Shown: in pieces, positions 1 to 64,000 of the stretch
How positions within the stretch are numbered: the stretch's first letter is position 1
Layout: each line of letters opens with the position of its first letter
Source: a virus
Taxonomy: Duplodnaviria > Caudoviricetes
Virus record (IMG/VR): IMGVR_UViG_3300028364_000013
Length of the DNA stretch: 64,000 bases
Reading direction: 5' to 3' (one strand)
Notes under the pieces: model-generated
The model's database searches: none
The model's input: the letters and a program-made list of their open reading frames with translations, nothing else
Told to the model about the DNA's origin: nothing
Translations under genes and position numbers: made by a program

Positions 1-35
1 TATAAAATCAAAAAAAAAAAAAAAAAAAAAACAAA

Positions 36-236
36 ATGAAGGAAGTAACTAACAAAGAGATTCGAGATATTGCCGAAGGAATCGTAACAAAAACAACTGA
101 GTCAATTAATGATTATGACGCTGTTGATAGTGTTTCGACTATTTTAAAGGACATGTTCTCTAAGATGAATATTGCAGTGGAGGCTATAAAAAATAACCCA
201 GACTGTAAATGCACAAATTGTAGCTGCGACAAGTAA
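36..236 (+). CDS. hypothetical protein, Cys-rich C-terminus
   Basis: ORF; ends CKCTNCSC. Confidence 0.7.
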   Translation: MKEVTNKEIRDIAEGIVTKTTESINDYDAVDSVSTILKDMFSKMNIAVEAIKNNPDCKCTNCSCDK

Positions 237-262
237 GCTTATTGTTTAACTAATATTTTTAC

Positions 263-514
263 ATGAAGAATAAGTTAAGAGATTTTATAGAAATGTTTAC
301 ATTTGGAGTAGTGCTTTTTACACTAACTCTAATAGCAATTCAAGTAGTAATGAATCTTGTAAATTATGTTTCAGAAGGAAAACCAATTTCTTTAGAATTT
401 AATTTAAGATTATTTTTTTCACTTGAGATTTTAATCATATCTTTGTCAACACTTATATCATTGATATATGTTTACGCATTTAATAATTACAAAAACATTC
501 CAGATGACAAATGA
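263..514 (+). CDS. hypothetical membrane protein (2 TM)
   Basis: ORF with two hydrophobic segments. Confidence 0.7.
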   Translation: MKNKLRDFIEMFTFGVVLFTLTLIAIQVVMNLVNYVSEGKPISLEFNLRLFFSLEILIISLSTLISLIYVYAFNNYKNIPDDK

Positions 515-992
515 AGAAATAGAAAAAGGAGTTAAAATAAGCTGCAGCGTATCTGACGATGGAGAACAAGGTTTCATATTCAACGAAGCCTCAGAAAAGC
601 TTTTCGCCAGAATAAACTTCTATGAATCTGGATTCAATCTATCTATAGGAGAAAAGAAGGCTATATTAGAAAAAACAGTACATTCTATTTTCGAAACTAT
701 AGAGAATGAAGACGAAAAAAGAAAAAGCAAATCCTGGAGCACAAGATGCGAAGCGTTTAAAGACGCTTATCAGTATGAGCCTAAAGAAAAAGGTCACATT
801 GTATGGCTCATGACATCTATTCTTGACCTCTCAAGAGAGGAGGCAGATAGAAGATGGGCTATTGCAAGCGATTTAATGCAACACCCAGACTTCAAAGACA
901 AGCAAAGCATCGTTATGAACAAAGTTTATTTAAACAATAAACATCTAAAAAATAGCGATTTAGATGATGTCGAATATATTAGAACAAATTAA
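504..992 (+). CDS. hypothetical protein
   Basis: ORF; ATG at 504 overlaps the upstream gene end. Confidence 0.75.
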   Translation: MTNEEIEKGVKISCSVSDDGEQGFIFNEASEKLFARINFYESGFNLSIGEKKAILEKTVHSIFETIENEDEKRKSKSWSTRCEAFKDAYQYEPKEKGHIVWLMTSILDLSREEADRRWAIASDLMQHPDFKDKQSIVMNKVYLNNKHLKNSDLDDVEYIRTN

Positions 993-993
993 A

Positions 994-1022
994 TAGAACA
1001 TTTTATAATAATAATCGTATAA
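994..1022 (+). promoter_or_regulatory. class B ECF-like promoter
   Basis: TAGAAC-N16-CGTATAA; ATG of next gene 5 nt after. Confidence 0.7.
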
Positions 1023-1027
1023 AGAAT

Positions 1028-1366
1028 ATGGAAACAGCAAACACAGGAACTGGCTCAGAAACGCTAAGCCAAGAAGAAAAAATTGAAATATTAAAAGCAA
1101 TGTTCTCAACTCTTGAAGTTGATAATAAAGCTGTCTTTACTCAATGGTGTCACGAGGAAATCGAAAGAGGAACTGGAGCGCTGCTTGGAGAGAAGATGAC
1201 AAAGATGAACGAGCAAATGAATTCATTCGTTGCAAAAGCTTATGATAAAGTCGTTAAGGCTGGAACAGAAGTTTACGATAGAACAAATGAAGCGTTTAAG
1301 TTTGCAAATGAAGAAGAAATTGAAAAGTCTCCAAACTCAAGCAGCAGCAAGGGTATTTGGGACTAA
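1028..1366 (+). CDS. hypothetical protein
   Basis: ORF; apparently leaderless from pB. Confidence 0.8.
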   Translation: METANTGTGSETLSQEEKIEILKAMFSTLEVDNKAVFTQWCHEEIERGTGALLGEKMTKMNEQMNSFVAKAYDKVVKAGTEVYDRTNEAFKFANEEEIEKSPNSSSSKGIWD

Positions 1367-1441
1367 AGATATATAACGTCTGTATCTAAGGATGGTCATC
1401 TATGCGTCTCGCAATTGACATCTTTATTTATTGGTTCAAAG

Positions 1442-1469
1442 AAAAAGCCTCCAGCAATGGGGGCTTTTT
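1442..1469. terminator. bidirectional intrinsic terminator
   Basis: AAAAAGCCTCC-AGCAAT-GGGGGCTTTTT between convergent genes. Confidence 0.8.
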
Positions 1470-1474
1470 CGATT

Positions 1475-2260
1475 TTAAGAATAATAAGAGCCGTAAACTT
1501 CAGAATTTAAACCATAATCAATAATCACAACCCTTTCTATTCCACCCTCTTTAACGACACCGTAGGAGCTAAGTCTTGTTAAATCCCCTGCAGGTATTCC
1601 AAAATTTCCTATGTACTGAAATATTCCATACACAAACTCGTCTTCCCACATCTCTTCTACAACAGCTTTATCAATATCTTGCTTATACGAACTTCTGTCA
1701 CCAATCCCATTCGCATCTTCTCCATAATTGTGAATAGCTACAGCAAAATCTCTAAAATCAAATCCAGTAATTTTTTTAAAATCAGCCACTTTAAGCTTTT
1801 GGGCCAATTCCATTTCGGTCCACAAGCTATTTGGGTCATAGTCATAAATTGTAGCCAAAACATCATCTAAGCCTTCTTTTGCAAAGTCAATCTCAACCTG
1901 GTTTTGAGCAATACCTTTTTTGTTCTTAGCAAGCTTTAAAACTTTCTCATCATCAATTTTATATACAATTCTTGACGAACCAGAAGAAATCCTTTGAAGA
2001 AATGCTTCACAATATCTAATTCTCTCTGCAAACGTTGTAAGAGTCTTAAACTCCTCTATCTTAAACATTTCAGGATAACCCTCTTCCAAAGAATCTTCTT
2101 TCACCATGGTTCCAAATTTGTGCTGCCCAGTCGTAGGATAGCTCCTCATCTGTGGGTTGAACTGTGGGTCAAAAAAGTCTGGAAAGTCTTTGTAGTCACT
2201 ATAGACAACAGCTTCAAAAACCTTTTTAAGTTCTTCTTGTATTATTTTTTTTATATTCAT
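1475..2260 (-). CDS. protein kinase-like fold protein
   Basis: SSGSSRIVY Gly-loop, VLK lysine, GDL..S.YG catalytic-like loop, IIDYG (DFG-like). Confidence 0.7.
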   Translation of the reverse strand: MNIKKIIQEELKKVFEAVVYSDYKDFPDFFDPQFNPQMRSYPTTGQHKFGTMVKEDSLEEGYPEMFKIEEFKTLTTFAERIRYCEAFLQRISSGSSRIVYKIDDEKVLKLAKNKKGIAQNQVEIDFAKEGLDDVLATIYDYDPNSLWTEMELAQKLKVADFKKITGFDFRDFAVAIHNYGEDANGIGDRSSYKQDIDKAVVEEMWEDEFVYGIFQYIGNFGIPAGDLTRLSSYGVVKEGGIERVVIIDYGLNSEVYGSYYS

Positions 2261-2342
2261 TGTTCGTTAAACCAGTTATAGTCATCGTAGTCTTCTTCAG
2301 GCTCCATCTATTTTTGTGTTGTCTTAATAAATAGTTTTTATT

Positions 2343-2374
2343 TTTGGAAATTTTTTCATTTATTCGTACCTTCG
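2343..2374 (+). promoter_or_regulatory. Bacteroidota housekeeping-sigma promoter
   Basis: TTTG-N20-TACCTTCG. Confidence 0.6.
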
Positions 2375-2379
2375 CTGCA

Positions 2380-2571
2380 ATGAAAACAAGAGCAAGAAAA
2401 ATGAAGTGGGATAAAGCGGGGGAGCAATTGCATAAAATTTTAACAGAAAGACTTAAGGACCCTAAGTTTGCTAATACAGCTTTTGTAAAAAGAGGTTTGT
2501 GGATGACAAGGCAAAGTCTTATCTTTTCTATTGAGGAGAAAAATAAATACATCTTAAAAAAATATTGCTAA
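2380..2571 (+). CDS. hypothetical protein, C-terminal KYC tag family
   Basis: ORF ends YILKKYC. Confidence 0.7.
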   Translation: MKTRARKMKWDKAGEQLHKILTERLKDPKFANTAFVKRGLWMTRQSLIFSIEEKNKYILKKYC

Positions 2572-2765
2572 TGTTAGAAGAAGACAAAATAAGAAGACTT
2601 CCAGAACATCTCAGAAACAAGAAATTTGTTCACTTGTCATCTAAAGACTTGCGCATAATAGTAAACAACGGGCTTTCAGATTATCAAGTAAATTATTTGA
2701 TTAAAGGGTATGAAAGAAATTACCACGAAATGTTTAGAGAAATTTTTATAAAACATTGCATATGA
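2571..2765 (+). CDS. hypothetical protein, C-terminal KHC tag family
   Basis: TAATG coupling; ends IFIKHCI. Confidence 0.7.
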   Translation: MLEEDKIRRLPEHLRNKKFVHLSSKDLRIIVNNGLSDYQVNYLIKGYERNYHEMFREIFIKHCI

Positions 2766-2992
2766 AAAAGAAGCACAGAAATATAACGATAGATGGGGGC
2801 GACTTATGGGCGTGGTCAGTAATAAGAGGCTATCAAGGAGTTTCAACTATTAAAATATGGAAGGATAAAAAACTTAAGTATGAAAAAAGATATATTTCAG
2901 AACCTGAGTGGGTTAATCCTCCGACTGGAATGCCAACTGTAACTCCAGGGTTAATTTCCAGGTTCATTAAAATACATTTGGTAAATAAATAA
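2762..2992 (+). CDS. hypothetical protein
   Basis: ORF overlapping the upstream stop. Confidence 0.7.
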   Translation: MKKKHRNITIDGGDLWAWSVIRGYQGVSTIKIWKDKKLKYEKRYISEPEWVNPPTGMPTVTPGLISRFIKIHLVNK

Positions 2993-3012
2993 ATTTTAAC
3001 TAAATTTGAGCA

Positions 3013-3238
3013 GTGAAAAAAGCAACACAATTAATGCAAATATTGTCATACGAGCACACCAAGCCCTTGTCGGAGAAGTATGCAAAAAGTTGTGCTCCAG
3101 GTTGCCACAATGGAAGAAAGAATCAAAATAATGATGAGCTTCGGAATGGTTGACAAAGCAGATGAGGCCAATAAATTGTTAATGGAGCTTTTGGTAGCAA
3201 TTAGAGAAGAGTTTATTAACGAACAAAATGGCGAGTAA
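3013..3238 (+). CDS. hypothetical protein, apparent frameshift at A5 run 3084-3088
   Basis: adding one A joins GTG start to a helical C-terminal ORF. Confidence 0.5.
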
Positions 3239-3240
3239 AT

Positions 3241-3537
3241 ATGAGCGAAGATAAAGACGTTGTATACGGAATACATCAAGGCTGCATCTACGAAGGTGGA
3301 GGAGTCAACAAAAACCTCTTCAAAGATAAAGAAGCTGCAGTTGCTGAAGCGACAAGGATTTTTGAAATGGAGATAGCTCGCCAAGAAGAATATAGAAAAC
3401 TTGAAGTAGAAGATGAAGACCATGAAGTTATGTTAAGGCACTATGAAGAGTTTAAGTGGAGAAAATGTGACAAGAGAGAAAATAGATGGCACAACACTGT
3501 TGATGAAATACAAGTTGTAGATTTTACAATTCAATAA
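3241..3537 (+). CDS. hypothetical acidic protein
   Basis: ORF. Confidence 0.75.
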   Translation: MSEDKDVVYGIHQGCIYEGGGVNKNLFKDKEAAVAEATRIFEMEIARQEEYRKLEVEDEDHEVMLRHYEEFKWRKCDKRENRWHNTVDEIQVVDFTIQ

Positions 3538-3538
3538 T

Positions 3539-3868
3539 ATGAACTGGGAAGAACACTTAGAGTAGCTCAACTCCTCAAGCATTGAAGAACTTGATGTTGA
3601 GATTGAAAAAATCATAGAGGAACAAAACGAAGCCGCCAAGACAGCTATGAATCAAATTCACTTCACTCTTAGGCTTGCGAAGACAAAGGAGGAAATACTA
3701 AAGACGGTTGAAGAAATTGAATTAGATTACCACAATACGTCCATGCATTCAATAACTCCTTGGAGACTTAAGAATAGAAAAGAAAAATATAACGAAGACC
3801 CAGAGGTATATGAAAAAGAGTGGAACGAACTCCAGGAATTTGCTGAAAAACTAAGAAAAGAAGCTTGA
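3539..3868 (+). CDS. hypothetical protein with in-frame TAG at 3563-3565
   Basis: ATG 3539 in frame with ORF 3647-3868; one internal TAG. Confidence 0.6.
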
Positions 3869-4071
3869 TATGGTTTATAAAATTGCCTCAATATTTTTTT
3901 TATGTAATCGGAATCGTTGTAATGTTTATTCCAATGATGACTGGAAGGCCAGACTTAAAATACACACTTGTACCTGCAGGTTTTGTTGTGTCAATTATAG
4001 GTCGATTATTAATGGGGTGGGAAAAAGAAAAAGTTAGCAACAAAGATATACTTGATGATGGAGAATTTTGA
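3865..4071 (+). CDS. hypothetical membrane protein
   Basis: two hydrophobic segments. Confidence 0.7.
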   Translation: MIWFIKLPQYFFYVIGIVVMFIPMMTGRPDLKYTLVPAGFVVSIIGRLLMGWEKEKVSNKDILDDGEF

Positions 4072-4114
4072 CTTATAAAAATTTAAGAAATACGTTAACA
4101 CTTATGATGGCCAG

Positions 4115-4366
4115 ATGGGTCACAAGAAATATAGCGTGAAAACAATCATAGACGATTTCCTTTATGGAATAGGTATCTGCTTGGACGAAGAAGGGTTTGA
4201 GAATGCTGACGGATATAGAAAATTTAAAGAAAAACTAATGGAGCACCTGGACGCAGTTCCAGCTTCAGAAGTTCCAAAGAAATGTTATTGCGGACAACCC
4301 GTTGATACAACTAACCAAGATTGCGTTGACTATAACTTATGTTCAGACCACGTAATGGACTCATAA
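4115..4366 (+). CDS. hypothetical protein, C-terminal Cys/His cluster
   Basis: CYCG...C...LCSDH. Confidence 0.7.
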   Translation: MGHKKYSVKTIIDDFLYGIGICLDEEGFENADGYRKFKEKLMEHLDAVPASEVPKKCYCGQPVDTTNQDCVDYNLCSDHVMDS

Positions 4367-4380
4367 AAAAATAAATAATT

Positions 4381-4848
4381 ATGTATATTGATAAAATAGA
4401 AGACATCCCAAGTGATGTAATGGTAGTTCTTAAGAAAGTGTTTGCAGAATACTTTCAAGAGGAAGAAGGTGAGGGCGAAGAAATGACTATCGAGGAGGTA
4501 GTAGAATGCCTAAGAGAAAGTTATGATGACTATGACGAGACTACAGGCTCGTGCTATATCACATGCACATACCACACTACAATAGATGGTTTTAGATTTG
4601 AAGTTGATGGGAGTTCTTACAGAAAAGACCAATCTGTCTGTGATGAAGAAATGGGTGATGGATTTTCAGTAGTCTCTCTTGATGAAGAAAAGAAGAAGAA
4701 AGAGAAGGCTAAAAACGCTAAGAGAGCAAAGTCTGATGAGAACTGGAGAGAGTTCTTTGTTAAAATTGATGGCTATATAACTCCAGAGAAAGCTTTTGAG
4801 CTTTTAAAAGATTATAAGTTTCCAACCAAGTGGAAACAAACAGCTTAG
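4381..4848 (+). CDS. hypothetical protein
   Basis: ORF. Confidence 0.8.
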   Translation: MYIDKIEDIPSDVMVVLKKVFAEYFQEEEGEGEEMTIEEVVECLRESYDDYDETTGSCYITCTYHTTIDGFRFEVDGSSYRKDQSVCDEEMGDGFSVVSLDEEKKKKEKAKNAKRAKSDENWREFFVKIDGYITPEKAFELLKDYKFPTKWKQTA

Positions 4849-4858
4849 TCGAGATAAA

Positions 4859-4887
4859 TAGAACACTTTCTTTTATTTATCGTATAA
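4859..4887 (+). promoter_or_regulatory. class B ECF-like promoter
   Basis: TAGAAC-N16-CGTATAA. Confidence 0.7.
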
Positions 4888-4894
4888 CCTAAGT

Positions 4895-5197
4895 ATGGAA
4901 GCTACTAAAGAATCAGTAATCGAATTTTTGAGAAAAGAATATGAAGAAAGTGTCCTTCAGCATTTAGTTGAAGAGGCAATCTATAATTATCTTGATGAAG
5001 ATTGGGAAGACGAGTATGAAGACGAGCAAGATGCTTATCGAGAAACTGGTCGTGGAGAAGCTGAGTCTGAAGTAAGCACTGACATTCAAAACGAAATCCT
5101 TAAGCAACTTGGGTTTACTCACGAACAATACTGTGAAGTTATTGGCCAAGACGTTTGGGATACAGTCACAGAAGTTTACGAATTTTTAGAACACTAA
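4895..5197 (+). CDS. hypothetical acidic protein
   Basis: ORF after pB. Confidence 0.8.
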   Translation: MEATKESVIEFLRKEYEESVLQHLVEEAIYNYLDEDWEDEYEDEQDAYRETGRGEAESEVSTDIQNEILKQLGFTHEQYCEVIGQDVWDTVTEVYEFLEH

Positions 5198-5199
5198 AC

Positions 5200-5649
5200 A
5201 TGAAAGATAACGTTAAAGACGCAATCGAAGAATACCAGTGCCCAGGATGCATGGCTGGAAGCGACATTACATGCTTCAAGAAAGATGACGAAGGATTAAG
5301 TTCAGCTTGTGGAAATCACAGAGCTGGAACTGCAGCAGTTGGCATAGGTAAGTTTTTTCTTGGAATGCCGAAAGGATTCAATAGACTTGGAGCAGGATTT
5401 GGCGGAGACAAAAATCTTAGAATTGATATGTTCGAAACTTATGATGATAGCTGGGCAAAAAATGATGATGCAGGTTATAAGAAGTGGAACATCCCAGTGT
5501 GGAAGTACAAAAACAAGAATGGACACACCATGTTAAGAGGTTTGTCTCCAAGAAACAACAGCTCTTTCTTGCATGTAATTCTTGAGGATTGCATGGATAA
5601 ATTTGATTGTCTTGAGATTACTCAAGATGATGTAGATGGAATGGATTAA
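5200..5649 (+). CDS. hypothetical Cys-containing protein
   Basis: ORF from ATG 5200. Confidence 0.8.
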   Translation: MKDNVKDAIEEYQCPGCMAGSDITCFKKDDEGLSSACGNHRAGTAAVGIGKFFLGMPKGFNRLGAGFGGDKNLRIDMFETYDDSWAKNDDAGYKKWNIPVWKYKNKNGHTMLRGLSPRNNSSFLHVILEDCMDKFDCLEITQDDVDGMD

Positions 5650-5651
5650 TT

Positions 5652-5981
5652 ATGAAGCACTTTAGCGGAAAAGAACTTGAACCAAGTAAGTTTTACCAAA
5701 TGGGCGACTTCATTGTAGAATTCATTAAGGACACTGGTGAATTGATAGAATCCTATCCAGGAAAGTTTTCTGGCGTTTATCTATGCAAGTTAACTAACTT
5801 CACAAATAGTTCTAAACACAACTTAGGAGAATTAGAACGTGAAATGAAACTGGTGAAAAATCAAAACTACCCGTGTTTTCAAGAAATAAGCAAAGAAGAT
5901 ATTCAAAAATATATTGACTCTAAAGAAAGAGGCATTAAGTTAGAGCAGGAAAGAATTTGTTTTTTAAAGAAATTTCTATAA
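5652..5981 (+). CDS. hypothetical protein
   Basis: ORF. Confidence 0.75.
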   Translation: MKHFSGKELEPSKFYQMGDFIVEFIKDTGELIESYPGKFSGVYLCKLTNFTNSSKHNLGELEREMKLVKNQNYPCFQEISKEDIQKYIDSKERGIKLEQERICFLKKFL

Positions 5982-6132
5982 AAAAATAATACAATTTTTT
6001 CATCGCACAGTCATTGCCGACAGGCGGATTCCGACAAAATTTTTTCACCATTAATTAAATTTAAAAATATTCTAATTAAATTTCTTCTTATTTATTGTAT
6101 ATTTATTATTAAGACTTATAATAAGCAAATAG

Positions 6133-6342
6133 ATGAGCAAGGAAGATGCGTGTTTTATCCACAACGGAGAAATATACTACATAGTTGGAGCAGCCGAACG
6201 AGATATTGAGAGGTACCTCGAAAATATTGTTGACTTTTATGAGACTGACGAATATCAATCGCTCAATCTAATAAGAATAAAGGCTCAAAAATACCTTATA
6301 GATAGACAAATTCAGCTAATAATGAGCAAATATTGCATTTAA
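6133..6342 (+). CDS. hypothetical protein, C-terminal KYC tag family
   Basis: ends QLIMSKYCI. Confidence 0.7.
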   Translation: MSKEDACFIHNGEIYYIVGAAERDIERYLENIVDFYETDEYQSLNLIRIKAQKYLIDRQIQLIMSKYCI

Positions 6343-6344
6343 AA

Positions 6345-6376
6345 TTTGCAAGGGTTAAAAAGTTTCTATAGATTTG
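6345..6376 (+). promoter_or_regulatory. Bacteroidota housekeeping-sigma promoter
   Basis: TTTG-N20-TAGATTTG. Confidence 0.75.
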
Positions 6377-6406
6377 TAGTCTAATTTAATTACAAAACAA
6401 AAATTT

Positions 6407-7162
6407 ATGGAAACGAAAAATGATACTGCACAAGATGCAGCATTCGCAAAGATGTCCGACATTAAAATCTGGATTTCTACACAGTATGAAAAGTTCGTAC
6501 TAAGCGAATTCAACAGAGACCCGTCTCACTACAAAAAAGTTAAAGAGTCAATCGAAGCAAACGATTATACTCAATATCAACCAATCCTTGTTAACAAGCA
6601 AATGGAGATTGTCGATGGACAAAACAGATACCTTGCATGTAAAGAGCTTGGCCTTCCAATTCATTTCATCGTATCAGAAGATATTCATATCTATGCTGCT
6701 GCAGACATCAACAGAGCTGCTAAGAACTGGAACGCTATGGATTATGCTCGTCACTATGCTAAGAGAGGGAAAGACTCTTACATCATGCTTTTAGACCTTT
6801 GTGCTAAATACGACCAGAGAATTTCTGTAGTTGGTGCATTCGGTAAAATCTCAAAGAACGCACGTTCTCACTCACACAACATTAAACAAGGTTCTTTCGA
6901 ATTTAGAGAAGACATCGACATTGACGATTTCTTTACTCACATGGCTATCTTCGAAAATTACTATGATTTCGCTAAGAAAGAAAAGTTTGTTAAGGCAATG
7001 CTTAAACTTTATATGCACCCTAACTATGTTCATGAGAAAATGACTACCAAGCTTAAACTTAACTCAGGTATCGTTCGTGAACAATCTAAAGTTGGAGACA
7101 TGGTCAATGAGCTTGTTAAGCTATACAACTTCCACACAAGAACTGGTAAAATACACTTCTAA
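6407..7162 (+). CDS. ParB/sulfiredoxin-like N-terminal domain protein
   Basis: PILVNKQMEIVDGQNRYLACKELGLP motif. Confidence 0.75.
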   Translation: METKNDTAQDAAFAKMSDIKIWISTQYEKFVLSEFNRDPSHYKKVKESIEANDYTQYQPILVNKQMEIVDGQNRYLACKELGLPIHFIVSEDIHIYAAADINRAAKNWNAMDYARHYAKRGKDSYIMLLDLCAKYDQRISVVGAFGKISKNARSHSHNIKQGSFEFREDIDIDDFFTHMAIFENYYDFAKKEKFVKAMLKLYMHPNYVHEKMTTKLKLNSGIVREQSKVGDMVNELVKLYNFHTRTGKIHF

Positions 7163-7415
7163 GTGGGAAGACTTGTCTTAAATATAAGATTCGTCCAACA
7201 TGGAGAAAAACATGATTACACCATCCAGAGGAAAACTTTCTTTGGATGGCGTAGTTATAGATACGAAGTTGGCGGTTGTGGCGGAGGCTCTGTCTTATAT
7301 GAATACACTGATACAGATAAATCTGCCCTCCTCGACAAAAATAATCGAATCCATATACTTGACAAAGAAAGAATTTGTCAAAGTAATTGAGCATCCAATG
7401 ATTAAAAAATACTAA
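7163..7415 (+). CDS. hypothetical protein, apparent frameshift at A5 run 7337-7341
   Basis: ORFs 7163-7390 and 7200-7415 join at GACAAAAATA. Confidence 0.55.
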
Positions 7416-7416
7416 G

Positions 7417-7746
7417 ATGAACGAAGAAGAATTTTTGGAGAAAACCAGAGAACATCGTGAATATAAAAGGCTCCTGGAATACCAAGATGCTGAACAGGTT
7501 GACGCTGCCATTCTTAGAATTAAAAACGGCTACGGCATCACTGAAAGCAATTACGAACTTAGATTCTATGTTGAGTCAGAAAGTATTACAGAGGTAAACA
7601 TTCACTTCAGAGATTTCATGGCTGACATCTCTGCTTTGTTCGAAAAATACAAGGGAAAAGGAATCACAGAAGGAGACCTTGACAGAAAAGGAAGCACTCG
7701 CCCTGCAGCGCTTGACATTGTTACAGATACTTTAAATAAAATATAA
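7417..7746 (+). CDS. hypothetical protein
   Basis: ORF. Confidence 0.75.
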   Translation: MNEEEFLEKTREHREYKRLLEYQDAEQVDAAILRIKNGYGITESNYELRFYVESESITEVNIHFRDFMADISALFEKYKGKGITEGDLDRKGSTRPAALDIVTDTLNKI

Positions 7747-8273
7747 TGACAACACTAAGATTAGATGATAAAATATTTACAGCTGAATACATTGAGACGA
7801 TTTCAGAATTGGAGGAGTATATTCCAGAATTGGAGACAAAATCTTTTTTAGATATAACAAAAGACATCATCAATCCAAAAAAGAAAACCGTTCACGTACA
7901 ATTCACAATTCAACTTGTGTCTGGTGAAAAATTGACTAAAAGATTCGGAGCAGGAGGTTTATCTGAAGAAGTGAAGAGCGTTGCTAATGAAAAGTATCAA
8001 GAAATATCTAAAGATTGCGGTATTGCTGAACTCATCAGAATCAAAGAGGAGAAAGGCGAAATGATAGTAGCCCAAGAATACGATAGAGCCGCTAAACTTC
8101 GTGATGATGAAAAGAAAGCTTGGGATAATGTAGAGGGGAAAAACTTCTACGAGAGAATCAAAAAAGAAGTCCTTACAGACATCGTTATGAAAAATCTAAG
8201 AGATATTGCCGAAGAGAAGAGAACGTGGCTCCAGGAGATTGTAAACAGCACCAAAGCGCCAATTAATATATGA
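7746..8273 (+). CDS. UVR (UvrB/C motif) domain protein
   Basis: KEEKGEMIVAQEYDRAAKLRD matches the UVR pattern. Confidence 0.6.
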   Translation: MTTLRLDDKIFTAEYIETISELEEYIPELETKSFLDITKDIINPKKKTVHVQFTIQLVSGEKLTKRFGAGGLSEEVKSVANEKYQEISKDCGIAELIRIKEEKGEMIVAQEYDRAAKLRDDEKKAWDNVEGKNFYERIKKEVLTDIVMKNLRDIAEEKRTWLQEIVNSTKAPINI

Positions 8274-8506
8274 AAGAACCACACAATAGCTTTTTAGATT
8301 ACTTTCTAAAGATACTCCCAGGAATCCTTGGGATGATACTTCTGGTAATCGTAATTAACGCAATACACGTAACCAAGCTATCAACAAGACTCGACAGTCC
8401 AATGGAGCCAACACTTGAGATTTCCGCAGAAGGAGATACAACTTATATTTACGAAATGCATAACAACGATACAACAGATGTTACATTTCACATAGACTTT
8501 AAATAA
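8270..8506 (+). CDS. hypothetical membrane protein
   Basis: single TM. Confidence 0.7.
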   Translation: MKEPHNSFLDYFLKILPGILGMILLVIVINAIHVTKLSTRLDSPMEPTLEISAEGDTTYIYEMHNNDTTDVTFHIDFK

Positions 8507-8948
8507 TGGGATATTTTTTATAGCAGTGATTGCATTTGCAATTGGATACATAATCGGAATTAAGTCTAAGGCTATTGCCAAGATTAAAGCCAGAGAAAAA
8601 ATTAAGGAAGAACCCAAGTTTAACATTAATGAATTTATTCGTGATGAAGGAGGTGCAATCAAAAAGGTAATCAAAGGTAGAGTTGCTCCACCACCTCCGC
8701 CACCATCAAGGATAATTAAAGAAGGCACAATGCCAACTCCACCAAAGAAGAAAGTTGAGCATGTTAAACCTGGCATCACATACTATAGAGGAACATTTAC
8801 AAAAGTCAACAGATGCGGTAACTGCGAAGCGATAGGAATGCAAAGTGATATGTGGGCTCACAATCCTTGCCCTAAGTGTGGTGGTAATGTTAAATATTAT
8901 GGCGCTGGCAAATGGGAAAATAGCAGCTGGGTAATGTCAAAGGTCTAA
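8506..8948 (+). CDS. membrane-anchored Pro-rich protein with C-terminal zinc ribbon; apparent frameshift at T6 run 8514-8519
   Basis: N-terminal TM, PPPPPP, CGNC...CPKC. Confidence 0.65.
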
Positions 8949-9008
8949 AATAAAAAAAGTCACTCTAAATTTAGAATGACCGTTTTTACGTAAAAATTTT
9001 TTGACCTC

Positions 9009-9569
9009 TTAATCGTTTTTAAGCTTCAGCTTCTTAACGTCATCACCGTCATAGTAAACAGTGTCTATTTTATAAACTTTCCTGTCAATCACAGTGTCTT
9101 TGTGGACTATGTTGTATACAATAGAGTCTTTCTCAACAATATTCCACTGTACAGAATCTTTGTAAATATAGTTGTAAATAATTGAGTCAAGAACTATTTC
9201 GCTAATCGTCATGCCAGCGTCAATTATAATAACACCCTTGGCATCTTGAGCATCCTTCAATAGCTTCTGCGCATCTTTCACTTTCTTTTTAAGTTTCTCA
9301 ACCTCTTCTACTGTAAGGTTATCGTTTAGGACGATGTTGTTCAAGCTGTCAATCTCACTGCTGTACATATTTCTCCTGGTATCAAGGTCATGAAGCATCT
9401 CTGTTAGCAAGCTGTCGCTCTCGTGCTGCAACTCTCCTAACTTTTTTATATCCTCCTTATCCTTCTGGTAAATCTTTGTGAAATCTTCTGACTTGCACAT
9501 TTTAACCATGAACATCAGCGCCAATCCTGATACCGCTATTAATATAGCTTTCTTATATTCTTTTTTCAT
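9009..9569 (-). CDS. TM plus coiled-coil protein, possible spanin-like
   Basis: N-terminal TM, coiled coil, DS/DT-rich tail; function inferred. Confidence 0.55.
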   Translation of the reverse strand: MKKEYKKAILIAVSGLALMFMVKMCKSEDFTKIYQKDKEDIKKLGELQHESDSLLTEMLHDLDTRRNMYSSEIDSLNNIVLNDNLTVEEVEKLKKKVKDAQKLLKDAQDAKGVIIIDAGMTISEIVLDSIIYNYIYKDSVQWNIVEKDSIVYNIVHKDTVIDRKVYKIDTVYYDGDDVKKLKLKND

Positions 9570-9574
9570 ATTTT

Positions 9575-9796
9575 TTAGTGATTGTGAAGCTCTTTGAGTG
9601 ACTCAATGAACTTCTCGTTTAATTCTTTGTAATCCTCTTTGAGGGTTTTAATGTCCTCTTGCAATGTCTCCACTTGTGACGTTAAGGTACTCTTATTATC
9701 GTAATAAAGGTAACCCACCGCCATTAGGGACATGAAGAGTAATGCCACTATCGGATTCTTTACGAATTCCTTAAATGATACTCCTGGTAATGCCAT
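9575..9796 (-). CDS. small membrane protein, possible holin-like
   Basis: MALPGVSFKEFVKNPIVALLF TM plus coiled coil. Confidence 0.55.
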   Translation of the reverse strand: MALPGVSFKEFVKNPIVALLFMSLMAVGYLYYDNKSTLTSQVETLQEDIKTLKEDYKELNEKFIESLKELHNH

Positions 9797-9883
9797 AATT
9801 GTTTTGTTTTTGTGTTGTTTTGTTATATTTAATAAATATACATTCTTTTTGAAAATTGACCATTTTTTCATAACTTTGAGCAC

Positions 9884-10147
9884 ATGAACGAATCGAATAA
9901 AACAGAGATTGTCTGGAACCAGACTGGTACCAATATTGTGGGATTTGTGGTTGACGGAGAAAATATGGGAGCCGAAGCATTCAATGAGATGATGCAAATA
10001 GCAGGACTTTCAACAATTAGCATAAGCACGCAGCTAACAAATCTTAAGGAGAGAATTACGCATGAGCGAACAATTACAGAAAAATTATTGACGCTCGATA
10101 CAATAATAGGAGTTATGATGAAGAAAATAAAAATAGACCACTGCTAA
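9884..10147 (+). CDS. C-terminal [HY]C tag family protein
   Basis: ends KKIKIDHC. Confidence 0.7.
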   Translation: MNESNKTEIVWNQTGTNIVGFVVDGENMGAEAFNEMMQIAGLSTISISTQLTNLKERITHERTITEKLLTLDTIIGVMMKKIKIDHC

Positions 10148-10485
10148 TGACAAAAGAAGAGATAAAATTGCCAACAGAAGAATACACCTATGAATTCCAT
10201 GGCACCGAGTTCTCAATTAAGCCTGTTTCACAAGAAACAAGAGAGCTGTTGGAACTGTATGGCATTGACATAGAAGCAGCTCTCACAAGCATTCTTAAAA
10301 AAGAAATTGATAAGGAAATAGCTAAAACAAAAACAATTGAACTTAGCACTCTTTCTCTGGAGGGAAGAGTAGAGAAGATGAAGTCAATGCTTGATACAGA
10401 TATTCCAGACTTTCTTAGGAAAGATATTCTGGCAAACCTCTTGACTGTGATGGAGAAGAAAATAAGAAAGGACTACTGTGAGTGA
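10147..10485 (+). CDS. C-terminal [HY]C tag family protein
   Basis: ends KKIRKDYCE. Confidence 0.75.
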   Translation: MTKEEIKLPTEEYTYEFHGTEFSIKPVSQETRELLELYGIDIEAALTSILKKEIDKEIAKTKTIELSTLSLEGRVEKMKSMLDTDIPDFLRKDILANLLTVMEKKIRKDYCE

Positions 10486-10573
10486 ACAGAATATATATGA
10501 CCCCAACGAGTTCAAGCCCAAGAAATGCATCCACCTAATGCACTATAACATAAAAGAGAAGCATTGTGAGTAA
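10478..10573 (+). CDS. C-terminal [HY]C tag family peptide (31 aa)
   Basis: GTG start; ends NIKEKHCE; below ORF-track cutoff. Confidence 0.55.
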   Translation: MSEQNIYDPNEFKPKKCIHLMHYNIKEKHCE

Positions 10574-10856
10574 GGATAATAAAAGAACGTTTGTCGTGTA
10601 TCCAAATACAGTTAGCGATGAGGATATGGAACGGTTTCTTGCAAGTTTGAGGAAATCGCTTAGAATGCCACCCATTCATATGAGGGACATTTTTATTGAT
10701 ACCAAGGATAGCATTGAGAATAATGTTGAATCTCATAAGAGATATTCAGATGCTTACTTTAAACAAGGAGAGTATAAAGATGAGTTTACCATGTATCACC
10801 TGGAGAAATATTTGTATTACATGAATTTATTAATTTTAAAAAAACACTGTGCATAA
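10566..10856 (+). CDS. C-terminal [HY]C tag family protein
   Basis: ends LILKKHCA. Confidence 0.75.
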   Translation: MSKDNKRTFVVYPNTVSDEDMERFLASLRKSLRMPPIHMRDIFIDTKDSIENNVESHKRYSDAYFKQGEYKDEFTMYHLEKYLYYMNLLILKKHCA

Positions 10857-11106
10857 AGGAAAAGAATTTATACCGCCAGGGATTATAACTCCAAAAGGAG
10901 AACTTATATATTTAAACTTCCAAGTTACTTCTACTGAAAAAATCATAGAACAGACTTTTTCCCTGGAGGACAACATTCGTCACTACGACATTAATTATGA
11001 ATGCAACAAAGACTCCATGTTATCTCTTGGGAGAGCATGTGACGCACTTATGAAATCAATTTACTACAGGATGAAAAAGATACTTAGAGACCATGGCGAA
11101 TATTAG
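10849..11106 (+). CDS. C-terminal tag family protein
   Basis: ends RMKKILRDHGEY. Confidence 0.7.
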   Translation: MHKGKEFIPPGIITPKGELIYLNFQVTSTEKIIEQTFSLEDNIRHYDINYECNKDSMLSLGRACDALMKSIYYRMKKILRDHGEY

Positions 11107-11299
11107 AAGAAGGAGGGGAGGCAAGGTCACCGAGAACCAAATTATTAACTGGGAAACCGTCCATCAAGAATATTTAGACAATCTCTACGATAATACCATT
11201 GAAATGTCATATGAAGAATGTGCTGAAATGTCAGTGTTTTCAATATTTAAGGTAATACAACTTAGAATGATAAAAATAAAACAAGACCACTGTGGATGA
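11093..11299 (+). CDS. C-terminal [HY]C tag family protein
   Basis: ends RMIKIKQDHCG. Confidence 0.7.
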   Translation: MANIRRRRGGKVTENQIINWETVHQEYLDNLYDNTIEMSYEECAEMSVFSIFKVIQLRMIKIKQDHCG

Positions 11300-11531
11300 T
11301 TTTAGAAATGATATAAACGAATTGGAATATAGGACCAAAATTTATGACCTTGATTATGTTAAGTACTGCAAGGCTATGGATTGCGGATATGTAAGTCACA
11401 TTAGAAGTGACGGTTCAGTTCAGAATAGACTTGGCTCCAAGAGAGGGTGGGAAGAAACCGCACTCTTCTGTGTAACAAATTCAATTGAATATAGGATGAT
11501 GTTAATTAAATTGAAGCATTGTGATAAATAA
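11292..11531 (+). CDS. C-terminal [HY]C tag family protein
   Basis: ends RMMLIKLKHCDK. Confidence 0.7.
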   Translation: MDDFRNDINELEYRTKIYDLDYVKYCKAMDCGYVSHIRSDGSVQNRLGSKRGWEETALFCVTNSIEYRMMLIKLKHCDK

Positions 11532-11706
11532 CCTAACAAAAGAAGAAGTCAATGGAGTTCTCAAGCAACAAGGTTTGACGCTGGAGCAATTGTTGAATCT
11601 AATGGAAAGTAATTTAAGAATCATGGGAGAAGACAAACAAGAGGAGTCTCACTATTGGATTATTAAATTGCATTACCATAAAATATATAGAAAACACTGT
11701 GAGTAA
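11521..11706 (+). CDS. C-terminal [HY]C tag family protein
   Basis: ends KIYRKHCE. Confidence 0.7.
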   Translation: MINNLTKEEVNGVLKQQGLTLEQLLNLMESNLRIMGEDKQEESHYWIIKLHYHKIYRKHCE

Positions 11707-11887
11707 GATTACAAGAGAAGAAATAATTAAGTGGGAAACCAGGTGCAACCAATCAATAGGAGATTATGAAACTGAAGTCCATTTCTGGGGCCTCAGCACA
11801 GGTACTCATGAACTCGTTAGAGCTTATCGTTTCCTGGATTTGGCTGTCAGGTGTAGGCGTGAAAAAATAATACAAGATTACTGCTAA
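11699..11887 (+). CDS. C-terminal [HY]C tag family protein
   Basis: ends EKIIQDYC. Confidence 0.7.
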   Translation: MSKITREEIIKWETRCNQSIGDYETEVHFWGLSTGTHELVRAYRFLDLAVRCRREKIIQDYC

Positions 11888-12055
11888 TGAATGAAGATAT
11901 AGAACTCTGGGAATTTAAGTACGAAGAATATACTCGAACATTTGAAGAGAAAAAAGATGGGCCTATCAGAAACTTCGTTGCTGCACCTTGCATATAAGTG
12001 TCTTGTCATTTCTCACATACATAGAATGAAGAAACTATTCAAAGACCACTGTTAA
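11887..12055 (+). CDS. C-terminal [HY]C tag family protein, apparent frameshift at A6 run 11950-11955
   Basis: shifted frame ends RMKKLFKDHC. Confidence 0.55.
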
Positions 12056-12076
12056 CTTGTTCCCAAAATTTACAAT

Positions 12077-12540
12077 AAAAAATTTGGGAAAAAATTTTTA
12101 AGGATTCACTTTTTGTAAGTCCATAGGAAAAAGGGGCACCCCCTTATACGGACCCCCTACCCCCCAGAGAAAGTTTCTTGTTCGTCATGACGAATGAACA
12201 ATATCTTTGAGTGCGGCAAATAGAACACCTAATCGCAGCGCTTTATGCGGCAAATAATTCCGATGGTCATTCCGCTCGTTAAAGCTTTGCTATCAGTGTT
12301 GTGTAGAGGTTTTTTCTCAGAGAGATTCCGATGGTCATTCCGAGCGTAATTGGTCCAGAAATTAGCTTAAAAAATTTGGGAAAAAATTTTTAAGGATTGA
12401 CTTATTAACAAAGAGAAAACTTTTCCTCGTCATGATGAAAGAACTATTTATTCCGAACGTTACGGCAGTTAGCTATCCTAATCGCAGTAAAGGATGCGGC
12501 AAATAAGTATTAAGAAAATTCCGATGGTCATTCCGAACGT
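12077..12540. repeat. imperfect tandem repeats in non-coding region
   Basis: AAAAAATTTGGGAAAAAATTTTTAAGGATT at 12077 and 12369; ATTCCGATGGTCATTCCG at 12257, 12325, 12518; GCGGCAAATA x3; CCTAATCGCAG x2. Confidence 0.9.
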
Positions 12541-12856
12541 ATTATAAGCCCAGGAGCTTATATTGTCCTTTATAAGCAATATAGCTTATATTCACAATTC
12601 TCAAAGACATTCTATAGGACATTTTGTCCTTGACGGGATTGGTTGAGAAAAATAATAATAAACCTGGAGCAACAATGCGTATGATAGGGAATATACGTTG
12701 GTTGAGAATATTGTAAAAAAAATGGGGAAAAATTCGTGAGAGGTCTTGGACCCCCTATGGAGGGGCGGCTTTTTTAGGGGCTTATTTTCCTTCCGAGCCT
12801 TAAATAGACCCCTTAAATAAGAGCCTATCTGTAAGGGGCTTAAACAGGGTAGGGGG

Positions 12857-12997
12857 TTAGTACCTCTTACCTTTGTGCTTTGCCTTTCGTGTGTACGTCT
12901 TCTTAGACTTGTGTACGCTATGCTTCATTGCATCTTGTATCTCACCTTGCGTCAATTGAATGACTTCAAACTTTGGTGCTTTAATATCTTTGCTCAT
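12857..12997 (-). CDS. small basic protein (46 aa)
   Basis: MSKDIKAPK...VHKSKKTYTRKAKHKGKRY after a minus-strand pA. Confidence 0.7.
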   Translation of the reverse strand: MSKDIKAPKFEVIQLTQGEIQDAMKHSVHKSKKTYTRKAKHKGKRY

Positions 12998-13046
12998 AAT
13001 TTCTACTTGTTTGGTTACATTAATATAACGACAGGAATTTAAAAAG

Positions 13047-13307
13047 TTACAATTTTAATTTTACAAGCATTATCTTTGTATATTCATCAAGAATATCACC
13101 AGCGCTTTTAGAGACAAGAATGTTTTTGTTTTTGTTTTTTAAGGTATATACCCTGTCGGCATAGAATCCAGGCTGCTTGTTAATATTAATATTGGTTACT
13201 GTTACTTCACCGTCAGCTGAATGGTACTCTTCAAAGCAAATGACTCCTGAATCTCTTACAGTATTCTCCTGAATTTTGTTCTTTTGCTCTTGCGTTAAAT
13301 CAATCAT
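13047..13307 (-). CDS. hypothetical protein
   Basis: ORF after minus-strand pA. Confidence 0.75.
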   Translation of the reverse strand: MIDLTQEQKNKIQENTVRDSGVICFEEYHSADGEVTVTNININKQPGFYADRVYTLKNKNKNILVSKSAGDILDEYTKIMLVKLKL

Positions 13308-13369
13308 CTTTTAATGTTTTTATTGGTTACATATATATAACGACCAAAATTCAAAAAGTTACAAAGATA

Positions 13370-13397
13370 TAGAACATTAATTTTTATTTGCGTATAA
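13370..13397 (+). promoter_or_regulatory. class B ECF-like promoter at left island edge
   Basis: TAGAAC-N15-16-CGTATAA, back-to-back with a minus-strand pA. Confidence 0.65.
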
Positions 13398-13491
13398 GAA
13401 AGTAAGCGAACTTTCTAAGGTAGAAATTTGATTTTGTAACTTTTTAAAAACATATCGTTATAAGTATGTAACCAATAATAAAACAAACATT

Positions 13492-14061
13492 ATGAAAAAT
13501 TTAGTAAGAATTACAAGAGACCAAGCAGTAACAATGTTCACTAACTACAAAAAAGAAGTTTCGGCTTCGGGTGTAGCATTTTCAAACATTGCATACTTAG
13601 TAGACGAGTCAAAGTCTAAAACTGTAAAAGGTAAGAAAGTTTTACAGAAAATGGTTGAAACGAACGCAACAATAGGGAGTGATTATGCAAAGAAAGTTAA
13701 CAAAATTCTTGACAGAGAGGGAAAGGAAATTGTTTTTGAAGCGCAACCAATGAGAGGTAAAGATTATGTTTCAGAAGGAAACCCAGTGTGTATGGACACA
13801 AAGACACAAGAAAAAAGATACTTAGTATTCATTGTTGAAGGACATTCAAAGCCACAAACACAATTGATTTTAGATGGAAAGTTAGTTGACCGTAAAGATG
13901 TTTGGAATGATACTTACATTACACCTGCGGGATTGAAACCAAATGCAGTTGCAGGACGTGGAACGATTAACGAAGAAAATAACTTCTTTTTCAGAACGCT
14001 TGACTTTAACAACTTAATTTCTTTCAATATGAATGGTAATATGTACCTAATTGAGGGATAA
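13492..14061 (+). CDS. hypothetical protein
   Basis: ORF after pA. Confidence 0.85.
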   Translation: MKNLVRITRDQAVTMFTNYKKEVSASGVAFSNIAYLVDESKSKTVKGKKVLQKMVETNATIGSDYAKKVNKILDREGKEIVFEAQPMRGKDYVSEGNPVCMDTKTQEKRYLVFIVEGHSKPQTQLILDGKLVDRKDVWNDTYITPAGLKPNAVAGRGTINEENNFFFRTLDFNNLISFNMNGNMYLIEG

Positions 14062-14079
14062 GAAACGAAACAACAACGA

Positions 14080-14108
14080 GGGGGGCGAATTGCTCCCCTT
14101 TTTTTTTA
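14080..14108 (+). terminator. intrinsic terminator
   Basis: GAGGGGGGCG-AAT-TGCTCCCCT plus T-run. Confidence 0.7.
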
Positions 14109-14129
14109 TAAACTTAGAAACTCTCCCTA

Positions 14130-14348
14130 ATGGCAAAGATAGTATTATTAGAAGATGCAAAAAAGATGATTGGCGGACTTGTTAAGGCAGTTGGTACGTG
14201 TGGCATTGGCGATGGCGTTACTGTGCATGGAATACTATTAGAACTCTCCCCAATACCTATTGTATTGGTCTTAAAAGGTAACGGGCATAGCCAGCCTTAC
14301 TCAGTAGATAAAAACACCTTAGAACGCATTGAAACTCTCCCTAATTAG
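14130..14348 (+). CDS. hypothetical protein
   Basis: ORF. Confidence 0.65.
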   Translation: MAKIVLLEDAKKMIGGLVKAVGTCGIGDGVTVHGILLELSPIPIVLVLKGNGHSQPYSVDKNTLERIETLPN

Positions 14349-14405
14349 ATTGTAACTTTTTGAATTGCTATCGTTATATCTATGTAACCAATAAAGATAA
14401 ACAAA

Positions 14406-14648
14406 ATGGCAATAGGATTCAACACACCGTCAAAAAGACAAGCAGAAGAGTTAGAAGGACAAAACTCTCCCCAACCTCAACAAATGGGCGAAATGCCTAC
14501 GGGTCACTTACAAGCTCAGACAATACAAAAAATGCAAGCCTTGGGCGATATGATTTGCTCACCAAATTTTGCAACTCTCCCCGTGGCACAAAAAGAAATG
14601 ATGTTAATTGATTTTGCATATTTCACAAACCTTGCAAACGTTTTGTAA
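14406..14648 (+). CDS. hypothetical protein
   Basis: after pA; stop is the TAA of the next pA. Confidence 0.75.
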   Translation: MAIGFNTPSKRQAEELEGQNSPQPQQMGEMPTGHLQAQTIQKMQALGDMICSPNFATLPVAQKEMMLIDFAYFTNLANVL

Positions 14649-14698
14649 CTTTTTAAATTCATTTCGTTATACACTTGTAACCAATAAAGACAAACAAA

Positions 14699-14962
14699 AT
14701 GGCAAAGCATTATAAGTACGAAAAATTAATGGAGCATAACCCGACAAGCTACGGAGCAATGACAAACTCAAAGGGTCAAGAGATAGAGTTCTTTGAGCAC
14801 CCAATGCAAGGAGATATGTCAGTTGTTATATGTGTATGCCACAAATTAGAGAAAGCGGCAGATAGCACGTTTTTTGAAACTGATGACATGGAAGCAGAGC
14901 ATGGAGAATATGAGCCAAGTTTTCAAAATGGAAAATTATATATTGGAGATTTTGAAGCTTAG
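14699..14962 (+). CDS. hypothetical protein
   Basis: after pA. Confidence 0.8.
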   Translation: MAKHYKYEKLMEHNPTSYGAMTNSKGQEIEFFEHPMQGDMSVVICVCHKLEKAADSTFFETDDMEAEHGEYEPSFQNGKLYIGDFEA

Positions 14963-15019
14963 ATAATTGTAACTTTTTGAAATCGTATCGTTATACACTT
15001 GTAACCAAAAACAAAAGAC

Positions 15020-15412
15020 ATGAAAATTATTTTAGATAAAGTAGAAGTTTTAGAGATGGTGCATAACGCACTTTGCAACGGAGGGTTAAGCGAACTCGCA
15101 ATGTGTTCGGTTCGATTAAACATAGTTCAAGAGGACTATGAGGAAGCGAAAAACACTTGGAACGCAGAGAATGACAATAGCCCGTGTCGTGAGGACATTT
15201 ACGCTCAAATTCTTAAAAGCGGAAAGCCTTTACAGTTTTTTGACTATGAGGGGGATGAAGCGTTAGAATTCACGCTTGAGGGTGCGATAGAAGCCCTTAG
15301 CAATGAAGATGCGTCTGAAATAGTGTTGACCTACAAAGAAGAGGGGGATGATGCGATAACGGCTACTGAATTGCTTCAGCACTGTTTATATGGAGAAGTA
15401 ATTTTTGGATAA
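15020..15412 (+). CDS. hypothetical protein
   Basis: after pA. Confidence 0.8.
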   Translation: MKIILDKVEVLEMVHNALCNGGLSELAMCSVRLNIVQEDYEEAKNTWNAENDNSPCREDIYAQILKSGKPLQFFDYEGDEALEFTLEGAIEALSNEDASEIVLTYKEEGDDAITATELLQHCLYGEVIFG

Positions 15413-15593
15413 GATGGTTGATAAAATTTATTACATAACAAACCCTTATAGTGATGAGGGTAGAACCACCAAAAACTTTGACATTCCAAAGTGTGGAAAA
15501 GAAAAGCGCAGAGAGAAGAGAAAAGCGCAGAGAAAGAAATTGTAACTTTTTGAAATCGTATCGTTATATGTATGTAACATAAAAACAACGACA

Positions 15594-16172
15594 ATGAAAG
15601 ACTTAACAAAAGAAATGCACTTCGAGGAAAACTGTAAGACAACCCTTGGAGAACTTGAAAGATTAGCAAACAGATTACTTGCAACGATTTGGACAATTGA
15701 TATTTACAGTTTCAAAGAAGCAAGTGTTATTAACTTAAAAGAATTGGGGTGGAAGTTTGAGTATAATTCAAGAAAAAGAGCAGCAGGTCTTTGTAATTAC
15801 AGAAACAAAACGATTTACCTTTCAAAGTATTTGGTAACTCAAAACTTAAGCAAAGGATTAGAATTTGAAAACACATTGCGTCACGAATTAGCGCACGCAC
15901 TTGATGGAGCAATGGGAGGAAGAAACCACCACAACAACGTGTGGAAAGCAATAGCAAGAAAAGTACTTTGCACCGCAGAAAGATGCTACAAGTCGGAGGA
16001 CATTAGCGACACTCAAAGTAAATACACATTAGTTTGTGAAAATGGATGCGGGAAAAAAAGTGCGAGTCACAAAAAGAAGAAAAGAATTAGTGCTTGTGGA
16101 AAATGTTGTAACGAACACAACAACGGAAGATACACCGAAAAGTATGCACTAACACAGATACAGAACTATTAA
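15594..16172 (+). CDS. SprT-like zinc metalloprotease domain protein
   Basis: RAAGLC, TLRHELAH (HExxH), HNNVWKAIA, C-terminal Cys cluster. Confidence 0.85.
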   Translation: MKDLTKEMHFEENCKTTLGELERLANRLLATIWTIDIYSFKEASVINLKELGWKFEYNSRKRAAGLCNYRNKTIYLSKYLVTQNLSKGLEFENTLRHELAHALDGAMGGRNHHNNVWKAIARKVLCTAERCYKSEDISDTQSKYTLVCENGCGKKSASHKKKKRISACGKCCNEHNNGRYTEKYALTQIQNY

Positions 16173-16289
16173 GAGATTATTGTTTGTGTGGTTACGACAA
16201 TAAGGGGAGGCTGAAAAGTCTCCCTTTTCTTTGTTTGCCCCGAACGAGCGAAGCGTTGTAACTTTTTAAATAACCATCGTTATATGAAT

Positions 16290-16364
16290 GTAGGTAGGAA
16301 ACTGATACGGGCATGACATTTCAAAAATGGCGGAAGAGTAGACTCCAACACGCCCTCTTTTTTT
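16290..16364 (+). ncRNA. candidate sRNA, GAGTAGACTCCA family (copy A)
   Basis: own pA, no ORF, GGGC...GCCC stem plus T-run. Confidence 0.55.
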
Positions 16365-16409
16365 AAAACTCTCCCTTGTAACTTTTTAAAACCTCATCGT
16401 TATACAGAT

Positions 16410-16622
16410 ATGAAACTAACGCAGACACCCAACGCAGAATTAAACGCTAAGGCAATGGATAATGCTTTGCCTGATGGAAATTACTTAACCTGCCCTAAGT
16501 GGGGATACAGTGAGCGTGAGGTGGTCATAAAGGATGGAATACTCTCTCTTGTAAATGACAGTGAACATAAGTTCACACAACATTGGTTTTTCAAAGTCAA
16601 TGATGTATTAAAGTCTTTGTAA
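16410..16622 (+). CDS. hypothetical protein (leaderless)
   Basis: ATG 5 nt after pA -10; stop inside next pA. Confidence 0.8.
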   Translation: MKLTQTPNAELNAKAMDNALPDGNYLTCPKWGYSEREVVIKDGILSLVNDSEHKFTQHWFFKVNDVLKSL

Positions 16623-16668
16623 CTTTTTAAAACTGTGTCGTTATACATACATAACCAACAAGACAATT

Positions 16669-17013
16669 ATGAAATTTTTATTTGGATTTAGCAACGGATG
16701 TTACTGGCTGATTATTAGAACCGCAGAGGAACTGGAATTTGCCCTGAAGCATATGAACATGACCAACAGAGCAATGGATGTTTATTTGGAGGCGTTGACA
16801 AACAATAAAGTAATTTACCTTAATGAAGCAGGCGGATACCATACTGGCAGAATTCAGAATACAGATAAAACTCAAATGATTGAGAAAGACGCTTCAAGAT
16901 TTCCAACGAAGATGGATAGGGTTGAGGTTTTGAAAGAGGAATTACTGGTAGAAATAAATGAACTGGAAGAGGCTTTAAATATGCCATTAACTAAAAAAAT
17001 TATACTGGACTAA
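16669..17013 (+). CDS. hypothetical protein
   Basis: after pA. Confidence 0.8.
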   Translation: MKFLFGFSNGCYWLIIRTAEELEFALKHMNMTNRAMDVYLEALTNNKVIYLNEAGGYHTGRIQNTDKTQMIEKDASRFPTKMDRVEVLKEELLVEINELEEALNMPLTKKIILD

Positions 17014-17342
17014 TGGAAGATATTTTAAACATATTAAAAGAACTTTTGATAGGGTTAGAGTTCAATGATAGGACTAATTATATTGTTGTATGCAAATTCA
17101 GCATGAGCAATGTTAGAGCGTGGGAAAGAGATGGGTTACCAGCCTCAATGAAAGGTGAGAAGCCAGACCAAGTAATTTACCTGATGCCAGAGATTTCTCA
17201 CAGACTTAACCAGAAGGAGCAGGTGTATAATTCAGCAAAAGCTCTGGAAGAACTTATGGGCTTGGGATACAAAGTGGATGTGTGCGCTACAAAGAATGAT
17301 TTTATTATGGGAGATGACAATTTTATAACTCTCCCTTTGTAA
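17013..17342 (+). CDS. hypothetical protein
   Basis: coupled; stop inside next pA. Confidence 0.75.
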   Translation: MEDILNILKELLIGLEFNDRTNYIVVCKFSMSNVRAWERDGLPASMKGEKPDQVIYLMPEISHRLNQKEQVYNSAKALEELMGLGYKVDVCATKNDFIMGDDNFITLPL

Positions 17343-17370
17343 CTTTTTAAACCTGAATCGTTATACAGAT

Positions 17371-17688
17371 ATGAAAACAGCAAAGAAAGATTTACAAGAG
17401 TGGGCAAAAGCAACCATAGCCGCAAAGGTTCAGGAGCTTGAGGCTGCAATGAGATTCATTCTAAGAAACCAGCAGTATGACGGATTCTTTGATGCTGATG
17501 ACGACAAGAACGAAGGTAGAGGCAGACAGGGAAGGGTGTATATTGAGATGGACGGTGAAACGCCTGTGTTATATGTCAACTGGGATGAGGTTTACGCTAT
17601 TAATGAGCAGGAGGCGTTATTTGAAGAACTTTTTGAAGGTGATTTCTCCAGCAACAAAGTAGTTAGAATTACAGGCGTGAAATTATGA
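17371..17688 (+). CDS. hypothetical protein (leaderless)
   Basis: ATG 5 nt after pA -10. Confidence 0.8.
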   Translation: MKTAKKDLQEWAKATIAAKVQELEAAMRFILRNQQYDGFFDADDDKNEGRGRQGRVYIEMDGETPVLYVNWDEVYAINEQEALFEELFEGDFSSNKVVRITGVKL

Positions 17689-17954
17689 ACAGGGCTTGGA
17701 TAGTATTCACCATTGATGACCAGCAGGTGTACCAGATAGAGTACAGGGGATGTACTGGACAGGATGTGATTGACGGATACAAAACCATGATTGCTGGTGA
17801 ATACAGGATACAGGAGTCGGATGTTCAGGTAAGTTTTAAGGATGACCTGAAGCAAGACCAGAAGACCGTCCTGAAGACAAAAGAAAAAATTACCAGCTCG
17901 GAGCTGGTCAGGGATACCTTAGAGATGTTAGTCCAGAAGGTGAACCAGAACTAA
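17685..17954 (+). CDS. hypothetical protein
   Basis: ATGA overlap. Confidence 0.75.
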   Translation: MNRAWIVFTIDDQQVYQIEYRGCTGQDVIDGYKTMIAGEYRIQESDVQVSFKDDLKQDQKTVLKTKEKITSSELVRDTLEMLVQKVNQN

Positions 17955-18086
17955 AAATATTATTGTTTGTTATATGTTACAATGTTACAAATAGAGAAGG
18001 CAGGGAGTTGTTACCCTGCCTTTTCGCATTTCTGTAACTTTTTAAAATGTCATCGTTATATAGATATAACCAATAAAACAAAAAAT

Positions 18087-18275
18087 ATGTCAAATCAAGA
18101 AGTAATAAAAAAAGTAGAAAAAGAATTACCAGAATTCGTAAAAGCCTGTTCTGGAGATGAAGGAACAATTTTATTAACTCAAGAAGCTTTTGCAAACGAA
18201 GAAGCTGAGTTATTAGGTATTGCAATTAAGTATGCTGGTATTAAAAACAAAGAAATAATGATAATACCAGCTTAG
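18087..18275 (+). CDS. hypothetical protein
   Basis: after pA. Confidence 0.75.
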   Translation: MSNQEVIKKVEKELPEFVKACSGDEGTILLTQEAFANEEAELLGIAIKYAGIKNKEIMIIPA

Positions 18276-18377
18276 TATTTCTTGAATATACGATAATTAA
18301 GAGGGCTTATGTCCTCTTTTTTAGTTTGTAACTTTTTAAACATTCATCGTTATATAGATGTAACCAAAACAAAAGAC

Positions 18378-18560
18378 ATGACAAATCCAGTACAACAAGG
18401 CTCTCAAATTAAATTTTATGGAACTGATTACACAGTAGATTCAGTTGGTTCAGCAAAGAATGATGAGATTATGGATGCCGTTGTGGTGACAATGGGCAAC
18501 GGAGTTCAAAAGACTTTGTGGTGGACGGATAGAGAAGGGTGTACAGTAGTTAAGTTTTAA
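18378..18560 (+). CDS. hypothetical protein
   Basis: after pA. Confidence 0.75.
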   Translation: MTNPVQQGSQIKFYGTDYTVDSVGSAKNDEIMDAVVVTMGNGVQKTLWWTDREGCTVVKF

Positions 18561-18592
18561 TTGTAACTTTTTAAAACCTCATCGTTATACTG

Positions 18593-18789
18593 CTGTAACA
18601 GATGGTTGTATGAGTAGTTTCTGAATTAAAAACTAAAGAAATTGGAAGAAGAACAAGAGAAATTAAGAGATGAATTTGAGAAAAAGACCTATAATAAATG
18701 TTGGTCTGAACCTCATTTTAATGATGTATTATTTAGCGATAGGTATGTTAAATGGTTGGAGGAGCAATTACTTATACAACGTGTTAGCA
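18593..18789 (+). mobile_element. attC-like long palindromic element
   Basis: CTGTAAC ... GTTGTATGAGTAG / TTACTTATACAAC ... GTTAGCA. Confidence 0.5.
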
Positions 18790-18835
18790 ATAGCGAAGCG
18801 TAGTTTTAATGTGTGACAACATAAAAACAACAGAA

Positions 18836-19021
18836 ATGAAAAGAATAATTTTTAGCGGATTAGATAAGTACATTTTTTCAAACATAGAGGACGGTATGTT
18901 AATTGAAAAGAATGGTCAAGAAGTTGGGGTGTATCCAGGATTTGAAGTTGGCGAAAATTTGGAGGGTGATTATTTGATTGAATTGGCTGAAGAATTTGAA
19001 GAAGACCTTGAAGAGGATTAA
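18836..19021 (+). CDS. hypothetical acidic protein
   Basis: ORF. Confidence 0.7.
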   Translation: MKRIIFSGLDKYIFSNIEDGMLIEKNGQEVGVYPGFEVGENLEGDYLIELAEEFEEDLEED

Positions 19022-19238
19022 ATTGTAACTTTTTAAAATACAGTCGTTATACAGATAAGAACCAATAAAATAAAGAAGCCATGAAAAAAAGATTCTGATA
19101 CAGCAAAGTCTGAACTTCCAAAAAACAGAGATTAACAACTGCAAGAGCAGACCTGATTTTTCCTAATCATAACTCGTCCTCACAAGGGGCGGGAAAAACG
19201 TGATTTGTAACTTTTTGAAATCGTATCGTTATACAAAT

Positions 19239-19289
19239 AGGAAACGGGCCTGGCTTTATAAGTCGGAAGAGTAGACTCCAACCTGCCTT
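19239..19289 (+). ncRNA. candidate sRNA, GAGTAGACTCCA family (copy B)
   Basis: own pA; CTGGCTT-TAT-AAGTCGG hairpin plus GAAGAGTAGACTCCAACCTGCC. Confidence 0.6.
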
Positions 19290-19372
19290 ATATTTTCCTT
19301 GTTCGTCATGACGAATGAAATTGTAACTTTTTGAATTACTATCGTTATATGCTTGTAACCAATACAAAAGAC

Positions 19373-19588
19373 ATGGAAATTAAGAAAGAAAACATCCGTT
19401 CAATACGTGCATTAAGAAGTGCAAAGGGCGGACGTGACTTGACACCTGTATTTAAAGGAGAAATGTTTCCTGTGTTTGTTCACGTTACAACAGAAGAGTT
19501 TGAAGGCGTTAGAGGTAATGACGAGTCAATGAAAGATTTAGCCATTCAAAAAATAAATTCACCTTCATTTGTTCCAAGTAGATTGTAA
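19373..19588 (+). CDS. hypothetical protein
   Basis: after pA; stop inside next pA. Confidence 0.75.
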   Translation: MEIKKENIRSIRALRSAKGGRDLTPVFKGEMFPVFVHVTTEEFEGVRGNDESMKDLAIQKINSPSFVPSRL

Positions 19589-19635
19589 CTTTTTAAATTA
19601 ATTTCGTTATACAGATATAACCAAACAAAAAAGAT

Positions 19636-20013
19636 ATGAAAACGATTGTACAGAACTTATTAGGAGGAATTAATTATTTTGGAAGCAGTTCAAGAAACTC
19701 TGATGAGTTTAATAAATTCTTCAGATTATTCAAAAAAGAGTTTACAAAAGAGTTGTTAAACATTGCAGCAACAAGTATTGAATTTAGTAAAGGTCATTTT
19801 GGATTGAGCGGATTTTTTAAAGTTGATGAGCAATTTTATTACTTCTCAATTTCAGATGTTAGAGGTGGATTCGGTTTTAATAGAAACAATGAGCCAGAAA
19901 TGTTAGTTCGTACAGCAAAACACAACAAAGATTATTCAGGAGGTTCAAATAACTATGTTGTAATTAAGCCAGAAATGCACAAAGAAATAGCCAGAAAGTT
20001 TAGACTGGACTAA
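19636..20013 (+). CDS. hypothetical protein
   Basis: after pA. Confidence 0.8.
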   Translation: MKTIVQNLLGGINYFGSSSRNSDEFNKFFRLFKKEFTKELLNIAATSIEFSKGHFGLSGFFKVDEQFYYFSISDVRGGFGFNRNNEPEMLVRTAKHNKDYSGGSNNYVVIKPEMHKEIARKFRLD

Positions 20014-20067
20014 TTGTAACTTTTTAAATTCCTATCGTTATACCTATGTAACCAATACATAAAGACA

Positions 20068-20328
20068 ATGAGCGAAATTAAGACATACCTAGCAAATTTA
20101 ATTGAAGAGAAAGGTAAAAGTGTTGATGCTGAAATTAAAATTGAAGGTCACATTGGGATTACATACCAAAACCTTATAGAATTCATTGAAGGCATTCCTA
20201 ATGAGATGCAAAAAGAAATTCGTACAATGCTTGTAAAAATAGATTTTCATAATGGAGATGTATTTGACTATTTGTTGCACCTTGCAAAAGGAATGGCAAA
20301 ACAAGCCGAAGCCAATATGGGTTGGTAA
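20068..20328 (+). CDS. hypothetical protein
   Basis: after pA. Confidence 0.8.
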   Translation: MSEIKTYLANLIEEKGKSVDAEIKIEGHIGITYQNLIEFIEGIPNEMQKEIRTMLVKIDFHNGDVFDYLLHLAKGMAKQAEANMGW

Positions 20329-20384
20329 TTGTAACTTTTTAAATTACTGTCGTTATACAGATATAACCAAATAAAAATAAAATT

Positions 20385-20660
20385 ATGATAGCAATAACAC
20401 TTATAGAGTTAGACAACTGTGAAGCACCGAACATTGGTACAATTATTTCTAATACTACAGACGAAGAAGAGTTGGTTAAAAAAGCTACCAAAGCAATTGA
20501 AAGTCATTTTGACGCTAAAGTTACGTCTATTAAAATTCAAGACGGTCTTGGGTTTTCTGATGTTAAAAATAGCCCACCTTTAGATGTTGTTGTTAGAGTT
20601 GAAGCAGAAGTAGGAGAGGAAGATTTTAAAATAGAGATTCAACAAACTTGGGTTTACTAA
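20385..20660 (+). CDS. hypothetical protein
   Basis: after pA. Confidence 0.8.
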   Translation: MIAITLIELDNCEAPNIGTIISNTTDEEELVKKATKAIESHFDAKVTSIKIQDGLGFSDVKNSPPLDVVVRVEAEVGEEDFKIEIQQTWVY

Positions 20661-20719
20661 TTTGTAACTTTTTAAATTCGTGTCGTTATACCTATGTAAC
20701 CAATAAACAAAAGGAAATT

Positions 20720-21037
20720 ATGAAAGTAGGAGACGTTTTAAACCCAGCAGAAATAGGAGAAAGAGGATTTGACCCAAAGGATTTGTTTAACAACCTTAGA
20801 AGACTTCAAACAGTATGGTGCTGGGGTGCGCACGCTTGGACAATTAACAAAGACAAGTTTTTAAGATTCAAGTCAGAAGGATTTTTGCATAAGGGACACG
20901 TTTACATTATTTTAGGGTGGGATGATACATTCAAAGTAATTTTAACCACGCTTAAAGGCAAAGTAATTAGCATTGATGAAAACGTTTACGTTGACGTATT
21001 GGTGCAGACAATTGACCACAGAATAGAAAGAAAATAA
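20720..21037 (+). CDS. hypothetical protein
   Basis: after pA. Confidence 0.8.
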   Translation: MKVGDVLNPAEIGERGFDPKDLFNNLRRLQTVWCWGAHAWTINKDKFLRFKSEGFLHKGHVYIILGWDDTFKVILTTLKGKVISIDENVYVDVLVQTIDHRIERK

Positions 21038-21122
21038 AACAAAAGCCCTCAATTAGTTTGGGGGCTTTTTTGTAACTTTTTAAATATTCATCGTTATACT
21101 TATGTAACCAAAACATAACAAG

Positions 21123-21341
21123 ATGAGATTTGACAAAGATGAAATAATAGACGGATTGGCAGGATTGCCATTCGAATTCACAGAAGAAATTGCTAAACTT
21201 AAATTAGAGGTTTTCGATTCAAATGGAATTGGAATTATGCCCGACAACCATGCGGATGTTACAGAGGCAATTCAAAAAGCAAACAGATATTCTCAACTAC
21301 TTTCAAAAAGAAATACATTTTGGAAGGCAACACTGAACTAA
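21123..21341 (+). CDS. hypothetical protein
   Basis: after pA. Confidence 0.75.
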   Translation: MRFDKDEIIDGLAGLPFEFTEEIAKLKLEVFDSNGIGIMPDNHADVTEAIQKANRYSQLLSKRNTFWKATLN

Positions 21342-21344
21342 GAT

Positions 21345-21749
21345 ATGAAAAACTGGATTAAAAAAAGGTTGATAAAACTTTTCACCTGCATAGGTTTGTC
21401 GAGTTTTCAAACAAAAGATGGTAGAAGCTATAGAGTGACTGGGTACTACTTTTGTTACAACTTTTCAGACGGAGATAGAAGGTTTGTAAGGTGTCATAAA
21501 GTTTTCGCCAACACAATAGGTGGATATGGCGTTGCAGGAGCTTACATTCCATTTAAAGACGTAGCTTCAATTAAATTTAGTTTAAAGCGTTGGCATTTCT
21601 TTAGAGATTCATTTAAAAGTAGAAAACGTCAAATAAAAAAAGACAAAGATACTTTTGATTTTTTAAAGTCAATTGAAAAGGGTTTAACTAAAAACGAATT
21701 TGAAGATTTAGCGTGGGAATTGACATGGAAAAGTTTTGAAAGTTTATAA
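21345..21749 (+). CDS. hypothetical protein
   Basis: ORF. Confidence 0.7.
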   Translation: MKNWIKKRLIKLFTCIGLSSFQTKDGRSYRVTGYYFCYNFSDGDRRFVRCHKVFANTIGGYGVAGAYIPFKDVASIKFSLKRWHFFRDSFKSRKRQIKKDKDTFDFLKSIEKGLTKNEFEDLAWELTWKSFESL

Positions 21750-21789
21750 ATTCTCCCTATATTTATAGAAGTAATTAAATACACTCAAA

Positions 21790-21975
21790 ATGACAATTAA
21801 TCAAGCGCTCGACCAACTGACACAAGGACAAAATTTAAACCAAGAACAACAAGATTTAAGACTCTCCCTAATAAAGGTTAAAGTTGAATTTGGTGGTAAG
21901 ACTGTTATTGAAAATTGTGAGCAAGTCAAAAACATTATTAAGTTCGGTAACAAAAACGGAACTCTCCCTTTGTAA
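21790..21975 (+). CDS. hypothetical protein
   Basis: ORF after ATATTTAT motif. Confidence 0.7.
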   Translation: MTINQALDQLTQGQNLNQEQQDLRLSLIKVKVEFGGKTVIENCEQVKNIIKFGNKNGTLPL

Positions 21976-22053
21976 GCAAAGCTGAAAAACGTTAGTTTGT
22001 AACTTTTTAAATTCGCATCGTTATATAATTGTAACAAATTAATATAACAACTT

Positions 22054-22269
22054 ATGTACGAAATTAGTAAAGCTTTAGGAGAAGATGACTTCGAAAACCA
22101 CTGCCTTCAACCAAGTGATGGGGGTCAGTATAGCGCAGAAAATGCAATTAACATTCTTGAAAACGGATACGGTGGCTCGATTCAGCACGCTGAAACGGGA
22201 AGAGGATTTATTGTAAGTCCTAATAGGGAAGGTAACGCATGGTTAAGAAAAGAACTAAAGATAAAATAA
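22054..22269 (+). CDS. hypothetical protein
   Basis: after pA. Confidence 0.75.
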   Translation: MYEISKALGEDDFENHCLQPSDGGQYSAENAINILENGYGGSIQHAETGRGFIVSPNREGNAWLRKELKIK

Positions 22270-22463
22270 TGGAGCAGAAAATAATTACTTCAAGACACGC
22301 AAGCGGTCTTAATAAAAAGATTGCTGACATGCAAGCTGAAGGGTGGGAGCCGTTGGGTTCTCACCAAGTGGTGACGGTACACCAACAAAACAGATTTTCG
22401 GGAACTCAACACAAAGATACTACTTTTGAAAATGAGTATTCACAAACAATGATAAAGAAATGA
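22269..22463 (+). CDS. hypothetical protein
   Basis: TAATG coupling. Confidence 0.75.
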   Translation: MEQKIITSRHASGLNKKIADMQAEGWEPLGSHQVVTVHQQNRFSGTQHKDTTFENEYSQTMIKK

Positions 22464-22735
22464 GAAAGTTAAATATAGCCAGCTGGTTAAAAAGTGAAAT
22501 AACTACCAGCGAATTAGTCAAAGATATTATTAAAGCTGGTGGTTTTTTAGGAAAGATGCCCAGCATGAAAAAGGCTAACGCTATTGGTTTTGAGTTGCTG
22601 GGGCAATTGGACAAGCAGAGAACGATAACAGAGAAAAGGTTGGGTCGTTTTTACGTGAGTTCAGAGTTCGACAACAATAAAGCGCATTTTTATTATAATG
22701 CGCAGTCAAAACTTTTAACAATTGAGATTCGTTAA
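22460..22735 (+). CDS. hypothetical protein
   Basis: ATGA overlap. Confidence 0.7.
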   Translation: MRKLNIASWLKSEITTSELVKDIIKAGGFLGKMPSMKKANAIGFELLGQLDKQRTITEKRLGRFYVSSEFDNNKAHFYYNAQSKLLTIEIR

Positions 22736-22770
22736 ATTGTAACTTTTTAAACTTCAATCGTTATACAGAT

Positions 22771-23193
22771 ATGGACGCACAATTTTATATAGACAGAGCA
22801 TTTGGACACCCTATTTTTATTAACGTAAAAGATGGTGTTATTACAGATTTTCCTCACGAAGGAAAGATGGAAGACAAACTAAATGAAAAATATGCTGGCA
22901 AAAGCATTTCAGAATTCAAAACAGAGTTCGAAGAAATTATGAAGCCTTCATTTCATTGTGTAAAGTCTTTAGAATATACAGGAGCGCTTCAAACCAAGGA
23001 AAGTATTATAAACCGAATTAAGGCTGAAAAAGAGCGCATAAACCGTACCTTCTTTCATAAAAGAATTAGAGTCGATGGACTCATTGAAGAAGTTGAAGCG
23101 AAGTATTCAAAAAAACTTGATGAAGCGATTAAAGAAGTAGCGATTCAAAGAGAAATTCTTGAAAAACACCACAACTTTTACTTAAAGTCATAA
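22771..23193 (+). CDS. hypothetical protein (leaderless)
   Basis: ATG 5 nt after pA -10. Confidence 0.8.
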   Translation: MDAQFYIDRAFGHPIFINVKDGVITDFPHEGKMEDKLNEKYAGKSISEFKTEFEEIMKPSFHCVKSLEYTGALQTKESIINRIKAEKERINRTFFHKRIRVDGLIEEVEAKYSKKLDEAIKEVAIQREILEKHHNFYLKS

Positions 23194-23273
23194 TTGTAAG
23201 CGAAGCGGAAAAGCGTCAGCTTGTAACTTTTTAAATACTCATCGTTATACACTTGTAACAAAAACATTATAAC

Positions 23274-23456
23274 ATGAGCGCAACAGCAGAAGCACAAGAA
23301 TTTGCAAAAGAGTTTTTAGGAAAGAACCCTGAATTAAAAGATGAAGTTAACGATATGTTTCAACTTATGCAAGATGAAATAGAAGCGGGAGAGTCAGAGC
23401 AGAACGAATTAGATTTATTCATTGGGGCTTGTAAAGATTTATTAGAAGATGAGTAA
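23274..23456 (+). CDS. hypothetical acidic protein
   Basis: after pA. Confidence 0.75.
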   Translation: MSATAEAQEFAKEFLGKNPELKDEVNDMFQLMQDEIEAGESEQNELDLFIGACKDLLEDE

Positions 23457-23790
23457 GCGAAAATTATTTAAAGACCTGAAGTCTGTGGTGCTATGGGACT
23501 TAGCAGAAGAACGTCAGGAGGAAGAGGAAGAAAAATCTACCATTGCATTTGGAAAGTTCTATGATGAAGCAACAAAGGATTCAAATTCTGATATGTTGTT
23601 TGATGGAGTTAAGGAGTTCAACGAACTTTATTCTGATAGATACCACGCAATTTTGGTGTATGGAGATAAATACAATTACGTGCAAGTAATTACGCTTGAG
23701 TACTTGGTAAAGAACTACAAAGAACTTTCAAGAGAGTTCAACGGATTGCCTGATTTAGAGAAGACAAAAAAGATTATTAATATATTGTAA
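23449..23790 (+). CDS. hypothetical protein
   Basis: stop inside next pA. Confidence 0.75.
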   Translation: MSKRKLFKDLKSVVLWDLAEERQEEEEEKSTIAFGKFYDEATKDSNSDMLFDGVKEFNELYSDRYHAILVYGDKYNYVQVITLEYLVKNYKELSREFNGLPDLEKTKKIINIL

Positions 23791-23840
23791 CTTTTTAAAA
23801 ACAAATCGTTATACAAACATAACCAATAAAACTTTAAGAC

Positions 23841-24089
23841 ATGGCAGAATTTGATTCAGCAGACGACATTATAGACTTCATTGACTTTAATAAGTTAAGA
23901 GAGCAAAAGGAAGCATTGATTGAAATATTGGGTGCAGTTAAAGGTGTAAAGAATGGGATAATTAAAACCGTTAGTGAAGAAAAAATTAACGAAGTGCAAG
24001 GCATTATTCATTTGATTGACCACATTCAAGACTACGCAGTTGATGTATTGGGTAAGGATGAAAATGAAGTGTTTAACTTAGAAGATTGA
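23841..24089 (+). CDS. hypothetical protein
   Basis: after pA. Confidence 0.8.
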   Translation: MAEFDSADDIIDFIDFNKLREQKEALIEILGAVKGVKNGIIKTVSEEKINEVQGIIHLIDHIQDYAVDVLGKDENEVFNLED

Positions 24090-24142
24090 TTGTAACTTTT
24101 TAAAAACAAATCGTTATAAACATAACTAAAAACACTAAAGCA

Positions 24143-24592
24143 ATAGCAAAAGGATTTAAAGATAAATTAGAGGAAATTGAGCAAGAGGTTATTCAGAAAA
24201 TAATTGAACTTGTTAATACAAAAGGGATAGGAGTAAAAAGCAATGTTGTCAGCGAGAACGTTCTAAAATTAGAAAACGGCAAAGATGATGAATTGATGTA
24301 CAACATTGATGGAGCTTCAACTTATGTTGTTGCAGTTTCTCCATACGCATTGATTAGCGAAAGCGGTTACAGTTATGCACATAGTGGAATTGAGTTTGAA
24401 CAACTTTGCGAAATAGTGGACGCATTTACACCAATAGAAGATGTAAATGATAAAACTCAATTAGAATTTACTGATAGAGAATTAACAGCAGTTTTGCAAT
24501 TGATTAATAATAACATTAGCGACAGAAAATGTGACGAAAACGAACTTGGCTATATGGGATTATTGGACTTGAAAAACAAGTTGCAAAAATAG
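24143..24592 (+). CDS. hypothetical protein with ATA at the expected start
   Basis: open frame from ATA 24143 in AAAGCA-ATA-GCA context after pA. Confidence 0.6.
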   Translation: MAKGFKDKLEEIEQEVIQKIIELVNTKGIGVKSNVVSENVLKLENGKDDELMYNIDGASTYVVAVSPYALISESGYSYAHSGIEFEQLCEIVDAFTPIEDVNDKTQLEFTDRELTAVLQLINNNISDRKCDENELGYMGLLDLKNKLQK

Positions 24593-24694
24593 ATATTTGT
24601 TTGTTTGGTTATGAACATAGAGAGAGGGTAATGACTGAGGTTGTTATCCTCTTTCGCTTTTTGTAACTTTTTAAAAAACCATCGTTATACAGAT

Positions 24695-25030
24695 ATGGAC
24701 ACACAGACACAGATAGTAGAAATTAAAGTAGAGAACGCCTTCAAAGGTGCGTCTAACTACATTTCAAGAAACTTACTTGAATGTATGAGATTCTGGAACA
24801 ATACGGGAATTGCTGAATTGCAAATTGCCAGAGAGGAAGAGCCAGACGAACATACAAAAGCATTTGATGATGAAGTTCTGGATAAGATGCTGATTGATTG
24901 CAGAACTTTCTGTAATTCTGATACTGCAAAAAGAACAGGAAAGTTTGAATGTGGAAGAACCAGAAGTCATGTCTGGGTTCACATGAATGACGAGAGAATG
25001 TTCATGTTTTACACAAACGTAGCAATATGA
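24695..25030 (+). CDS. hypothetical protein (leaderless)
   Basis: ATG 5 nt after pA -10. Confidence 0.8.
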   Translation: MDTQTQIVEIKVENAFKGASNYISRNLLECMRFWNNTGIAELQIAREEEPDEHTKAFDDEVLDKMLIDCRTFCNSDTAKRTGKFECGRTRSHVWVHMNDERMFMFYTNVAI

Positions 25031-25308
25031 ATGTAGTTGTTGTGGGATGCGGTAGCGGTGGTTCTGCTGGTGCAAAGTTAGCTTTGATGGAACTTGCAAT
25101 GGAGCAAGGCTATACCATAGTAGTTGATGACGTTAAGAATGTTTTTGAGCCAGAGCCAGAAGTATTTCTAATTACCAGAAATGATATTTTAGAAATGCCA
25201 GAGGTTTTTATTGAACCAGATAAAGTTCCATTTTCTAAATTTAGAGAAACAAAACAAAAAGGTAAACATTTGGCTAAAAAAAGAAATTTTAGCCATAGAA
25301 GAAGATAA
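25027..25308 (+). CDS. hypothetical protein
   Basis: ATGA overlap; N-terminal VVVVGCGSGG resembles a Rossmann loop but the protein is too short for an enzyme call. Confidence 0.7.
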   Translation: MNVVVVGCGSGGSAGAKLALMELAMEQGYTIVVDDVKNVFEPEPEVFLITRNDILEMPEVFIEPDKVPFSKFRETKQKGKHLAKKRNFSHRRR

Positions 25309-25579
25309 TTGTAACTTTTTAAATTGATTTCGTTATACAAATAGGAAACGATATGTTCATATAATGGTAGAATGGTGATACCTACTATTAAAACACTTAT
25401 GGCAACGGTGTTGAACAGTGTTATATGCTGTATAATTGCAAGGGTGGTGTTACACACTAATAAAACTTTTACATTGCATATAACGAACAATATGAGAGCC
25501 CAGAGGATTTTCTTCTGGGCTTTTTTTGTAACTTTTTAAAAATTAATCGTTATACAGATATAACCAAAAAAAAGAAATT

Positions 25580-25975
25580 ATGGAAACTACAACATTAGTA
25601 AAAAGCGAAATTAGAGTAATAGCAATTGATGAAACAAGATTTTGGAAACAACAACTTCAAGATGCTTGTGGAAAGATTGAAACGGTTTATATGTACGATA
25701 GTTCTGTAACTACAAACCTTTGTGAGATTACACCTTCTTATGAGTTAACACCTCTTTACTACGTGATTGAGAATGAAGTGAGTGATGAGATTCGTGATAA
25801 AGTTGATGAGAACATTTCAGATGAAGAGCCAATTTATATGCACTGTAACGTTGTTGATGAATTGGAAAGCATTTCAAGTGAGAATGGATTTGACTTTGAG
25901 AGTTCTGAAAGTGATGAGTACAAAGAAGAGTTTGAGAGTGCAAGAGAATATTTGAATGGAAACCATTTAATTTAA
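25580..25975 (+). CDS. hypothetical acidic protein
   Basis: after pA. Confidence 0.8.
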   Translation: METTTLVKSEIRVIAIDETRFWKQQLQDACGKIETVYMYDSSVTTNLCEITPSYELTPLYYVIENEVSDEIRDKVDENISDEEPIYMHCNVVDELESISSENGFDFESSESDEYKEEFESAREYLNGNHLI

Positions 25976-25980
25976 TATAT

Positions 25981-26151
25981 ATGAAAAACTTTGAAATTAA
26001 AATTGCAGGAAGTGGTACAGTTGACCAAATTGCAACAAGACTATTAGATATTGCAAGAAAAATGCAAGTTGCAAATGTTCATGGCGGCGTTGATGAATTA
26101 GAGGGAACTTATGATGATGATATTTTGATTACAGAAATTACAGAAGATTAA
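25981..26151 (+). CDS. hypothetical protein (56 aa)
   Basis: MKNFEIKIAGSG...; below ORF-track cutoff. Confidence 0.7.
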   Translation: MKNFEIKIAGSGTVDQIATRLLDIARKMQVANVHGGVDELEGTYDDDILITEITED

Positions 26152-26204
26152 TTGTAACTTTTTAAATTCGTGTCGTTATACACTTGTAACCAAAAAACAC
26201 ACAG

Positions 26205-26396
26205 ATGAGTTTCGCAAGACAATTAGAAAGAAAAATTATAGGAAACATTAGCAAGGTTTCCAAAGGAGAATTAACAGTTAAGGACGCTGGGATAGGCAAA
26301 TTGATTACCCGTCTCAAGGAGATGGATGAAGCCGCAGCAGAAGACCTACAGACAAAGTACGTCTCTACAGTGAAAGCCTTGAATGATAAAAATTAA
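26205..26396 (+). CDS. hypothetical protein
   Basis: after pA. Confidence 0.75.
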   Translation: MSFARQLERKIIGNISKVSKGELTVKDAGIGKLITRLKEMDEAAAEDLQTKYVSTVKALNDKN

Positions 26397-26586
26397 ATGG
26401 AGGGTTTGTCTCCTCTGCTGGGTCTCGTACCCATTCCGTAGGTAGCCGATAATGGCGGTTACCACTTTTGTTTGAATGGTTAAAACCATTTGTCAGTCCA
26501 GAATGCCCCAGCCTACAAGTTGGGGTATTTGTGTTTTGTAACTTTTTAAATCTGGGTCGTTATAACACCAGACTAAAACAAAAGAT

Positions 26587-27090
26587 ATGAGAAAATTTGA
26601 ACATGAGGGCTGGGTTCTTGAGATTACCACGCCAACAACCATTGTAGTAACCAAACTCGGAGAGAGTAGAGAATACGATGTGAGAACAATTGTAGAAGCA
26701 AACCATGATGAGGGCGTGGAAGATTATGTGTACCTTACTCACGAGGACAATTCTTTTACGCAAGTTAAATTTGAAGATGAAGACTTCTTGGTCATAGATT
26801 TATTTGATGTAGATGGAGAATTTATTGATTCAATTGGAAGTCACGTATTTGGAGAAGGGGTGAAGATGAATAAGCCAACAAAAGAGAGAATTAAGAGATT
26901 TAGAGAAGACTGGGGGCAAAGTCATGAGGAAATTTGCAGCTGTCTGGGATATGACGAAGAGGATTCTGATGACATGATTATGGGAGATGACTACTTCTGG
27001 GATGAAGCCGCTGAACTATGGTGCAACAAAAGCGCCTCTGGCCTTCAAGGAGATGACCAAGAAGTTGCTGATTATTTGAGAGCTTTGTAA
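26587..27090 (+). CDS. hypothetical acidic protein
   Basis: after pA; stop inside next pA. Confidence 0.8.
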   Translation: MRKFEHEGWVLEITTPTTIVVTKLGESREYDVRTIVEANHDEGVEDYVYLTHEDNSFTQVKFEDEDFLVIDLFDVDGEFIDSIGSHVFGEGVKMNKPTKERIKRFREDWGQSHEEICSCLGYDEEDSDDMIMGDDYFWDEAAELWCNKSASGLQGDDQEVADYLRAL

Positions 27091-27139
27091 CTTTTTAAAT
27101 ACTCATCGTTATACACTTGTAACCAAAAAACACATAGAC

Positions 27140-27436
27140 ATGAGCGTATTGACAAGAGAAGAGTTGACAGCGGAATTAGAAGGAATGTTTCCAAAAATGT
27201 TACTAAGAACAACAGAACAGTTTGACGGAGCAGAGGGAGGCATATGGACTTCTGGAGAGGACGGGATTGATGGTCCTATTATGAACCACCTGCCTTTATT
27301 CAACTACTACTCACAAGACGGTGGAAGCAACTACTACACATTCGGAGTGAACAACAAGTTTTATGAGTTCCTTGAAGAGCGTGGATGGTATGCAGAGTTC
27401 AACGACCCTGGAACCGTAATGTTATGGGAGGCGTAA
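27140..27436 (+). CDS. hypothetical protein
   Basis: after pA. Confidence 0.8.
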   Translation: MSVLTREELTAELEGMFPKMLLRTTEQFDGAEGGIWTSGEDGIDGPIMNHLPLFNYYSQDGGSNYYTFGVNNKFYEFLEERGWYAEFNDPGTVMLWEA

Positions 27437-27584
27437 GCCTTTTGTAACTTTTTGAAATCCTATCGTTATATATTTAGAACCAAAGGCGAACTGATTTAAG
27501 ATGCTGCAACGGTATTGGTACGATTCCCTTAACCTCGTATCTATCCAGTAAGATGCTGGCGTGACTCAACACAAAAAATAAATT

Positions 27585-27797
27585 ATGACACCAAAAGAAA
27601 AAGCAAACGAATTAGGTAACAAATTTTACCAAGGGAGTGTATTTGATTATGATAAACAAGGACACTTAAAGGAGATTGAAAGAGCAAAAGAACGCACAAA
27701 AATTTGTGTACAAGCTATATTAGATGCAGTTACAACAATAGCAGATAAAAAGTTTGATTACTACACAGAGGTAATGAAAGAGATTGATAACCTCTAA
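27585..27797 (+). CDS. hypothetical protein
   Basis: MTPKEKANEL start; followed by attC-like site. Confidence 0.75.
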   Translation: MTPKEKANELGNKFYQGSVFDYDKQGHLKEIERAKERTKICVQAILDAVTTIADKKFDYYTEVMKEIDNL

Positions 27798-27801
27798 TGT
27801 T

Positions 27802-27926
27802 TGCTAACGGTTTGTACAAGAATATGAGTAGTAGCGGTAAAAAGCAAGATAACCCTTTCGGATGGTCAACAATGCTAATAACCTGCAAAAGATGGTTTAA
27901 AAACCAAGTGAAGCTATTGCTCATTC
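27802..27926 (+). mobile_element. truncated attC-like element
   Basis: TGCTAAC plus GAATATGAGTAGTAGC / GCTATTGCTCATTC arms; no GTT right core. Confidence 0.45.
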
Positions 27927-27994
27927 TTTTTTAAAAATACGCTTCGATTACCACTTGATATTCTAAAAATACTTTTATATATTGTCTACACGAA

Positions 27995-28086
27995 GGAGAG
28001 GTAGCTCAGAGAGTTCTGTAAAAGAATCAGGTAGAGCAGCGGCGCTGAACACCCGTGTGTCGCAAGTTCGAATCTTGCTCTCTCCA
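27995..28086 (+). tRNA. tRNA-Phe(GAA)-like with about 20-nt D-loop insertion
   Basis: GGAGAGG/TCTCTCC acceptor, GCTC/GAGC D stem, loop CTGAACA, GTGTC variable region, GCAAG-TTCGAAT-CTTGC T arm. Confidence 0.7.
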
Positions 28087-28089
28087 CTA

Positions 28090-28137
28090 AAAAAGACTCA
28101 CTTAGATTTTTAATCAATTTATAAGTGAGTCTTTTTA
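28090..28137. terminator. intrinsic terminator
   Basis: AAAAAGACTCACTTA ... TAAGTGAGTCTTTTT. Confidence 0.75.
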
Positions 28138-28152
28138 TTTTTCATACTATTT

Positions 28153-28683
28153 ATGATGAAAAATAAAGACAGAGAAAAAGATATTATTCGATTATATACC
28201 GAAGAAGGAGAAACTTGTACTAATATTTCTAAGATTGTAAAAATACAAAGAAAAAATGTATACCTAATTCTTGAAAGAAATGGGGTTCAACTAAGGAAGT
28301 CTGTAAATATAAAATGTTCAATCTGTAGAAGAGAAATAACTAACAATTCAAGAAAAAGAACAAAATGCGGTACTTGTATGACTAAGGTTAGAAGGTATAT
28401 TGAAAGAAAAACATCTGTTGAATATCTTGGAAATAAATGTAAAAGATGCGACTGGTCTGGTGATATATCTGGATTTGATTTTCACCACAGAGTTTCAGAA
28501 GAAAAAAGTTTTGGAATTAGTGCTCTAACAGTTGCAAATAAAACATGGAAACTTGTTAAGCAGGAGCTTGATAAATGTGATTTACTTTGCGCTTTGTGTC
28601 ATCGACTTGAACATTCAGATTATCAAAATGAAAATTTAATTAAAGAATCAAAAAATTATAGTGGAATTTTATTCAAAGAGTAA
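28153..28683 (+). CDS. HNH homing endonuclease with N-terminal HTH and zinc finger
   Basis: CKRC...FDFHH...ELDKCDLLCALCHRLEH. Confidence 0.85.
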   Translation: MMKNKDREKDIIRLYTEEGETCTNISKIVKIQRKNVYLILERNGVQLRKSVNIKCSICRREITNNSRKRTKCGTCMTKVRRYIERKTSVEYLGNKCKRCDWSGDISGFDFHHRVSEEKSFGISALTVANKTWKLVKQELDKCDLLCALCHRLEHSDYQNENLIKESKNYSGILFKE

Positions 28684-28831
28684 CTTGATTTTTAATATCT
28701 AATTTATTATATTAACACAACGATTGTTTTCATATTCAGTTGTTTTGTTATTTATATTAGTTAGAGCTCAGAGGAAATTCTTCTGGGCTTTTTCTATTTG
28801 TAACTTTTTGAAACCTCATCGTTATACTAAT

Positions 28832-29299
28832 ATGAAAAAATTAACAATAAATACTGGCGACCTAACGGATGCACAAACAAGTTTGCTTATGGATTTATTC
28901 TGTGACGTTCTTGGTGGAGATGAAATGAATGAGATGACACTTAAACCCCATTCATTCACATTGTCAGTAGAAGAGGTAGGAACCTCAAAAGACCAAAAGA
29001 TTGCTGAGATAAAAAGAATTCTTAGAAAGTGTTGTGATGACAGTACGTCAACTTGCGACCTTGAAGCAGATGGCTCTCCTTGTATTAGTAGCACAGGAAC
29101 TAACAGAAATAATATTTCAGTTTTAGTTGAAAGATTCTCGACAGATGGTGTGGGTATTTTTACTTACCACAATGAAACTGAAATTTCAGAAGGAGATTTG
29201 AGCTACGAAGAGCTTGAGGAAGACATTATTGATGAGATTCTTGAATTGCTTGAACAAAAAGAAATTGAAGACGACAAAACAATGGAGCGTTGCATGTAA
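28832..29299 (+). CDS. hypothetical acidic protein (leaderless)
   Basis: ATG 5 nt after pA -10. Confidence 0.8.
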   Translation: MKKLTINTGDLTDAQTSLLMDLFCDVLGGDEMNEMTLKPHSFTLSVEEVGTSKDQKIAEIKRILRKCCDDSTSTCDLEADGSPCISSTGTNRNNISVLVERFSTDGVGIFTYHNETEISEGDLSYEELEEDIIDEILELLEQKEIEDDKTMERCM

Positions 29300-29353
29300 T
29301 TGTAACTTTTCAAATTCATGTCGTTATATACTTGTAACAAAAAACAAAAAAAC

Positions 29354-29659
29354 ATGGCACACAACAACAAATACAGAGCATTAAGAATTAGTCCTCCAAA
29401 GTTGGAGGTAAGCAAACAGTCGAGAGAGGTTATTTTCACAACAATAAGTTGTATGTGTGATAACGTTGGGACGCTTAGATTCAGAAAAAATGATAGTGGT
29501 GACTTTAAAATGTCAGGGATGGGATTTGCCTTAAGCAATTGGCAAATGAAACATACAATTCACGATATTGAGTGGGCTGCTGATGCAGGAGAGTGGAAAG
29601 AAGTGATTAAAATGATTAACTCAGGAACTGAGGCAATTGAAAAAGTTAAGAGCAGATAA
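29354..29659 (+). CDS. hypothetical protein
   Basis: after pA. Confidence 0.8.
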   Translation: MAHNNKYRALRISPPKLEVSKQSREVIFTTISCMCDNVGTLRFRKNDSGDFKMSGMGFALSNWQMKHTIHDIEWAADAGEWKEVIKMINSGTEAIEKVKSR

Positions 29660-29837
29660 GAAATTGTAACTTTTTAAATTACCATCGTTATACAAACAAG
29701 AATAGCAAACGAGCCATTCAAAAAGTACAAATCTGAAATAATAAACTGACCTAAAGAGTGGTCACAACGAAATTTGTAACTTTTTGATAACTCATCGTTA
29801 TATAAATGAACCAATAAATTAATTAAAACCCAAAAGA

Positions 29838-30413
29838 ATGAAAAAATTATTTGCGATAGCCGTAGTCGGCTTGATGGTAGCATTTTCCTCAAATGCCTTT
29901 GCTTCAGATTCTGATAGCAATAACGACAACACAGAGTTTGTCATTGAAAGCGCACACGTTGATGCAGTAGCATTTGAATTCGTGCCAGTGGTAACTGAAT
30001 TTACCTTTAACGTTGAAACTGAGCAAGTCAGTTATGACTTTCAGTCAGCAGACGTGTCTGTGAATAGCGCAAGTGTGGGGGAGGACTTTGAGTTTGCCGT
30101 GAACACGGAAGGCTTGTACACCTCTAACTTAAAGTTTGACATACCTATTGATGACGGCTATTCCACGAATATAGATAAGTTTACCTTGAATGAACCCATA
30201 CCAAATTTGACAGAGTTTACTTTGAGCGACAATAAACCTATACCAAATTTGACCGAGTTTACCTTTAGTGTTAATAACTTTACATTGAATGAACCCATAC
30301 CAAATTTGACCGAGTACGTCACCAATTACAACGAAATATATGGTTATGCCAGTCCCAAGTTAGTCAAGGACATTGCAACCAACGTGGGTAAGTTTACCAA
30401 ATACAACTTATAA
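29838..30413 (+). CDS. secreted protein with PIPNLTE repeats
   Basis: signal peptide MKKLFAIAVVGLMVAFSSNAFA; three (FTL)NEPIPNLTE-type repeats. Confidence 0.8.
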   Translation: MKKLFAIAVVGLMVAFSSNAFASDSDSNNDNTEFVIESAHVDAVAFEFVPVVTEFTFNVETEQVSYDFQSADVSVNSASVGEDFEFAVNTEGLYTSNLKFDIPIDDGYSTNIDKFTLNEPIPNLTEFTLSDNKPIPNLTEFTFSVNNFTLNEPIPNLTEYVTNYNEIYGYASPKLVKDIATNVGKFTKYNL

Positions 30414-30429
30414 ACATTATATTATATTG

Positions 30430-30460
30430 AAAGTCCTTACTATTGAGTAAGGACTTTTTT
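30430..30460 (+). terminator. intrinsic terminator
   Basis: AAAGTCCTTAC-TATTGA-GTAAGGACTTTTTT. Confidence 0.8.
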
Positions 30461-30522
30461 GTGCATTAAAAATTAATTTCTTCAGCTGTTGTAACTTTTT
30501 AGATTCTCATCGTTATATTTGT

Positions 30523-30685
30523 AGGGACCAAGAGAGGGACCATGATACTTTGAAATATATTACGATGTGGGACCTATGGTCCATGCGTTTTTCGAGCGCT
30601 CGCATGCATCAAGCCTTTAAGAGGTTTTAGGGACCATGCAAATTTAGGCCAGCGCTTTTAAGAGGTTTTAAGCGCTGGCTTTTTT
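30523..30685 (+). ncRNA. candidate sRNA with GGGACC repeats
   Basis: own pA, four GGGACC, ends in GCCAGCGCTT/AAGCGCTGGC terminator. Confidence 0.45.
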
Positions 30686-30742
30686 GTGTCTTGTAACTTT
30701 TTGAATTGCTATCGTTATACATACATAACCAAACAATACATT

Positions 30743-31138
30743 ATGAAAATATTATTAGCAGGAGCAATTATAGACTTCTACATAAGCCCAAAGAAATACG
30801 AAACCTACAAGACCAATGCAGGCAAGCACAATTACATTTACCGTGAGCTTAAAAAGTACTTAGACTCTTTAACGGGAAAGGTTGTAAATGGTATTACCAT
30901 TAGAGATGCAAGTATTACTTCAAACAACTTTTGGGGTATTAAAAAATTCTGCAAACCAAATGACCTCAACTACTCATGTAACAATGAAGTGCCTTTGAGA
31001 GAAGATAAGACTACAATTCGAATTTTCATGATTGACATTGTGGGAGTTTACGAAGGAGAAGTAGAACTTCAAGACCAATTCTTTCAAGTTAGTGATAAGA
31101 ATTTTCACCTAAAATTAAGTAACGTAAAAACTGTATAA
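30743..31138 (+). CDS. hypothetical protein
   Basis: after pA. Confidence 0.8.
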   Translation: MKILLAGAIIDFYISPKKYETYKTNAGKHNYIYRELKKYLDSLTGKVVNGITIRDASITSNNFWGIKKFCKPNDLNYSCNNEVPLREDKTTIRIFMIDIVGVYEGEVELQDQFFQVSDKNFHLKLSNVKTV

Positions 31139-31140
31139 TT

Positions 31141-31290
31141 ATGGCTTGTGATTTAACGTACCCTGAGTGTGGAAACAACTTAGGCAAAGATACTGAAAAC
31201 CCAAAACTTGCATACTGTGATAGATGTGAGGAGGAAGATATTAAGAACCCACGGGGCTATGAAGTTGATGAGGACGGAAACGAAATTTAG
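31141..31290 (+). CDS. small zinc-ribbon-like protein
   Basis: YPECG...YCDRC. Confidence 0.6.
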   Translation: MACDLTYPECGNNLGKDTENPKLAYCDRCEEEDIKNPRGYEVDEDGNEI

Positions 31291-31326
31291 ATTTGTAACT
31301 TTTTGAAAACCTATCGTTATACAAAT

Positions 31327-31377
31327 GTCCGATAGGTTTTCTTTTTTACCTATCGTAAGAGTAATCCACTCCTGCCC
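31327..31377 (+). ncRNA. candidate sRNA, AATCCAC-CCTGCC subfamily (copy F)
   Basis: own pA; CGATAGGT/ACCTATCG hairpin plus AAGAGTAATCCACTCCTGCCC. Confidence 0.55.
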
Positions 31378-31463
31378 GAAAGTCTGGTGCTATCATCATG
31401 ACGAATGGAATTGTAACTTTTTGAATTCATATCGTTATATAGGTATAACCAAATAAAAACATT

Positions 31464-31802
31464 ATGGCACACGATAATATTACTCTAAAAAAACAAAACA
31501 ACTTTGTTGAAGCAATTAAAAAGGGCTTATTAGATATGGGCGCAACAATTGTAAAGCAAGAGTTTAGTGATACTCAATTTGTTTTGAATACAATTGCAGG
31601 TAAGTTGAATATTACGCTGTATGGCTCTCAAAAATTTCTTTATACTGTTTACAGTAGATTTGAAGAGGTTGACAAAGCAAAAGGTAAATTTAACTGTAAC
31701 CCTTATAGCGGAAAGTACAATGTACATTTGTCAGCAAAAGGTAATACAGAAAAATATGCTATTGCAGACGCATTGCAACATTTTGAATGTACATTGAATT
31801 GA
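31464..31802 (+). CDS. hypothetical protein
   Basis: after pA. Confidence 0.8.
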   Translation: MAHDNITLKKQNNFVEAIKKGLLDMGATIVKQEFSDTQFVLNTIAGKLNITLYGSQKFLYTVYSRFEEVDKAKGKFNCNPYSGKYNVHLSAKGNTEKYAIADALQHFECTLN

Positions 31803-31862
31803 TTTTGTAACTTTTTAAATTCCTATCGTTATATAGGTATAACCAAATAAATAAAAGAAATT

Positions 31863-32558
31863 ATGAGTGAGTCAGTAGATTATAAAGGATATTCAATTGA
31901 GATTGAAAGTGATGATTGTCCAATGAACCCACGTACAGCTTGGGACAATGAAACAATAATGGTTTGTCAACACGGACGTTACTCTTTAGGTGACGAAAAG
32001 CATGGGGTTGACCTTGACGGATGCAATAGTTGGGCTGATGTTAAAAAAGCAATTGTAAAGCAAAAAAAGCCAATTGTAATTTTGCCACTTTACTTGTATG
32101 ACCATTCAGGAATTACAATGAACACAACGGGATTCAGTTGTGGTTGGGATTCAGGACAAGTAGGATTCATTTTCATTAATGAAGCAAAGGCTAAAGAAAT
32201 TGGATGGACAAAAGCATATGCCAAAACTTTAGCAAAAGGTGATGACGAAAAATACAAAGGTAAGACAAGAGAAGAAATTCTTACAGACTTTATGGTGAGT
32301 GACGTTGAAACATACGACAACTACATTAGCGGACAAGTTTACCAATTCACTGTTAAAGATAAAGACGGTGAAGAAGTTGAGGACGGTTCTTGTGGTGGAT
32401 TCTACGGGTATGACCACGACAAAAGCGGACTTCTTGACCATGCACAAAGCACAATTGATGGAGAAATTAATTGGAACATTAAGCAAAGAGTTGAAAAACT
32501 TAAAGAGTTGATTAAAGCAAAAGTGCCAGTAATTTACAGAGTACTACCAAGTTTATAA
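31863..32558 (+). CDS. conserved hypothetical phage protein (LYLYDHSG...WDSGQVG motif)
   Basis: 231 aa ORF after pA; function not assigned. Confidence 0.85.
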   Translation: MSESVDYKGYSIEIESDDCPMNPRTAWDNETIMVCQHGRYSLGDEKHGVDLDGCNSWADVKKAIVKQKKPIVILPLYLYDHSGITMNTTGFSCGWDSGQVGFIFINEAKAKEIGWTKAYAKTLAKGDDEKYKGKTREEILTDFMVSDVETYDNYISGQVYQFTVKDKDGEEVEDGSCGGFYGYDHDKSGLLDHAQSTIDGEINWNIKQRVEKLKELIKAKVPVIYRVLPSL

Positions 32559-32683
32559 ATTTGCGACCAGCAAAGCAGGTCTATACCTGCGGTCAGAAAG
32601 GGGGATTTTCAAAGTCTCCCTTTTTGTTTTGTAACTTTTTGAATTCCTATCGTTATATAGTTGTAACCAAATAAAAATAAATT

Positions 32684-33124
32684 ATGTTAAGCTCAATAAA
32701 TAAAGAACAGAAATTATATGTAACTCCCTGCGGAGGTGGATTCTCTTGTTTAGGCTTTGACGTTTGCCACAACAAAACTATTAAGTTAGCAAAAGAATTG
32801 GATAGAGAAGATTTGATTCCAACACGCAAAGGAACAAAGAAGGCATACAACAATTACGAAACGCTTGTCTCCCTTGCAAGAGAGAAAAACATTGCTACTG
32901 GATGGCAAAGCAAAGCAGGGCTTACTCCAGAATTAATTGGCAAAGAAGGTCATAGAGTAGAGGTTGTTACTTCTTATGGAGAAAAAGTTCGTTTCATTGT
33001 AGGAAAGTCTACGGGATGGATTCCTTGCCACCTTGAAATTAAAAGAACAGATTCTTCTGGAGGTGGTGGCGCAATTGGTTCTCCATACAAAAGTATTAAG
33101 ATTGTAGAATACAATGCAAGATAA
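32684..33124 (+). CDS. hypothetical protein
   Basis: after pA. Confidence 0.8.
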   Translation: MLSSINKEQKLYVTPCGGGFSCLGFDVCHNKTIKLAKELDREDLIPTRKGTKKAYNNYETLVSLAREKNIATGWQSKAGLTPELIGKEGHRVEVVTSYGEKVRFIVGKSTGWIPCHLEIKRTDSSGGGGAIGSPYKSIKIVEYNAR

Positions 33125-33178
33125 ATTGTAACTTTTTGAATTCCTATCGTTATACTATTGTAACCAAATAAGAAAGAG

Positions 33179-33763
33179 ATGAAAAGAAATATAGCAACCA
33201 TAGTAGAACATTATTTAGTAGCCGCTTTATGGACAAATGAGATTGACGATATGTCAGTTAAGTGCAATGTAAGTAGCAAGTCAATTAAAGATGCTATATT
33301 GCAAGTGCAATGCTTCTTAGGTGCAGCTCTCCCTTTGCTTACTGAGGAATGGACAGACGAACAAATAGGTCATGACTTATGGCTTACTCGTGGCGGACAT
33401 GGTGCAGGATTTTGGGATAGAGATTTGCCAAACGGAAAAGAACTTACTGCAATTTGTGAATTGTGTAGATTCAATAGTGAAGTGTGGGCAGACCGTGAAA
33501 ATGATATTGTTCATATTGATGGTGATGAAGAGGCACTTAACTTATTTGAACACTACGAACTTCTTCCTCAAAACGTACAAGACCTTTTAATTGAACTTGG
33601 TGAATTAGAGGACACTTATGAAGATTGCGACAAACTTATTGCAAGGCTTGAAGAATTAGGCTACACTTGTAGTTACTACCTCAACGCTGAACCTTATGAT
33701 TTAAGGTTAAATGAAGAGCCAACTTTTGAAGGTCAAAGCGAACCTTATAATTCTAAAGCATAA
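33179..33763 (+). CDS. hypothetical protein (GHDLWLTRGGHGAGFWDR motif)
   Basis: after pA; appears to be two fused domains. Confidence 0.85.
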   Translation: MKRNIATIVEHYLVAALWTNEIDDMSVKCNVSSKSIKDAILQVQCFLGAALPLLTEEWTDEQIGHDLWLTRGGHGAGFWDRDLPNGKELTAICELCRFNSEVWADRENDIVHIDGDEEALNLFEHYELLPQNVQDLLIELGELEDTYEDCDKLIARLEELGYTCSYYLNAEPYDLRLNEEPTFEGQSEPYNSKA

Positions 33764-33815
33764 TTGTAACTTTTTAAATTCATATCGTTATACATACATA
33801 ACCAATACATTAGAC

Positions 33816-34088
33816 ATGACAAATTCAGCAAAGAAAAAGAAAATAAAAGCATTAGCAAAGAAAATGTTAAAAACCTCCCTTAAAGAAATGGAGGCTAAGA
33901 TTGATAAGGCTTTAAACTCTGGAGCGTTGGATGTTGACGAATGGGATGAAAACTCAAACCCTTCAATTCTCCCTAAAGTAATTGTTATTGCAATTATGGA
34001 AGATGAGGCAGAGCAATACAAAGCAAAAGGCACTTCATTTGAGAAAGAAATGAAGAAAGATGTTTCTAACTTAAAATGTTTTATATAA
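33816..34088 (+). CDS. hypothetical protein
   Basis: after pA. Confidence 0.8.
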   Translation: MTNSAKKKKIKALAKKMLKTSLKEMEAKIDKALNSGALDVDEWDENSNPSILPKVIVIAIMEDEAEQYKAKGTSFEKEMKKDVSNLKCFI

Positions 34089-34504
34089 TGATTTACGAAG
34101 TAGAAACATTCAAACTCATAGGGCTAACCATTTTCTTATACCAAGAAGTTGATTACTTAGAATTGGTGAAAGAAAAGAATATGCCAGAGAGACTAATTAA
34201 CACGAGAGTTAATAAGCCTGTGGTAAAACACCCAAGAAGATTTTACGTAAGTGACCTGAAAGAAATTCAGGGTAAGGACATTCAGGTTCTCAATAGAGAA
34301 GAGAGCTCAGACAAGCTGCCTTATTTCGCAGATGTAACGTCAGACATTCCAGGATACCTCAATATTGAGCCAGACACTTACAAGAGCTGTCAGCTAATGG
34401 CAGAGACTCATGGAGGCTACCTACAATTTTTCGATAACAAGACGGAGAAGATTTTAAGAATTGCAATTAATTCAAATACTTACTCTCCCTTAAAAAGCAA
34501 ATAA
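34088..34504 (+). CDS. hypothetical protein
   Basis: TAATG coupling. Confidence 0.75.
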   Translation: MIYEVETFKLIGLTIFLYQEVDYLELVKEKNMPERLINTRVNKPVVKHPRRFYVSDLKEIQGKDIQVLNREESSDKLPYFADVTSDIPGYLNIEPDTYKSCQLMAETHGGYLQFFDNKTEKILRIAINSNTYSPLKSK

Positions 34505-34506
34505 AA

Positions 34507-34722
34507 ATGAAAAAGGTAACTTTATACTCAAAAGATTTTAACTTCTTTCTTCAGGAGCAAATAGGAATTGTGACTACTGGCAACGGTAGAGAGTCACGAT
34601 TTTTCTCAAGACTTGACAGTGCTTTGTTTAAAGAGACAAGGCGTAATGAAAAAATGAGTGAAGAGAAGGAAAAAGAAATTTGCAAAGACATTCATTTAGG
34701 ACTAAAATATTATAAAGATTAA
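34507..34722 (+). CDS. hypothetical protein
   Basis: ORF. Confidence 0.7.
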   Translation: MKKVTLYSKDFNFFLQEQIGIVTTGNGRESRFFSRLDSALFKETRRNEKMSEEKEKEICKDIHLGLKYYKD

Positions 34723-34852
34723 AAATATTGTTTGGTTACAATAGGGGGGAGGCTTAGGTCTCCCTTTCTTGTTTTTGCTTCGGTACGAACAATGAAATTG
34801 TAACTTTTTAAATTGCTATCGTTATACAGATATAACCAAAGAAAAAGAAATT

Positions 34853-35180
34853 ATGAGACAGTTAAAAAAAGAATTAGAAACATATTGTGAGTTACACTGG
34901 TGGAACATGGGCTCAAAAACTCTGTCCTTCAAAGGAGATTTGAAAGATTTGTTGGAAAAGCAGAACATTACTTTTACCAAGAAAAAAAACAGAAACAGAA
35001 GGAATTTTTACATACACCTTCAAAAGCTCTTATGGTATTAGTTTTAAAACAACTGGCTTGATACATGACTTTCCACACCTTGCAAAGCAGTTTATTCAAA
35101 TGGAATTAGTACGAATGGGTGATAAGTCGCAGCTACGTGTTAGTGGAGCTTGGAGACCTGTTGTAAATGTAAACTATTAA
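34853..35180 (+). CDS. hypothetical protein, apparent frameshift at A8 run 34982-34989
   Basis: shifted frame continues TETEGIFTY...VVNVNY. Confidence 0.6.
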
Positions 35181-35231
35181 TTGAGACACAAGATAAATTG
35201 TAACTTTTTAAAAACCTGTCGTTATACAATT

Positions 35232-35726
35232 ATGAAATTATCCATAGCACATATACTCAGAACATTTCCAGAAGCACTTTCTCTGGCGTTCATAGAAACG
35301 GAAGCGAACACAACTGAACACCCAGAGTTTGGATTAAAAAAATTGACTCTGGCGCAGTTCAAAGCTTCACCTGGACATTACAAGCAAAGGCTTTATAGAA
35401 ATATTCAGTCAGCTATTCAAACGGAAGTAGATTCTATTTTGAGTGGTGAGGCTTACCAAGATTGCTTAGATGCACCACTGGTGAACTCTCCCTTAGTTGG
35501 ATTGCTCTGGAACAAAGATGTTGAAGGTGCGCATGAGATTAACAAAAGGTTAAAGTACCCAGAGTTAATGAATGTAGTTGACGAATTGTATAAGGAGCTT
35601 ACAGACAAAGTTGATGTCTCCCTTGCTAAAGCCAAAGGCGTTGAGTCAAAGATGCCTTACAAAGGTCAGTTCGTATTAGAAGAGATTATTCAAATGACAC
35701 AAGAGAAGTGGTCAAAAAGCGTTTAA
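35232..35726 (+). CDS. hypothetical protein (leaderless)
   Basis: ATG 5 nt after pA -10. Confidence 0.8.
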   Translation: MKLSIAHILRTFPEALSLAFIETEANTTEHPEFGLKKLTLAQFKASPGHYKQRLYRNIQSAIQTEVDSILSGEAYQDCLDAPLVNSPLVGLLWNKDVEGAHEINKRLKYPELMNVVDELYKELTDKVDVSLAKAKGVESKMPYKGQFVLEEIIQMTQEKWSKSV

Positions 35727-35787
35727 TTGTAAGCGCAGCGGAAAAGCGTCAGCTTGTAACTTTTTAAAAACCTATCGTTATACATAT

Positions 35788-36072
35788 ATGGAAAAAGATA
35801 CTACATACTTAATTAGCGTTGCCATTCGAGATGAGAACGGCAAGGTCGTAGAAGACAAAAAAGGAATTAAAACTACTGGAATGAATTTCGAAATAACAGT
35901 ATTCAACGATAAGCAGTTGGAATTTCAAATGAAAACATTGCACCGTCAGTTTAGAGCATTTTTACCAAACCATAAAATTAACATTGAAGCAGGTTTGCTT
36001 AATAAAATTTCAAGAACTGTAATGTGTATGGCTTCATTTTATGGTAGTGAAGAGAGGTTTGTAAAACACTAA
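35788..36072 (+). CDS. hypothetical protein (leaderless)
   Basis: ATG 5 nt after pA -10. Confidence 0.8.
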   Translation: MEKDTTYLISVAIRDENGKVVEDKKGIKTTGMNFEITVFNDKQLEFQMKTLHRQFRAFLPNHKINIEAGLLNKISRTVMCMASFYGSEERFVKH

Positions 36073-36145
36073 TTGTAACTTTTTAAAACCCTATCGTTAT
36101 ATTAATATGAAACAAATAGAACTTACCATAGAAACATTTTAAGAG

Positions 36146-36331
36146 ATGAGAAAATTCGTAGATACATATTTAACTGGAACAACTTACCCAGCAATTGGAA
36201 TAGACAAACCAGAGAACCATGAAGAGATTGTTGATTTCATTGTGGATGATGTCAAAGAGACAGCTGACCCAAAAGATTGGCACAGCGGAGATGTTGACAT
36301 TGCATTCAGAAGATTTTTAGAGAGCAAATAA
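36146..36331 (+). CDS. hypothetical protein
   Basis: ORF. Confidence 0.7.
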   Translation: MRKFVDTYLTGTTYPAIGIDKPENHEEIVDFIVDDVKETADPKDWHSGDVDIAFRRFLESK

Positions 36332-36356
36332 TTCTAATTTTATAAAACACGACATA

Positions 36357-36740
36357 ATGAAAAGCAAATTCACAGAAATTCTTACAGACCACGTTGATGA
36401 AAACGGAGTTGTACACATGGATGGTTATAAAACAAATGACAGCGATGAAGAAGGAGTTGTTATTGGAGTTGTAATAAACGGTGAGCCATACTGGAGAGAC
36501 CCAGAGTACCAGTTTGACCCTTATGTTATAGAAACTGTTGCAGAAGTAAAGAAATGGCAACAGGAGCAGCGAGAGGCTTTAAAAAATGAGATTAAAAAAG
36601 CTGTTACCAACGTTGTTTATGATTTAAACGCAAAACCAAGGTTAACTTTTACTGACGGCTCTCCCTTAGAAAAGAAACTCTCCCTTATTGATGGTGGAGT
36701 TGATGAGATTATGAAACTAATAAAGACTGACATTTTGTAA
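36357..36740 (+). CDS. hypothetical protein
   Basis: stop inside a degenerate pA. Confidence 0.8.
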   Translation: MKSKFTEILTDHVDENGVVHMDGYKTNDSDEEGVVIGVVINGEPYWRDPEYQFDPYVIETVAEVKKWQQEQREALKNEIKKAVTNVVYDLNAKPRLTFTDGSPLEKKLSLIDGGVDEIMKLIKTDIL

Positions 36741-36808
36741 CTTTTTAAAATAACTGGACGTTGAATAACGACTAAGAACTAAATTCCTCCCCCTGTGCCT
36801 CATTTAAT

Positions 36809-36840
36809 TTTGGTAATTAAAATCTTTATTCATACATTTG
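36809..36840 (+). promoter_or_regulatory. Bacteroidota housekeeping-sigma promoter
   Basis: TTTG-N20-TACATTTG. Confidence 0.8.
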
Positions 36841-36860
36841 TGTAAATTAAAACATAAATT

Positions 36861-37028
36861 ATGAACAAAGAAGAGATTTTCGAAGAAATGCAAGAGTTGT
36901 GGACAACTTTTGAAACTGAACACAGCGGAGGAACTAAAGCATCTGCAGGAAGAGCAAGAAAAGCTATTGGTGAAATCAAAAAATTAGTTACTGCTTATAG
37001 AGCTGCATCTGTTGAGGCTGACAAATAA
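36861..37028 (+). CDS. histone H1-like (Hc1-family) small DNA-binding protein
   Basis: 55 aa; GTKASAGRARKAIGEIKKLVTAYRAASV resembles Bacteroidota Hc1-like proteins. Confidence 0.7.
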   Translation: MNKEEIFEEMQELWTTFETEHSGGTKASAGRARKAIGEIKKLVTAYRAASVEADK

Positions 37029-37048
37029 GAAAACTTAAACTAAACTAC

Positions 37049-37082
37049 AAAAAGCGTTATCATTAATTTGGTAACGCTTTTC
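37049..37082. terminator. bidirectional terminator
   Basis: AAAAAGCGTTATCA ... TGGTAACGCTTTT between convergent units. Confidence 0.7.
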
Positions 37083-37159
37083 TATTTTTATTATAAATAG
37101 ATAAAAAATATAAAATCGAACCCCAATTTCACAATTAAGTTTATAGGGCTATTAACTTG

Positions 37160-37233
37160 CACTCCGTATCGGATTCAAACCGATGGTCTTCTCATAGAAA
37201 GTGAGACGTGTTGGGTCGCTACACTAACGGAGC
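37160..37233 (-). tRNA. tRNA-Glu(TTC), atypical
   Basis: cloverleaf; anticodon loop CTTTCTA (U37), T loop TTTGAAT, D loop lacks GG. Confidence 0.8.
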
Positions 37234-37236
37234 GTT

Positions 37237-37321
37237 TGGTCTTGCGTATCGGATTCGAACCGATGAACCTTTCGGGCTGCCTTGAAAGGGCAGTTACTTT
37301 GAGCCGCTTGTATAACGCAAG
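37237..37321 (-). tRNA. tRNA with TTC anticodon and long variable arm
   Basis: CTTGCGT/ACGCAAG, A73, encoded CCA, CTGCC-CTTTCAA-GGCAG, variable CCCGAAAGGTTC. Confidence 0.8.
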
Positions 37322-37496
37322 AAATATAAGCACAAAAAAAGAGGATAACACTTGTGCTATCCTCTTGACTACGATTTTGCGATTTAAAAATCCCTCAATC
37401 TGGTTTGTTAACTTAGAGCATAGCGAAGTAGTGGAGTCTCCTCCAAACGTTCACTGTTCTCTATGTTTACAAATCTTTTCATTTTCTTATTTTTTG

Positions 37497-37569
37497 TTGC
37501 GCAGGCCAGACTCGAACTGACGACCTCAAGATTATGAGCCTTGCGAGCTACCAACTGCTCCACCGCACT
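37497..37569 (-). tRNA. tRNA-Met(CAT), initiator-like
   Basis: TGGAGCAGTTGGTAGCTCG D arm, CTCATAA loop, 1:72 mismatch; lacks the three G:C anticodon-stem pairs. Confidence 0.85.
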
Positions 37570-37597
37570 ATATATAAATAGTAATCTTTTTTATTTA

Positions 37598-37626
37598 TTA
37601 TACGCAAATATAAGAATAAAGTTCTA
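37598..37626 (-). promoter_or_regulatory. class B promoter driving the tRNA cluster
   Basis: TAGAAC-N16-CGTATAA on minus strand. Confidence 0.7.
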
Positions 37627-37676
37627 TTAAATCCAAATGTTTTTGTAACTTTTTTAAAATTAATCGTTATACACGT

Positions 37677-38003
37677 ATGAAAAGAACAGCTCTATTTACA
37701 CTCACAGGTCAAACATACTGGCACTTTCACGCCATTGGCACAGGCATTATTTTTAATTACCATATTAATGCAAAACAAGTAATAACTACGTGTGAACTTT
37801 CAGGTCAAATGATAGAGGTTAAGGATTATTACCAAGAAGGAGGATTTGATTCACCTGAGGAATTCAGACAAAACTGTATTACAATTTACCAAGAGATGAT
37901 TCAAGACGGAGCGACCATAGTGTTGGACTACATAGACAACCCCGATATTTTTATGAGTGGTGAAGTTGCTATTGGATATGACCCAAAGGTGATTTGTAAC
38001 TGA
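37677..38003 (+). CDS. hypothetical protein (leaderless)
   Basis: ATG 5 nt after pA -10. Confidence 0.8.
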   Translation: MKRTALFTLTGQTYWHFHAIGTGIIFNYHINAKQVITTCELSGQMIEVKDYYQEGGFDSPEEFRQNCITIYQEMIQDGATIVLDYIDNPDIFMSGEVAIGYDPKVICN

Positions 38004-38066
38004 TTGTCTAATTTGTAACTTTTTAAATTCCTGTCGTTATACAGACACGAACCAATAAAACACGAC

Positions 38067-38354
38067 ATGAATATTACAGAAGACAATTTTGACGAGGTAT
38101 TCAAACCTCAAACCAACCACCTTGACGACAACGCAGGATTCAACGGATGTATGTATGAAACATACGGAGAAGAAGTTGACTACGTTTTCAACCTCGCTAA
38201 AACTACAAAGAAAGTTTGGACAATTATTGAGGGGGATGATGATACAATGTTTTACGTTGCAGGATTCCACTATGTAAACAGAATAGGATTCCTTGTATGT
38301 GAAGTTGAGTATGAAGATGGACAAGAGGACATTCAATTAGATACTGATTTTTAA
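38067..38354 (+). CDS. hypothetical protein
   Basis: after pA. Confidence 0.85.
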   Translation: MNITEDNFDEVFKPQTNHLDDNAGFNGCMYETYGEEVDYVFNLAKTTKKVWTIIEGDDDTMFYVAGFHYVNRIGFLVCEVEYEDGQEDIQLDTDF

Positions 38355-38364
38355 AAACACGAAA

Positions 38365-38634
38365 ATGAAAATAACAGACGCACAAGACATATTGATTAAT
38401 GTAATTAATTGTTACCTTGAAGATTGTTCAAGCGAAGACCCAGAAGAGCAGGAGAGAGTTAGAAAAGCTTGGGCAACATTGACTCAACAAAAATTTACTG
38501 TCAAAGTACCTCTGGAAGAGGATGAGTTGGAACGGATGCAACATGAAGGCGAAGAGTTTGAGTGGGAATTTCCAACCGAAGAGAATGACACCCAGAACGT
38601 CACGATAATTATTAGTAAGAGAGAGAGCGAATAA
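38365..38634 (+). CDS. hypothetical acidic protein
   Basis: ORF. Confidence 0.8.
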   Translation: MKITDAQDILINVINCYLEDCSSEDPEEQERVRKAWATLTQQKFTVKVPLEEDELERMQHEGEEFEWEFPTEENDTQNVTIIISKRESE

Positions 38635-38701
38635 GCTCTCTTTTTTTGTTTGTAACTTTTTGAATTGCTATCGTTATACAACCAGACTAAAACAAAAGAC
38701 A

Positions 38702-38971
38702 ATGAAAGATTTCAAACAAGAGTACGAAGAGAGACAAAATAATTATGAAAAGGAATGTCAGGCTGAATTAAAAGCAGACAAGAAATTCCAACTCTCCCTA
38801 ACTCCTGAACAAGCAGTTATTGTTCTTGAGCCAAGCCATGCGCCTGAAAACTTTTACTGTGATGGAGAAGTTAGCCATGCTCAGGGTCTGGCAATGTGGA
38901 AAGGTAGATTAAAAAATTCAGGATTGAACCCTGATAATGTTAACATGATTGTTAAATACATTTTCGGATAA
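38702..38971 (+). CDS. hypothetical protein
   Basis: after pA. Confidence 0.8.
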   Translation: MKDFKQEYEERQNNYEKECQAELKADKKFQLSLTPEQAVIVLEPSHAPENFYCDGEVSHAQGLAMWKGRLKNSGLNPDNVNMIVKYIFG

Positions 38972-38992
38972 TGACGACAAAACTTTAAATAT

Positions 38993-39283
38993 ATGATGAA
39001 TCAAAAAGAATGGCTTGAAAGAGCAGTAAAATTTGACTTAGGAGAGTGCATTTTTTACAAAAGACCCATTGTAATTGAAAGAAGATTGCAAATAGATGAT
39101 ACTGAAAAATGGGTTCTGAAAATGCACGAATGGGTATTGGGTAAAGATGGTGAATTTCATAGAGAACCAATGCCGTCAAGTAGAACTGATGAATTTATTG
39201 AGAACACAAGATTTAACAGCCCTGACGAATGCCATTCTTTTTGGGTTGAAAACGTGAACTCTGAAAAACCATTGTACGCTTAG
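38993..39283 (+). CDS. hypothetical protein
   Basis: ORF. Confidence 0.8.
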   Translation: MMNQKEWLERAVKFDLGECIFYKRPIVIERRLQIDDTEKWVLKMHEWVLGKDGEFHREPMPSSRTDEFIENTRFNSPDECHSFWVENVNSEKPLYA

Positions 39284-39377
39284 CATTGTGTACAACGTAT
39301 TGCTATATGAATAGTGCGACATTAAATGCACGGAACCTTGAATTAATAACAGAACTAAATAATTAAATTTCTAAAAA

Positions 39378-39617
39378 ATGAAAACATACTTAAATATTGA
39401 ATTGCCTAAAAACTTTATGAATGTAGGAATTACTAATAATAACGAATTAGTAGCCGACACAAACAATAGTGCTGAATGGGACACTTTAAAATTTCCACTA
39501 CCAAAAGGTAAATGGAGAATACATAGTTATAAGGCGGAATTAGATACGCAGACTACAAAAACAATACTAAAGTTAATTGATACTAGAAGTTGGATACGTA
39601 GATTTTTAGAAATTTAA
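39378..39617 (+). CDS. hypothetical protein
   Basis: ORF between attC-like relics. Confidence 0.75.
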   Translation: MKTYLNIELPKNFMNVGITNNNELVADTNNSAEWDTLKFPLPKGKWRIHSYKAELDTQTTKTILKLIDTRSWIRRFLEI

Positions 39618-39650
39618 TTATGGCATTAAAAGCACTAAACTTTAATTACA

Positions 39651-39751
39651 GCACGAACGTTTTGTGTATGTGTAGTAAGGCTATGCACGTACATTGAATA
39701 GAAGAGCTGAACTAATTTAGCCTTATTACATATACACTTTGTTAGCGTTTC
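39651..39751 (+). mobile_element. attC-like site
   Basis: GCACGAAC; arms GTGTATGTGTAGTAAGGCTA / TAGCCTTATTACATATACAC; GTTAGCG. Confidence 0.65.
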
Positions 39752-39783
39752 GTTTTTGAGCGTTGGCAGTAAACAACAATAAA

Positions 39784-40053
39784 ATGAAAAAAGTAGATAA
39801 AAATTTATGGGTATGTACAACTGCTGATATTAAAAAATCAAAACCATCAGACTTTGGAAATGGTGCAGTAATATACGTGAAACCTAATACTAAGGGTGAT
39901 TATAAGTATATTATAAATTTAGACAAAAAAGGATATAAAACATATTCTCTTGGAAGTAGGGTTGAAGATGCTAATACTGGTAAAAAACTAACAACGGCAG
40001 GTTCTAAAAAAGGTATGCGACCATATTTTATAGACGATTTTTTAAGTAGATAG
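39784..40053 (+). CDS. hypothetical cassette protein
   Basis: ORF between two attC-like sites. Confidence 0.75.
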   Translation: MKKVDKNLWVCTTADIKKSKPSDFGNGAVIYVKPNTKGDYKYIINLDKKGYKTYSLGSRVEDANTGKKLTTAGSKKGMRPYFIDDFLSR

Positions 40054-40069
40054 AAATGCGTTGGCAAAT

Positions 40070-40135
40070 GAACGCTAACGTTTTGTGTATGTGTAGTAGC
40101 GAGGCACGAGCTATGCACTATATTTTGTGTTGTGC
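40070..40135 (+). mobile_element. attC-like site
   Basis: ACGCTAAC; GTGTATGTGTAGTAGC / GCTATGCACTATAT; GTTGTGC. Confidence 0.65.
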
Positions 40136-40167
40136 TTAGTTTTTGTTGCGACTTTATGTGTACTGCA

Positions 40168-40199
40168 TTTGGTACTCTCAATTTTATTTAGTACCTTTG
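40168..40199 (+). promoter_or_regulatory. Bacteroidota housekeeping-sigma promoter
   Basis: TTTG-N20-TACCTTTG. Confidence 0.75.
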
Positions 40200-40207
40200 T
40201 TGGTACA

Positions 40208-40417
40208 ATGATTAATTATAGAACTATGGTGATTTATGCAATACAGCTTAGTAATAGCGTTGAAACTTCTTATGACTTAAACGTTATAGAACGGAAAGCA
40301 AAGAAATACGCTGAACAAAAAAAGACAGCAACTATAACCGAGAACGGAAACGAGATTGGATGGATAGGTGAGGATTTAACTAAAATAAAAGGTTGGGGAT
40401 GGAATATAAAGAAATAA
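40208..40417 (+). CDS. hypothetical protein
   Basis: ORF after host-type promoter. Confidence 0.65.
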   Translation: MINYRTMVIYAIQLSNSVETSYDLNVIERKAKKYAEQKKTATITENGNEIGWIGEDLTKIKGWGWNIKK

Positions 40418-40623
40418 CAGCATTTGAACTTTGCGGAAACTACCAAGACCAAAAGTTTAAGTTGAAAGGTGGTAGAGTTGTGTGGGAAAGCATTTCTTAT
40501 GCTCAAAATACAGATAAATGTTACTTAACTCGAATAGTAAAAAGCGGTGGAAAACCTTTTATTTTAGGATTGAGGTACAAAAGTATGTATGTGAAACCCG
40601 AAACAAAGGTTATAGTGTTATGA
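40399..40623 (+). CDS. hypothetical protein
   Basis: ORF. Confidence 0.65.
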   Translation: MEYKEITAFELCGNYQDQKFKLKGGRVVWESISYAQNTDKCYLTRIVKSGGKPFILGLRYKSMYVKPETKVIVL

Positions 40624-40844
40624 GTATAGAAGAATTTTTAAAAGACAGACCAAGCCTTTCTTTGCGTAGACTGGAAACAGAGGCTGATTTGCCAACTAAA
40701 ACTTTAAGTCATTACGTTAATGGTAGAAGAAAATTGAGTGCTGAACATATTGAAAAACTGACGCCTGTATTGTCGAAGTACGGATTTAAGCAACAATTTG
40801 AAAATGATGGATGGTCAGTTGACGACTTGTTGGCCAAGTTGTAA
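40620..40844 (+). CDS. XRE/Cro-like HTH protein
   Basis: SLRRLETEADLPTKTLSHYVNGRRKLS; stop inside next pA. Confidence 0.75.
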   Translation: MSIEEFLKDRPSLSLRRLETEADLPTKTLSHYVNGRRKLSAEHIEKLTPVLSKYGFKQQFENDGWSVDDLLAKL

Positions 40845-40904
40845 CTTTTTAAATTCCTGTCGTTATACCAGTACCTAAGAATAATTAATTAAAACCTCAA
40901 AATT

Positions 40905-41420
40905 ATGCGTTACTTCAACGAAATGAGCATGACTCTGCTTATTCAACAAAACGAGAGTCTTCAAAAAGAATTTGCTAACCTTGGCTATGATGCCAGTGAA
41001 AAGGGATTAGAGCAAATAAAACTTCTTATTAACAACCATTTTCTGAACCACAAGTGCAAGAAAGTACTAACAAAGATTTTCAAAGAACACGTTGAGAATG
41101 CCACAGGATATATTCCAGCAATGTATGACGGCTTTGATGATGTATGCAGTGTATTTGAACCTTTTGAAGGTCAACGTTTCTACACTTACTCTATTGATGA
41201 GAGAAACGGAGAATACGAATACACCCACAAAGGAGTTGTTGCATTGGATGATGGAACAAACGCTGATGAGTGGCTTGAAGAGTATACAAGCGACTTCTAC
41301 GGTGGCGGTGGAGATGAAGAAGATGGTGGCTACTGGTTCAATGGAGAAATTATGTGTTTCGCAGGTGGAACGCAGGAGATTTCTAAGGATGTTTTTGATG
41401 TAGTAAAGAAATACATTTAA
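40905..41420 (+). CDS. hypothetical protein
   Basis: after pA. Confidence 0.8.
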   Translation: MRYFNEMSMTLLIQQNESLQKEFANLGYDASEKGLEQIKLLINNHFLNHKCKKVLTKIFKEHVENATGYIPAMYDGFDDVCSVFEPFEGQRFYTYSIDERNGEYEYTHKGVVALDDGTNADEWLEEYTSDFYGGGGDEEDGGYWFNGEIMCFAGGTQEISKDVFDVVKKYI

Positions 41421-41532
41421 TAATACAGGGGGGCAGAAATGTCCCCTTTGTGCGTTTACGCCAAGTAGCTAAGCGGATTGTAACTTTTTAAATTCCTGTC
41501 GTTATAACCTTGAGCATTAAAAACTTCAACAA

Positions 41533-42051
41533 ATGAAAAACGTAAAGATTATTCAATTAACAATAGTATTTGATAGACTATTACAATTTAGCCCAAACAT
41601 TGGCGCAGTAACTCTAAGCAGGGGCGGTAGAGAATACATTTTAGATGTATGTTATAGCGAAACCTATGGAGAACCTGATTGTGGAGAAGCAACAGAAATT
41701 ATTTGTAAACTTGAAGTTGACAAAGAAATTTTTGAAGACTGTAAGTACGACTTAACACAGGAAGATTTGTTAAGCGAAGATTTGTTAGCCTTATTCTTTG
41801 TAGAAAGTGATGAAGAAGAATTTGAAATTGAAAGTATTAAATTAGAATTTGAAATTGATGGAGAACGAAAGTCAATTGATGCTCACAATGAAATGGAATA
41901 CGAAGAGTCAACTGTGACGGCTATGGACGTTCTTAATTGGCACGGAAGTGACCACAGCATTGAAGAACTTGCTCAAGTGCTGGCTGATGTTGTAAATGGA
42001 AAGTATAACTTTGTGCTTTGTAGAGAAGAAATTCTTAACCTAAAAGGATAA
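41533..42051 (+). CDS. hypothetical acidic protein
   Basis: after pA. Confidence 0.8.
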   Translation: MKNVKIIQLTIVFDRLLQFSPNIGAVTLSRGGREYILDVCYSETYGEPDCGEATEIICKLEVDKEIFEDCKYDLTQEDLLSEDLLALFFVESDEEEFEIESIKLEFEIDGERKSIDAHNEMEYEESTVTAMDVLNWHGSDHSIEELAQVLADVVNGKYNFVLCREEILNLKG

Positions 42052-42108
42052 TTGTAACTTTTTAAATACTCATCGTTATACAAATATAACACTTTAAAAC
42101 CTCAACAA

Positions 42109-42453
42109 ATGAAAATTTTAAAAAAAGGAAACGCATTCATTGCGTACAGAACACAAAAAGGAGAACTTGGCTCTCCAATTGCAGAAGCAGGCTCAGAGAT
42201 TGGAAGAATTTCAATTACTACTGGTAAATATACAGGAGGAACAGGTGCGCTTGTAGAACTTTCAAAACACCTTGACGATTTCAATAAACCAAAAGAAGAA
42301 GAACTTCAAAAACTTGTTGATGAAGTTATAGAGCAAGTGGTAGCAGATGCTAACTCTGGCGATACAACGGTATTGGACGAAATTCTAAAGAATGTACCAA
42401 AAGAAGTATTAATTCAAAGCCTACCCGAAGAAGCGTGGGCAAAATATAAATAA
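42109..42453 (+). CDS. hypothetical protein
   Basis: after pA. Confidence 0.8.
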   Translation: MKILKKGNAFIAYRTQKGELGSPIAEAGSEIGRISITTGKYTGGTGALVELSKHLDDFNKPKEEELQKLVDEVIEQVVADANSGDTTVLDEILKNVPKEVLIQSLPEEAWAKYK

Positions 42454-42473
42454 ACCTCAAAAACTAAAACCTC

Positions 42474-42839
42474 ATGGGAGTATTTGCAGAAGGTAGCATA
42501 CAAATATACCTTAACAGCGAAGAAGAAGCTGTAAAAGTATGCGAAATGATTAAGAACATTAAAGAGCGAACCGATAAACGCCTAAAGCAAGATGGTCACT
42601 TTGCTGTTCACGATTCGGATGTACACGGAGAAATGGTCGAGATAAGACTTTCCTCTGGTAGAACTCAAAACTGTGAATTTCAAATGGAAATGGTTGTTGA
42701 CGAACTTAAAGTAATGGTCCAGTCTGGAGAAATTACAGAAGTTGCAGAGTACAGCTCCAGCATGATGATAGACGGTGGAGGTCAGTACATGGAAACAGAA
42801 GATTTCCTCGAACCTCCAAGACAGCCTAAAGAAGAATAA
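42474..42839 (+). CDS. hypothetical protein
   Basis: ORF. Confidence 0.8.
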   Translation: MGVFAEGSIQIYLNSEEEAVKVCEMIKNIKERTDKRLKQDGHFAVHDSDVHGEMVEIRLSSGRTQNCEFQMEMVVDELKVMVQSGEITEVAEYSSSMMIDGGGQYMETEDFLEPPRQPKEE

Positions 42840-42910
42840 GCCTACAAGCCTCCGTAACAGGGGGCTTTTTTGTGCTTTGTAACTTTTTGAATTCCTATCG
42901 TTATACACAT

Positions 42911-42963
42911 GGAGACGGGCACGACATTCAAAAATGGCGGAAGAGTAGACTCCAACCTGCCTT
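42911..42963 (+). ncRNA. candidate sRNA, GAGTAGACTCCA family (copy C)
   Basis: own pA; near-identical to copy A. Confidence 0.6.
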
Positions 42964-43060
42964 AAACTTTTTTGACCTATATTTTATTGTTTTAGGCGTT
43001 TTGTAACTTTTTGAATTGCCATCGTTATATAGTCATAACCAATAAAAAAACATTAAGACA

Positions 43061-43255
43061 ATGGCAGTTTATACACTACATAACAACTCTGGAGATTACC
43101 TGCACGCCAAGTCAATAAGCAAGCAAAAAATGATTGATGCCTGCAATAGTTTGAGATTTGGAGCAAAAGTTTGTGAAGAGTATTTAGCTCCATCTCCCTG
43201 GGATAAAGCAAAAATTACCAAGCACGCTAGAGAAATTTATAACAATAAAAAATAA
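43061..43255 (+). CDS. hypothetical protein
   Basis: after pA. Confidence 0.75.
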   Translation: MAVYTLHNNSGDYLHAKSISKQKMIDACNSLRFGAKVCEEYLAPSPWDKAKITKHAREIYNNKK

Positions 43256-43262
43256 GAAAGCA

Positions 43263-43493
43263 ATGTCAAGATTTAGAATTAAAGATAGAGATACAGTTAA
43301 AGCAACAGCAACCTGCTCAAGAAGTGGAAAGCTTTTAGCAACACTATACGATAGTGGCTTTACAACAATTAATAGCGCTAGGTCAGCTTTGATGAGGAAG
43401 ATACCCTTCTATGGCGGAAAGTTAATAAGCATTTCAATTACAAATATTGATGAAGAGACACATAAGTCTTTTGACGTTAAAGTAAACCGATAG
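43263..43493 (+). CDS. hypothetical protein, paralog of 46761-46982
   Basis: shared FRIK.DT.KAT..CS.S.K.LA..YDSGFT...SALMRKIPFY. Confidence 0.8.
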   Translation: MSRFRIKDRDTVKATATCSRSGKLLATLYDSGFTTINSARSALMRKIPFYGGKLISISITNIDEETHKSFDVKVNR

Positions 43494-43550
43494 TTTGTAA
43501 CTTTTTAAATTCCTGTCGTTATACACTTGTAACCAATAAAAACATTAGAC

Positions 43551-44357
43551 ATGAAGACTGTAAAATTAAACAACAAGACTTATTATATTGACGGTGTTTC
43601 AGGAGCACTTAAGGAGCTGTTGAATAGAGCCAGCAAAGAACGCAAAGAAGCTCTTTTATTCGAACAGCCAGAAGCAATTTGCTTTTACAACCACAAAAAC
43701 TTTCAGGGCAACCCAGATTACTTAGGTGATGCTGTAGGAATTCTTGAGAATGTTAAACAACCAACAGCTCAACAGGTACGCCACGCAATGATATGGGGTC
43801 TTGGATACCCAGGTGAAGGTCTGGATTACATGATTAAAGCAGGAGGTGAAAGTAATTCTGATAGTATGTTCTCTTCATGCCTTAAGGTAATGATAGCTCA
43901 CCCAAAGACTGGTCTGGATACTGATGTTGTTGTTCTTAAGAAGTACAGCACAAAAATTGAAGACGTTTATATTACTGAGGCTGAGGTACGTGAATTATAC
44001 AAATTGTGCCAAACGCCAGAAGAGACAAAAAAGATTAACCAGACAAAGGTTGAAGGAGCTATTGGAATGCTCTGGAGAACTTTCCAAGGCTTCAAAGTTA
44101 ACATTAGTGGAAACAATAGAATTGCAACAAAGAAGCACGTTGAAATGATGACGCAGTTTCTTTTTGAAGTTGGTACGCCAGAAGCAATTGAAATTCATAT
44201 TAATAGAATGATTAAGAACCAAACTCGAAACCTTTCCACAACTTTAAATGAAGAGGCTTCAAGCCAGACAACAGCAGAATTTCACGCAACAGCAAGAGAG
44301 AGGTTGGCATTGCTTGACAATTTCAAAGTCTCCCTATTAGATAGGCAAGCAGCATAA
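43551..44357 (+). CDS. hypothetical protein
   Basis: 268 aa ORF after pA. Confidence 0.85.
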   Translation: MKTVKLNNKTYYIDGVSGALKELLNRASKERKEALLFEQPEAICFYNHKNFQGNPDYLGDAVGILENVKQPTAQQVRHAMIWGLGYPGEGLDYMIKAGGESNSDSMFSSCLKVMIAHPKTGLDTDVVVLKKYSTKIEDVYITEAEVRELYKLCQTPEETKKINQTKVEGAIGMLWRTFQGFKVNISGNNRIATKKHVEMMTQFLFEVGTPEAIEIHINRMIKNQTRNLSTTLNEEASSQTTAEFHATARERLALLDNFKVSLLDRQAA

Positions 44358-44447
44358 GTAAAGTCTCCCTTTGTGCGTTTACGCCAAGTAGCGAAGCGGA
44401 TTGTAACTTTTTAAATAATAATCGTTATAAAATAAAAACACGATACC

Positions 44448-44810
44448 ATGAACAAAGAAATTTACCAAGGAATTACCAAAGATGACGTATGGGGTGAATA
44501 CACTGAAGCAGGTGACCCAAGAGGTTCTCACAAAAAGATTAGTCAAGGAATGATTATAGCTCAAGGAATTCCTTATAAGCCAAACTCACCAGAAGGTAAA
44601 GACCTTTCAAAAAAGATTGGCGTTCCTGCTATTTGTCCAATAACAAAAAAGACTCTACCTTATAAGAGTGTAAGTGTTGTATGCAAAGCAGAAGACCAAG
44701 GAGCAGTTGAATACTGGTTGGAATATGTACACGGAGCACACAGCATTGATGGTACAGCAACGCTTGATGATGGTAAGGTTGTTATAATTTCTAACTATAT
44801 GTGTTGGTAG
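44448..44810 (+). CDS. hypothetical protein
   Basis: after pA. Confidence 0.8.
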   Translation: MNKEIYQGITKDDVWGEYTEAGDPRGSHKKISQGMIIAQGIPYKPNSPEGKDLSKKIGVPAICPITKKTLPYKSVSVVCKAEDQGAVEYWLEYVHGAHSIDGTATLDDGKVVIISNYMCW

Positions 44811-44868
44811 TTTTGTAACTTTTTAAATCCGTGTCGTTATATACTTGTAACATAAAAAATATAACAAC

Positions 44869-45429
44869 ATGAGTATTAAAAACACATTGGCGACAGCCTC
44901 AGAATTAAAGATTACTTTAAAAAAGTTAAAGACCTTTCCAGGACATGATGGAATGGAGGGATTTGACGCAGATATTTGTGTGGATGGCAAAGCTGTCCTG
45001 CACGTATATGACAGCGCACATGGTGGATGCTTTGAGTACAGCCCAATTGGAACTGACTACAAACAAGCAAGAAACGTTGAGGCTGAATTAGAAGAGAAGT
45101 TGAAAACCTTTCCTGAACATGAAACAGAGATGGGTGGTGGACGAACTTACTCAAGCCGTGATACACTTGATTGTGTAATTGGTGCGCTTGTTTCTGAAGC
45201 AGGATTTCAAAAACAATTAAATAGAGATGCTAAAAAAGGAATTCTTATTGAAGTACCGAATGGCTACAGCATTATTTCATTCAAAGCAGGTACAATTACA
45301 GCAATGCTTAAAAAGTACAAGCAGGAGGCTGTGGCAACTATGCTTCAGGGCGTAGTGAAGAGAGAACTTAAAGCAGGAAACAAAATTCTAAACTTAGAAT
45401 ACCTAAAGTCAATAGGTGTAAAAGCATAA
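44869..45429 (+). CDS. hypothetical protein
   Basis: after pA. Confidence 0.85.
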   Translation: MSIKNTLATASELKITLKKLKTFPGHDGMEGFDADICVDGKAVLHVYDSAHGGCFEYSPIGTDYKQARNVEAELEEKLKTFPEHETEMGGGRTYSSRDTLDCVIGALVSEAGFQKQLNRDAKKGILIEVPNGYSIISFKAGTITAMLKKYKQEAVATMLQGVVKRELKAGNKILNLEYLKSIGVKA

Positions 45430-45512
45430 AACTAAAGCCCTCATTGACGTGGGGGCTTTTTGTAACTTTTTAAATTACCATCGTTATACACTTGAACTAA
45501 TAAAAAAACATT

Positions 45513-45725
45513 ATGAAAAAATTAATTTTTACAGTAGAAATAGAATTTGAAGATAAGGTGTGTTCAGATGGAGATATTCGTGAAGTCATGCACAATGTTG
45601 CAGATGGTTTGTCATTTGCAGCTGATAGAGAAGGGCTTGCACCTGAAGATAGTGAAACATTTACAAGAAAAATTAAAGTTTCTTCAAGTGTTATTGATGA
45701 TTCTGTTGAGAAAGTTATAGTTTAA
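45513..45725 (+). CDS. hypothetical protein
   Basis: after pA. Confidence 0.8.
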   Translation: MKKLIFTVEIEFEDKVCSDGDIREVMHNVADGLSFAADREGLAPEDSETFTRKIKVSSSVIDDSVEKVIV

Positions 45726-45782
45726 TTGTAACTTTTTAAATTGCCATCGTTATACAAGTGAACCAATAAACAAATACATATT

Positions 45783-46592
45783 ATGAAAATAATTCAAAAA
45801 AGTGATTTTTACAAAGTAGCATTAGCAGCAATAATTGTTGAGAAGGGATTCAACGTCAGAACAGACCTTGGAGACATTGATGCGCTCGCTCAGTCAATTG
45901 CAAAACTTGGACAGCAGACTCCAATTATTGCAACGAAAGTTCGTGGAGAGGACAAATTCCTCTTGACAGCAGGACACCGTAGATTGGCAGCAATTGCGAT
46001 TGCCAACAAAAAGTATGGTGCAAACATTACTCACGTAAATGTGATGAGCGCAAAAGGAGATGAGAAAGGTCGTGTCTTAACAATGTTGCTTGATGGAGAG
46101 GCTTCAAAGAAACTTTCAGCCTCTGAGATGGCTACTGGGTTTGCAAGACTTAAAGCAATGGGAATGAAGCCGTTGGAGATTGGTGCAAACGTAGGTCTTT
46201 CACAAGCGCAGGTGTACAACATTATTAATGTCACCAAAGCACCTCAGACCATTCAAGACATGGTTGAGAAAGGATTGATTTCTGTGGCTCTTGTGAATGA
46301 GATTCAGAGAACAACCAAAGACCCAGAAGAGCAAGTGAAGTTGGCAGAAGAGGCTGTGGCAAATGCGAATGTTGATGCAGGGGATGAGGATGGAGAGCCA
46401 AAGAAAAAGAAGGCTACCTCAGCAAATGCTAACACAAAGAAATTGTCAGCGGATGTTGCCAAGTTGGAAGCAGCAATTGAACTTGCAATTGAGGATAACC
46501 CTGCAAGTGGTAAAGCAGCAGTACTTAAAGCAATTGTTAACAAATTGAAGTCTAAGGCTTCGGCAGAAGATATTGCCAAGCTATTGAAATAA
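45783..46592 (+). CDS. ParB/Spo0J-like protein with HTH
   Basis: FNVR...LAQSIAKLGQQTPI...LTAGHRRLAA; central HTH (GMKPLEIGANVGLSQAQV). Confidence 0.85.
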   Translation: MKIIQKSDFYKVALAAIIVEKGFNVRTDLGDIDALAQSIAKLGQQTPIIATKVRGEDKFLLTAGHRRLAAIAIANKKYGANITHVNVMSAKGDEKGRVLTMLLDGEASKKLSASEMATGFARLKAMGMKPLEIGANVGLSQAQVYNIINVTKAPQTIQDMVEKGLISVALVNEIQRTTKDPEEQVKLAEEAVANANVDAGDEDGEPKKKKATSANANTKKLSADVAKLEAAIELAIEDNPASGKAAVLKAIVNKLKSKASAEDIAKLLK

Positions 46593-46629
46593 GATTGATA
46601 GGGAGGAATTCACACCTCTCCCTTTTTTC

Positions 46630-46699
46630 GCTCCTATCAGTTGGTAGAAAGCTGGGCTTCTAAAACCCGCAGTCCACGGTTCGAACCCGTGTGGGAGCA
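46630..46699 (+). tRNA. degenerate tRNA with CTA (amber) anticodon
   Basis: GCTCCTA/TGGGAGC acceptor, TGGGC-TTCTAAA-ACCCG, CACGG-TTCGAAC-CCGTG; D arm shortened. Confidence 0.55.
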
Positions 46700-46760
46700 C
46701 AAGTTGTAACTTTTTAAATCACCATCGTTATATAATTAACTAATAAAAAACCAAAATAAA

Positions 46761-46982
46761 ATGTTTAGAATTAAAGAAACAGATACAATTAAAGCAACTG
46801 TATGTTGCTCAAAAAGTAGAAAAATTTTAGCTTCAGTATATGATAGCGGATTTACAAGAATTAGCCAAGTTGAGTCAGCGTTAATGAGAAAGATACCTTT
46901 CTACAGCGGTAAATTGCTATATGTTTCGATTGTAAATATAGACAAAGAACTATGTAAGACTTTTGATGTTAAGGTTAACTGA
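46761..46982 (+). CDS. hypothetical protein, paralog of 43263-43493
   Basis: after pA; sequence similarity visible by eye. Confidence 0.8.
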   Translation: MFRIKETDTIKATVCCSKSRKILASVYDSGFTRISQVESALMRKIPFYSGKLLYVSIVNIDKELCKTFDVKVN

Positions 46983-46995
46983 TAGAATTGTAGGG

Positions 46996-47151
46996 ATGTC
47001 TCACCCAGTTGTGGGTCACGGAAGAGTTAAGAAGGATAAGATTCTAATTCGAAGTCTCCCTAAGTGGTACCAGAAATTTGGATTCGTTAAGACTCCTGAA
47101 TACACTGAGAAAAAAAAAAAAACGTACAATGTTGTACACTCCAAAAACTAA
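46996..47151 (+). CDS. small basic protein
   Basis: ORF containing an A13 run of uncertain length. Confidence 0.55.
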   Translation: MSHPVVGHGRVKKDKILIRSLPKWYQKFGFVKTPEYTEKKKKTYNVVHSKN

Positions 47152-47156
47152 ATAAC

Positions 47157-47525
47157 ATGAGCAGCATAGATAATAAATTCGAACAGTACCTGAATACCTT
47201 GGACCAAGTAGTGGCAAATATGTTAAGAGCAGCTGTTGAAGTAATTCCACAGGACCAGAGAAGAAAGTTCATTATTGATAACTGTCCAGTGAAAGCCCCT
47301 GTAGCAAATGACGCTAACTCAGACATGGCAGAGCACTGCTTGCCTGAAGAACCTAAGTCAAGAATATGGACTGTTGAAGTTTGTCGAACAACTCACGCCT
47401 TCAGAACAATGAAAGTTGTAGCAACAACTGAACAAGAAGCTTGTGAGAATGCAATTGACGCTGCTGGTGATGTAGAGTTCGGAAGTGGTGAGGCAGATTA
47501 TTCAACTCCAGACGGAGCATACTAA
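47157..47525 (+). CDS. hypothetical protein
   Basis: ORF. Confidence 0.75.
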   Translation: MSSIDNKFEQYLNTLDQVVANMLRAAVEVIPQDQRRKFIIDNCPVKAPVANDANSDMAEHCLPEEPKSRIWTVEVCRTTHAFRTMKVVATTEQEACENAIDAAGDVEFGSGEADYSTPDGAY

Positions 47526-47623
47526 AATTATAAATTTAGAAAACGTTCTTTGAAGTATTGTTTTATAAAAATAGAAAACAGAGTTATTTTGGTTTTTCAT
47601 TTTTATTTTATATATTTATTAAT

Positions 47624-48721
47624 ATGAAAGATATATTAATAAAATTTAAAAAGGTTCATGGTGAATTGTATGATTATTCATACGTAGATTATAAAGACAG
47701 ATTAACTAAAGTAGCTATAGGGTGTAAAGTTCATGGTGAATTCCTTCAAACTACAGCAGCCCACATTAGTGGCCAAGGTTGTCCAGAGTGTGGTAAAATT
47801 AAAAGAAGGATAGGGAAGAGAATTACTTTTGATGACTTCCTGATAAGAGCTAAAGATAAACATGGAAACAAATTTTCTTATAATAAAGAATCTTATGTTG
47901 ATATAGAAAAAGCTTTTGTTATTGTATGCCCTAATCATGGTGAGTTTACACAGTCTCCCAAAACTCATATAAAGAGTCACGGTTGTCCAAGATGTGGAAA
48001 CAACTCTGCATCACACAAACTCTCCCTTACTCGTCAAGAGTTTGTAGATAAAACTATCAGCGTTCATGGTGACAAATTCATTTATGATAAAGTCAAATAT
48101 ATCAACAATAGAACTCCTATTATTATAACTTGTAAGTTTCATGGAGATTTTAATCAAAAACCTAATTATCATTTATCTGGAAATGGTTGTCCTAAATGTG
48201 GAGGCACCTCTAAACTTTCTCTTGAAGGCTTTATAGATAGGAGTAATTTGATTCACGATTTTAAATATGATTACTCTAAATCAGAATTAATCAATAGCAA
48301 AAAAAAAGTTAAAATAATTTGCTTAAAGCATGGAGAATTTATGCAATCTCCCTCTCACCATATGATGGGCTCAGGATGCCCAACATGTAATGAGTCTAAA
48401 GGAGAAAAGTTGGTTGCAAAAATTCTTAAAGAAAAAAGCGTTAACTTTGTAAGACAAAAGAGATTTAAATATTGCAAAAATAAAGCAGTTCTCCCTTTTG
48501 ATTTTTATTTACCAGACTTAAATGTTTTGATTGAATTTGATGGTGCGCAGCATTTTTATCCTTGGAGATTAAAAGATACAGAAGTTGCAAAATTAAAACT
48601 TAAGAAGACACAAGAAAATGACCTTATCAAGACTGAATTTTGTAAAAAAAATGAAATTAAATTATTAAGAATTCGTTTTGATGAGAATGTTAAAAATAAA
48701 TTAGATAAACTATTAAAATGA
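47624..48721 (+). CDS. homing-endonuclease-like protein: tandem C-x2-HG zinc-finger repeats (DUF723-like) plus C-terminal PD-(D/E)xK/DUF559-like nuclease
   Basis: four C..HGEF.Q....H..G.GCP.C repeats; PFDFYLPDLNVLIEFDGAQH. Confidence 0.8.
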   Translation: MKDILIKFKKVHGELYDYSYVDYKDRLTKVAIGCKVHGEFLQTTAAHISGQGCPECGKIKRRIGKRITFDDFLIRAKDKHGNKFSYNKESYVDIEKAFVIVCPNHGEFTQSPKTHIKSHGCPRCGNNSASHKLSLTRQEFVDKTISVHGDKFIYDKVKYINNRTPIIITCKFHGDFNQKPNYHLSGNGCPKCGGTSKLSLEGFIDRSNLIHDFKYDYSKSELINSKKKVKIICLKHGEFMQSPSHHMMGSGCPTCNESKGEKLVAKILKEKSVNFVRQKRFKYCKNKAVLPFDFYLPDLNVLIEFDGAQHFYPWRLKDTEVAKLKLKKTQENDLIKTEFCKKNEIKLLRIRFDENVKNKLDKLLK

Positions 48722-49695
48722 AGCCAGGCCAAAACATAATTAAACAAATAGAAGACGGGAATTTCAATTTAAGTTCGCATCCAGTTTTTAGTCATAATCC
48801 AAAAAGATTAATGGATATTGGTTTTAATAAATCTCTTGAGTTAATTAAAAGAAGAGTTGGAGACCACAATCTCTCCCCAGTATATTTATTTAATTTATAT
48901 AAAACGTATCAATTTAAAATAGATATTATTGAGAGTAGCATTAAATCAGAGCTTGAACAAATAGCGGAAGATACAATTAGAGAAATGTATGATGTACCAG
49001 AAGATATAAATATTAAACCAAAGATTGTTAATCAAGATGATATTGAATATGATTTTGACTCTGAAAATGAAAAAATAGAAGTCTCCCCAGAAAGACTAAG
49101 ATTAATAAAAGAAGAAGCAAATAAAAGAATAATACTAAATTCTATTGTTCATGGTTCATCTGTTATGATTTGGTCAAGCGCATATTATATTGTAAAAGAA
49201 AAACTTGATGAATTAAATAATAAATTAATTGAACTATATGATATTTATTCTGCAGTTGTTAGTTATTTACTTTGGCTTCAGGAACCAAGTCAAGATTTGT
49301 CTGGAGTAGAAAAACAAGGAGTTTGTGAAATTGATTTTGAAGATGGATTAAGTTGTGAAGGAATAAATTTTCCAGTACTTTTATTGGAGACAAATAAAGT
49401 GGTGATTGATTATCTTATTTGTAAAGGTATACCAACCGATTTTAGTGAAGAAGAGTTAAAATTATATTATGCTCTTTCAGATGATTATAATCAAGAAATT
49501 TGGCATAATACATTGTCTCCAGTTATATATTCTGATTTTTTAGAAACAATAGAAATAGAATCAAATAAATTACCTGATGTAATATCAAAATTATCTCAAC
49601 TAAATTATGAAGAATTAAAAACTGTGTTCATATCTATACAACAAGATTCAAAAGAATCAGGAAAAATAGAACTTTTAAAATTTAAAATCGTATAA
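48718..49695 (+). CDS. hypothetical protein
   Basis: 325 aa ORF; stop is the TAA of a class B promoter. Confidence 0.85.
   Translation: MKPGQNIIKQIEDGNFNLSSHPVFSHNPKRLMDIGFNKSLELIKRRVGDHNLSPVYLFNLYKTYQFKIDIIESSIKSELEQIAEDTIREMYDVPEDINIKPKIVNQDDIEYDFDSENEKIEVSPERLRLIKEEANKRIILNSIVHGSSVMIWSSAYYIVKEKLDELNNKLIELYDIYSAVVSYLLWLQEPSQDLSGVEKQGVCEIDFEDGLSCEGINFPVLLLETNKVVIDYLICKGIPTDFSEEELKLYYALSDDYNQEIWHNTLSPVIYSDFLETIEIESNKLPDVISKLSQLNYEELKTVFISIQQDSKESGKIELLKFKIV
49667..49695 (+). promoter_or_regulatory. class B promoter upstream of the RadA-like/sigma region
   Basis: TAGAAC-N16-CGTATAA. Confidence 0.65.
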
Positions 49696-49701
49696 TATAA
49701 G

Positions 49702-49848
49702 ATGAGGAATATACAGATGATTGAACCTTTGGTAGAACCAAAGCCAGTTACGAAACCATCTCCAACGGAAAAGCCCAAGGAGAAACCAAGGAGAGGAGAC
49801 CCATGGACAGTGCCCGCACCGAAAGTGAACCCCACTCCAAAGGCCTGA
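49702..49848 (+). CDS. small proline-rich protein
   Basis: EPKPVTKPSPTEKPKENPRRGDPWTVPAPK. Confidence 0.6.
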   Translation: MRNIQMIEPLVEPKPVTKPSPTEKPKEKPRRGDPWTVPAPKVNPTPKA

Positions 49849-49899
49849 ATAATACAGACTGTAACTTTTTAAATATTAATCGTTATAAACATAATAGTC

Positions 49900-50109
49900 A
49901 TGAAGAAGAGAGATTTTAGCATAAAGAAAAAGATTATAAACAAAGGAGAGTATGATATGCTTAGAGGGATGATGACTGATGAAGCATTTTTCGATACATT
50001 CATAGTGTGTGACAAGTTGGTCACAAGAATGCTCGCTGCTGAGGCAGTAACATATGTAGCATTTACAGATGTTTCTCCAGTATACAATGATACAGCAAAA
50101 TTAAACTAA
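49900..50109 (+). CDS. hypothetical protein
   Basis: after pA. Confidence 0.7.
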   Translation: MKKRDFSIKKKIINKGEYDMLRGMMTDEAFFDTFIVCDKLVTRMLAAEAVTYVAFTDVSPVYNDTAKLN

Positions 50110-50116
50110 GATAAAG

Positions 50117-51025
50117 ATGAAAACGAAAAGAACATATGATGAAGTTGAGATTATTAATACTCCGTCTATTAAGACAGGGATTAAAACTCTTGACCTGTTC
50201 CTTTCTAACAATGGAGGGTTCGAACTTGGAAACCTGATTCTTATGACAGGAACTTCAGGTGCAGGTAAGACAACTCTTTGCAAACTGATTCAAAGAGAAA
50301 TTAAAAAACCAACATTATTTCACGCCTTAGAAAGTTTAGCGTCTTCAGTTAAGAGACAAACTCTTAGAATTAAAACACATTCCAACTGTTTTATTACTGA
50401 CGGGAAAGATTACCAAGACTTTGATGAGTTCATGGATTTCATTTATAGAGATAAGCCAAGATTTGTTATGGTTGATTCACTTCAACACGCTGTGAAACAA
50501 CTTAGGAAAAAAGGCATGGGAAAAGATGAGGCTTACCACCACGTACTGGACTCTTTATACAGATGGAAAGATGAGACGCAAGGAATTGTAATTCTTATTT
50601 GTCAGTTGAATAAAGACAACACGTTTTCAGGACCGTCAGGAATGTTGTTCGATGCGGATGTTCAGGTACACTTAGAGTACAACTCTAAAACAGGAGTTAG
50701 AACAATGGATACGAAGAAAAATAGAATGGGTCAACTGGACTCGATTTATTATGAGTTCTCTTCAGGAGTTGAGGTGATGAAGTTCTACACTCAAGAAGAA
50801 TGGGATGTAATTAAAATGGGTGTCACTTTGCCAGAGATGTTAATGAACATCATCTTCCAGTATTCAAACGCCTACAGGAACCACGATTCGTATTCTGTAT
50901 TTAAGAAAGAATTCAACAAGAAGATTAAGGTGATTTATAATTCTATTGATGATGACCTTGAGATTTGTTTATCAGTTACAAAACTGATGAGTGAATTAAC
51001 TAAAAAGTATTTTGTAACTTTTTAA
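50117..51025 (+). CDS. RadA/Sms-like RecA-family ATPase
   Basis: Walker A GTSGAGKTT, Walker B VMVDSLQ, SGP....DADVQVHL, KNR. Confidence 0.8.
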   Translation: MKTKRTYDEVEIINTPSIKTGIKTLDLFLSNNGGFELGNLILMTGTSGAGKTTLCKLIQREIKKPTLFHALESLASSVKRQTLRIKTHSNCFITDGKDYQDFDEFMDFIYRDKPRFVMVDSLQHAVKQLRKKGMGKDEAYHHVLDSLYRWKDETQGIVILICQLNKDNTFSGPSGMLFDADVQVHLEYNSKTGVRTMDTKKNRMGQLDSIYYEFSSGVEVMKFYTQEEWDVIKMGVTLPEMLMNIIFQYSNAYRNHDSYSVFKKEFNKKIKVIYNSIDDDLEICLSVTKLMSELTKKYFVTF

Positions 51026-51069
51026 ATAACCATCGTTATACATACACGAACCAATAAATAGAGAGAGAT

Positions 51070-51711
51070 ATGACAAACGTAAAGAAAGATTCAGAACAAG
51101 CTACTAAAGATAAAGCAAACGTAGCAGTGCTTCAAGATATTAATGCCACAGCAAGAGCAAAAGATGATGCTTTTAGTAAGCTGTATGGTAGACACAACCA
51201 ACAAGTCCGCATTCACTTCCTCAAGAGATTGAGAGATACAGATGTTGCTGAGGATTTGCTTATGATAACTTTTGTAAAGGCGCATGAGAACATTAACACT
51301 TATGACCCAAAAGTGGGTGCATTTTCTACTTGGTTGTACAAGATTGCAAACAACTCTTTGATTGACTTGTTGAGAAAAGCAAAGTTCGAAGTTCTTTCTT
51401 TGGATTCGCTTCAAAGTAAGACGTCAGACGACAATGATGGAATGGAATTTCAATTAGATTCAGATACTCCAAACCCATTGCAAATTCTTGTTCATGATGA
51501 GGTAACAAAACAAGTTTCTGATGCAGTTAATTCTATTAAGTCCAAAAAAGTTCGTGAATTAATGATTTGCAGATACATTGATGAAATGAGTTTTGAAGAA
51601 ACGGCAAAGGCTCTTGGTCTTGAATTGAATTCAACACTTAGAACAGCTGTTGCAAGAGGTAAAGAGATTCTTAAAAAGAAATTAGCTAACCTTGAAAATA
51701 ATGTCTCATAA
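51070..51711 (+). CDS. RNA polymerase ECF sigma factor (sigma70 group 4, SigW/RpoE-like)
   Basis: region 2 VAEDLL...FSTWLYKIANNSLIDLLRK; region 4 RYIDEMSFEETAKALG...RGKEILKKKL; lacks regions 1.1 and 3. Confidence 0.92.
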   Translation: MTNVKKDSEQATKDKANVAVLQDINATARAKDDAFSKLYGRHNQQVRIHFLKRLRDTDVAEDLLMITFVKAHENINTYDPKVGAFSTWLYKIANNSLIDLLRKAKFEVLSLDSLQSKTSDDNDGMEFQLDSDTPNPLQILVHDEVTKQVSDAVNSIKSKKVRELMICRYIDEMSFEETAKALGLELNSTLRTAVARGKEILKKKLANLENNVS

Positions 51712-51942
51712 CATAAAACCAACGGTCTTATGACCGACCCCATACTACTGGGATGTGATAGTGTAGTGACTATTGTCTGGAAGTAGTGTTATGATAAAAA
51801 GCTATTAGTTCGGTGAATGAAGCAAAGCGTTAGCGCCAATAGTTTAAGTGCCCCGTGGTTATGATACACCACGGGGTTTTTTGTGCGTTGCCCCGAACGA
51901 GCGCAGCGTTGTAACTTTTTAAATATCCATCGTTATACAAAT

Positions 51943-52022
51943 AAGAAAAGGGCCTGGCGGAGAAAGTCGGAAGAGTAGACTCCAACGTGCGTTGGATTTT
52001 GTGAACAAGCTCCAACCTGCCC
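51943..52022 (+). ncRNA. candidate sRNA, GAGTAGACTCCA family (copy D)
   Basis: own pA; second CTCCAACCTGCCC at about 52010. Confidence 0.55.
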
Positions 52023-52105
52023 AATACTCTCGTGAAATATAAATTTATAATTTTAGAAAAATAAAGCCCGTTATTAACATATCGCCTAAAAAAGATTGTT
52101 TTAGG

Positions 52106-52134
52106 TAGAACATTTTAAAATCTCTTACGTATAA
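52106..52134 (+). promoter_or_regulatory. class B ECF-like promoter
   Basis: TAGAAC-N16-CGTATAA. Confidence 0.7.
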
Positions 52135-52280
52135 GATAATGAAAGAACAAATAGATTTATATTTTTTACACTTTGTAACATTTTGTAACATTTTGTAACT
52201 TTTTAAATCTATGTCGTTATACAGTCATAACCAATGACCGCAGGGCAAGACCTGCTTTGCAGTCGCAAAAAACAATTATT

Positions 52281-53156
52281 ATGAAAAATGAAAATGCATT
52301 TAACTGGGACATTAAGCAAACAGGAATTCTTGACATTAATGGAAACCCTATAAAAGGGTACAAAGAAATTACTCGTGATGACAATGGGTCAAGCATTGCT
52401 GTTATGAAAGAGTCTTATACGCCAATGACAACTCAACAATTCTCTGATACAGCAAACGAAGTTGCAGGTGCAATTGGAGGTTCTGGACTTATTTTTAAGG
52501 ATTGGAATGACAATAGTGTTGAAGGGCAAATGGGAGCTAACAAGCCCGTGATTACTTGTCAGATGGAAATGAGCGAGCCTCTTGAGATTGCAGGCTCAAA
52601 GATTGAAGGTAAGTTAACAATTGGTGTTGGATTTGACGGAGGGCGTAGCTTCTTTATTGGTCACACAAATACTTACCTTAGATGCACAAATGAATTCTCT
52701 TCAATTGTGAAGGACTTCAAAAGCAGACTTACTGTAAATAACATGGTAAGAGTTGAAGACATTATTAAAAACATTCAAACGTATAGAGATTACGAAAGAA
52801 ATTTATACGAAAACTTTGAGAGATTTCATAACACAAAAATTGATGAAAAGATTGTTCAAGAATGTCTTGCACGTCTTGTTGATTTGACTGTTGAAGAGAG
52901 AGCAATGACTGTTAAGGAGAGAAACACAGAGTTGTCTTCTCAAAAGTTGAACAAGATTGATGACATTACTGCAAGTATTAGAACAGAAATGGCAGAGCTT
53001 GGTAACAACGCTTGGGGATTATTCAATGGGGTCACACATTATTCTACACATATTATGAACTCAAGAGGTTCAAATGAGTTGAGTACAATGTTCGGAGCAA
53101 AGAACAAAGCAAACCAAATTGTTTATGGCTTAGGTCTTGAATTACTTGATGCATAA
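52281..53156 (+). CDS. DUF932-family phage/plasmid protein
   Basis: FDG....GHTNTYLRCTN and NAWGLFNGVTHY motifs. Confidence 0.75.
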   Translation: MKNENAFNWDIKQTGILDINGNPIKGYKEITRDDNGSSIAVMKESYTPMTTQQFSDTANEVAGAIGGSGLIFKDWNDNSVEGQMGANKPVITCQMEMSEPLEIAGSKIEGKLTIGVGFDGGRSFFIGHTNTYLRCTNEFSSIVKDFKSRLTVNNMVRVEDIIKNIQTYRDYERNLYENFERFHNTKIDEKIVQECLARLVDLTVEERAMTVKERNTELSSQKLNKIDDITASIRTEMAELGNNAWGLFNGVTHYSTHIMNSRGSNELSTMFGAKNKANQIVYGLGLELLDA

Positions 53157-53232
53157 GATGCTAAACAACAAACTTAAGGAGAGCAGAAATGTTCTCCTTT
53201 TTTTGTGACCAATTTTGTCTAAGGAAAGTTTA

Positions 53233-53321
53233 GGGCAGGGGTGGATTGCCTGTCAAGGCTGTGCTCTTGACTTTAAGGCACAGGGCACTTATTCTTACCT
53301 TGCCTGTTTCACTCAAGGGAC
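53233..53321 (-). ncRNA. candidate sRNA, AATCCAC-CCTGCC subfamily (copy H)
   Basis: own minus-strand pA; possible pseudoknot CTGTGC/GCACAG plus GTCAAG/CTTGAC. Confidence 0.5.
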
Positions 53322-53411
53322 ATAGTTATAACGATAATGGTTTAAAAAGTTACAACCGTTGGAATTCTGGTTTTTAATTCATATTTATCAGAAAATCTAA
53401 AACCAACAACC

Positions 53412-53657
53412 ATGAACCTAAAAGAAGCAAAACAATTGTTTGAAGAAATAGTAGAACTTTGTTACCAGACAGAAAATCAACAACTGATTGAAACCATTGA
53501 ACAAATTTATCCAGAAGTAGAAGAAGCAACAGCAGTTTTTAAAGTAATATCTTCAGCTGAAGAATTACAAGTTATCATAAACGAAATAGAATTCCTTCCT
53601 GAAGAAGAAGAGGATGTCCAGGAGCTGCAGGAGATAATCGAAAAGTTGTCAGAATAA
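53412..53657 (+). CDS. hypothetical very acidic protein
   Basis: ORF after ATATTTAT motif. Confidence 0.8.
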   Translation: MNLKEAKQLFEEIVELCYQTENQQLIETIEQIYPEVEEATAVFKVISSAEELQVIINEIEFLPEEEEDVQELQEIIEKLSE

Positions 53658-53714
53658 CATAAATAATTTTTATTTGTAAAAGTCTTTGCGTATCTTTGTG
53701 CAAAGACTTTTTTT

Positions 53715-54284
53715 ATGCACAGAGGAATTATCATATACTTATCAATCCTGATAGGCTTAGCTCTTACAGCTGGGGGTAGCTATTTTATTATTGACAACCT
53801 AATAAAACCACAGGGGTTTATGTTCGAAGGAATCATGGCAGCAGGCCTGGGAATAACATTGCTTATGTCAGTAATCGTTGCCGCAACAATCGGAAAGGCA
53901 ATTATGCTGTTCGGTGAAATCCTGGAGCAGACAACAAAGCTAAATCAGGAAATTGTAAAACAAAGCCAGCCGCAATCCATATCCAGTATATTTCAGGGAA
54001 TGATGCCGCCAGGCTCAAACATGACTGTTACAAACCTGAACACAGGAGAAACATCATCCAATAAACCTGAACTGGGAAAAATGAGTGAGATGATTTTTAA
54101 CGCAATGGCTGCTGGCTTGAGCGGCAAGACAAATGTAGAACTTAAAGATATGAGTGTCAAGGAGTTAGAGAAACTCTTGGCAAAAGCTATTAAGGATGAT
54201 GACTATGAATCTGCAACAGAGATTAGTGCAATCCTGAAGGAGAAGAAGAATCCTGGTTCAGGTGACTCTGAAAATAATTCATAA
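53715..54284 (+). CDS. membrane protein with C-terminal UVR motif
   Basis: 2 TM; ELEKLLAKAIKDDDYESATEI. Confidence 0.7.
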   Translation: MHRGIIIYLSILIGLALTAGGSYFIIDNLIKPQGFMFEGIMAAGLGITLLMSVIVAATIGKAIMLFGEILEQTTKLNQEIVKQSQPQSISSIFQGMMPPGSNMTVTNLNTGETSSNKPELGKMSEMIFNAMAAGLSGKTNVELKDMSVKELEKLLAKAIKDDDYESATEISAILKEKKNPGSGDSENNS

Positions 54285-54288
54285 AAAA

Positions 54289-54317
54289 TAGAACATTCTA
54301 AATTTATAAACGTATAA
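54289..54317 (+). promoter_or_regulatory. class B ECF-like promoter
   Basis: TAGAAC-N16-CGTATAA. Confidence 0.7.
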
Positions 54318-54321
54318 GATA

Positions 54322-54455
54322 ATGTAGGCTGAAAGATACCTACATTCTAACGAGATTTCCTTTTGGAAGTTTTAGTTGTCTATCCTGAAGGTGGAATATC
54401 CTGACGGAATTGTCTCTTATCAGAAAAGCTCGGTTTTGTCACCGAGCTTTTCGCT
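54322..54455 (+). ncRNA. candidate pB-driven sRNA
   Basis: no ORF; ATGTAGG/CCTACAT hairpin; AAAAGCTCGG/CCGAGCTTTT terminator. Confidence 0.45.
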
Positions 54456-54554
54456 TTTATAGTAAGTTGCTTCGTTACGAACAACGAAGTTGCAAGCAAA
54501 GCGGAAAATGAATTTATTCATTGTAACTTTTTAAATTCCTGTCGTTATACAATC

Positions 54555-54767
54555 ATGGGAAACCCAAATTCAAAAAAACACAAAGCAAACCACGCAGGCT
54601 ACAGAGATAAGCCAGGGCGTAGAGCAATTGACGCACTTTGCGGAATGTACGCTGCAATTGGTAATGTAGAAATTCTGGTTGGAACGCCAGGAGAAGGAAA
54701 GCCGAGACTCGGAACTCCAGTAAACAAAACACAGCCAAAACCAGGTACACAGCTTAGTTTATTCTAA
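54555..54767 (+). CDS. small basic protein (leaderless)
   Basis: ATG 5 nt after pA -10. Confidence 0.7.
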   Translation: MGNPNSKKHKANHAGYRDKPGRRAIDALCGMYAAIGNVEILVGTPGEGKPRLGTPVNKTQPKPGTQLSLF

Positions 54768-54820
54768 ATTGTAACTTTTTAAATTGACATCGTTATACAC
54801 TTAAATTAAAAACAATTATT

Positions 54821-55324
54821 ATGAAAAAGTATTTATTAGTATTAGCATTAGCAGGATTGTTCACTTCAATTTCAAGTTGCAAGAAAGAAACAATTGAACC
54901 GAAACCTGAACCAGACACAACAGTTGTCACAACCAATGAACCAGTAGCAATGAACCTTCAGGTTTATTCTTTTGATGACGGCAATGGATTTGCAGGATAT
55001 GACTTCAAAGTTGTCATAAAAAGCCCAAATGAGTCCGTTGACTCTTTGTCTACAACATTCTCCAATTATTCTGATGGAGTTACTTCACCAAACTTTGCAA
55101 CACTTCAATGTAATGTAGATACCAGTCTCGTTTATACGATAGACATATATGATAATGCAAATAATTATTTGTTAACTGTTCCTTTAGAGTTTCATTGGGA
55201 AGATTATATTCTGGCAGTCAATGATGATGCAAGTAGTACAATTACTGGAGAAGTATTTAACCATGATAACATAGAAACACAAAACGCCTCACAGGCTCAT
55301 GTTGTTTTAGCTATTGGTAAGTAA
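54821..55324 (+). CDS. lipoprotein
   Basis: signal peptide with lipobox ISSC-KKE, Bacteroidota style. Confidence 0.8.
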   Translation: MKKYLLVLALAGLFTSISSCKKETIEPKPEPDTTVVTTNEPVAMNLQVYSFDDGNGFAGYDFKVVIKSPNESVDSLSTTFSNYSDGVTSPNFATLQCNVDTSLVYTIDIYDNANNYLLTVPLEFHWEDYILAVNDDASSTITGEVFNHDNIETQNASQAHVVLAIGK

Positions 55325-55422
55325 ACTTTGTAACTTTTTAAATTCCTGTCGTTATACAGATATAACATAACCTGCGTGAGATTGTTCATGCAGGTTTTTT
55401 AACCACATTAAAACTTAGAGAT

Positions 55423-55752
55423 ATGAAATTCGTTTACATTATTGAAATTGGACAGCTTAGCAAATTAGAGAACAAATTTAACTTCTATGACATGGAAGTG
55501 TTCCCAAGTCAAAAGGCAGCTGACCATGTTGTTAAAAATATGATTGAGTGTAATACCTCTGGAGATTTTGAAGAACTTGTTAAGCAAGGTGATGTTAGAA
55601 TTGAGAAGTCTGAAGAAGGCGGATTCAAGAGAGGTGAAGTTAGTCATACTGTTTATACTTACAATTGCATGGGGTCTGGATTCAATAACGTTCCTACCAA
55701 AATGACAGTGAGATACGTAGTTAGAAAAATGTTAGTAAACAGAAACTTTTAA
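55423..55752 (+). CDS. hypothetical protein
   Basis: after pA. Confidence 0.8.
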   Translation: MKFVYIIEIGQLSKLENKFNFYDMEVFPSQKAADHVVKNMIECNTSGDFEELVKQGDVRIEKSEEGGFKRGEVSHTVYTYNCMGSGFNNVPTKMTVRYVVRKMLVNRNF

Positions 55753-55756
55753 TATT

Positions 55757-55942
55757 ATGGCAGACGCAAGAACAAAACAAACAAGAGTGCTTACTATTAC
55801 AATAGAAGTCTCTTCAGATGTAAAACTTCCTTCAGACCATGAGATGGTCTTAATTGCTGCAGCAGCTTCAGGAGCTATGGCAGACAAAGCAAAAGAGAAA
55901 GGGTTGACGCTCGATAACTTAATAACTCATAGCAATGACTAA
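55757..55942 (+). CDS. hypothetical protein
   Basis: ORF. Confidence 0.7.
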   Translation: MADARTKQTRVLTITIEVSSDVKLPSDHEMVLIAAAASGAMADKAKEKGLTLDNLITHSND

Positions 55943-56270
55943 TTTATTCTGGATACAAAAATATAGACAACAAATTTTCGCTCTGGAGCTTCTGGTGGCG
56001 ATTATTTTTGGACCTGCTCTGGCAAACATCCTGAGCGGCTCCGTCCTGTTAAGCCTGGTAATGATTGCAGCAGTTTTTCTATTTTTAGAAATTACTCTGG
56101 CTTTTACCAGGGTCACCTTTGCGAAGGTAGCCCATGAGAATACCAAGAAGATTTATGATAAGACACAGGCAGCACACAAAAAGATTAAACAGGACTACCA
56201 GGATATGACTGGTGAGCAACTGGACAAGCGCAGGGCAATACAGCATTCAAAAAAGAAACGTAAGCCCTAA
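55935..56270 (+). CDS. hypothetical membrane protein
   Basis: 2 TM plus basic tail. Confidence 0.75.
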   Translation: MTNLFWIQKYRQQIFALELLVAIIFGPALANILSGSVLLSLVMIAAVFLFLEITLAFTRVTFAKVAHENTKKIYDKTQAAHKKIKQDYQDMTGEQLDKRRAIQHSKKKRKP

Positions 56271-56307
56271 GAAGGCAAAAACAATATAAACTAAAAAGAG
56301 ATTATCA

Positions 56308-56339
56308 TTTGGTAGTCTCTTTTTTAATCACTACATTTG
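56308..56339 (+). promoter_or_regulatory. Bacteroidota housekeeping-sigma promoter
   Basis: TTTG-N20-TACATTTG. Confidence 0.8.
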
Positions 56340-56361
56340 CTTACATAAAAATTAATTAGAG

Positions 56362-56598
56362 ATGAGACTTACAGTACACGTATCAGGCGCAAAGAAAGAC
56401 ACGCACGAAAAGAAGACCAAAGAAGGAATTGTTAATGTTAAAAAAACATTTAACACTCTATCGTTCTCAAGTGTGAACCCAGAAGATGTTGGAAGCATCC
56501 TAAACAAGATTAAAGCTGAAGGGCTTGGAGAGCCTACCAAGCATTACCTCTCTAACGAGAAGATTCCTGGTCACGCCAGAGGGAAAAGAAAAGCCTAA
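56362..56598 (+). CDS. small basic protein
   Basis: ORF after host-type promoter. Confidence 0.75.
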   Translation: MRLTVHVSGAKKDTHEKKTKEGIVNVKKTFNTLSFSSVNPEDVGSILNKIKAEGLGEPTKHYLSNEKIPGHARGKRKA

Positions 56599-56712
56599 AC
56601 CCTGAACACAAATATATGAAAACCTTCAGCTATGCTGGGGGTTTTTTTTTGTCCAGTCGGGACTGGTCAAATTCAGATTTGTAACTTTTTAAAAACACAT
56701 CGTTATACAAAT

Positions 56713-56780
56713 GTCGATGCGAACAGCGAGACGGGTCTGGTCACCGAGGTGAACCGAAAGAGTAGACTCCAGCCTGCCTT
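56713..56780 (+). ncRNA. candidate sRNA, GAGTAGACTCCA family (copy E)
   Basis: own pA; hairpin GGTCAC-CGAG-GTG-A-ACC replaces the copy B hairpin. Confidence 0.6.
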
Positions 56781-56865
56781 ATATTTTCTTGCCAACCATT
56801 TTGTAAGCGAATCGGAAAAAGATTTTATTCTTTGTAACTTTTTAAATTCTTATCGTTATACAAGT

Positions 56866-56937
56866 GTAGACAATGAGAGACACATCTACTACCCCAGAAC
56901 TGAAAAACTTATGGCAGGGTTAATCCACTCCTGCCCC
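56866..56937 (+). ncRNA. candidate sRNA, AATCCAC-CCTGCC subfamily (copy G)
   Basis: own pA; GGCAGG-GTTAATCCACT-CCTGCC stem-loop. Confidence 0.5.
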
Positions 56938-57039
56938 AAACTTTTTTGCCCAATTTATTATTTGAGCCTGCTCCATCGAGCACGCAGTGCTTATGCAGAA
57001 TCATTCTTAATAAGCATCATTTAAAAAGTTACAATTTTA

Positions 57040-57068
57040 TAGAACATTTGTTGATAACTTACGTATAA
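57040..57068 (+). promoter_or_regulatory. class B promoter at right island edge
   Basis: TAGAAC-N16-CGTATAA next to a degenerate minus-strand pA. Confidence 0.7.
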
Positions 57069-57446
57069 GATAATACTAAGTAACTAACGAAAAAACACAT
57101 TATGAAAAATTACTGACATATAGAAATCTCCAAAACTTTTTAAGCAAACACCGACCATGCTCTGAACTCGTTTCTTAGCTCTTCTACGCACGCCATGCTT
57201 AGTGGTCCAATATGCGCTTAAGAATCCTAAAGATTTCTTAGATTATTTCCCATAATTTCTATGACAGTATTTTGCACCTTCGGATGCAAGACTAAATAGG
57301 ACGACCCAGAGCTCGACTTGCTTCTTGCACTCAAGCTTTGGTATAGTCCTATTTTTTAGAAATTTAGGTGATGCACATGTACGAACAATTTCAATATCGC
57401 CTAAATTTTGGAAATTTGGATGGTTGAGAAAATTCAGTACTATGGT

Positions 57447-57620
57447 GTGGGGAAATGTGGGATGTGCAGCACCGAATATTAAACTACCTCTTTTCGATGT
57501 TTTTAATACCTAACTATCTGATTATTAGAAAAAATAGTTATTAACATTACCAACCTTTCCCTAAATGCACCCCCTAAATTTCCATTTTTTAGGCTATTAT
57601 TTTATCCCACATTTCCCCAC
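57447..57620. repeat. 17-bp perfect inverted repeat in non-coding region
   Basis: GTGGGGAAATGTGGGAT (57447-57463) / ATCCCACATTTCCCCAC (57604-57620). Confidence 0.85.
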
Positions 57621-58018
57621 CCTCCACCACATAAAATTGCACCCTCTCCCGCTCCCTCCCAGCTCTCCCCAGAATCGACCTCAAATATTACCCACTTCTC
57701 CCTGATTTTATACCCCTAATATAAGCTGCTGGTTGGGGATAAAACTATGCCAATCCAGAGACAAAATCCCCTTATCTCCCCAGAGATATTACCCAGGTCA
57801 TCGTGACATATTTACACCCCTCCCCTTGCTCACTCTGACGTTTCACAACTCTCCCTATGCAAATTGTTATAAATTTAGAAAATGCCTATACAATACATCT
57901 ATTTAATGTTTCTATTTAATCGTGATGCTCTGGGTACAATCTGCTCCTGCAGAATCAAAATATCCCTATACAAAAAAAGGAGAACTGCTTTCACAACTCT
58001 CCCTATTAATAACGCAAA

Positions 58019-58131
58019 TTATAATGACAGGACTCGAACCTGCAGCTAACTGAACCATTCAGTCGGATGGAGTCGAACCATCACTTCCTCTACCAGTAGG
58101 GTAGGTCGGATACCAATTTCGACACATTACA
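58019..58131 (-). ncRNA. tRNA-like RNA with two TPsiC-type arms
   Basis: TGTAATG/CATTATA acceptor, D arm with TGGTA, GATGG-TTCGACT-CCATC and GCAGG-TTCGAGT-CCTGT. Confidence 0.6.
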
Positions 58132-58134
58132 ATA

Positions 58135-58563
58135 TTACATTAATCTTCTATCAATATATTTACCTCCAGACCAAATCTCTACCTTGTTACTATCTTTAAT
58201 TAATTTAATTTCAGTTTCTCCTTCTGAAAAAAGAAATTTAACTAATGATTCTAAATCGTTTGGTTTAATTTGTTCTGGCTTTAGTTCATCTACCACAGAT
58301 ACTTGTACTGAATTTAAAAACCATTCCCAGCGTTCCTTTACAAAGCCTTTTGCTTCTTCTAAGGATTCAAATGACTCGCTTTCATTTGCTGTATCATTTT
58401 GCATGGTTGGAAAGTGGCAAGTAACAAAAAAAGCGACCTCACCTTTAACTTCCAATCTGGTTATCCAGGCAATCCTAATATTATTGTAAGATGCTGTTCT
58501 TGCCCACCTACCCATTTTATCTGGTTGGTCTGTGCTGCTGTATCTATTCGAGTATTCAATCAT
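58135..58563 (-). CDS. hypothetical protein
   Basis: ORF from MIEYSNRY. Confidence 0.75.
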   Translation of the reverse strand: MIEYSNRYSSTDQPDKMGRWARTASYNNIRIAWITRLEVKGEVAFFVTCHFPTMQNDTANESESFESLEEAKGFVKERWEWFLNSVQVSVVDELKPEQIKPNDLESLVKFLFSEGETEIKLIKDSNKVEIWSGGKYIDRRLM

Positions 58564-58909
58564 TTTTTTTAAGTTTGCACCATAGTTGACCACTCTTGTC
58601 TCTTGTGGTATTAATTTGTTCAACGTACCCTCTATCTCTATATGGAGATTCCTTAGAGAAAGGAATGGTTGAAATTGTTTCCATCTCAAACTCTATTGGA
58701 AAATATTTTTTAGATTGTTCTAAATACATAGGAATGTCTTTGTCTACGAAGAATGTAGATGCTACTATGTTATTAACTTGCGGGCTTTTAACATAATCAG
58801 CATCGCCAGAATGATATATTTTATTCGTAAAAGAATCGTGGTAATACCCTTTTATATCAGCAATTTCATCAACTACAACTGTTCCTTGTGGTAATTTAAT
58901 TCTTTTCAT
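58556..58909 (-). CDS. hypothetical protein
   Basis: ORF. Confidence 0.75.
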   Translation of the reverse strand: MKRIKLPQGTVVVDEIADIKGYYHDSFTNKIYHSGDADYVKSPQVNNIVASTFFVDKDIPMYLEQSKKYFPIEFEMETISTIPFSKESPYRDRGYVEQINTTRDKSGQLWCKLKKND

Positions 58910-58952
58910 TGTTCTTTTTATTAAAAATAAATAAATTTGGAATTCACCTTTA

Positions 58953-59402
58953 CTACGCTTTAATCTTATCTATGATTTCGTTAGCCAATTCAAGCTGTGT
59001 TTTTGCGTGGTCAAAGATTTCCTTTGTAATAACTTCTGCTCCATACAATTCATCTGCAGACATATTATCATTACAATCTCTAAGAGCATTCTTTATGTTT
59101 GAGAACTGAACTTTCTCTCCTATGACATCATAGAGTTGTTCCCATTCAGTATCCATGCTTCCAGGCTTAATGCTATCAATTCTAATGTAGTCAACATCAA
59201 GTCCGAATGTGGCATCCTCATCTCTCACTTTTATATATACACCAGTGAAGTCGCTGCATACTTTATCATCATTGCTTAGTTTAGCCTTACGCTCTGCCTC
59301 AAGCTCTTTACCAAACTTATCGACAAGTTGTGCCACTGTAATAGATTTAATGTCTTCAGGGGCATCTTTAAGCATTCTCCATATTCTTGACTTATTTTTC
59401 AT
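58953..59402 (-). CDS. hypothetical protein
   Basis: ORF. Confidence 0.8.
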   Translation of the reverse strand: MKNKSRIWRMLKDAPEDIKSITVAQLVDKFGKELEAERKAKLSNDDKVCSDFTGVYIKVRDEDATFGLDVDYIRIDSIKPGSMDTEWEQLYDVIGEKVQFSNIKNALRDCNDNMSADELYGAEVITKEIFDHAKTQLELANEIIDKIKA

Positions 59403-59403
59403 C

Positions 59404-59790
59404 TTATAATTTTTTAAAAGAAGACAGTGCGCTTTCTAAGTCAGCATCAAACTGTTCCTTTGTTCTTGTGTAGTAATCTTCCTCCAGTAGCATTCTACTT
59501 ATTTCTGCAGCCTTACTTTTTTCTTCTCTATTAATATGGTTTTCAATCATACTAACTCTTACATTAAACCTTTCAACTATGCACTCCATGCTTTGATAAA
59601 CACAAGTAACTTCAAGTTCATATACATCTCCTTTTTTATTGTATTGATTGCCTTCCCACGTAACAAAAGTTGGAACTATTCTAATAGCTCTTCTAACTCC
59701 TGTCTGAAAACAATAGAATGGTTTTTCTGGAATGAATATTTCAGTTTCTTCTACTGGAACTTTCTCGTATTCGTATGTAGTTATCTTCAT
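59404..59790 (-). CDS. hypothetical protein
   Basis: ORF. Confidence 0.8.
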   Translation of the reverse strand: MKITTYEYEKVPVEETEIFIPEKPFYCFQTGVRRAIRIVPTFVTWEGNQYNKKGDVYELEVTCVYQSMECIVERFNVRVSMIENHINREEKSKAAEISRMLLEEDYYTRTKEQFDADLESALSSFKKL

Positions 59791-59796
59791 GTCTTC

Positions 59797-60231
59797 TTAT
59801 GAATTTTGTTTAAAGATTTCTGCAGACATTACAATAGAGCAATCTTCTTGAATTCCTTTTACTATAGCATCAATTGATTTCTTAAATCCTTGAATATCTA
59901 CTTCACCGTTTTGGTCTAAGTAATTTTTCAAAAACAATTTACATTCAAGAGAATTAATCATTGACGTATCTATTTCTGATATATGAACAGTTTCAACAGT
60001 ATGGTCATGTATATTATTTTTTTCAAGTGTATAGATACCACACCCATCTGACTCAAAGCCTTTATTTCTAAGTGACTTTTGAACTCCTGCAGCAGCGCTA
60101 TACTTAGATGGTGGGTCAACAGTTACTTCAATAGAGTATAGACTATCCTTAACTCTAACTCCACCTTGTTCAATACCCATAGAGTATTCGTCCTCAATAG
60201 TTTCTAATAGTGTTCTAAAATCTTCAAACAT
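59797..60231 (-). CDS. hypothetical protein
   Basis: ORF after pB. Confidence 0.8.
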   Translation of the reverse strand: MFEDFRTLLETIEDEYSMGIEQGGVRVKDSLYSIEVTVDPPSKYSAAAGVQKSLRNKGFESDGCGIYTLEKNNIHDHTVETVHISEIDTSMINSLECKLFLKNYLDQNGEVDIQGFKKSIDAIVKGIQEDCSIVMSAEIFKQNS

Positions 60232-60251
60232 AGTTAATTATTTATAATCTA

Positions 60252-60280
60252 TTATACGCAAGAAATTTAGAAATGTTCTA
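60252..60280 (-). promoter_or_regulatory. class B ECF-like promoter
   Basis: identical 30-mer to the 62418 copy. Confidence 0.75.
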
Positions 60281-60303
60281 AAATTTATCTTATAAAAGTT
60301 TAA

Positions 60304-61383
60304 TTAGTATTTAAGCTTCACCACTTTGGATACAATATCATTCCAGATTAATTCAGCTTCTTTACGCCTTGTCCTATGCGTGTTGCAATTAAAACACTGA
60401 CTCTCTTTACCAGATAGAAATTCGTAGCTAACACTTTTTGTGTATCCTGTCGTAATGAATTCTTCGAATCTAAGTTCTATCTTATCCTGGATGCCTTGGT
60501 CTAACAGAAATTTAAAAGTTTTCTGTATCATCTCAGATTTAGACTTAGATTTTCCATCTCTCATTTTACCAAGTTCTTCCAGTGGATTATTAGATACGAA
60601 ATAATAGAAAGGAGTGTTTCTAACACCTTTAATATACACTCCGAATACAGCGTGCATATTTTTATTCCAAATGTCTATAGAGGGTTCGAAATCACTTTGT
60701 ACAGAAATCTTATCTCTAAGTATAGAAATTTCCTCTGACATTTCAATAACATCTCTACCAAAGCTCATAATCTTCTGGTTCTTTTTATCAATTTCGCATT
60801 GCAATTTTTTCTCTTTATCAATGAGCCTTCCTATTCTCTTAGAGATTCTTCCTATCTCCTTATAACCTTCTTTAATCATTTTTTCGAACTTCATCTCACT
60901 ATCGTTAAGTCTTTGTTCTATTGAGCGTATTTTTAAATTGGTATAGTCATACTCTTCTTTAACAAGATGTAAGTCTATATGACTATCGTAGTCCTTAAAT
61001 TTAACTCCAGTCATCTCTAACTTTCCATACTGGTTTTCAATAAGGTGATTTACTTTTTCAAAGTCAAATTCTTTTGTAAGATGTTTTTTGGATAAACCCA
61101 GTTTATTGGATGGAATAGAGGAATTATATTTTGGCTTGAACTTACCTATGAAATATGCCTCCAAGTTATTTAGGTGGATGTTGTCTTCAACTATTATGTA
61201 AGCTACTCCATCAAAAGTTTTATCATTGTGCCCGCCAAAAGACCTTGATATTACGTTAAGGGATTGTCCAACGTAAACAACTCTATTATCGTGTACGAGA
61301 AAGTATATACCAGAGCCTCCACTAATATTAGAATCCTTAGATGATGAAATAACATCCTTATGATTTACTTTTGTTATTGCCAT
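60304..61383 (-). CDS. GIY-YIG nuclease domain plus coiled-coil protein
   Basis: SGIYFL....VVYVGQS....R....H...LE..FI.KFKPKYN. Confidence 0.75.
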   Translation of the reverse strand: MAITKVNHKDVISSSKDSNISGGSGIYFLVHDNRVVYVGQSLNVISRSFGGHNDKTFDGVAYIIVEDNIHLNNLEAYFIGKFKPKYNSSIPSNKLGLSKKHLTKEFDFEKVNHLIENQYGKLEMTGVKFKDYDSHIDLHLVKEEYDYTNLKIRSIEQRLNDSEMKFEKMIKEGYKEIGRISKRIGRLIDKEKKLQCEIDKKNQKIMSFGRDVIEMSEEISILRDKISVQSDFEPSIDIWNKNMHAVFGVYIKGVRNTPFYYFVSNNPLEELGKMRDGKSKSKSEMIQKTFKFLLDQGIQDKIELRFEEFITTGYTKSVSYEFLSGKESQCFNCNTHRTRRKEAELIWNDIVSKVVKLKY

Positions 61384-62411
61384 GCCTTATTATAAATTTC
61401 ACAATTATGAATTGCCATAACCACATCTCTCATAGAATAGAATCTATATCTACTGCTTCCTCCATCATTGTCATAATCATATTCAGCATTAGGATTTTCT
61501 TCAGCACAAGTTTCTTGTGGGTGGGCTACATAATCTTTCTTAGCGTAATGTTCTTTTAATTCTGACACTGGATAGTATTTCATACTAAACAAAGCGTAGG
61601 CATCAGAGTAATCTGCTGGACAAATTGCATACTTTACTTCCCCATTGTTATCAGATAGATAAATTACTTTAAACTTTGGATTTATGTTTTCACTGGATAC
61701 TGTCAGTTTTTTATCTGCCTTATCAATAATATTTTGAAGTCTTGTCTCTATTGTTATAAAGTCAATCACTTTAATTTCATCTACGAAAAAGTTTCTTGGA
61801 TAGTCACTATTAGATTTTGTGTATCCGCTTATGTGCAATGCTTCAACTTTACCTGCACCAACAAAGTTTATAGGATATATAACTCTTTCGCTTCCTTTGT
61901 ATGTTATGTTAATATAAGAGTTTTCATCTATGGCTTTTTGAATTGAATCAATTGTATTTTTTACTTGCTTTGTTATTATGAATTCTCTTACTGGAGCTTT
62001 TGGTTTTGGCTTGGGTTTAATTATTTCTTCAAAAGCCTTGCATGCATCAATTGTATTTTTAATTTCTTTTCTTGATTGCTCCAGCAGTATTGTTAATTTG
62101 TCACGTTTCTTGTTTACAATATATTCATCTACCTCTTTAGTTTTATCAAAAGCCTGTTCAAGCATTTCTTGAAGTTTACAGTTCTCTCTGTAGTTAAAAT
62201 CTTTTATAAGGATTGACTGCTCCTTTAGGAGTGTTTTAAGTTTGCTACAGTTTTCTTCGAGGTGTGACAAGAAGTAATCTTCACTATGGGAACAACTATA
62301 CTTATTTGCATATGTTTCTTTACCAGTTCTCTTATACATTAGATTATCGAACATCGTTATTTTGGAACGTGTTCCATTGTATATTTTAAAGAAATAATTG
62401 CTTAAATTCAT
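61374..62411 (-). CDS. WYL-domain protein
   Basis: AIDENSYINITY...RVIYP.......EA.......RNFFVDEI. Confidence 0.65.
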   Translation of the reverse strand: MNLSNYFFKIYNGTRSKITMFDNLMYKRTGKETYANKYSCSHSEDYFLSHLEENCSKLKTLLKEQSILIKDFNYRENCKLQEMLEQAFDKTKEVDEYIVNKKRDKLTILLEQSRKEIKNTIDACKAFEEIIKPKPKPKAPVREFIITKQVKNTIDSIQKAIDENSYINITYKGSERVIYPINFVGAGKVEALHISGYTKSNSDYPRNFFVDEIKVIDFITIETRLQNIIDKADKKLTVSSENINPKFKVIYLSDNNGEVKYAICPADYSDAYALFSMKYYPVSELKEHYAKKDYVAHPQETCAEENPNAEYDYDNDGGSSRYRFYSMRDVVMAIHNCEIYNKAWQ

Positions 62412-62417
62412 ATATTA

Positions 62418-62446
62418 TTATACGCAAGAAATTTAGAAATGTTCTA
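62418..62446 (-). promoter_or_regulatory. class B ECF-like promoter
   Basis: TAGAAC-N16-CGTATAA. Confidence 0.75.
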
Positions 62447-62534
62447 TTTTTATGACACAACAGCCTCTTTCTCTTTGCTAAGATAGAATTCTTTGTGCAT
62501 GTTTTTTATAAAATTCATTGTTGTAATTTTTTTG

Positions 62535-62804
62535 TTAAAGTCTTACCTTACTCTTAAGAGAGGTTTTGATGGTATCGTACTTGCTTTCAAACAACAGAGG
62601 GAAGTTTGATGGCATGGCAGTTTCTTCTATGACTGTTTCATAAAAGTATCTTCTTTCAGTGTCTGGGTCTTCTATTCTTGAAAGGCTCACGCTTTCTTCT
62701 ACAGTATAAGTGTATGTGTTTGTGTTTCCTTTGGTCCATGCTATTAGGTGAATCATAAAAACGCCTATGACCAATGACAATAATGTTCTATTTAAGTTTT
62801 TCAT
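62535..62804 (-). CDS. hypothetical membrane/secreted protein
   Basis: N-terminal hydrophobic segment. Confidence 0.7.
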   Translation of the reverse strand: MKNLNRTLLSLVIGVFMIHLIAWTKGNTNTYTYTVEESVSLSRIEDPDTERRYFYETVIEETAMPSNFPLLFESKYDTIKTSLKSKVRL

Positions 62805-62808
62805 AATT

Positions 62809-63624
62809 TTATCTTCTTCTGGTGTAACGTGTGTTCCAAACTTCATCTGAAGTTCTATTATAAAGTTTCATGTCGCCATCATTAAACATAATGAGCAGAG
62901 TAAGCATTGACATTCCAAATGACATAAGCAAAATCCAAATCAAGTTTAAATATTGATGCCATTCTCCAGTGAATCCATTGAATAATACTCCAAACACTGT
63001 TGATATGATTACAGTCCATGCAGACATTAATACTGAAGTCATTGATGATGTTGATTCATAGAATATTCCCTTAAGTCTTCTTAGGGATGAGAACTCTTCT
63101 TTTCCCCACTTGTGAATGAAGACAAACTTTTCTAATTCACCACGCTCTGTTCTAACTTTGTACACAAGTATTAGGTCTGTCTTGGCTGATGGCTTTGCAT
63201 CTGAGTACTCCAGGTCGAATGAGTTCTCTGGAGCGATGATGTAGAATGACTCACTTACTGCTCCAATCTCTGGGTGCTCGGCTACAAATGCCTTAAGCTT
63301 TTCAGCAACTTCTGTATCGAGGTCTCCTCTAAAGTGTTTTGTTGGCAAGAGTCTAAGGTCATACTTAATGCATATATCCTTAATCTCTTCTTCAGTAAAT
63401 ACAAAGCCCTTATAGGTATCTTCAAGGTTCTTTCTATCTATCTCAAGTCCTTTGATTTTCTCAGCTTCCTTAATGTCGTGGTCAAGACCAGTTCTTTTAA
63501 GGATTTCTCTATCACCGTCTTCTCCAGACATAAGAAGTTTAACTGAAGGAACGTTCTCTGTCTTATCAACAGACATTTGTCTCTTACTTTCCAGTTCTTC
63601 CTTTATTCCTTTTATTTCGCTCAT
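62809..63624 (-). CDS. hypothetical protein with two C-terminal TM segments
   Basis: ORF from MSEIKG. Confidence 0.8.
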   Translation of the reverse strand: MSEIKGIKEELESKRQMSVDKTENVPSVKLLMSGEDGDREILKRTGLDHDIKEAEKIKGLEIDRKNLEDTYKGFVFTEEEIKDICIKYDLRLLPTKHFRGDLDTEVAEKLKAFVAEHPEIGAVSESFYIIAPENSFDLEYSDAKPSAKTDLILVYKVRTERGELEKFVFIHKWGKEEFSSLRRLKGIFYESTSSMTSVLMSAWTVIISTVFGVLFNGFTGEWHQYLNLIWILLMSFGMSMLTLLIMFNDGDMKLYNRTSDEVWNTRYTRRR

Positions 63625-63731
63625 AATTTTGTTTTTATAACCACTGTACAATCATGCACAATAGCATTATTATTTAACATACGACTAACACTGTTATCGT
63701 GTTGTCTTTTGGTTCTTTATTTTTCATCGTG

Positions 63732-64000
63732 TTATTTTAAAATAATTCCTCTATATGATTCCCTTTTTAGGAATATAAAACCATCTTCTTTTGCATACAC
63801 CATAAGAGAGCATTCTCCTTTGTAATGTTCACCTGGGTCAACTCTTGAGTAAACCTTTGTCAATGCGCCAGAATGGTCATAGAATAAATCCTCATTAAGG
63901 ATAAGCATTTTATATTTAAGTCTTCCATCATCTGACTCTACAGGCTCATATATGAAGCAGCTGATTACATCCTCTTCTAATATAATCTTTCTACCGATTA
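63732..64000 (-). CDS. hypothetical protein (5' partial)
   Basis: open frame running off the window edge. Confidence 0.7.
   Translation of the reverse strand, partial: IGRKIILEEDVISCFIYEPVESDDGRLKYKMLILNEDLFYDHSGALTKVYSRVDPGEHYKGECSLMVYAKEDGFIFLKRESYRGIILK

Follow-up and report, generated by a model that had tools for sequence, protein, structure and literature searches.

The window analysed here is a 64-kb stretch of a 142-kb record from a large lake phage of Bacteroidota-type hosts. It contains an island of promoter-like elements, a phage sigma factor gene, and many copies of a short word, TCTCCC. The island and its features are as follows.

13435..56870, + strand: island of 71 ECF-type promoter-like elements (TGTAAC, 10-22 nt, GTTATA)
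14122..14582, + strand: array of five copies (14122, 14245, 14336, 14466 and 14576), spaced 91-130 nt over two small ORFs at the island start
16219..17336, + strand: three copies, that at 16219 being a terminator 3' arm
21752..21969, + strand: array of three copies flanking and within a 61-codon ORF
32615..36685, + strand: ten copies in about 4 kb, with 32615 and 34759 as terminator 3' arms and the others in genes
38793..38799, + strand: single in-gene copy
43193..44370, + strand: three copies (43193, 44329 and 44364) at or just past the end of a 268-codon gene
45783..46592, + strand: gene for a ParB-like protein with a ParB HTH domain, present in all relatives
46617..49088, + strand: nine copies, that at 46617 being a terminator arm 3' of the ParB-like gene
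51070..51711, + strand: phage ECF-type sigma factor gene (Pfam Sigma70_r2, 1e-14, plus region 4)
57340..57900, strand-less: conserved non-coding element with inverted repeats, holding the terminal cluster
57645..58004, + strand: terminal cluster of six copies in a C-rich non-coding convergence zone

Among the nine copies at 46617..49088, 47055 lies in a GNAT-like gene, four lie in an HNH/DUF723 gene and two in a 325-codon gene; two of the HNH-gene copies encode one repeated QSP peptide. The HNH/DUF723 protein is the sole recognised nuclease in the island, which also encodes one Hc1-like and one HTH_3 protein. The 89 island ORFs yielded no recognisable RNA-binding or RNase family, and an Rfam search of the window returned two tRNAs only. 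The array at 14.1 kb is not paralogous to that at 21.7 kb, and the copies at 16370 and 17330 directly adjoin the -35 word of the following promoter.

About 1 kb without ORFs separates the last promoters from the terminal cluster. The last promoter (56833) is followed, at a distance of roughly 0.5-1.1 kb, by the non-coding element, with no + strand terminator predicted between them, and the C content of the 57.55-57.85 kb zone reaches 29-47%. Copies 57850 and 57998 form an 18-nt duplicate, the second of which is complementary to the 5' arm of a terminator on the - strand. This hairpin terminates the - strand tRNA-like gene adjoining the cluster, and its 5' arm, AGGGAGAG, is the exact complement of the word. 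The arrangement of the terminal cluster is conserved in three relatives (L035, L036 and L037).

A first-pass annotation had reported by eye about 40 plus-strand copies between 14.1 and 58.0 kb, and counting bears this out. TCTCCCY occurs 37 times in the window between 14,122 and 58,004, exclusively on the + strand (- strand, 0), against a dinucleotide-shuffle null of 8.6 for both strands summed (maximum 17). For TCTCCC itself, 39 copies were observed in 14.0-58.1 kb, where Markov models of orders 0-2 predict 1.3-2.1 and a third-order model 6.3; the annotation's rough expectation had been about one. The five copies at the start of the region were exactly as described, and no + strand copy lies within 1-14 kb or beyond 58.1 kb of the window. 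At the far end a cluster is indeed present, with six copies of TCTCCC, of which five continue with a pyrimidine, rather than the seven claimed for 57,640-58,002.

The word is used in all three reading frames (7, 10 and 5 in-gene copies) and in non-coding DNA (17 copies over 9.4 kb), as the annotation had stated. Under synonymous-codon shuffling of 100 + strand ORFs, 2.19 +/- 1.33 in-gene copies were expected (maximum 6 in 300 shuffles) and 22 were observed, so that the enrichment survives both the Markov and the codon-aware nulls, which had been named beforehand as able to refute it. Strand bias also holds across the full 142-kb record, where TCTCCCY occurs 40 times on the + strand and twice on the - strand, 37 of the 40 in the island. 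Outside the island, sense-strand TCTCCC is at expectation (3 versus 2.7), as it is in the other 87 kb of coding DNA of the record, and 13 - strand copies are found elsewhere in the record. The reverse complement GGGAGA is rare, as had been noted, with five + strand copies in the window, three of them in the island. It is, however, scarce everywhere in the phage (island, 3 versus 7.9 expected; outside, 12 versus 26.7), and since this scarcity is generic, it is not part of the signal.

The word is exact. None of its one-mismatch neighbours is enriched, and CTCCC is preceded by T in 39 of 46 cases. In a scan of +/-45 nt around 114 sites, the information content did not exceed 0.22 bits except at positions -1 to +6; there is no second conserved element at a fixed spacing, as in a bipartite promoter. 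A rut site would be a degenerate C-rich, G-poor tract, unlike this exact hexamer. Nor does the word behave as structured RNA, its unpaired probability being 0.46 versus 0.48 and 0.50 in controls. Most copies likewise lack the upstream complementary arm and T-tract of an intrinsic terminator; only about 5 of 39 in the window have a G-rich arm upstream, confirming that terminator arms are a minority. The consensus (C/G)TCTCCC(T/C) is a selected, strand-specific recognition word, distinguished by its enrichment, exactness, polarity and nucleotide-level constraint.

Using the sigma factor gene as a marker, we found relatives of the phage and analyzed ten non-redundant genomes. These carry 124 + strand copies and one - strand copy, and word density is kept throughout their GC range of 28-41%. 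Under the codon-aware null, 91 copies were observed versus 14.5 expected, with enrichment in 8 of 10 genomes. Individual copies turn over while density is maintained; 35487 and 36660 are retained in relatives, and 47055 is kept in five. Where amino acids are identical, the hexamer is kept in 88% of cases versus a 47.5% baseline, and one site keeps it shifted by one base relative to the frame. The word is maintained by selection, with synonymous positions inside it unusually conserved. It is absent from Cellulophaga phage phi4:1.

The bounds of the word (14,122-57,998) match those of the promoters (13,435-56,833), every + strand promoter-like element of the 142-kb record (71) falls in the island, and all copies point with transcription. 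Within these bounds the word is clustered, being present in 17 of 70 promoter intervals, with gaps of 10.7 and 8.6 kb, and none of the units between the sigma gene and the convergence zone carries it. Because 53 of the 70 intervals are without it, the word is not a hallmark of sigma-driven transcripts at large. The distance from the upstream promoter to the copies is long (median 712 versus 353 nt, p = 0.001), no copy falls in the first 113 nt downstream of a promoter, and eight sit no more than 45 nt ahead of the next one (2.0 expected). The promoter word varies in the clade (TGTAAC, TGTCAC, TGTTAG) and the TCTCCC word persists where it changes, indicating that the reader of the word is not the sigma factor.

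To characterize the context of the word, we pooled 169 copies from 11 genomes, 48 of them intergenic. At least four T in the next six nucleotides follow 56% of the intergenic copies, compared with a background of 12.6%. Some of these T-tracts are simply the T-run ahead of the next promoter's -35 word. A G-rich arm upstream, making the copy a terminator 3' arm, accompanies 38% of intergenic copies and 18 of all 169 (about 11%), and the relatives contain perfect GGGAGA-loop-TCTCCC-TTT terminators. Even the arm-less intergenic copies have a T-tract in 43% of cases. Termination alone is nevertheless insufficient as an explanation, because in-gene copies without a T-tract make up 70% of the pool.

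We tentatively favor a reading in which the word is a signal read with transcription, either as UCUCCC in nascent RNA or on the non-template strand while it is exposed, the coupling and the function both being inferred. Its spread across the clade, its persistence through changes of the promoter word, its clustering in a subset of units and its ties to T-tracts and terminators slightly favor such coupling over a pure DNA signal. The word occupies some of the transcription units under the phage ECF-type sigma factor, and a putative conserved trans-acting factor would read it during or after transcription. This reader may set transcript fate through 3'-end formation, blocking of read-through, or turnover. 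Intergenic copies with a T-tract would act at unit ends, some having perhaps gained an upstream arm to become full intrinsic terminators, while in-gene copies would be further targets whose exact position is irrelevant. The six-copy terminal cluster may halt + strand transcription ahead of the converging genes, or titrate the reader. Several results count against transcription-coupled reading, among them the many in-gene copies without a T-tract, the promoter intervals that lack the word, the T-tracts that are mere T-runs ahead of a -35 word, a predicted RNA accessibility that does not differ from controls, and the lack of a recognised RNA-binding or RNase family among the island ORFs.

Alternatively, the word could be a polar DNA signal for a one-way machine, namely a helicase-nuclease (Chi-like), a translocase (KOPS-like) or the replisome, with density and orientation mattering and position not. 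The first-pass annotation had inferred a signal of this kind; that it is real, selected, polar and located in the same region as the promoter island stands, whereas the Chi, KOPS and ParB/nucleoid models it offered are not supported. Strict polarity, a short exact word and copy turnover at kept density all speak for a DNA signal, and the mixed contexts (genes in all frames, terminator arms, promoter-adjoining copies) are typical of words placed where tolerated. Relative L049 has, within its island, a - strand gene with two + strand copies versus 0.2 expected (P = 0.013), which fits a signal following the region rather than the local transcript. The terminal cluster, in its conserved inverted-repeat zone, could be an origin or an end, and the ParB-like protein is a possible candidate for a DNA-level reader.

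We nonetheless regard a polar DNA signal as unlikely. The word is limited to part of a 44-kb block with long gaps, and such a signal offers no reason for the T-tract bias seen at intergenic copies. A polarity switch, suggested as a check in the first-pass annotation, did not appear: there is no flip at the convergence zone and only one - strand copy in the following 38 kb, which speaks against a KOPS-like role, as does confinement to about 44 kb of the 142-kb record. Chi-like orientation across the whole replicon was not seen: the word is confined to 14-58 kb and the rest of the record is at expectation. In addition, TCTCCCT is not over-represented in five Bacteroidota genomes (plausible host lineages, which makes the test an indirect one), with 151-510 copies compared with 94-878 for four composition-matched words.

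T5 and LUZ24-like phages carry single-strand interruptions at short consensus sites, and the word could similarly serve a strand-specific nicking enzyme or primase as its recognition site. Its nuclease-like exactness, the marking of a single strand and the clade-wide conservation of specificity would suit such an enzyme. We consider this improbable, as it does not by itself account for a 10-20-fold enrichment, the confinement to some of the units or the neighbouring T-tracts, and HNH/DUF723 is missing in several relatives that keep the word.

A more specific version of transcription-coupled reading, and something of a long shot, is that the word supplies one half of a terminator or decay signal split in two. 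Here a conserved trans-acting reader, either a protein or a GGGAGA-bearing RNA, would bind nascent UCUCCC and replace the missing hairpin arm. The reader would substitute for the arm at T-tract sites and mark in-gene sites, and one factor could shut down a defined subset of early units at a given moment. The non-coding RNA with six copies at the island end might then serve as a decoy, in the manner of CsrB/RsmZ, or as a fail-safe stop. The - strand hairpin arm AGGGAGAG, complementary to the word, is adduced in connection with this version.

It is very doubtful that the word is a double-stranded DNA binding site through which a ParB-like, Hc1-like or HTH protein organises or silences the early region. 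The island does encode proteins of all three kinds, the ParB-like one in a word-rich segment and with its HTH in every relative; copies are clustered, with arrays at about 100-nt spacing, and several adjoin promoter -35 words. Double-stranded binding, however, does not predict a polarity of 37:0 (124:1 in relatives), and the opposite orientation, GGGAGA, which would be far easier to encode given a purine-rich sense strand (about 8-10 copies by chance), is unused. parS sites are palindromic and the word is not. A parS/ParB site would be palindromic or paired, orientation-independent and present in few clustered copies, unlike this asymmetric hexamer with about 40 dispersed copies. A by-product of terminator arms, repeat modules, protein motifs (S-P, L-P) or composition, with no function of its own, is largely refuted and highly improbable: the terminator arms, the shared QSP peptide and the 18-nt duplicate would account for some copies, but the enrichment withstands codon shuffling in the window and also in eight of the ten relatives, neighbouring words are unenriched, three frames are used, in-word synonymous positions are conserved above baseline, density is constant over 28-41% GC, and the arrays are not paralogous.

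No description of the TCTCCC word was found in the papers searched. Read during transcription, it would represent a new kind of class-specific phage transcript control, in hosts that differ from model bacteria in their gene expression; read on DNA, it would point to some directional process operating within the early region only. In either case, the word is usable as a sequence marker for the phage clade.

Several known systems share part of this pattern. T4 RegB sites (GGAG, in early mRNAs) and the yeast Nrd1-Nab3 words are short RNA words that mark a transcript class for trans-acting cleavage or termination; in contrast, no homologues of these factors were found among the island ORFs, and TCTCCC is pyrimidine-only and mostly in genes, its reading as RNA being inferred. 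EcoP15I sites (CAGCAG) in phage T7 are likewise asymmetric hexamers that all lie on a single strand where phage genes are transcribed in one direction, but escape from Type III restriction explains the loss of one orientation, not a 10-20-fold gain of the other, and here - strand copies do exist elsewhere. The nick-site motifs of T5 and LUZ24-like phages are short one-strand consensus sites conserved within a clade, yet they are few and not reported to be enriched inside genes, and TCTCCC is no more than a candidate nick site. The DUS and USS of Neisseria and Haemophilus are exact in-gene words at about one per kb, often reused as terminator arms and turning over at constant density; they occur in both orientations and genome-wide, whereas the TCTCCC word is strictly polar and regional. 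KOPS/SRS, which guide FtsK/SpoIIIE, are strictly polar octamer-sized words that cover whole replichores and flip at dif; the TCTCCC word shows no flip at the convergence zone and simply stops. Chi (E. coli GCTGGTGG, B. subtilis AGCGG) is a short, exact, over-represented word that depends on orientation and is read on one strand, and for which density counts more than position, but it is enriched across a whole host genome and the TCTCCC word is confined to part of one phage region. Chi and KOPS also set the precedent that short polar words can reveal how machines read direction on DNA.

The word TCTCCCY (TCTCCC followed by T or C) occurs 37 times in the window, 37 of 37 on the plus strand, between 14,122 and 58,004. 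Within the promoter island, taken here as 14.0-58.1 kb, the core hexamer TCTCCC is present on the plus strand in 39 copies, two of them followed by A or G, against three copies of its reverse complement. Markov models of orders 0-2 predict 1.3-2.1 copies, and a model of order 3 predicts 6.3. When the synonymous codons of 100 plus-strand ORFs were shuffled, 2.19 ± 1.33 copies were expected (maximum 6 in 300 shuffles) and 22 were observed; this null is conservative, since rare codons brought in by the word stay in the shuffled pool. The non-coding DNA, 9.4 kb in all, holds another 17 copies of TCTCCC. In the 142-kb record overall, the word is found 40 times on the plus strand and twice on the minus strand, the island holding 37 of the 40, while sense-strand TCTCCC beyond the island is at its expected level (3 versus 2.7). 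The enrichment and strand bias described in the first-pass annotation are therefore real: the enrichment withstands both the Markov and the codon-aware nulls, and the strand bias holds in the full record.

The scarcity of GGGAGA, also noted in the first-pass annotation, is a separate matter. GGGAGA is depleted in the island (3 versus 7.9 expected) and also beyond it (12 versus 26.7), so the depletion is generic to the phage and does not belong to the signal. In genes of the whole 142-kb record, sense-strand GGGAGA reaches less than half of its codon-shuffle expectation (15 versus 34.6), possibly because a phage of hosts with little use for Shine-Dalgarno-like sites avoids words of this type. 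Other strand-asymmetric hexamers (CGAAGA, AGCGGA, GGCAGA, GGGATG) were set aside as ordinary purine-rich coding bias or as parts of modules upstream of promoters.

The window corresponds to bases 32,279-96,278, read on the reverse strand, of a 142,155-base virus record. A sigma protein identical to that of the phage sits on a 364-kb contig; the complete genome is therefore probably far larger than this record. Among named phages, Cellulophaga phages phi4:1 and phi17:2 are the closest, with 46-54% identity over one 717-residue protein. Cellular homologues of its sigma are closest in Bacteroidota and neighbouring phyla, the best including lake Crocinitomicaceae and Chitinophagaceae, and its DNA was matched in 19 lake or salt-lake metagenome contig sets, all assembled from DNA. 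These relationships and habitats mark a large phage of lakes with a Bacteroidota-type host. A search of genome contigs for the phage sigma returned cellular ECF sigmas alone, at 30-38% identity. In a phage collection, megablast with 9 kb gave zero matches; in a viral-contig collection, a scan for the promoter pattern gave single matches only, and scans with the sigma protein and sigma profile gave no clade member.

Genes run on the plus strand to about 57 kb and on the minus strand beyond 58 kb. The island comprises 71 plus-strand elements of the form TGTAAC, 10-22 nt, GTTATA, from 13,435 to 56,833, and the 142 kb holds no others on this strand. We take this form to resemble ECF-sigma promoters of the SigW/SigX-type consensus. 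The main features of the region are as follows.

Features of the island and its flanks (window coordinates)
12147-12162 / 12847-12862: G/C-rich inverted pair, left island flank
13051 and 13363, minus strand: two divergent promoter-like elements near the left island flank
37160-37569, minus strand: two or three tRNA genes (Glu, Glu-like, Met), mid-island, in the promoter gap from 36074 to 37644
51,070-51,711: phage ECF-type sigma gene
57,645-58,004, plus strand: terminal cluster of six copies of the word, in a C-rich zone (29-47% C per 100 nt)

The bounds of the word match those of the island, and its spread within them is uneven: two stretches, of 10.7 and 8.6 kb, lack the word (P = 0.0004 for the longer). 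Only 17 of the 70 promoter intervals contain the word and 53 do not. For copies of the word, the distance to the upstream promoter is larger than for random positions (median 712 versus 353 nt, p = 0.001). No copy falls in the first 113 nt after promoters, while the last 45 nt before the next promoter hold eight versus 2.0 expected, and several copies directly adjoin the -35 word. Three unrelated small ORFs terminate in TLP(L/N)-stop, as copies of the word at 14336, 17330 and 21963 stand just 5' of their stop codons and directly ahead of the next promoter. The left island flank (11900-12900) is about 1 kb of ORF-poor DNA with three copies of ATTCCGATGGTCATTCCG and a 52-nt direct repeat. In four lake samples, short public contigs over 44001-57000 break or cross-join at promoter copies; the promoters resemble one another closely enough to behave as repeats in assembly, a possible reason why relatives of this region are fragmented in public assemblies.

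Loci of relatives were found through sigma homologues (45-94% identity) and homologues of a 181-residue island protein, giving ten non-redundant syntenic loci. Over these, TCTCCCY occurs 124 times on the plus strand and once on the minus strand, and TCTCCC ranks first or second in hexamer enrichment in several. The codon-aware null applied to the relatives' genes gave 91 observed versus 14.5 expected, above every shuffle in 8 of 10 loci. In phi4:1, island-type promoters and the strand bias are absent, and most copies of the word are antisense to genes, the placement predicted from purine-rich coding. The ten loci range in GC from 28% to 41%, and their promoter words are TGTAAC, TGTCAC or TGTTAG. 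Whatever reads the word has thus stayed specific to it through the drift of the sigma-promoter pair, making the sigma an unlikely reader.

The promoter words of the island and of relatives' loci L035-L049 vary in both parts, with TGTAAC, TGTCAC or TGTTAG(A) at -35 and CGTTATA, CGCTATA, CGTATA or CTTCGTAAC at -10. These changes accompany divergence of the phage ECF sigma and would form a natural series for sigma-promoter co-evolution. The island has taken up mobile-type inserts in some relatives: L044 has a TnpB-like gene (OrfB_IS605 with a Cas12f-like domain) at 11321-12514, and L049 has a DUF559 endonuclease gene on the minus strand at 15297-16145.

Selection at the nucleotide level was assessed in codon alignments of reciprocal best hits from seven genomes, with retention conditioned on the reference sequence. 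Where all overlapped amino acids are identical, hexamers in general are identical in 47.5% of cases and TCTCCC in 88% (88/100, rank 13 of 1,277, the pairs being non-independent). With the window as sole reference, the word was kept in 12 of 16 such cases against a 43.5% baseline. At site 48,872, despite divergence of the protein, four relatives keep the word shifted by one base, in another frame. Raw retention between genomes is 0.46 for the word and 0.20 for the average hexamer. In any given genome pair, more than half of the copies are unshared, with density constant. Because copies turn over at constant density, selection targets the presence and density of the word above its exact position.

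A stretch of about 70 nt in a 363-codon gene, with one copy of the word at its centre, is nearly identical in four relatives, as follows.

Positions of the stretch in relatives' loci
L039, about 8592-8660
L041 and L043, about 8702-8770
L045, about 5399-5467

About 40% of synonymous codons differ elsewhere in these genes, and the window's 325-codon version seemingly lacks the stretch.

The core of the word is [C/G]TCTCCC[T/C]; an A-A at -3/-2 is present in the window and absent in relatives. Across 114 pooled sites, no further informative position was found within 45 nt on either side, so a two-part promoter is excluded for both strands. The word is exact: none of its one-mismatch neighbours is enriched on the plus strand, and T precedes CTCCC in 39 of 46 cases. 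It occupies all three reading frames, and its predicted RNA pairing state is the same as that of controls. Rfam identified two tRNAs only in the window, and the arrays of the word at 14.1 kb and 21.7 kb showed no paralogy. Contigs from four non-source lake samples over 44,001-64,000 showed no variation at the word.

Sequence context was examined in 169 copies pooled from 11 genomes. The 121 copies within genes have no special tail. Among the 48 intergenic copies, 56% have at least four T in the next 6 nt against a background of 12.6%, and 38% have a G-rich arm upstream, forming intrinsic terminators. The 30 intergenic copies without an arm still show a T-tract in 43%; some of these T-runs belong to the -35 flank of the next promoter. 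Most of the relatives' rare plus-strand GGGAGA copies form the 5' half of the stem in perfect GGGAGA-loop-TCTCCC-TTT hairpins.

The terminal cluster lies where plus- and minus-strand genes meet. The last promoters, at 56,680 and 56,833, are followed by about 1 kb with no credible ORF and no predicted plus-strand terminator before the cluster zone. Three relatives (L035, L036 and L037) share the order of last promoters, ORF-free kilobase, cluster and converging genes, and the first 230 columns of the zone, word-holding modules included, are highly conserved in them. The 57,998 copy complements the 5' arm (AGGGAGAG) of the minus-strand terminator closing a tRNA-like gene, and the 57,850 copy is its 18-nt duplicate. 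The conserved non-coding zone at 57340-57900 also contains further nested inverted repeats besides a perfect 17-bp one (57447-57463 / 57604-57620). Contigs of L035, L037, L041, L043 and L045 end in or just before its equivalent, suggesting that the site is repetitive, hypervariable or a physical end of the DNA.

We tentatively favour, with less than even confidence, the reading of the word as a transcription-coupled, sense-strand signal. It best accounts for four observations: bounds and direction in common with the sigma-driven block, the bias away from promoters, the association with T-tracts and terminators, and the cluster at the place where plus-strand transcription must stop. It leaves unexplained the 53 word-less intervals and the role of in-gene copies, and a minus-strand gene in L049 bearing two plus-strand copies (P = 0.013) speaks against it. 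The families recognised among 89 island ORFs were sigma, ParB-HTH, Hc1-like, HTH_3, KaiC-like ATPase, HNH/DUF723, SprT-like and DUF932 only, with no KH, S1, cold-shock, RRM or RNase family.

That the word is a directional DNA signal is a rather unlikely alternative. Of the two forms suggested by the first-pass annotation, the KOPS-like one fails, as such a signal is expected to switch polarity and TCTCCCY in this phage does not. The Chi-like form is weakened by the regional limit of the word and by an indirect test on five Bacteroidota genomes, which may not include the host's lineage, where TCTCCCT is not over-represented relative to four composition-matched words. Mechanisms outside those considered are unlikely to account for the word, and strand-specific nicking or priming at it is a doubtful candidate. 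A double-stranded-DNA binder, which includes the proposed nucleoid or ParB-type site, is very improbable: it does not predict strict polarity, and the opposite orientation is unused, although a purine-rich sense strand would accommodate it more readily. That the word is a by-product without a function of its own, we consider most improbable of all.

A literature search for TCTCCC or UCUCCC with phage returned only cos overhangs of Microbacterium phages and other, unrelated studies. We found no described counterpart for a word that is regional, clade-wide and linked to a sigma island; short, polar, over-represented words as such are a known kind.

Follow-up and report, generated by a model that had tools for sequence, protein, structure and literature searches.

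CsrB/RsmZ, 6S RNA, and CrcZ are titrating decoys that carry several motif repeats per molecule or mimic an open promoter. ToxI, the RNA of type III toxin-antitoxin systems, is encoded as tandem repeats directly upstream of the toxin gene and is excised by the toxin, and phage mimics of ToxI can serve counter-defence. The PeSL elements of T4-type phages consist of a terminator hairpin followed by the promoter of the next gene, and they have no invariant unpaired core. RNA anti-CRISPRs (Racrs), which are solitary repeat units, are defined by mimicry of the host CRISPR repeat (PMC10651486). FopS and GibS of Bacteroides thetaiotaomicron are multicopy paralogous sRNAs. FopS is chromosomal and has 14 copies with canonical promoters, as well as one phage occurrence; its single-stranded 5' seed is followed by a terminator hairpin, and it pairs with susC-type mRNAs and binds RbpB (PMC11697453).

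The locus described here lies in a 64,000-nt stretch of DNA (the window) from a virus of the Caudoviricetes (IMG/VR record IMGVR_UViG_3300028364_000013). The first-pass annotation had grouped eight promoter-driven units of the window into a single family of ORF-less RNAs. Five of them are very probably individual genes that belong to a single undescribed family of small RNAs specific to Bacteroidota phages, here called F1. The other three (F2) are candidates for other small RNAs, specific to this phage lineage.

Units in the window and their promoters

The units carry a promoter that is used throughout the window. The 27-mer GTAACTTTTTNANNNNNNATCGTTATA occurs 74 times against 0.03 expected by chance, and it lies directly upstream of each of the eight units, just where they had been placed. 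The ECF-like sigma factor of the phage (Table 1) probably reads these 74 GTAAC-N16-CGTT promoters and hence drives all eight units. The count of eight was short, since a ninth ORF-less promoter unit had been overlooked. In the window phage the F1 promoter is of this ECF type, while in most relatives it is of the host TAnnTTTG type. F1 is driven by at least two promoter types, and a few jumbo contigs that have neither show an apparent third. Among 54 unique F1 copies, 46 have an upstream promoter motif within 90 nt and 30 have a downstream U-run within 40 nt.

A covariance model separates the five F1 units from the rest. With filters off and E <=10 it finds exactly five matches in the window, all of them GGG...AGAGTAGACTCC units; the three AATCCAC units go unmatched, so the eight do not form one family. 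Both motifs of the first-pass annotation are present as described: AGAGTAGACTCCA is exact at 16335, 19268, 42942, 51972, and 56759, and AATCCACYCCTGCCC is exact at 31363(+), 53233(-), and 56922(+). The F2 units have only a 3' module of about 20 nt in common, and their bodies do not align; the sole part that they share with the F1 copies of the window is the 3' module CCUGCC-Y-N-AAAC. Unit a is a hybrid, with AAGAGUA as in F1 and the 3' module of F2. It is also the one for which the label ORF-less fails, because it overlaps an open frame from an ATG at 31325, 4 nt past the promoter. This frame has at least 29 codons and runs beyond the unit; read by eye, it has about 43 codons and crosses the next promoter. 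Unit b is convergent with the DUF932 gene.

Table 1. Positions of the small-RNA units and of neighbouring genes in the window
Feature	Coordinates	Strand	Details
SprT-like metalloprotease gene	15594..16172	+	Commonest conserved F1 neighbour in otherwise unrelated phages
F1 copy 1	16258..16371	+	Promoter 16258-16284; RNA core match 16307-16357; GGGC, hairpin GACAUUU/AAAUGGC, GAAGAGUAGACUCCAAC, ACGCCC, U7; 29.1 bits, E 5.6e-08 (covariance model); SprT-like gene ends 135 nt upstream
F1 copy 2	19207..19304	+	Promoter 19207-19233; RNA 19244-19290; GGGC, CUGGCUU-UAU-AAGUCGG, AAGAGUAGACUCCAAC, CUGCC, UUAUAUUUU; 69.9 bits
Ninth ORF-less promoter unit	29666-29775		Absent from the first-pass annotation
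F2 unit a	31295..31400	+	Promoter 31295-31321; 8-bp hairpin CGAUAGGU/ACCUAUCG, then UAAGAGUAAUCCACUCCUGCCC; z -2.79
F1 copy 3	42879..42978	+	Promoter 42879-42905; RNA 42915-42964; hairpin nearly identical to that of copy 1; 47.8 bits
Phage sigma-70 family (ECF-like) sigma factor	51070..51711	+	Sigma70_r2 1.1e-14, Sigma70_r4_2 0.001
F1 copy 4	51911..52030	+	Promoter 51911-51937; RNA 51948-51994; 3' extension with additional hairpin GUUGGA...UCCAAC and second CUCCAACCUGCCC; between phage sigma and DUF932 genes; 65.3 bits
DUF932 gene	52257..53156	+	F1 copies beside or flanking it in the window phage and three other contigs
F2 unit b	53205..53353	-	Promoter 53353-53327; body of about 110 nt; 3' module 53247-53233, then UAAAC; putative H-type pseudoknot of the first-pass annotation; fold z = -1.64
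F1 copy 5	56681..56795	+	Promoter 56681-56707; RNA 56731-56781; GGGU...CCGA, U-A closing pair; core AAAGAGUAGACUCCAGC; 44.2 bits
F2 unit c	56834..56950	+	Promoter 56834-56860; 3' hairpin GGCAGG-GUUAAUCCACU-CCUGCC, then CCAAACUUUUUU

Structure and distribution of the F1 RNA

The F1 RNA combines a free hairpin with a conserved core. It is about 45-60 nt long (about 50 nt in summary) and consists of a short leader, in most cases followed by GGG, a hairpin (P2), a purine-rich linker, the core, and a tail, which agrees with the earlier description of a variable 5' hairpin and a conserved 3' handle. The invariant core is (A)GUAGACUCC; the homologues were gathered with an exact-match seed, which inflates the apparent invariance, and the invariant part is 9-10 nt once diverged copies are included. 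After the core come three variable bases, CURC, CC, and mostly a U-run. One copy on another contig (G413) has a 3' extension of the kind found in copy 4.

The pairing of P2 is maintained by compensatory changes. The hairpins quoted in the first-pass annotation are present, and the covariation suspected there is borne out by an alignment of 49 distinct copies. The sequence and length of P2 are free, and its Y-R closing pair covaries (C-G in 34 copies, U-A in 13, unpaired in none); three inner pairs show 14-18 double changes. The covariation score is 0.373 versus 0.176 in shuffles, and 95% of cells are paired versus 81%, neither value being reached in 500 shuffles; pairing falls from 95% to 25-68% when the 3' partner is slid. 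A hairpin of at least 4 bp folds in 42 of the 47 segments between GGG and AAGAG, which comprise 43 distinct sequences (mean z -2.3). Folds of single F1 sequences are not unusually stable, with z from +0.6 to -1.4. The CURC of the tail can pair with GUAG of the core, which would give a putative 4-bp hairpin, P3, displaying ACUCCNNN. Changes in this predicted stem are one-sided only (U-A 32, U-G 16 in the same alignment), and about nine copies, with tails ACGC or ACGU, are unable to form it. Cognate combinations of 5' GGG and tail pair no better than permuted ones, and GGG has GUG variants.

F1 is an uncatalogued RNA found in many unrelated Bacteroidota phages, where it lies among early genes. 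About 35 IMG/VR contigs contain the exact 17-mer, after six loci on five contigs were set aside as chance matches within coding sequence. Carriers searched whole have 2-10 copies: five contigs have 4-9 covariance-model matches each, contig G414 has nine, contig G002 has ten core sites, and the cultured Tenacibaculum phage Larrie has two copies. Besides Larrie the carriers are uncultured phage contigs, and they have almost no proteins in common. The model matches none of 151 Bacteroidota genomes. A pattern search of 401 Bacteroidota genomes gave six single matches, no more than the reversed control, and three copies on a 27-kb contig that is phage-like and has 25% GC. The units match nothing in Rfam 15, whether at the gathering score or with E relaxed to 5-10. 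The earlier claim of an undescribed multicopy phage RNA therefore stands for the five GGG-hairpin-AGAGUAGACUCC units, which have no Rfam match, recurrent copies, their own promoters, and covariation, and does not extend to all eight. They are also not a simple terminator class.

Possible functions

The best explanation overall, at low confidence, is that F1 is a phage sRNA family acting as a high-dose protein-binding decoy. The mechanism itself, an early, high-dose, trans-acting protein ligand or decoy, is possible at somewhat lower confidence and is reached mainly by eliminating other readings. The RNA would be made early and at high dose from its 2-10 gene copies, and the multiple copies and strong promoters suggest a stoichiometric role. 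It would work in trans. Both copies of Larrie are oriented opposite to every neighbouring gene, which excludes a leader or other cis role there and argues for action in trans. A conserved factor would recognise the invariant core beside P2, and the RNA would titrate or redirect this factor, for which a host RNA-binding protein, a nuclease, or a defence effector is the most plausible candidate; no antisense pairing would be involved. F1 lies amid early accessory genes (SprT-like, DUF932, and ParB-like), which fits host takeover or counter-defence. Two points count against a decoy: a short seed (7-9 nt) may pair with mRNAs, and an invariant core between free helices is the signature of an aptamer or ribozyme as well.

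Several other functions can be weighed against a decoy. It is rather unlikely that F1 is a base-pairing regulator in the manner of FopS/GibS, with the core as a seed repressing host or phage mRNAs near their starts. The build would suit this: each unit has its own promoter, part of the RNA is conserved and exposed, the 3' end is U-rich, and there are many paralogous copies. However, a core that does not change between phages of marine and of freshwater hosts demands an identical target, and its 11-mer has only 19 matches on both strands of 121 genomes versus 66 for the reversed control. Complementarity to 16S and 23S rRNA is not above that of shuffles, nor is complementarity to the tmRNA, RNase P RNA, and SRP RNA from five genomes, and the phage's own genome has no core-complementary site within a sense transcript. 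Unlike FopS, F1 begins with a structured hairpin, and half of its core may be paired; the lack of an Rfam match also counts against such a regulator. The guide-like RNA proposed in the first-pass annotation is disfavoured because the variable part pairs with itself as a hairpin and the core has no conserved counterpart on either strand of the searched host genomes. The neighbouring genes raise the less probable alternative of a cofactor, substrate, or regulator of a phage protein, namely the SprT-like, DUF932, or 325-aa protein or a 157-aa protein with its adjacent nucleotidyltransferase. An SprT-like gene is common to all five fully compared contigs and lies within 900 nt of a copy at six of nine loci, DUF932 adjoins or is flanked by copies in all four contigs that have it, and the 157-aa protein is present in four of five contigs (43-48% identity); further genes of the window phage code for a PolyA_pol/CCA-type enzyme and a second nucleotidyltransferase. 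These co-occurrence counts are weak because the contigs are 15-64% complete. The orientation of F1 to the shared genes varies (divergent, upstream, or downstream), so there is no operon, and Maribacter phage Panino, whose genome is complete, has an SprT-like gene and no F1 copy. Proteins common to the carriers are only 22-52% identical (33-41% for the SprT-like protein) while the core is identical, and this constraint exceeds co-evolution with those proteins.

An intrinsic activity is improbable; F1 would then be either a small self-cleaving ribozyme or an aptamer sequestering a small molecule, for instance an immune signalling nucleotide. The 9-13-nt invariant core and conserved GGG beside helices of free sequence are what such an RNA would show, a high copy number suits a stoichiometric sponge, and a possible H-type pseudoknot (GGG:CUCC and GUAG:CURC) can be drawn, with a connecting loop of fixed length (3 nt) and variable sequence (AAC, AGC, GAC, GUC, ACC, GUU). 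The putative pseudoknot stems never vary, though, and the GUG variants would break one of them. Searches with known ribozyme and riboswitch models gave no match at E up to 5-10, the unremarkable single-sequence folds also speak against it, and self-cleavage would serve no obvious purpose in a unit that has both a promoter and a terminator of its own. A mainly DNA-level or punctuation element, such as a PeSL-like cassette boundary of promoter and stem-loop, a protein-binding site, or a special terminator class, is very improbable. The copies recur at intervals of roughly 2-23 kb over a 20-45-kb stretch of small early genes and adjoin genes common to unrelated phages, and the element has a GAGT-AG-ACTC near-palindrome and in most copies ends in a U-run. 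Against this, the compensatory changes in P2 argue for a single-stranded transcript, each copy has the phage's own promoter type in fixed orientation to the motif, and a terminator has no need of an invariant unpaired 10-mer. The flanks and P2 have diverged and the core has not, which indicates selection rather than recent copy-and-paste. Scarcely probable at all are tRNA-derived or tRNA-like mini-RNAs, especially the AATCCAC units, as decoys for tRNA-recognising enzymes or defence nucleases. Several viral contigs have tRNA-Tyr genes whose T-stem plus acceptor 3' strand is identical to the 15-mer of these units, unit c has a minihelix-like end, the phage encodes tRNAs as well as the CCA-adding-type enzyme, and tRNA-Tyr is a known defence target. 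Yet ARAGORN and the Rfam tRNA model match none of the eight units, three recovered Bacteroidota tRNA-Tyr genes end otherwise (AAUCCU...CCCCA), and F1 copies lie outside tRNA clusters; F1 has no fixed CCA, since CUCC is followed by either A or G.

Comparison with known RNAs

Compared with the described systems, F1 is like FopS/GibS in its Bacteroidota setting, its many dispersed paralogous copies each with a promoter, its short conserved stretch beside variable parts, and its U-rich 3' end. Unlike them it has been found on phage DNA alone, opens with GGG followed by a covarying hairpin, has a core with no conserved complement in the searched host genomes, and is absent from Rfam 15. Like the Racrs it is a small phage non-coding RNA with its own promoter, a hairpin, and a handle, and since Racrs are protein decoys among counter-defence genes, the proposed role and location of F1 may be likened to theirs. 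However, there is no repeat-like counterpart in the 151 (model) or 401 (pattern) Bacteroidota genomes, no CRISPR-DR model overlaps the units, and CRISPR repeats differ between systems, unlike the core, which is the same in phages of different hosts. The proposed action would resemble that of CsrB/RsmZ, 6S RNA, and CrcZ, in which an abundant RNA sequesters a protein through a conserved motif, but F1 has one motif per RNA and many genes. ToxI (about 36-50 nt, protein-binding) is likewise a short RNA, and F1 is possibly pseudoknotted as well; the F1 units differ in being dispersed and single, with their own promoters and varied neighbours. Like PeSL, F1 forms short repeated units of promoter and hairpin that occur at intervals among small early genes and border genes exchanged among phages. 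In F1, however, the promoter comes first, and it is the transcribed part that holds the conservation and covariation.

Membership and distribution of the F1 family

The five units that consist of a GGG start, a hairpin and a conserved core (F1) form one structured, multicopy RNA family found on phage DNA, and their promoter layout points to separate transcription. The first-pass annotation had joined these five with three units carrying an AATCCAC motif (F2) in a single family of eight. Its quoted unit sequences are accurate, and the two motifs are found exactly, AGAGTAGACTCCA at five sites and AATCCACYCCTGCCC at three. The grouping was not upheld. A covariance model built from six F1 copies of equal length, run over the window with filters off, matches the five GGG...AGAGTAGACTCC units with 29-70 bits and none of the three AATCCAC units. 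Each F1 unit in the window has its own promoter, GGG, a variable hairpin and the AGAGTAGACTCC core, and there are multiple copies among early genes.

Of the 52 IMG/VR loci with the exact 17-mer RAAGAGTAGACTCCARC, six on five contigs match by chance within coding sequence and were set aside; the remaining loci lie on about 35 contigs of 4-348 kb. Searches of whole records gave four to nine F1 copies in each of five contigs (58-233 kb), nine in the 53-kb contig G414, ten core sites in the 206-kb contig G002, and two copies in the cultured Tenacibaculum phage Larrie (ON950054.1, at 18784-18834 and 19417-19466). An F1 unit is nearly always a separate transcription unit: the promoter comes first, then the RNA and in most cases a U-run, with another promoter ahead of the following gene. 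A promoter motif lies within 90 nt upstream in 46 of the 54 unique copies, and a U-run within 40 nt downstream in 30 of them. These counts, together with an invariant core of 9-13 nt outside the covarying hairpin, set F1 apart from simple terminators. Both Larrie copies are oriented against all neighbouring genes and copies occur on both strands in other contigs, so a role as leader, attenuator or cis-antiterminator is excluded at least in those phages.

It is well supported that F1 is at least a new RNA family for the catalogues. As the first reading of the sequence had led us to expect, no Rfam 15 family, among them ribozymes, riboswitches, CRISPR repeats and Bacteroidota sRNAs, overlaps any of the eight units at E values up to 5-10. 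At the gathering score the whole window has only two tRNAs. Literature searches on phage or Bacteroidota structured RNAs and on DUF932 gave no description of the F1 family, nor was a catalogue entry found.

Structure and covariation of the F1 RNA

The variable hairpin of F1 covaries. This had been proposed from a few copies, and an alignment of 49 distinct copies to the model bears it out. The pair closing the hairpin is C-G in 34 and U-A in 13, and in none is it unpaired; double changes at the three inner pairs number 14, 18 and 16. Paired cells amount to 95.0% versus 80.6% in shuffles, and the covariation score is 0.373 versus 0.176, values reached by none of 500 shuffles in either case. Sliding the hairpin partner by 1-3 columns lowers pairing to 25-68%. 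Without an alignment, the first and last bases of the segment that separates GGG from AAGAG were counted in 51 copies: C/G in 32, U/A in 14 and U/G in one. Of 47 such segments, 42 fold into a hairpin of 4 bp or more, and the 43 distinct sequences have a mean z of -2.3.

The core lies 3' of the hairpin and looks invariant over 13-17 nt when copies are seeded by an exact word. Diverged copies in G414, in G413 (another carrier contig) and in Larrie reduce the invariant part to (A)GUAGACUCC, or 9-10 nt; before GUAG these have UAGAG, GGAGAG, GAGAAG or AGAGGG, and one copy has GUAAAC. The three bases 3' of CUCC are AAC in 42 copies, AGC, GAC and GUC in three each, and others in the rest. In most copies the next four bases are CUAC (26) or CUGC (12), both able to pair with GUAG. 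At U29-R42, 32 copies have U-A and 16 have U-G, with one-sided changes only, and a stem of GUAG with the tail bases (CURC) is impossible in about nine copies, which have ACGC or ACGU. A pseudoknot of GGG/CUCC with GUAG/CURC would be sterically reasonable; neither side of its stems varies. Single-sequence folds of the units are not unusually stable. A stem closed by the 5' GGG and the 3' tail was rejected, as it is weak and not copy-specific (-3.26 kcal/mol for cognate and -3.29 for permuted ends).

Some copies have additional parts. The fourth F1 copy of the window (extension 51995-52030) and a G413 copy (L407:19067-19150) carry a 3' extension with an extra hairpin; in both, this hairpin is followed by a further (C)UCCAACCU(G/A)C with a U-rich tail. 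The arrangement has the appearance of a duplicated 3' module. A subclass in G002 (e.g., L010:5220-5258 and 6578-6616) starts with ACGUG rather than GGG. Its hairpin is CUAC-GAGA-GUAG, the 3' half of which nearly repeats the AAGAGUAG of the core. The tail CACGUC pairs with the 5' end, and either GUAG is a possible partner for the upstream CUAC.

Promoters, neighbouring genes and the F2 units

The window lies on the minus strand of a 142,155-bp virus record (about 35% GC), where it spans bases 32279-96278. The runs found to contain its sequence are DNA runs from lake and salt-lake metagenomes, with no RNA run among them, and 8 kb of it had no BLAST match to GenBank phages. The 27-mer promoter-like sequence GTAACTTTTTNANNNNNNATCGTTATA has 74 sites at 13024-56860, versus 0.03 expected by chance, and no more in the rest of the genome. 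Together these near-identical GTAAC-N16-CGTT promoters take up a 44-kb block at almost one per small gene, with 71 on the plus strand and three on the minus. The claim that a promoter lies directly 5' of every flagged unit was borne out for all eight. The AAC...CGT pattern has the look of ECF-type promoters. Because a sigma gene is present in the block and the promoters look ECF-type, we infer that the phage's own ECF-like sigma factor reads all 74 sites. A ninth ORF-less promoter-to-promoter unit of 110 nt (29666-29775) is absent from the earlier list; its hairpin is GACC-UAAAGAGU-GGUC, and it is in neither the F1 nor the F2 motif set.

Promoter type varies among the F1 carriers. Most relatives have TAnnTTTG and a TTTG upstream of it, the window phage has GTAAC-N16-CGTT, and some jumbo contigs, which have neither motif, apparently use another type. 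In the window, genes for tRNA-Met and tRNA-Glu (37159-37569, minus strand) stand behind a host-type TAnnTTTG box inside the plus-strand promoter block. This box, taken with the relatives, points to a Bacteroidota host. A third ARAGORN call, an 85-nt "tRNA-Glu" at 37237-37321, is without support from the Rfam tRNA model.

The carriers are nearly unrelated, and only a handful of the ORFs of the window phage have homologues in the five contigs compared (see table). In six of nine loci an F1 copy lies within 900 nt of the SprT-like gene, and their relative orientation varies. In all four contigs with a DUF932 gene, F1 copies lie beside it or on both sides, and a ParB-like gene is also found in the region. 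These neighbours make the region look like a shared early or accessory module. The 157-aa protein had a single marginal match (E 0.14) in a PDB sequence search and only unnamed viral clusters in an Atlas search; the 441-aa nucleotidyltransferase had no PDB match at E up to 0.1. The thymidylate synthase is split in two ORFs (G000:C1:116429-118825), with Pfam profile residues 1-139 at 118247-118825 and 140-266 at 116429-117118, and a 284-aa ORF (117359-118213) lies between them. The arrangement resembles an intron or intein carrying a homing endonuclease.

Features of the window and of the whole virus record (G000). Homologues are those in five carrier contigs compared, in full or in large part, with all ORFs of the window phage genome.
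Feature	Location	Homologues	Identity	Remark
F1 RNAs	16307-16357, 19244-19290, 42915-42964, 51948-51994, 56731-56781			in window
F2 units	31295 (+), 53353 (-), 56834 (+)			in window
SprT-like metalloprotease	15594-16172	5/5 contigs	33-41%	in window
325-aa protein	48718-49695	5/5 contigs	22-27%	in window
Sigma-70 family protein, regions 2 and 4 (ECF-like)	51070-51711			inside promoter block
DUF932 protein	52257-53156	2/5 contigs and a phage-like contig	~24%	in window
Thymidylate synthase		5/5 contigs	24-40%	outside window
157-aa protein		4/5 contigs	43-48%	outside window
Nucleotidyltransferase		3/5 contigs	30-37%	outside window
PARP-type ADP-ribosyltransferase	G000:C1 27020-28297			outside window
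Nicotinate phosphoribosyltransferase	G000:C1 107334-108599			outside window
PolyA_pol/CCA-adding-type enzyme	G000:C1 109892-111304			outside window
Second nucleotidyltransferase	G000:C1 113106-114431			outside window; adjoins 157-aa protein
Translation initiation factor IF3	G000:C1 137024-137569			outside window

We regard the F2 units as lineage-specific small-RNA candidates, possibly diverged relatives of F1. They have (U/C)AAUCCACYCCUGCCC-N-AAA(C/G) in common and otherwise differ in length and sequence. A wider search for the extended 3' module found one true relative, on an 88-kb contig with 18 of the same ECF-type promoters, and one GC-rich chance match. Where F1 has GUAG...CURC, the F2 units and this relative have GCAG...CUGC, which would be a compensatory change from U-A to C-G if F2 and F1 are homologous. 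Unit 31295 joins both sets: its hairpin is followed by UAAGAGUA, which F1 also has, and this by the F2 module. The F1 copies of the window end in CCUGCC-Y-N-A-W-A-Y, as the F2 units do, so the two share a 3' end in this lineage. Several viral contigs have tRNA-Tyr genes whose 3' end is the F2 15-mer; the rest of the tRNA is missing from the F2 units. A tRNA-Tyr decoy was rejected, since the three Bacteroidota tRNA-Tyr genes recovered have other 3' ends. The description of the eight units as ORF-less stands in that their same-strand frames are short and not conserved, and fails for unit 31295. There an ATG 4 nt 3' of the promoter (31325, plus strand) starts a reading frame of 29 codons or more, which spans the RNA-like hairpin and continues beyond the unit; read by eye, it has about 43 codons and crosses the next promoter. 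Leaderless translation is conceivable, because several genes of this region begin no more than about 10 nt from their promoter.

Possible roles of F1 and comparison with known systems

The model and pattern searches revealed no host copy or CRISPR repeat like F1 in the genomes searched. The model had no match at E<=1e-4 in 151 Bacteroidota genomes. A 15-mer pattern gave six single matches in 401 genomes, not above the reversed control, and three copies on one 27-kb contig that resembles phage DNA (25% GC, dense small ORFs). Five further genomes had only marginal matches, and a 14-mer search of a prokaryote genome collection gave only chance matches among the matches listed (at least 120).

An antisense RNA against a conserved host RNA is unlikely. 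The best duplex of the core with 16S or 23S rRNA (-14.9 kcal/mol) is equalled or beaten by 22 of 30 shuffled cores, and a 9-nt core match to one 23S does not recur in a second. Against tmRNA, RNase P RNA and SRP RNA too, the best duplexes stay within what shuffled cores reach. A near-complementary match (10 of 12) between the core and a tRNA T-arm was also dismissed, as by our own estimate chance alone would give about 0.4 matches of this quality in the sequence searched. The 11-mer GAGTAGACTCC has 19 matches on either strand in 121 Bacteroidota genomes versus 66 for the reversed control, about three times fewer, and this rarity may come from a general avoidance of TAG-containing words.

F1 would be a trans-acting, dose-dependent RNA, because it is separate, structured, phage-only and multicopy, its core is strongly constrained, and no conserved complement or homologue was found in the hosts searched. 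A conserved protein would recognise the core, which is held beside the hairpin. Most economically, and we put this forward tentatively, F1 would act as a decoy, with a host RNA-binding factor, a nuclease or a defence effector as its target. A base-pairing sRNA like FopS, acting through a short seed, is rather unlikely. The 11-nt core complement, a length above that of 7-9-nt seeds, is not enriched in the 121 genomes, and complements in stable RNAs do not exceed the shuffle range. We consider it unlikely that F1 is the partner of one of the shared phage proteins. Two of these in the window have homologues in all five contigs, and the constraint on the core is far above that of any of them. The SprT-like gene was rejected as an obligate partner, as Maribacter phage Panino has the gene and no F1 copy.

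It is distinctly unlikely that F1 is a counter-defence or takeover RNA with an activity of its own, such as a pseudoknotted aptamer or decoy with (A)GUAGACUCC as its active or recognition site. As an aptamer, a compact pseudoknot made in bulk would soak up a host immune signalling nucleotide; as a decoy, F1 would disarm a Bacteroidota-wide RNA-recognising defence or housekeeping protein. An aptamer or ribozyme more generally is improbable, and an element of punctuation at the DNA level, set beside the promoter layout and covarying hairpin of F1, is very improbable. A tRNA-like decoy is the least probable of all: F1 copies lie outside tRNA clusters, and none of the eight units has a tRNA or tRNA-like match by ARAGORN or RF00005, whose matches are confined to 37159-37569 (minus strand).

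New for F1 are the quantified covariation, the C-G/U-A closing pair, an invariant core shrunk to 9-10 nt, the lack of a host counterpart or target in searches, the recurrent SprT-like/DUF932 neighbourhood, the ECF-sigma reading of the promoters, and Larrie as a cultured carrier. The core is kept to the letter in up to ten copies, behind whichever promoter type the phage uses, in carriers that share few proteins, and F1 must therefore meet a strong, common need in infection. Bacteroidota phages are abundant in oceans, lakes and guts, and to our knowledge almost nothing is known of their early takeover biology. The partner of F1, if found, could expose a vulnerability conserved in Bacteroidota cells, or a counter-defence of a new, RNA-based kind. 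The question is directly testable because Larrie, with its two copies, is in culture.

F1 differs from the known systems with which it can be compared. RNA anti-CRISPRs (Racr) resemble the CRISPR repeat of the host, whereas no repeat-like counterpart of F1 was found in the genomes searched. Judged by the Rfam models, none of which matched, F1 has no sequence homology to the FopS family; the FopS structure is stated to be deposited in Rfam (PMC11697453), and its presence in the copy searched is taken from that statement. A simple intrinsic terminator is a GC-rich hairpin and U-run at the end of a gene, with neither a promoter of its own nor a conserved unpaired sequence, whereas most F1 copies have their own promoter motif and the invariant core of F1 lies outside the hairpin. 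ToxI-like type III antitoxins are tandem repeats directly upstream of an endoribonuclease toxin gene, whereas F1 copies are single, lie 2-23 kb apart, and stand beside varied genes.

Follow-up and report, generated by a model that had tools for sequence, protein, structure and literature searches.

The stretch 39293-40135 of the DNA analyzed here (64 kb from a lake-water phage, hereafter the window) was probably, with odds that we put at about two in three, a recombinase-less outpost of a phage-borne, integron-like cassette system. This outpost would hold ORF B as an intact cassette, ORF A as a probable second one, a single intact site, and two eroded sites. The sites of the proposed system are imperfect palindromes in which (A/C)TAACG and TGTTA cores close a stem of 14-25 bp, small genes of about 90 aa sit between the sites, and in related phages the large arrays end with the gene of a small Xer/IntI-branch tyrosine recombinase. 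This recombinase would catalyze the exchange, swapping modules through crossovers in the AAC/GTT cores (the clearest point being between TAAC and G), and would act in trans on the outpost in the window, a link suggested by association. Both strands or both cores might be usable: without strand selection, both cores would serve for crossover, and hairpin interiors and ORFs would then shuffle independently.

Judged from sequence comparison, the cassette reading is right: the boundaries were conserved and the enclosed ORFs were unrelated. The recombinase was statistically tied to arrays of sites, and this association may reflect a role in the exchange. Among the points that weighed against the main reading were these: (i) no recombinase was within reach of the locus in the 142-kb record, which was the weakest link for the window; and (ii) no single integron-style crossover point explains the unlinked hairpin interiors (see below).

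Cassettes and sites in the window

The region 39290-40135 was located within a run of small plus-strand ORFs, none of them of a known family. ORF A, ORF B, and seven neighbors gave no match to Pfam or PHROGs, except for a weak HTH in 40518-40844, and Rfam (gathering and E-value thresholds) gave two tRNAs and one chance miRNA match, with no family matching the element. The two tRNA genes (37160-37233 and 37497-37569) were on the minus strand, opposite to the surrounding small ORFs. The components of the region are listed in Table 1.

Table 1. Components of the cassette region, with positions in the window
Component	Position	Strand	Description
Left-core relic	39293-39325	+	CAACG, then a left-arm-like stretch with GCTATATG; without right arm
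ORF A module	39359-39621	+	ORF 39378-39617, 79 aa, no family
Site 1	39656-39743	+	Complete 88-nt AAC...GTT hairpin site
Box R	39741-39766	+	GTTAGCGTTTCGTTTTTGAGCGTTGG; right core plus conserved extension, 17 nt upstream of the ORF B start codon
ORF B	39784-40053	+	Cassette gene, open, 89 aa, without Pfam or PHROG family
Box L	40058-40079	+	GCGTTGGCAAATGAACGCTAAC; left core plus conserved extension
Site 2	40077-40135	+	Degenerate; 22-nt left arm as in site 1 plus loop fragment

The ORF B cassette started with GTTAGCGTT (39741) and ended with AACGCTAAC (40071), and these ends were complementary at 9/9 positions, the final 9 nt of Box L and the initial 9 nt of Box R being reverse complements; GCGTTGGCA was present on both sides of ORF B (39760 and 40059). 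ORF A was exactly enclosed by a perfect 19-nt inverted repeat (39359-39377/39603-39621), of which the left arm ended at the ATG and the right arm encoded the last residues plus the stop codon. ORF A together with these arms, which bracket the whole gene, may be a second module, and an ORF within split arms was also present in L059.

Site 1 had the order AACG, 4-nt spacer, 20-bp stem, 34-nt loop, 3-nt spacer, and GTT; its stem was continuous over the 20 bp (G.T/G.U pairs included) with no bulge and thus no extrahelical bases, and it was followed by a T-rich run. Compared to shuffled sequences, site 1 folded well both as RNA (-34.9 kcal/mol, z -4.5) and as top-strand DNA (-11.7, z -2.8). Site 2 contained a loop fragment common to the Panino/L036 type, the pairing right arm was absent, and 40070-40135 folded no better than its shuffles (RNA z -1.0, DNA z +0.5). 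The relic at 39293 was a third, eroded left core placed directly after the stop codon of ORF 38993-39283; it did not fold (z 0.0) and resembled the left-arm-only junctions after TAACG in L023, L083, and L059. The outpost may be inert, because neither site 2 nor this relic folds. The 22-mer AACGTTTTGTGTATGTGTAGTA was found exactly at 39656 and 40077, with none expected by chance, and had no further copies in the window or in the searched 142-kb record, a fragment of a larger phage genome.

A preliminary description of this DNA had reported two imperfect palindromes sharing the 22-mer, near-perfectly reverse-complementary cassette ends, a left-half relic, and no integron integrase in the window. 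The 22-mer, the ends (which also covaried in relatives; see below), and the relic (CAACG plus left arm after the stop codon of the preceding ORF) were all confirmed, and the search for tyrosine recombinases (PF00589) gave none in the window or the 142-kb record; of the two palindromes, site 1 was real, but the one at 40070-40135 did not rise above shuffles. The integron cores RYYYAAC and GTTRRRY named there held in their AAC and GTT, but the 7-mers matched only in part: GTTAGCG agreed with GTTRRRY at 5/7 positions, and CACGAAC agreed poorly with RYYYAAC.

A 30-nt direct repeat TTGTAACTTTTTGAATTGCTATCGTTATAC (38650-38679 and 40839-40868, copies 90% identical) bracketed a 2.2-kb block with the cassette. 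Each copy came after a terminator-like hairpin and resembled an ECF-type promoter (AAC-N15-CGTT), and many metagenome contigs broke or switched partners exactly at these copies. We read the same AAC-N15-CGTT spacing in the right arm of site 1 plus Box R, and an ECF-like promoter reading of the boxes was considered; the two boxes were also considered as sigma-54, sigma-70, or Bacteroidota -33/-7 promoters, but their spacings did not fit any of these three, and no sigma-70-type or -33/-7 consensus was recognizable.

Contigs from four lake sequencing runs, which gave fragmentary and low-depth cover of the locus, had no joint at the cassette, and their only joints were between the 30-mer copies at 38650 and 40839. 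The listed sequencing runs with this DNA included no RNA run. ORF B was present in identical form on four further metagenome contigs, all with an unchanged gene order; empty sites in related phages had been proposed as a check, and these four revealed neither an empty nor an alternative version of this very phage. ORF B as a protein query gave no match in the viral contigs, and the upstream ORF gave one relative, ending at its contig end. Among 5.8 billion proteins, ORF B had two relatives only: (i) L183, the closest homologue (80% aa identity), with boxes and different neighbors; and (ii) L182 (65% aa identity), in a plain operon without boxes.

Conserved boundaries around unrelated ORFs

Viral contigs were scanned with part of the 22-mer for relatives of site 1. 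Site 1 was present at 92-95% identity in L009/L023, L014, and L070, the flanks of which shared no other DNA with the window, and each of these contigs had a different small ORF after the element and the same closing motif. Box R was found exactly in 17 viral contigs, and the last 17 nt of Box L in 64, about 8 of which were chance or coding matches. The 25 non-identical cassettes displayed a constant order of Box R, 17- to 26-nt leader, ORF of 48-129 aa, and Box L, while their ORFs fell into 20 unrelated clusters; their carriers were uncultured phages, represented by many contigs, and one cultured phage, Maribacter phage Panino, with the Box R-ORF-Box L unit, and a Box L variant was present in Cellulophaga phage phi17:2. 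The stop codon, located 3-8 nt ahead of the left arm, was the TAA inside Box L in 18 of the 25 ORFs (tail ...ALANER) and the Box L TGA in 6 further ones (tail ...VGK, second reading frame). A peptide-level role of the ...ALANER tail was considered and rejected: with two other frame outcomes and conservation beyond the stop codon, the tail was more likely a by-product. Many cassette proteins (loci L025-L085) were small zinc-ribbon proteins, two of them with a SEC-C-like CPCGxGKKYKKCC motif, and many of the cassette genes look like zinc-ribbon or short helical host-takeover/counter-defense proteins.

Box R and Box L were each present in at most one copy per genome (up to 3 mismatches) in genomes of 142-390 kb, including complete phages of 330-390 kb; at a looser cutoff (4 mismatches), L059 had a second, diverged cassette. 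The 22-nt Box L was found in 7 of about 186,000 bacterial species genomes, namely one isolate (Sunxiuqinia indica, 113-kb contig) and otherwise MAG contigs, four of them shorter than 5 kb. The cassette system looks phage-borne. A census of genes around the cassettes gave no synteny apart from DNA methyltransferases, the commonest neighbors; no transposase family recurred near the cassettes, the recurrent neighbors being DNA methyltransferases and the tyrosine recombinase only.

Across 22 family members, the stem covaried: GTATG/TATAC was invariant, and the stem segments flanking it changed in a compensated manner. With RNA parameters, the top (sense) strand gave a better fold than the bottom strand at 26 of 27 sites, and with DNA parameters it did so at 22 of 27; the G.U wobbles favored the transcribed strand at 26 of 27. 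The hairpin interiors were linked to neither the upstream nor the downstream ORF. A second hairpin type, in which the stem covaried and the loop CGTTTTAATG was conserved, was observed after Box L in L014, L043, L050, L056, L063, and L087; it often replaced the long site at this position and was absent from the window.

Shared and unshared DNA met at the cassette boundaries as follows: (i) L023 and L097 shared an ORF at about 95% identity from the right arm/Box R through GCTAACG and nothing outside; (ii) the homology between the window and L183 was confined to about TTGTTAGC through GCTAACG, with unrelated flanks; (iii) the block shared by L077 and L087 ended at the last base of Box L; and (iv) extra ORFs were inserted directly after TAACG in L083 (compared to L084) and L023 (compared to L042). 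The paired cassette ends were GTTAGCGTT/AACGCTAAC in the window, GTTAGGCTT/AAGCCTAAC in L059, and GTTAGCTTT/AAAGCTAAC in L183; the latter two were independent compensatory variants that kept the ends complementary, and 4 uncompensated single changes were found besides. The complementarity of the cassette ends was read as functional.

Whole-array differences were found between near-identical phages. L173 and L174 had recombinases of 99.5% identity and downstream DNA of 98% identity, while their 1.6-kb arrays were unrelated, and homology resumed exactly after TATAACG, at a point about 75 nt upstream of the start codon of the recombinase gene. Likewise, the arrays of L172 and L178 differed and homology was back after TATAACG, and in L140 and L141 homology resumed after (C)TAAC.

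A Xer/IntI-branch recombinase at the end of related arrays

Two complete jumbo genomes with Box L (327 kb and 349 kb) had exactly one PF00589 gene each, and two further complete jumbo genomes with Box R or Box L had none. In G004, the sole PF00589 gene was 2.4 kb from the sole Box L; in G002, the PF00589 gene was at one end of the linear record and Box L at the other, and only a joining of the two ends would bring them to a distance of about 1.4 kb. By tblastn, recombinase homologues were found 0.8-4.3 kb downstream of the cassettes, on the same strand, in L026, L028/L030, L052, and L059. A search for IntI-like recombinases had been advised in the preliminary description, and it yielded no such enzyme in the 142-kb record but a Xer/IntI-like one near the cassettes in these four related lineages.

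The recombinase had 268-277 aa, with the catalytic R, HxxR, H, and Y intact. Its best family was XerA, with a score below the XerA cutoff, and it scored 148-156 bits (cutoff 265) on the integron integrase model TIGR02249, in two stretches. The closest solved structures were archaeal XerA (4a8e and 5hxy), and the alignment of IntI4 (2a3v) covered residues 16-180 only. By these alignments, the recombinase is devoid of the IntI-specific insert.

The Box cassette and the recombinase gene were separated by rows of small ORFs, each set apart from the next by a (T/C)ATAACGG...TGTTAT hairpin, with at least 8 such hairpins in L052. Some array ORFs started inside a site loop [5654-5785 and 6121-6246 (minus strand) in L059, and 2327-2450 in L030]; such ORFs read through the right arm and the GTTAG core, so the folded site encoded the first 15-20 residues of the protein.

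Eighty loci, from 221 relatives in the viral collection, were fetched by recombinase alignment alone and scanned for sites (AAC[GT], 4-10 nt, 14-nt arm with at least 13 pairs, loop, up to 6 nt, GTT). The detector found 188 sites upstream and 15 downstream of the recombinase on the same strand, together with 9 upstream and 20 downstream on the opposite strand (236 kb scanned upstream and 370 kb downstream), and thus the same-strand site density was 20 times higher upstream than downstream. Applied to the plus strand of the 64-kb window, it returned only site 1 and one palindromic hairpin. Beyond the letters set by the detector, T before and G after AAC, as well as T before and A after GTT, were conserved, with an outer conserved pair 8-9 nt away, and the family logo was (A/C)TAACG...TGTTA(T/G). 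The gaps between sites had a median of 341 nt, and 134 of 137 gaps held a sense ORF (median 90 aa), dimensions that ORF B fitted; this long ORF, being on the recombinase strand and upstream of the recombinase, pointed toward the recombinase gene. At about 30 of the 80 loci (L103, L113, L116-L120, L123, L132, L135, and others), the contig stopped within about 1 kb of the recombinase gene and did not include the array side, which suggests that assemblies break in the variable arrays.

Alternative explanations and known systems

An unlikely alternative, modeled on the PeSLs of T4-type phages, takes the elements as composite expression signals (the hairpin as a long terminator, Box R as a promoter or leader, and Box L as the context of the stop codon) that are shuffled by ordinary homologous recombination at short conserved sequences in co-infections, with the recombinase as a bystander. 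PeSL-mediated shuffling is documented (PMC2839356, PMC4122927), and several features agreed with this account: Box R preceded every ATG by 17-26 nt, 18 of the 25 ORFs stopped at the Box L TAA and 6 more at the TGA, a T-rich run followed the stem of site 1, G.U wobbles favored the transcribed strand (26/27 sites), and the AAC-N15-CGTT spacing was common to the site 1 right arm/Box R and the 30-mers. It fails, however, on copy number and recombinase statistics: Box R and Box L were single-copy in genomes of 142-390 kb, while PeSLs recur genome-wide, and the 20-fold site enrichment was limited to one side and one strand of one recombinase family. The exact junctions after TAAC beside the recombinase gene (without hairpin or long homology), the compensatory changes in the cores, and the retention of hairpins even where loop and right arm encode a protein start also argued against it. 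An expression role of Box R, Box L, and the hairpin may coexist with recombination, and it was considered in view of the constant spacing from the start codon, the stop codon within Box L, the T-rich run, and the preference shown by the G.U pairs. Whole-array differences with core breakpoints in near-identical phages, the link to the recombinase, and site identities of 92-95% (nt) between phages without other common DNA would all stay unexplained if the elements acted only as RNA (in the processing, stability, or attenuation of early-operon transcripts), with a fast turnover of accessory genes around a slowly evolving RNA; no Rfam family matched either. This reading, which we consider improbable, would account for the strand asymmetry of folding and for the invariant GTATG/TATAC with its covarying flanking segments, and translation could be coupled to folding by the stop codon, which lies 3-8 nt ahead of the left arm.

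A classical integron cassette, with a true attC captured from a Bacteroidota integron and recognized by IntI, would be consistent with the AAC/GTT cores, the 88-nt site, and the complementary cassette ends, and attC sites and integrase-less clusters, some of them recombined by IntI1, are reported in virulent phages (PMC9892861). We regard it as very improbable: the sites had no extrahelical bases and no bottom-strand preference, the enzymes scored 148-156 bits against a cutoff of 265 and aligned with IntI4 (2a3v) only up to residue 180, Box L was in 7 of about 186,000 species genomes, and Polaribacter phage P12002L, which has published attC calls, lacked these boxes. Still less credible was a small non-autonomous, MITE-like transposon with its transposase elsewhere, a reading prompted by the perfect 9-bp terminal inverted repeats GTTAGCGTT...AACGCTAAC and by GCGTTGGCA on both sides of ORF B (39760 and 40059); GCGTTGGCA was part of the conserved boxes in all relatives rather than a variable target duplication, no transposase family was recurrent near the cassettes, and the association with hairpin sites was fixed.

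The preferred reading thus remained a recombinase-less outpost of a phage-borne system that is integron-like only in a broad sense. Strict integron membership fails because of the lack of the IntI insert, the lack of bulged bases, the better top-strand fold, and the genes facing the recombinase. The term integron-type cassette in the preliminary description was accordingly apt for the conserved boundaries, the unrelated ORFs, and the placement of ORF B between different neighbors, but it did not hold in the strict sense: there was no IntI insert, a bottom-strand fold with extrahelical bases had been anticipated, while the stem had no bulge and the top strand folded better (26/27 sites with RNA parameters), and the ORFs faced the recombinase. 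The exchange with integron-like arrays of Bacteroidota hosts envisaged there was not borne out, Box L being confined to 7 of about 186,000 species genomes (mostly short MAG contigs), and, where a search for the cassette in host genomes had been recommended, the boundary boxes were nearly absent from the sampled bacterial genomes as judged by Box L.

A wider reading is put forward tentatively, with doubt slightly outweighing belief: phages of Flavobacteriia-type hosts would own an integron-like exchange with a minimal Xer-type recombinase, with neither IntI insert nor bulged sites, and with crossover at both cores without strand selection, and the window would be a remote, recombinase-less landing place. 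If so, the enzyme would act in trans and reshape remote regions of a giant phage genome. If the recombinase moves the cassettes, phages would own a dedicated device to swap small early genes among very different viruses; such a natural "integron without the integron-specific parts" would make the Xer origin of integron integrases open to experiment. The sites and the recombinase are easy markers for hypervariable accessory-gene slots in uncultured phage genomes, and they may also explain the assembly breaks there.

A classical integron has an IntI integrase with the IntI-specific additional domain, encoded beside the array, and cassette ORFs that are mostly promoterless and oriented away from intI/attI. 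Its attC sites, 57-141 bp long, are imperfect palindromes whose cores are R'' (RYYYAAC) and R' (GTTRRRY); they carry extrahelical bases, and it is their bottom strand that is recombinogenic. The phage system shared with integrons (sedentary chromosomal integrons and CALINs) arrays of single small ORFs split by AAC...GTT imperfect palindromes of about 50-150 nt, complementary cassette ends, a Xer/IntI-branch recombinase at one array end with a hairpin-less junction site beside its gene, an array content varying between near-identical genomes, and, as in CALINs, small outposts without a recombinase. It differed from integrons as follows: (i) the phage recombinase had 268-277 aa and no IntI insert, with archaeal XerA as the nearest structures; (ii) the sites had no conserved bulged bases, and their sense strand folded better; (iii) the array ORFs pointed toward the recombinase, and some began inside a site; (iv) hairpin interiors and ORFs shuffled separately; and (v) the carriers were phages of Flavobacteriia-type hosts, not bacteria.

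In the collection of literature searched, no description of such a phage cassette/recombinase system was found. The PeSLs of T4-type phages are multi-copy promoter/terminator units with homologous recombination between them (PMC2839356, PMC4122927); as in the phages studied here, stem-loops between small accessory genes bound the swapped modules, while the boxes here were single-copy, the sites were tied to a tyrosine recombinase, and the junctions were exact. The attC clusters of virulent phages are likewise integrase-less groups of attC-like sites, and DNA methyltransferase genes are often nearby (PMC9892861). Qi et al. (2023) called these phage sites with bacterial attC models (IntegronFinder/HattCI) and had them recombined by IntI1, and described no phage-encoded partner recombinase (PMC9892861); the boxes were searched for in P12002L, the one Flavobacteriia phage of that study, and were absent. 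Finally, the pdif (Xer) modules of Acinetobacter plasmids reportedly have 28-bp double-stranded XerC/XerD sites with no long hairpins and depend on host enzymes, unlike the sites in the window, and they offer a possible analogy in that gene modules are placed between inversely oriented Xer-type sites (PMC7399989).

Follow-up and report, generated by a model that had tools for sequence, protein, structure and literature searches.

Sigma gene and its transcription unit

The window, a stretch of 64,000 nucleotides corresponding to bases 32279-96278 (reverse strand) of a 142-kb IMG/VR virus record, carries the gene of an ECF (group 4) sigma factor. From 5′ to 3′, the locus comprises a 325-aa gene containing a class B promoter (49667), a 48-aa ORF, a class A promoter (49860), a 69-aa ORF, the gene of a RadA/KaiC-like ATPase, a second class A promoter (51013) and the sigma gene (Table 1). 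These are followed by a terminator, a class A copy (51910) with a small RNA unit, a class B copy (52106), a class A copy (52194) and a DUF932 gene. An identical copy of the sigma protein was found on contigs of up to 364 kb, and the 142-kb record is therefore a fragment of a giant phage; the source is an uncultured giant phage of lake water with a genome of ~364 kb. The fragment also encodes NAPRTase, NAD synthase, PARP, a CCA-adding/polyA-polymerase-like enzyme, two amidases and GIY-YIG homing endonucleases; genes for structural proteins, DNA polymerase or RNA polymerase were not found in it. A comparison of the 325-aa upstream protein with the ESM Atlas gave no usable match.

Table 1. Positions of the genes, promoters and RNA elements of the sigma locus in the window.
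Feature	Position	Strand	Remarks
Class B promoter (SigW-type, TAGAAC-N16-CGTATAA) heading the sigma operon	49667-49695	+	inside last codons and stop of the 325-aa gene
48-aa Pro/Lys-rich ORF	49702-49848	+	ATG 6 nt past class B -10
Class A copy	49860-49887	+	motif search
69-aa conserved ORF, same orientation as sigma	49900-50109	+	ORF and homologue comparison
RadA/KaiC-like P-loop ATPase, 302 aa	50117-51025	+	Pfam, NCBIfam and PHROG profiles
Class A copy	51013-51040	+	30 nt before sigma ATG; -35 box overlaps stop codon of upstream gene
ECF (group 4) sigma factor gene, 213 aa	51070-51711	+	Pfam, NCBIfam TIGR02937, SigW alignment, PHROGs
Intrinsic terminator closing the sigma transcription unit	51850-51884	+	hairpin 51850-51877, then T-run
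Class A copy before small RNA unit	51910-51937	+	motif search
Small non-coding RNA unit, ~59 nt	51943-52001	+	behind class A 51910; ends in hairpin and T-run (51981-52001)
Class B copy between sigma and DUF932 gene	52106-52134	+	site kept in relatives
Class A copy before DUF932 gene (52257-53156)	52194-52221	+	motif search

The original prediction described a 213-aa protein with sigma-2 and sigma-4 regions and the segment FSTWLYKIANN, which is present in the product of ORF 51070-51711. The NCBIfam model TIGR02937 (sigma70-ECF) matched the protein over its full length (80.9 bits, cut-off 42.9), and the phmmer alignment with B. subtilis SigW (PDB 5WUQ) covered residues 24 to 207 (E 4.6e-17); both bear this description out. 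Pfam Sigma70_r2 was recognised with an E value of 1.1e-14 (54 bits, cut-off 24), the r4_2 match was weak (19.1 bits, under the cut-off of 25.7), and PHROGs labelled the product a sigma factor. The protein shows the hallmarks of the ECF family: a sigma-2 core-binding and melting segment (FSTWLYKIA conserved), a sigma-4 helix-turn-helix, neither region 1.1 nor region 3, and a length of ~200 aa. The best specific NCBIfam matches were the SigW models (PRK09641 and TIGR02948), but the scores of 100.7 and 81.3 stayed below the equivalog cut-offs of 209 and 243, respectively. Judged by these profiles, the product is a genuine ECF-type sigma factor and not a SigW orthologue. It is predicted to bind the RNA polymerase core and to start transcription at AAC/CGT promoters. 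A search for a second sigma in the 142-kb record yielded none; the only match was a weak r4_2-like one inside a GIY-YIG/NUMOD homing endonuclease.

The promoters proposed earlier were all recovered. The class A promoter said to overlap the end of the RadA-like gene is the copy at 51013-51040, which covers the stop codon of the gene ending at 51025; the further class A promoter at 49860 occupies 49860-49887, and the class B promoter at 49667 was confirmed as one of ~25 copies in 142 kb. The mRNA of the 48-aa ORF is probably leaderless, because its ATG lies so close to the class B -10 element. The first strong terminator on the plus strand after 49667 is the hairpin at 51850-51877, a stem of 10 pairs, seven of them G-C, which is preserved by compensatory changes in the related lineages L106 and L108; the two terminator-like sites before 51850 are weak (5-6 pairs) and both lie inside ORFs. 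The 140-nt 3′ untranslated stretch from the sigma stop to the terminator (51712-51850) folds more stably than shuffled controls (z = -3.25).

Downstream of sigma, a terminator and a small RNA candidate had been anticipated, and we found them at 51850-51877 and 51943-52001 (~60 nt). Five copies of the latter unit, this one included, occur in the window and have a common GGAAGAGTAGACTCC core. These ~60-nt units, each behind a class A promoter, are located at 16285-16345, 19234-19295, 42906-42970, 51943-52001 and 56708-56790. All have GA.ACGGGC at the 5′ end and contain an invariant GAGTAGACTCC core, with CTGCC and a T-run after it. Rfam gave no match to them at the gathering threshold. Related small units occur at the same post-sigma position in lineages L014 and L108.

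ECF genes are normally autoregulated from the promoter directly upstream, and an ECF sigma/anti-sigma pair would bring a co-transcribed zf-HC2, RskA or toastrack partner; no such gene was found with sigma. The domains zf-HC2 (PF13490) and DUF4097 (PF13349) were absent from the 142-kb record, the ORFs adjoining sigma gave no anti-sigma match with Pfam or PHROG, and no anti-sigma domain was detected in 10 related phage loci. The absence of an adjacent anti-sigma, noted in the original prediction, is thus supported for the recognisable families only (Pfam, PHROG, 142-kb domain search).

Two ECF-like promoter classes

The class A promoters follow the motif TGTAAC-N15-CGTTATA, or TGTAACTTTTTAAAT-N5-TCGTTATA in full. 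With up to three mismatches allowed, the window contained 74 matches against an expectation of zero. Seventy-one of them are on the plus strand, and all are confined to an island between 13024 and 56860; the remainder of the 142-kb record contained none. The class A logo covers positions -37 to -6 and runs on into a common A-rich leader without a Shine-Dalgarno sequence. The exact motif was sought in other viral contigs and not found there. The sequence ruled out a Bacteroidota promoter of the TTTG/TAnnTTTG type for class A. Three tandem TTTGTAACATT boxes were observed at 52165-52200, directly 5′ of the class A copy at 52194.

Class B has the motif TAGAAC-N16-CGTATAA, which can also be written (A)TAGAACATTT-N12-CGTATAA and amounts to AAC-N16-CGT. 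Its ~25 copies occur on both strands and are spread over the whole 142-kb record. Reading class B as a sigma-70-type promoter was rejected, since CGTA is invariant while the would-be T-7 base varies. Start codons lie close to a number of copies of both classes: an ATG is found exactly 5 nt past TCGTTATA in ~10 class A copies (16377, 17338, 22738, 24662, 28799, 35199, 35755, 36074, 37644 and 54522) and 5-7 nt past CGTATAA in many class B copies (994, 49667 and others). From this spacing, which would put CGT at about -12 to -10, leaderless mRNAs are predicted.

The 142-kb record contains a third promoter class, made up of host-type TTTG..TAnnTTTG sites, none of which stands directly before the sigma gene. 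The class B copy at 37626 (minus strand) overlaps a host-type TTTG..TATATTTG site and precedes a cluster of tRNA-Met and tRNA-Glu genes. As in a phage sigma cascade, the genome thus combines a phage-encoded sigma with a promoter class of ~25 copies separate from the host-type sites. Among the ~100 promoters in the 142 kb of the phage record, no A/B hybrid was found, which suggests that the two classes would have separate readers.

Conservation of the locus in related phages

A protein search identified 36 sigma homologues of 204-219 aa with 45-94% identity. Searches with nucleotides 49000-53000 against phage records (blastn) gave no match, and no relatives of sigma were found in the viral contigs collection. 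We compared the window with 14 further lineages read as DNA; across these 15, the sigma proteins are 44-100% identical. The synteny is kept: a ParB-like gene, the 325/363-aa gene, small ORFs, sigma, a gap of ~350 nt and DUF932. In lineage L017, an OrfB_IS605/Cas12f-like TnpB gene (L017:11321-12514) lies 2.6 kb past sigma and is probably a plain IS insertion.

A class A copy precedes the sigma gene by 30-65 nt in all 15 lineages. Sufficient upstream DNA was available for 13 lineages, and in 9 of these a class B copy stands at the head of the operon, 0.43-1.4 kb before sigma, at a conserved site where the 325/363-aa gene ends; the upstream copy is absent from L027, L028, L030 and L108. The two classes differ in their constancy. 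Where present (11 lineages), class B reads AAC(A/T)T..CGTATAA, and nearly all copies have a spacer of 16 nt. For class A, the variant TTGTAAC..TCGTTATA of the window recurs in L106, while L018, L020 and L026 have TCGCTATA at -10 (CGC for CGT), and L014 and L019 combine a TTTTACCT spacer with TCGTTATG at -10. The -35 box is GTCAC in L016 and GTGAC in L108. L017 carries TTGTGATTTTTGAGA..TTGTTAGAG, with GTGAT at -35 and TGT for CGT, and L027 and L030 have TTGTTATA at -10, also with TGT for CGT.

Specificity of the sigma factor

In the window lineage, class A has the architecture of a canonical ECF promoter (G-35, AAC, CGT), so the sigma could read it. The contacts between ECF residues and promoter bases are known from structures and from the work of Todor et al., who combined mutual information with mutagenesis (PMC6713349, PMC1540707, PMC6411747, PMC7776599). 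For RpoE, R171 reads position -31, S172 reads -34 and R176 reads G-35, while at the -10 element K56 and N80 read the T of CGT and N84 reads its C and G (PMC6713349, PMC1540707, PMC6411747, PMC7776599). Through the SigW alignment, the corresponding phage residues are R191, residue 192 and R196 for the -35 readers, and K70, N95 and D99 for K56, N80 and N84. Among more than 30 homologues, K70, D99 and R196 show little or no variation, R191 is replaced by K in one lineage only, and N95 by H in one clade only.

Class B is constant at every base read by K70, N95, D99, R191 and R196. Class A, by comparison, changes at these coded bases, with T at -31 in L017, C for the T of CGT in L018, L020 and L026, and T for the C of CGT in L017, L027 and L030, and none of these changes has a matching change in the partner residue of sigma. 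Conversely, the window and L106 have an identical class A motif, yet 8 of the 11 recognition-helix residues 188-198 differ between them. The class B assignment is favoured because class A varies at the coded bases while the partner residues of sigma do not, and because class B is constant across the lineages.

These data bear directly on the first and preferred model of the original prediction, in which class A is the target of the sigma. With its own promoter at 51013 included, the sigma would command a private positive-feedback regulon of 74 promoters, primed from the class B promoter at 49667 via another factor. The position of class A directly before sigma throughout the 15 lineages and its confinement to an island that contains the sigma gene speak for this model, as do the ECF architecture and the ATG spacing that puts CGT at -12 to -10. 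Furthermore, class A and sigma both drift, and residues 195 and 198 of the recognition helix together with the specificity loop, all of which vary among lineages, could follow the promoter; each of the three lineages without A at -33 has a unique residue 195. The coded-base changes left unmatched by K70, N95, D99 or R191, and the identical motifs of the window and L106, argue against it. In addition, the nearest cellular relatives use N16-CGTA rather than N15-CGTT, and a second SigW-type sigma, of which none was seen, would be needed for class B. We therefore consider class A autoregulation rather unlikely. The promoter anatomy underlying both models of the original prediction was confirmed and is conserved (class A in 15 of 15 lineages, class B in 9 of 13); its alternative, that the sigma reads class B, is the one favoured by the drift of class A, the constancy of class B and the promoters of the cellular homologues.

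Residue 192 and the -35 element of class B vary together: TAGAAC (G at -34) prevails in T192 lineages, and V192 lineages have TTG(A/T)AAC only, a co-variation that represents a single split in the sigma tree. In L109, class B is represented by the operon-head promoter only, and its GAAAC, which occurs in the T192 and V192 groups alike, cannot separate the two. A link between K198 and the AAC core, perfect in 11 lineages, was dropped because L106 (V198, GTAAC) and L108 (K198, GTGAC) break the pattern.

A single sigma might also read both classes with differing strength or timing, perhaps with the help of a phage cofactor. The AAC and CGT cores are common to both classes in the window lineage, both -35 boxes are TTGTAAC in L027 and L028, and one sigma only was found in the 142 kb. 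Hybrid promoters do occur in two related lineages: before the sigma gene of L107 (315-345), a class-B-like GAAACATTT box is combined with N16 spacing and a CGTTAT -10 element, and in L108 (1275-1305) the class A GTGAC box is followed by CGTATAT at -10. Against such a reader, class A of L017 (TTGTGAT..TTGTTAGAG) has neither core of class B, the ~100 promoters of the present genome include no hybrids, and ECF sigmas are reported to be strongly affected by single-base changes (PMC7776599). On this balance, dual recognition appears improbable.

The cellular relatives provided further information on the specificity. The 69 nearest cellular ECFs have the FSTWLYKIA.N..ID..RK segment and the short specificity loop in common with the phage sigma. 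In the 250 nt upstream of their genes, AAC-N16-CGTA was found 12 times, whereas ~1 occurrence was expected from the loci overall, and most of these sites lie 0-26 nt from the start codon; neither N15 spacing nor CGTT was enriched there. The class B assignment is also favoured because the nearest cellular homologues carry promoters of the class B type. These relatives, at 31-38% identity, form a family with toastrack neighbours (L032-L105), in which the sigma-2 reading segment and the short loop are nearly identical to those of the phage protein and the genes have GAAAC-N16-CGTA directly upstream. However, these cellular proteins have A and F at positions 192 and 195, where the phage proteins have T/V and a variable residue, and the phage sigma is followed by a terminator, the small RNA unit and DUF932 instead of a toastrack or zf-HC2 gene. 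A toastrack or zf-HC2 protein follows sigma in 6 of the 10 cellular relatives sampled. In L032, L041, L048, L065 and L067, a ~300-aa toastrack (DUF4097/LiaF-like) protein is encoded after the cellular sigma, and none in the phage loci; these proteins are likely regulators of their ECFs.

B. subtilis SigW is the best structural and NCBIfam match. The promoter of SigW is TGAAAC-N16-CGTA, and the AAC-N16-CGTA geometry of its targets is that of class B. Both proteins have the FSTWLY(K/R)IA.N..ID segment. Their -10 determinants are a basic residue, N and D, and those for -35 are K/R-T-..-R. The phage sigma differs in being phage-encoded and only ~30% identical, in having ~15 extra conserved N-terminal residues, and in the absence of an RsiW-type anti-sigma from its locus.

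The wide distribution of cousins with the same sigma-2 determinants in cells, including low-GC contigs, could also mean that a host ECF of this family reads class B and that the phage sigma supplements or replaces it, or that the gene is a recent passenger without a dedicated regulon. Yet 15 lineages have the gene in syntenic position, with 44-94% identity and constant length; because such conservation argues for an essential role in the phage, we regard both variants as very improbable.

We thus hold it fairly probable that class B is the target of the sigma, which would reinforce its own expression through the promoter at 49667, the class A island being read by another factor. In this model, the sigma would join the host RNA polymerase core and, like its cellular relatives, would retain a SigW-type specificity for (G)AAC-N16-CGTA, and its targets would therefore be the class B promoters throughout the phage genome. 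The copy at 49667 would be among them, giving positive feedback on the sigma operon, and through the class A copy at 51013 the sigma gene would belong to the island of 74 promoters, fired by a different and faster-evolving factor. Activation of the island would lead to synthesis of sigma, which would then turn on the class B genes and reinforce its own expression; no anti-sigma would be required because transcription itself would set the timing. With both a class A (51013) and a class B (49667) promoter upstream of sigma, we infer its true target, and this order of events, from the comparisons. A search for the class A reader in the 142-kb record of the ~364-kb genome found none. Tentatively, the two classes could form a two-step relay consisting entirely of ECF-type promoters. 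A fast-evolving factor not encoded in the DNA shown, either a virion-carried sigma or a host envelope-stress ECF released by infection, could fire the island at entry, and the SigW-like sigma encoded in the island would then take charge of the class B promoters throughout the genome.

Class B is accordingly the probable regulon of the sole canonical sigma seen in 142 kb of this ~364-kb phage, and assigning to a sigma the promoter directly upstream of its gene can mislead in phages. The question posed is which factor reads 74 near-identical, fast-drifting ECF-like promoters. The 15 natural sets of sigma and promoters constitute a panel for testing the ECF specificity code and for finding orthogonal pairs.

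Redirection of the host polymerase by a phage-encoded sigma is well known, examples being SPO1 gp28, phiEco32 gp36 and Salmonella phage 7-11 gp47, and the present sigma belongs to that kind, in which the host core is steered to a phage-specific promoter class. To our knowledge, none of these three has an anti-sigma. In 7-11, phiEco32 and SPO1 the sigma gene relies on the host primary sigma for its transcription, whereas here it stands behind two ECF-type promoters. What is unusual is the location of the sigma gene within a second, fast-drifting ECF-like class of 74 copies, which sets this genome apart from those three phages, and the loss of the partner gene of its cellular cousins. The promoter recognised by 7-11 gp47 is bipartite, GTAAtg-N16-aCTA (PMC8948821).
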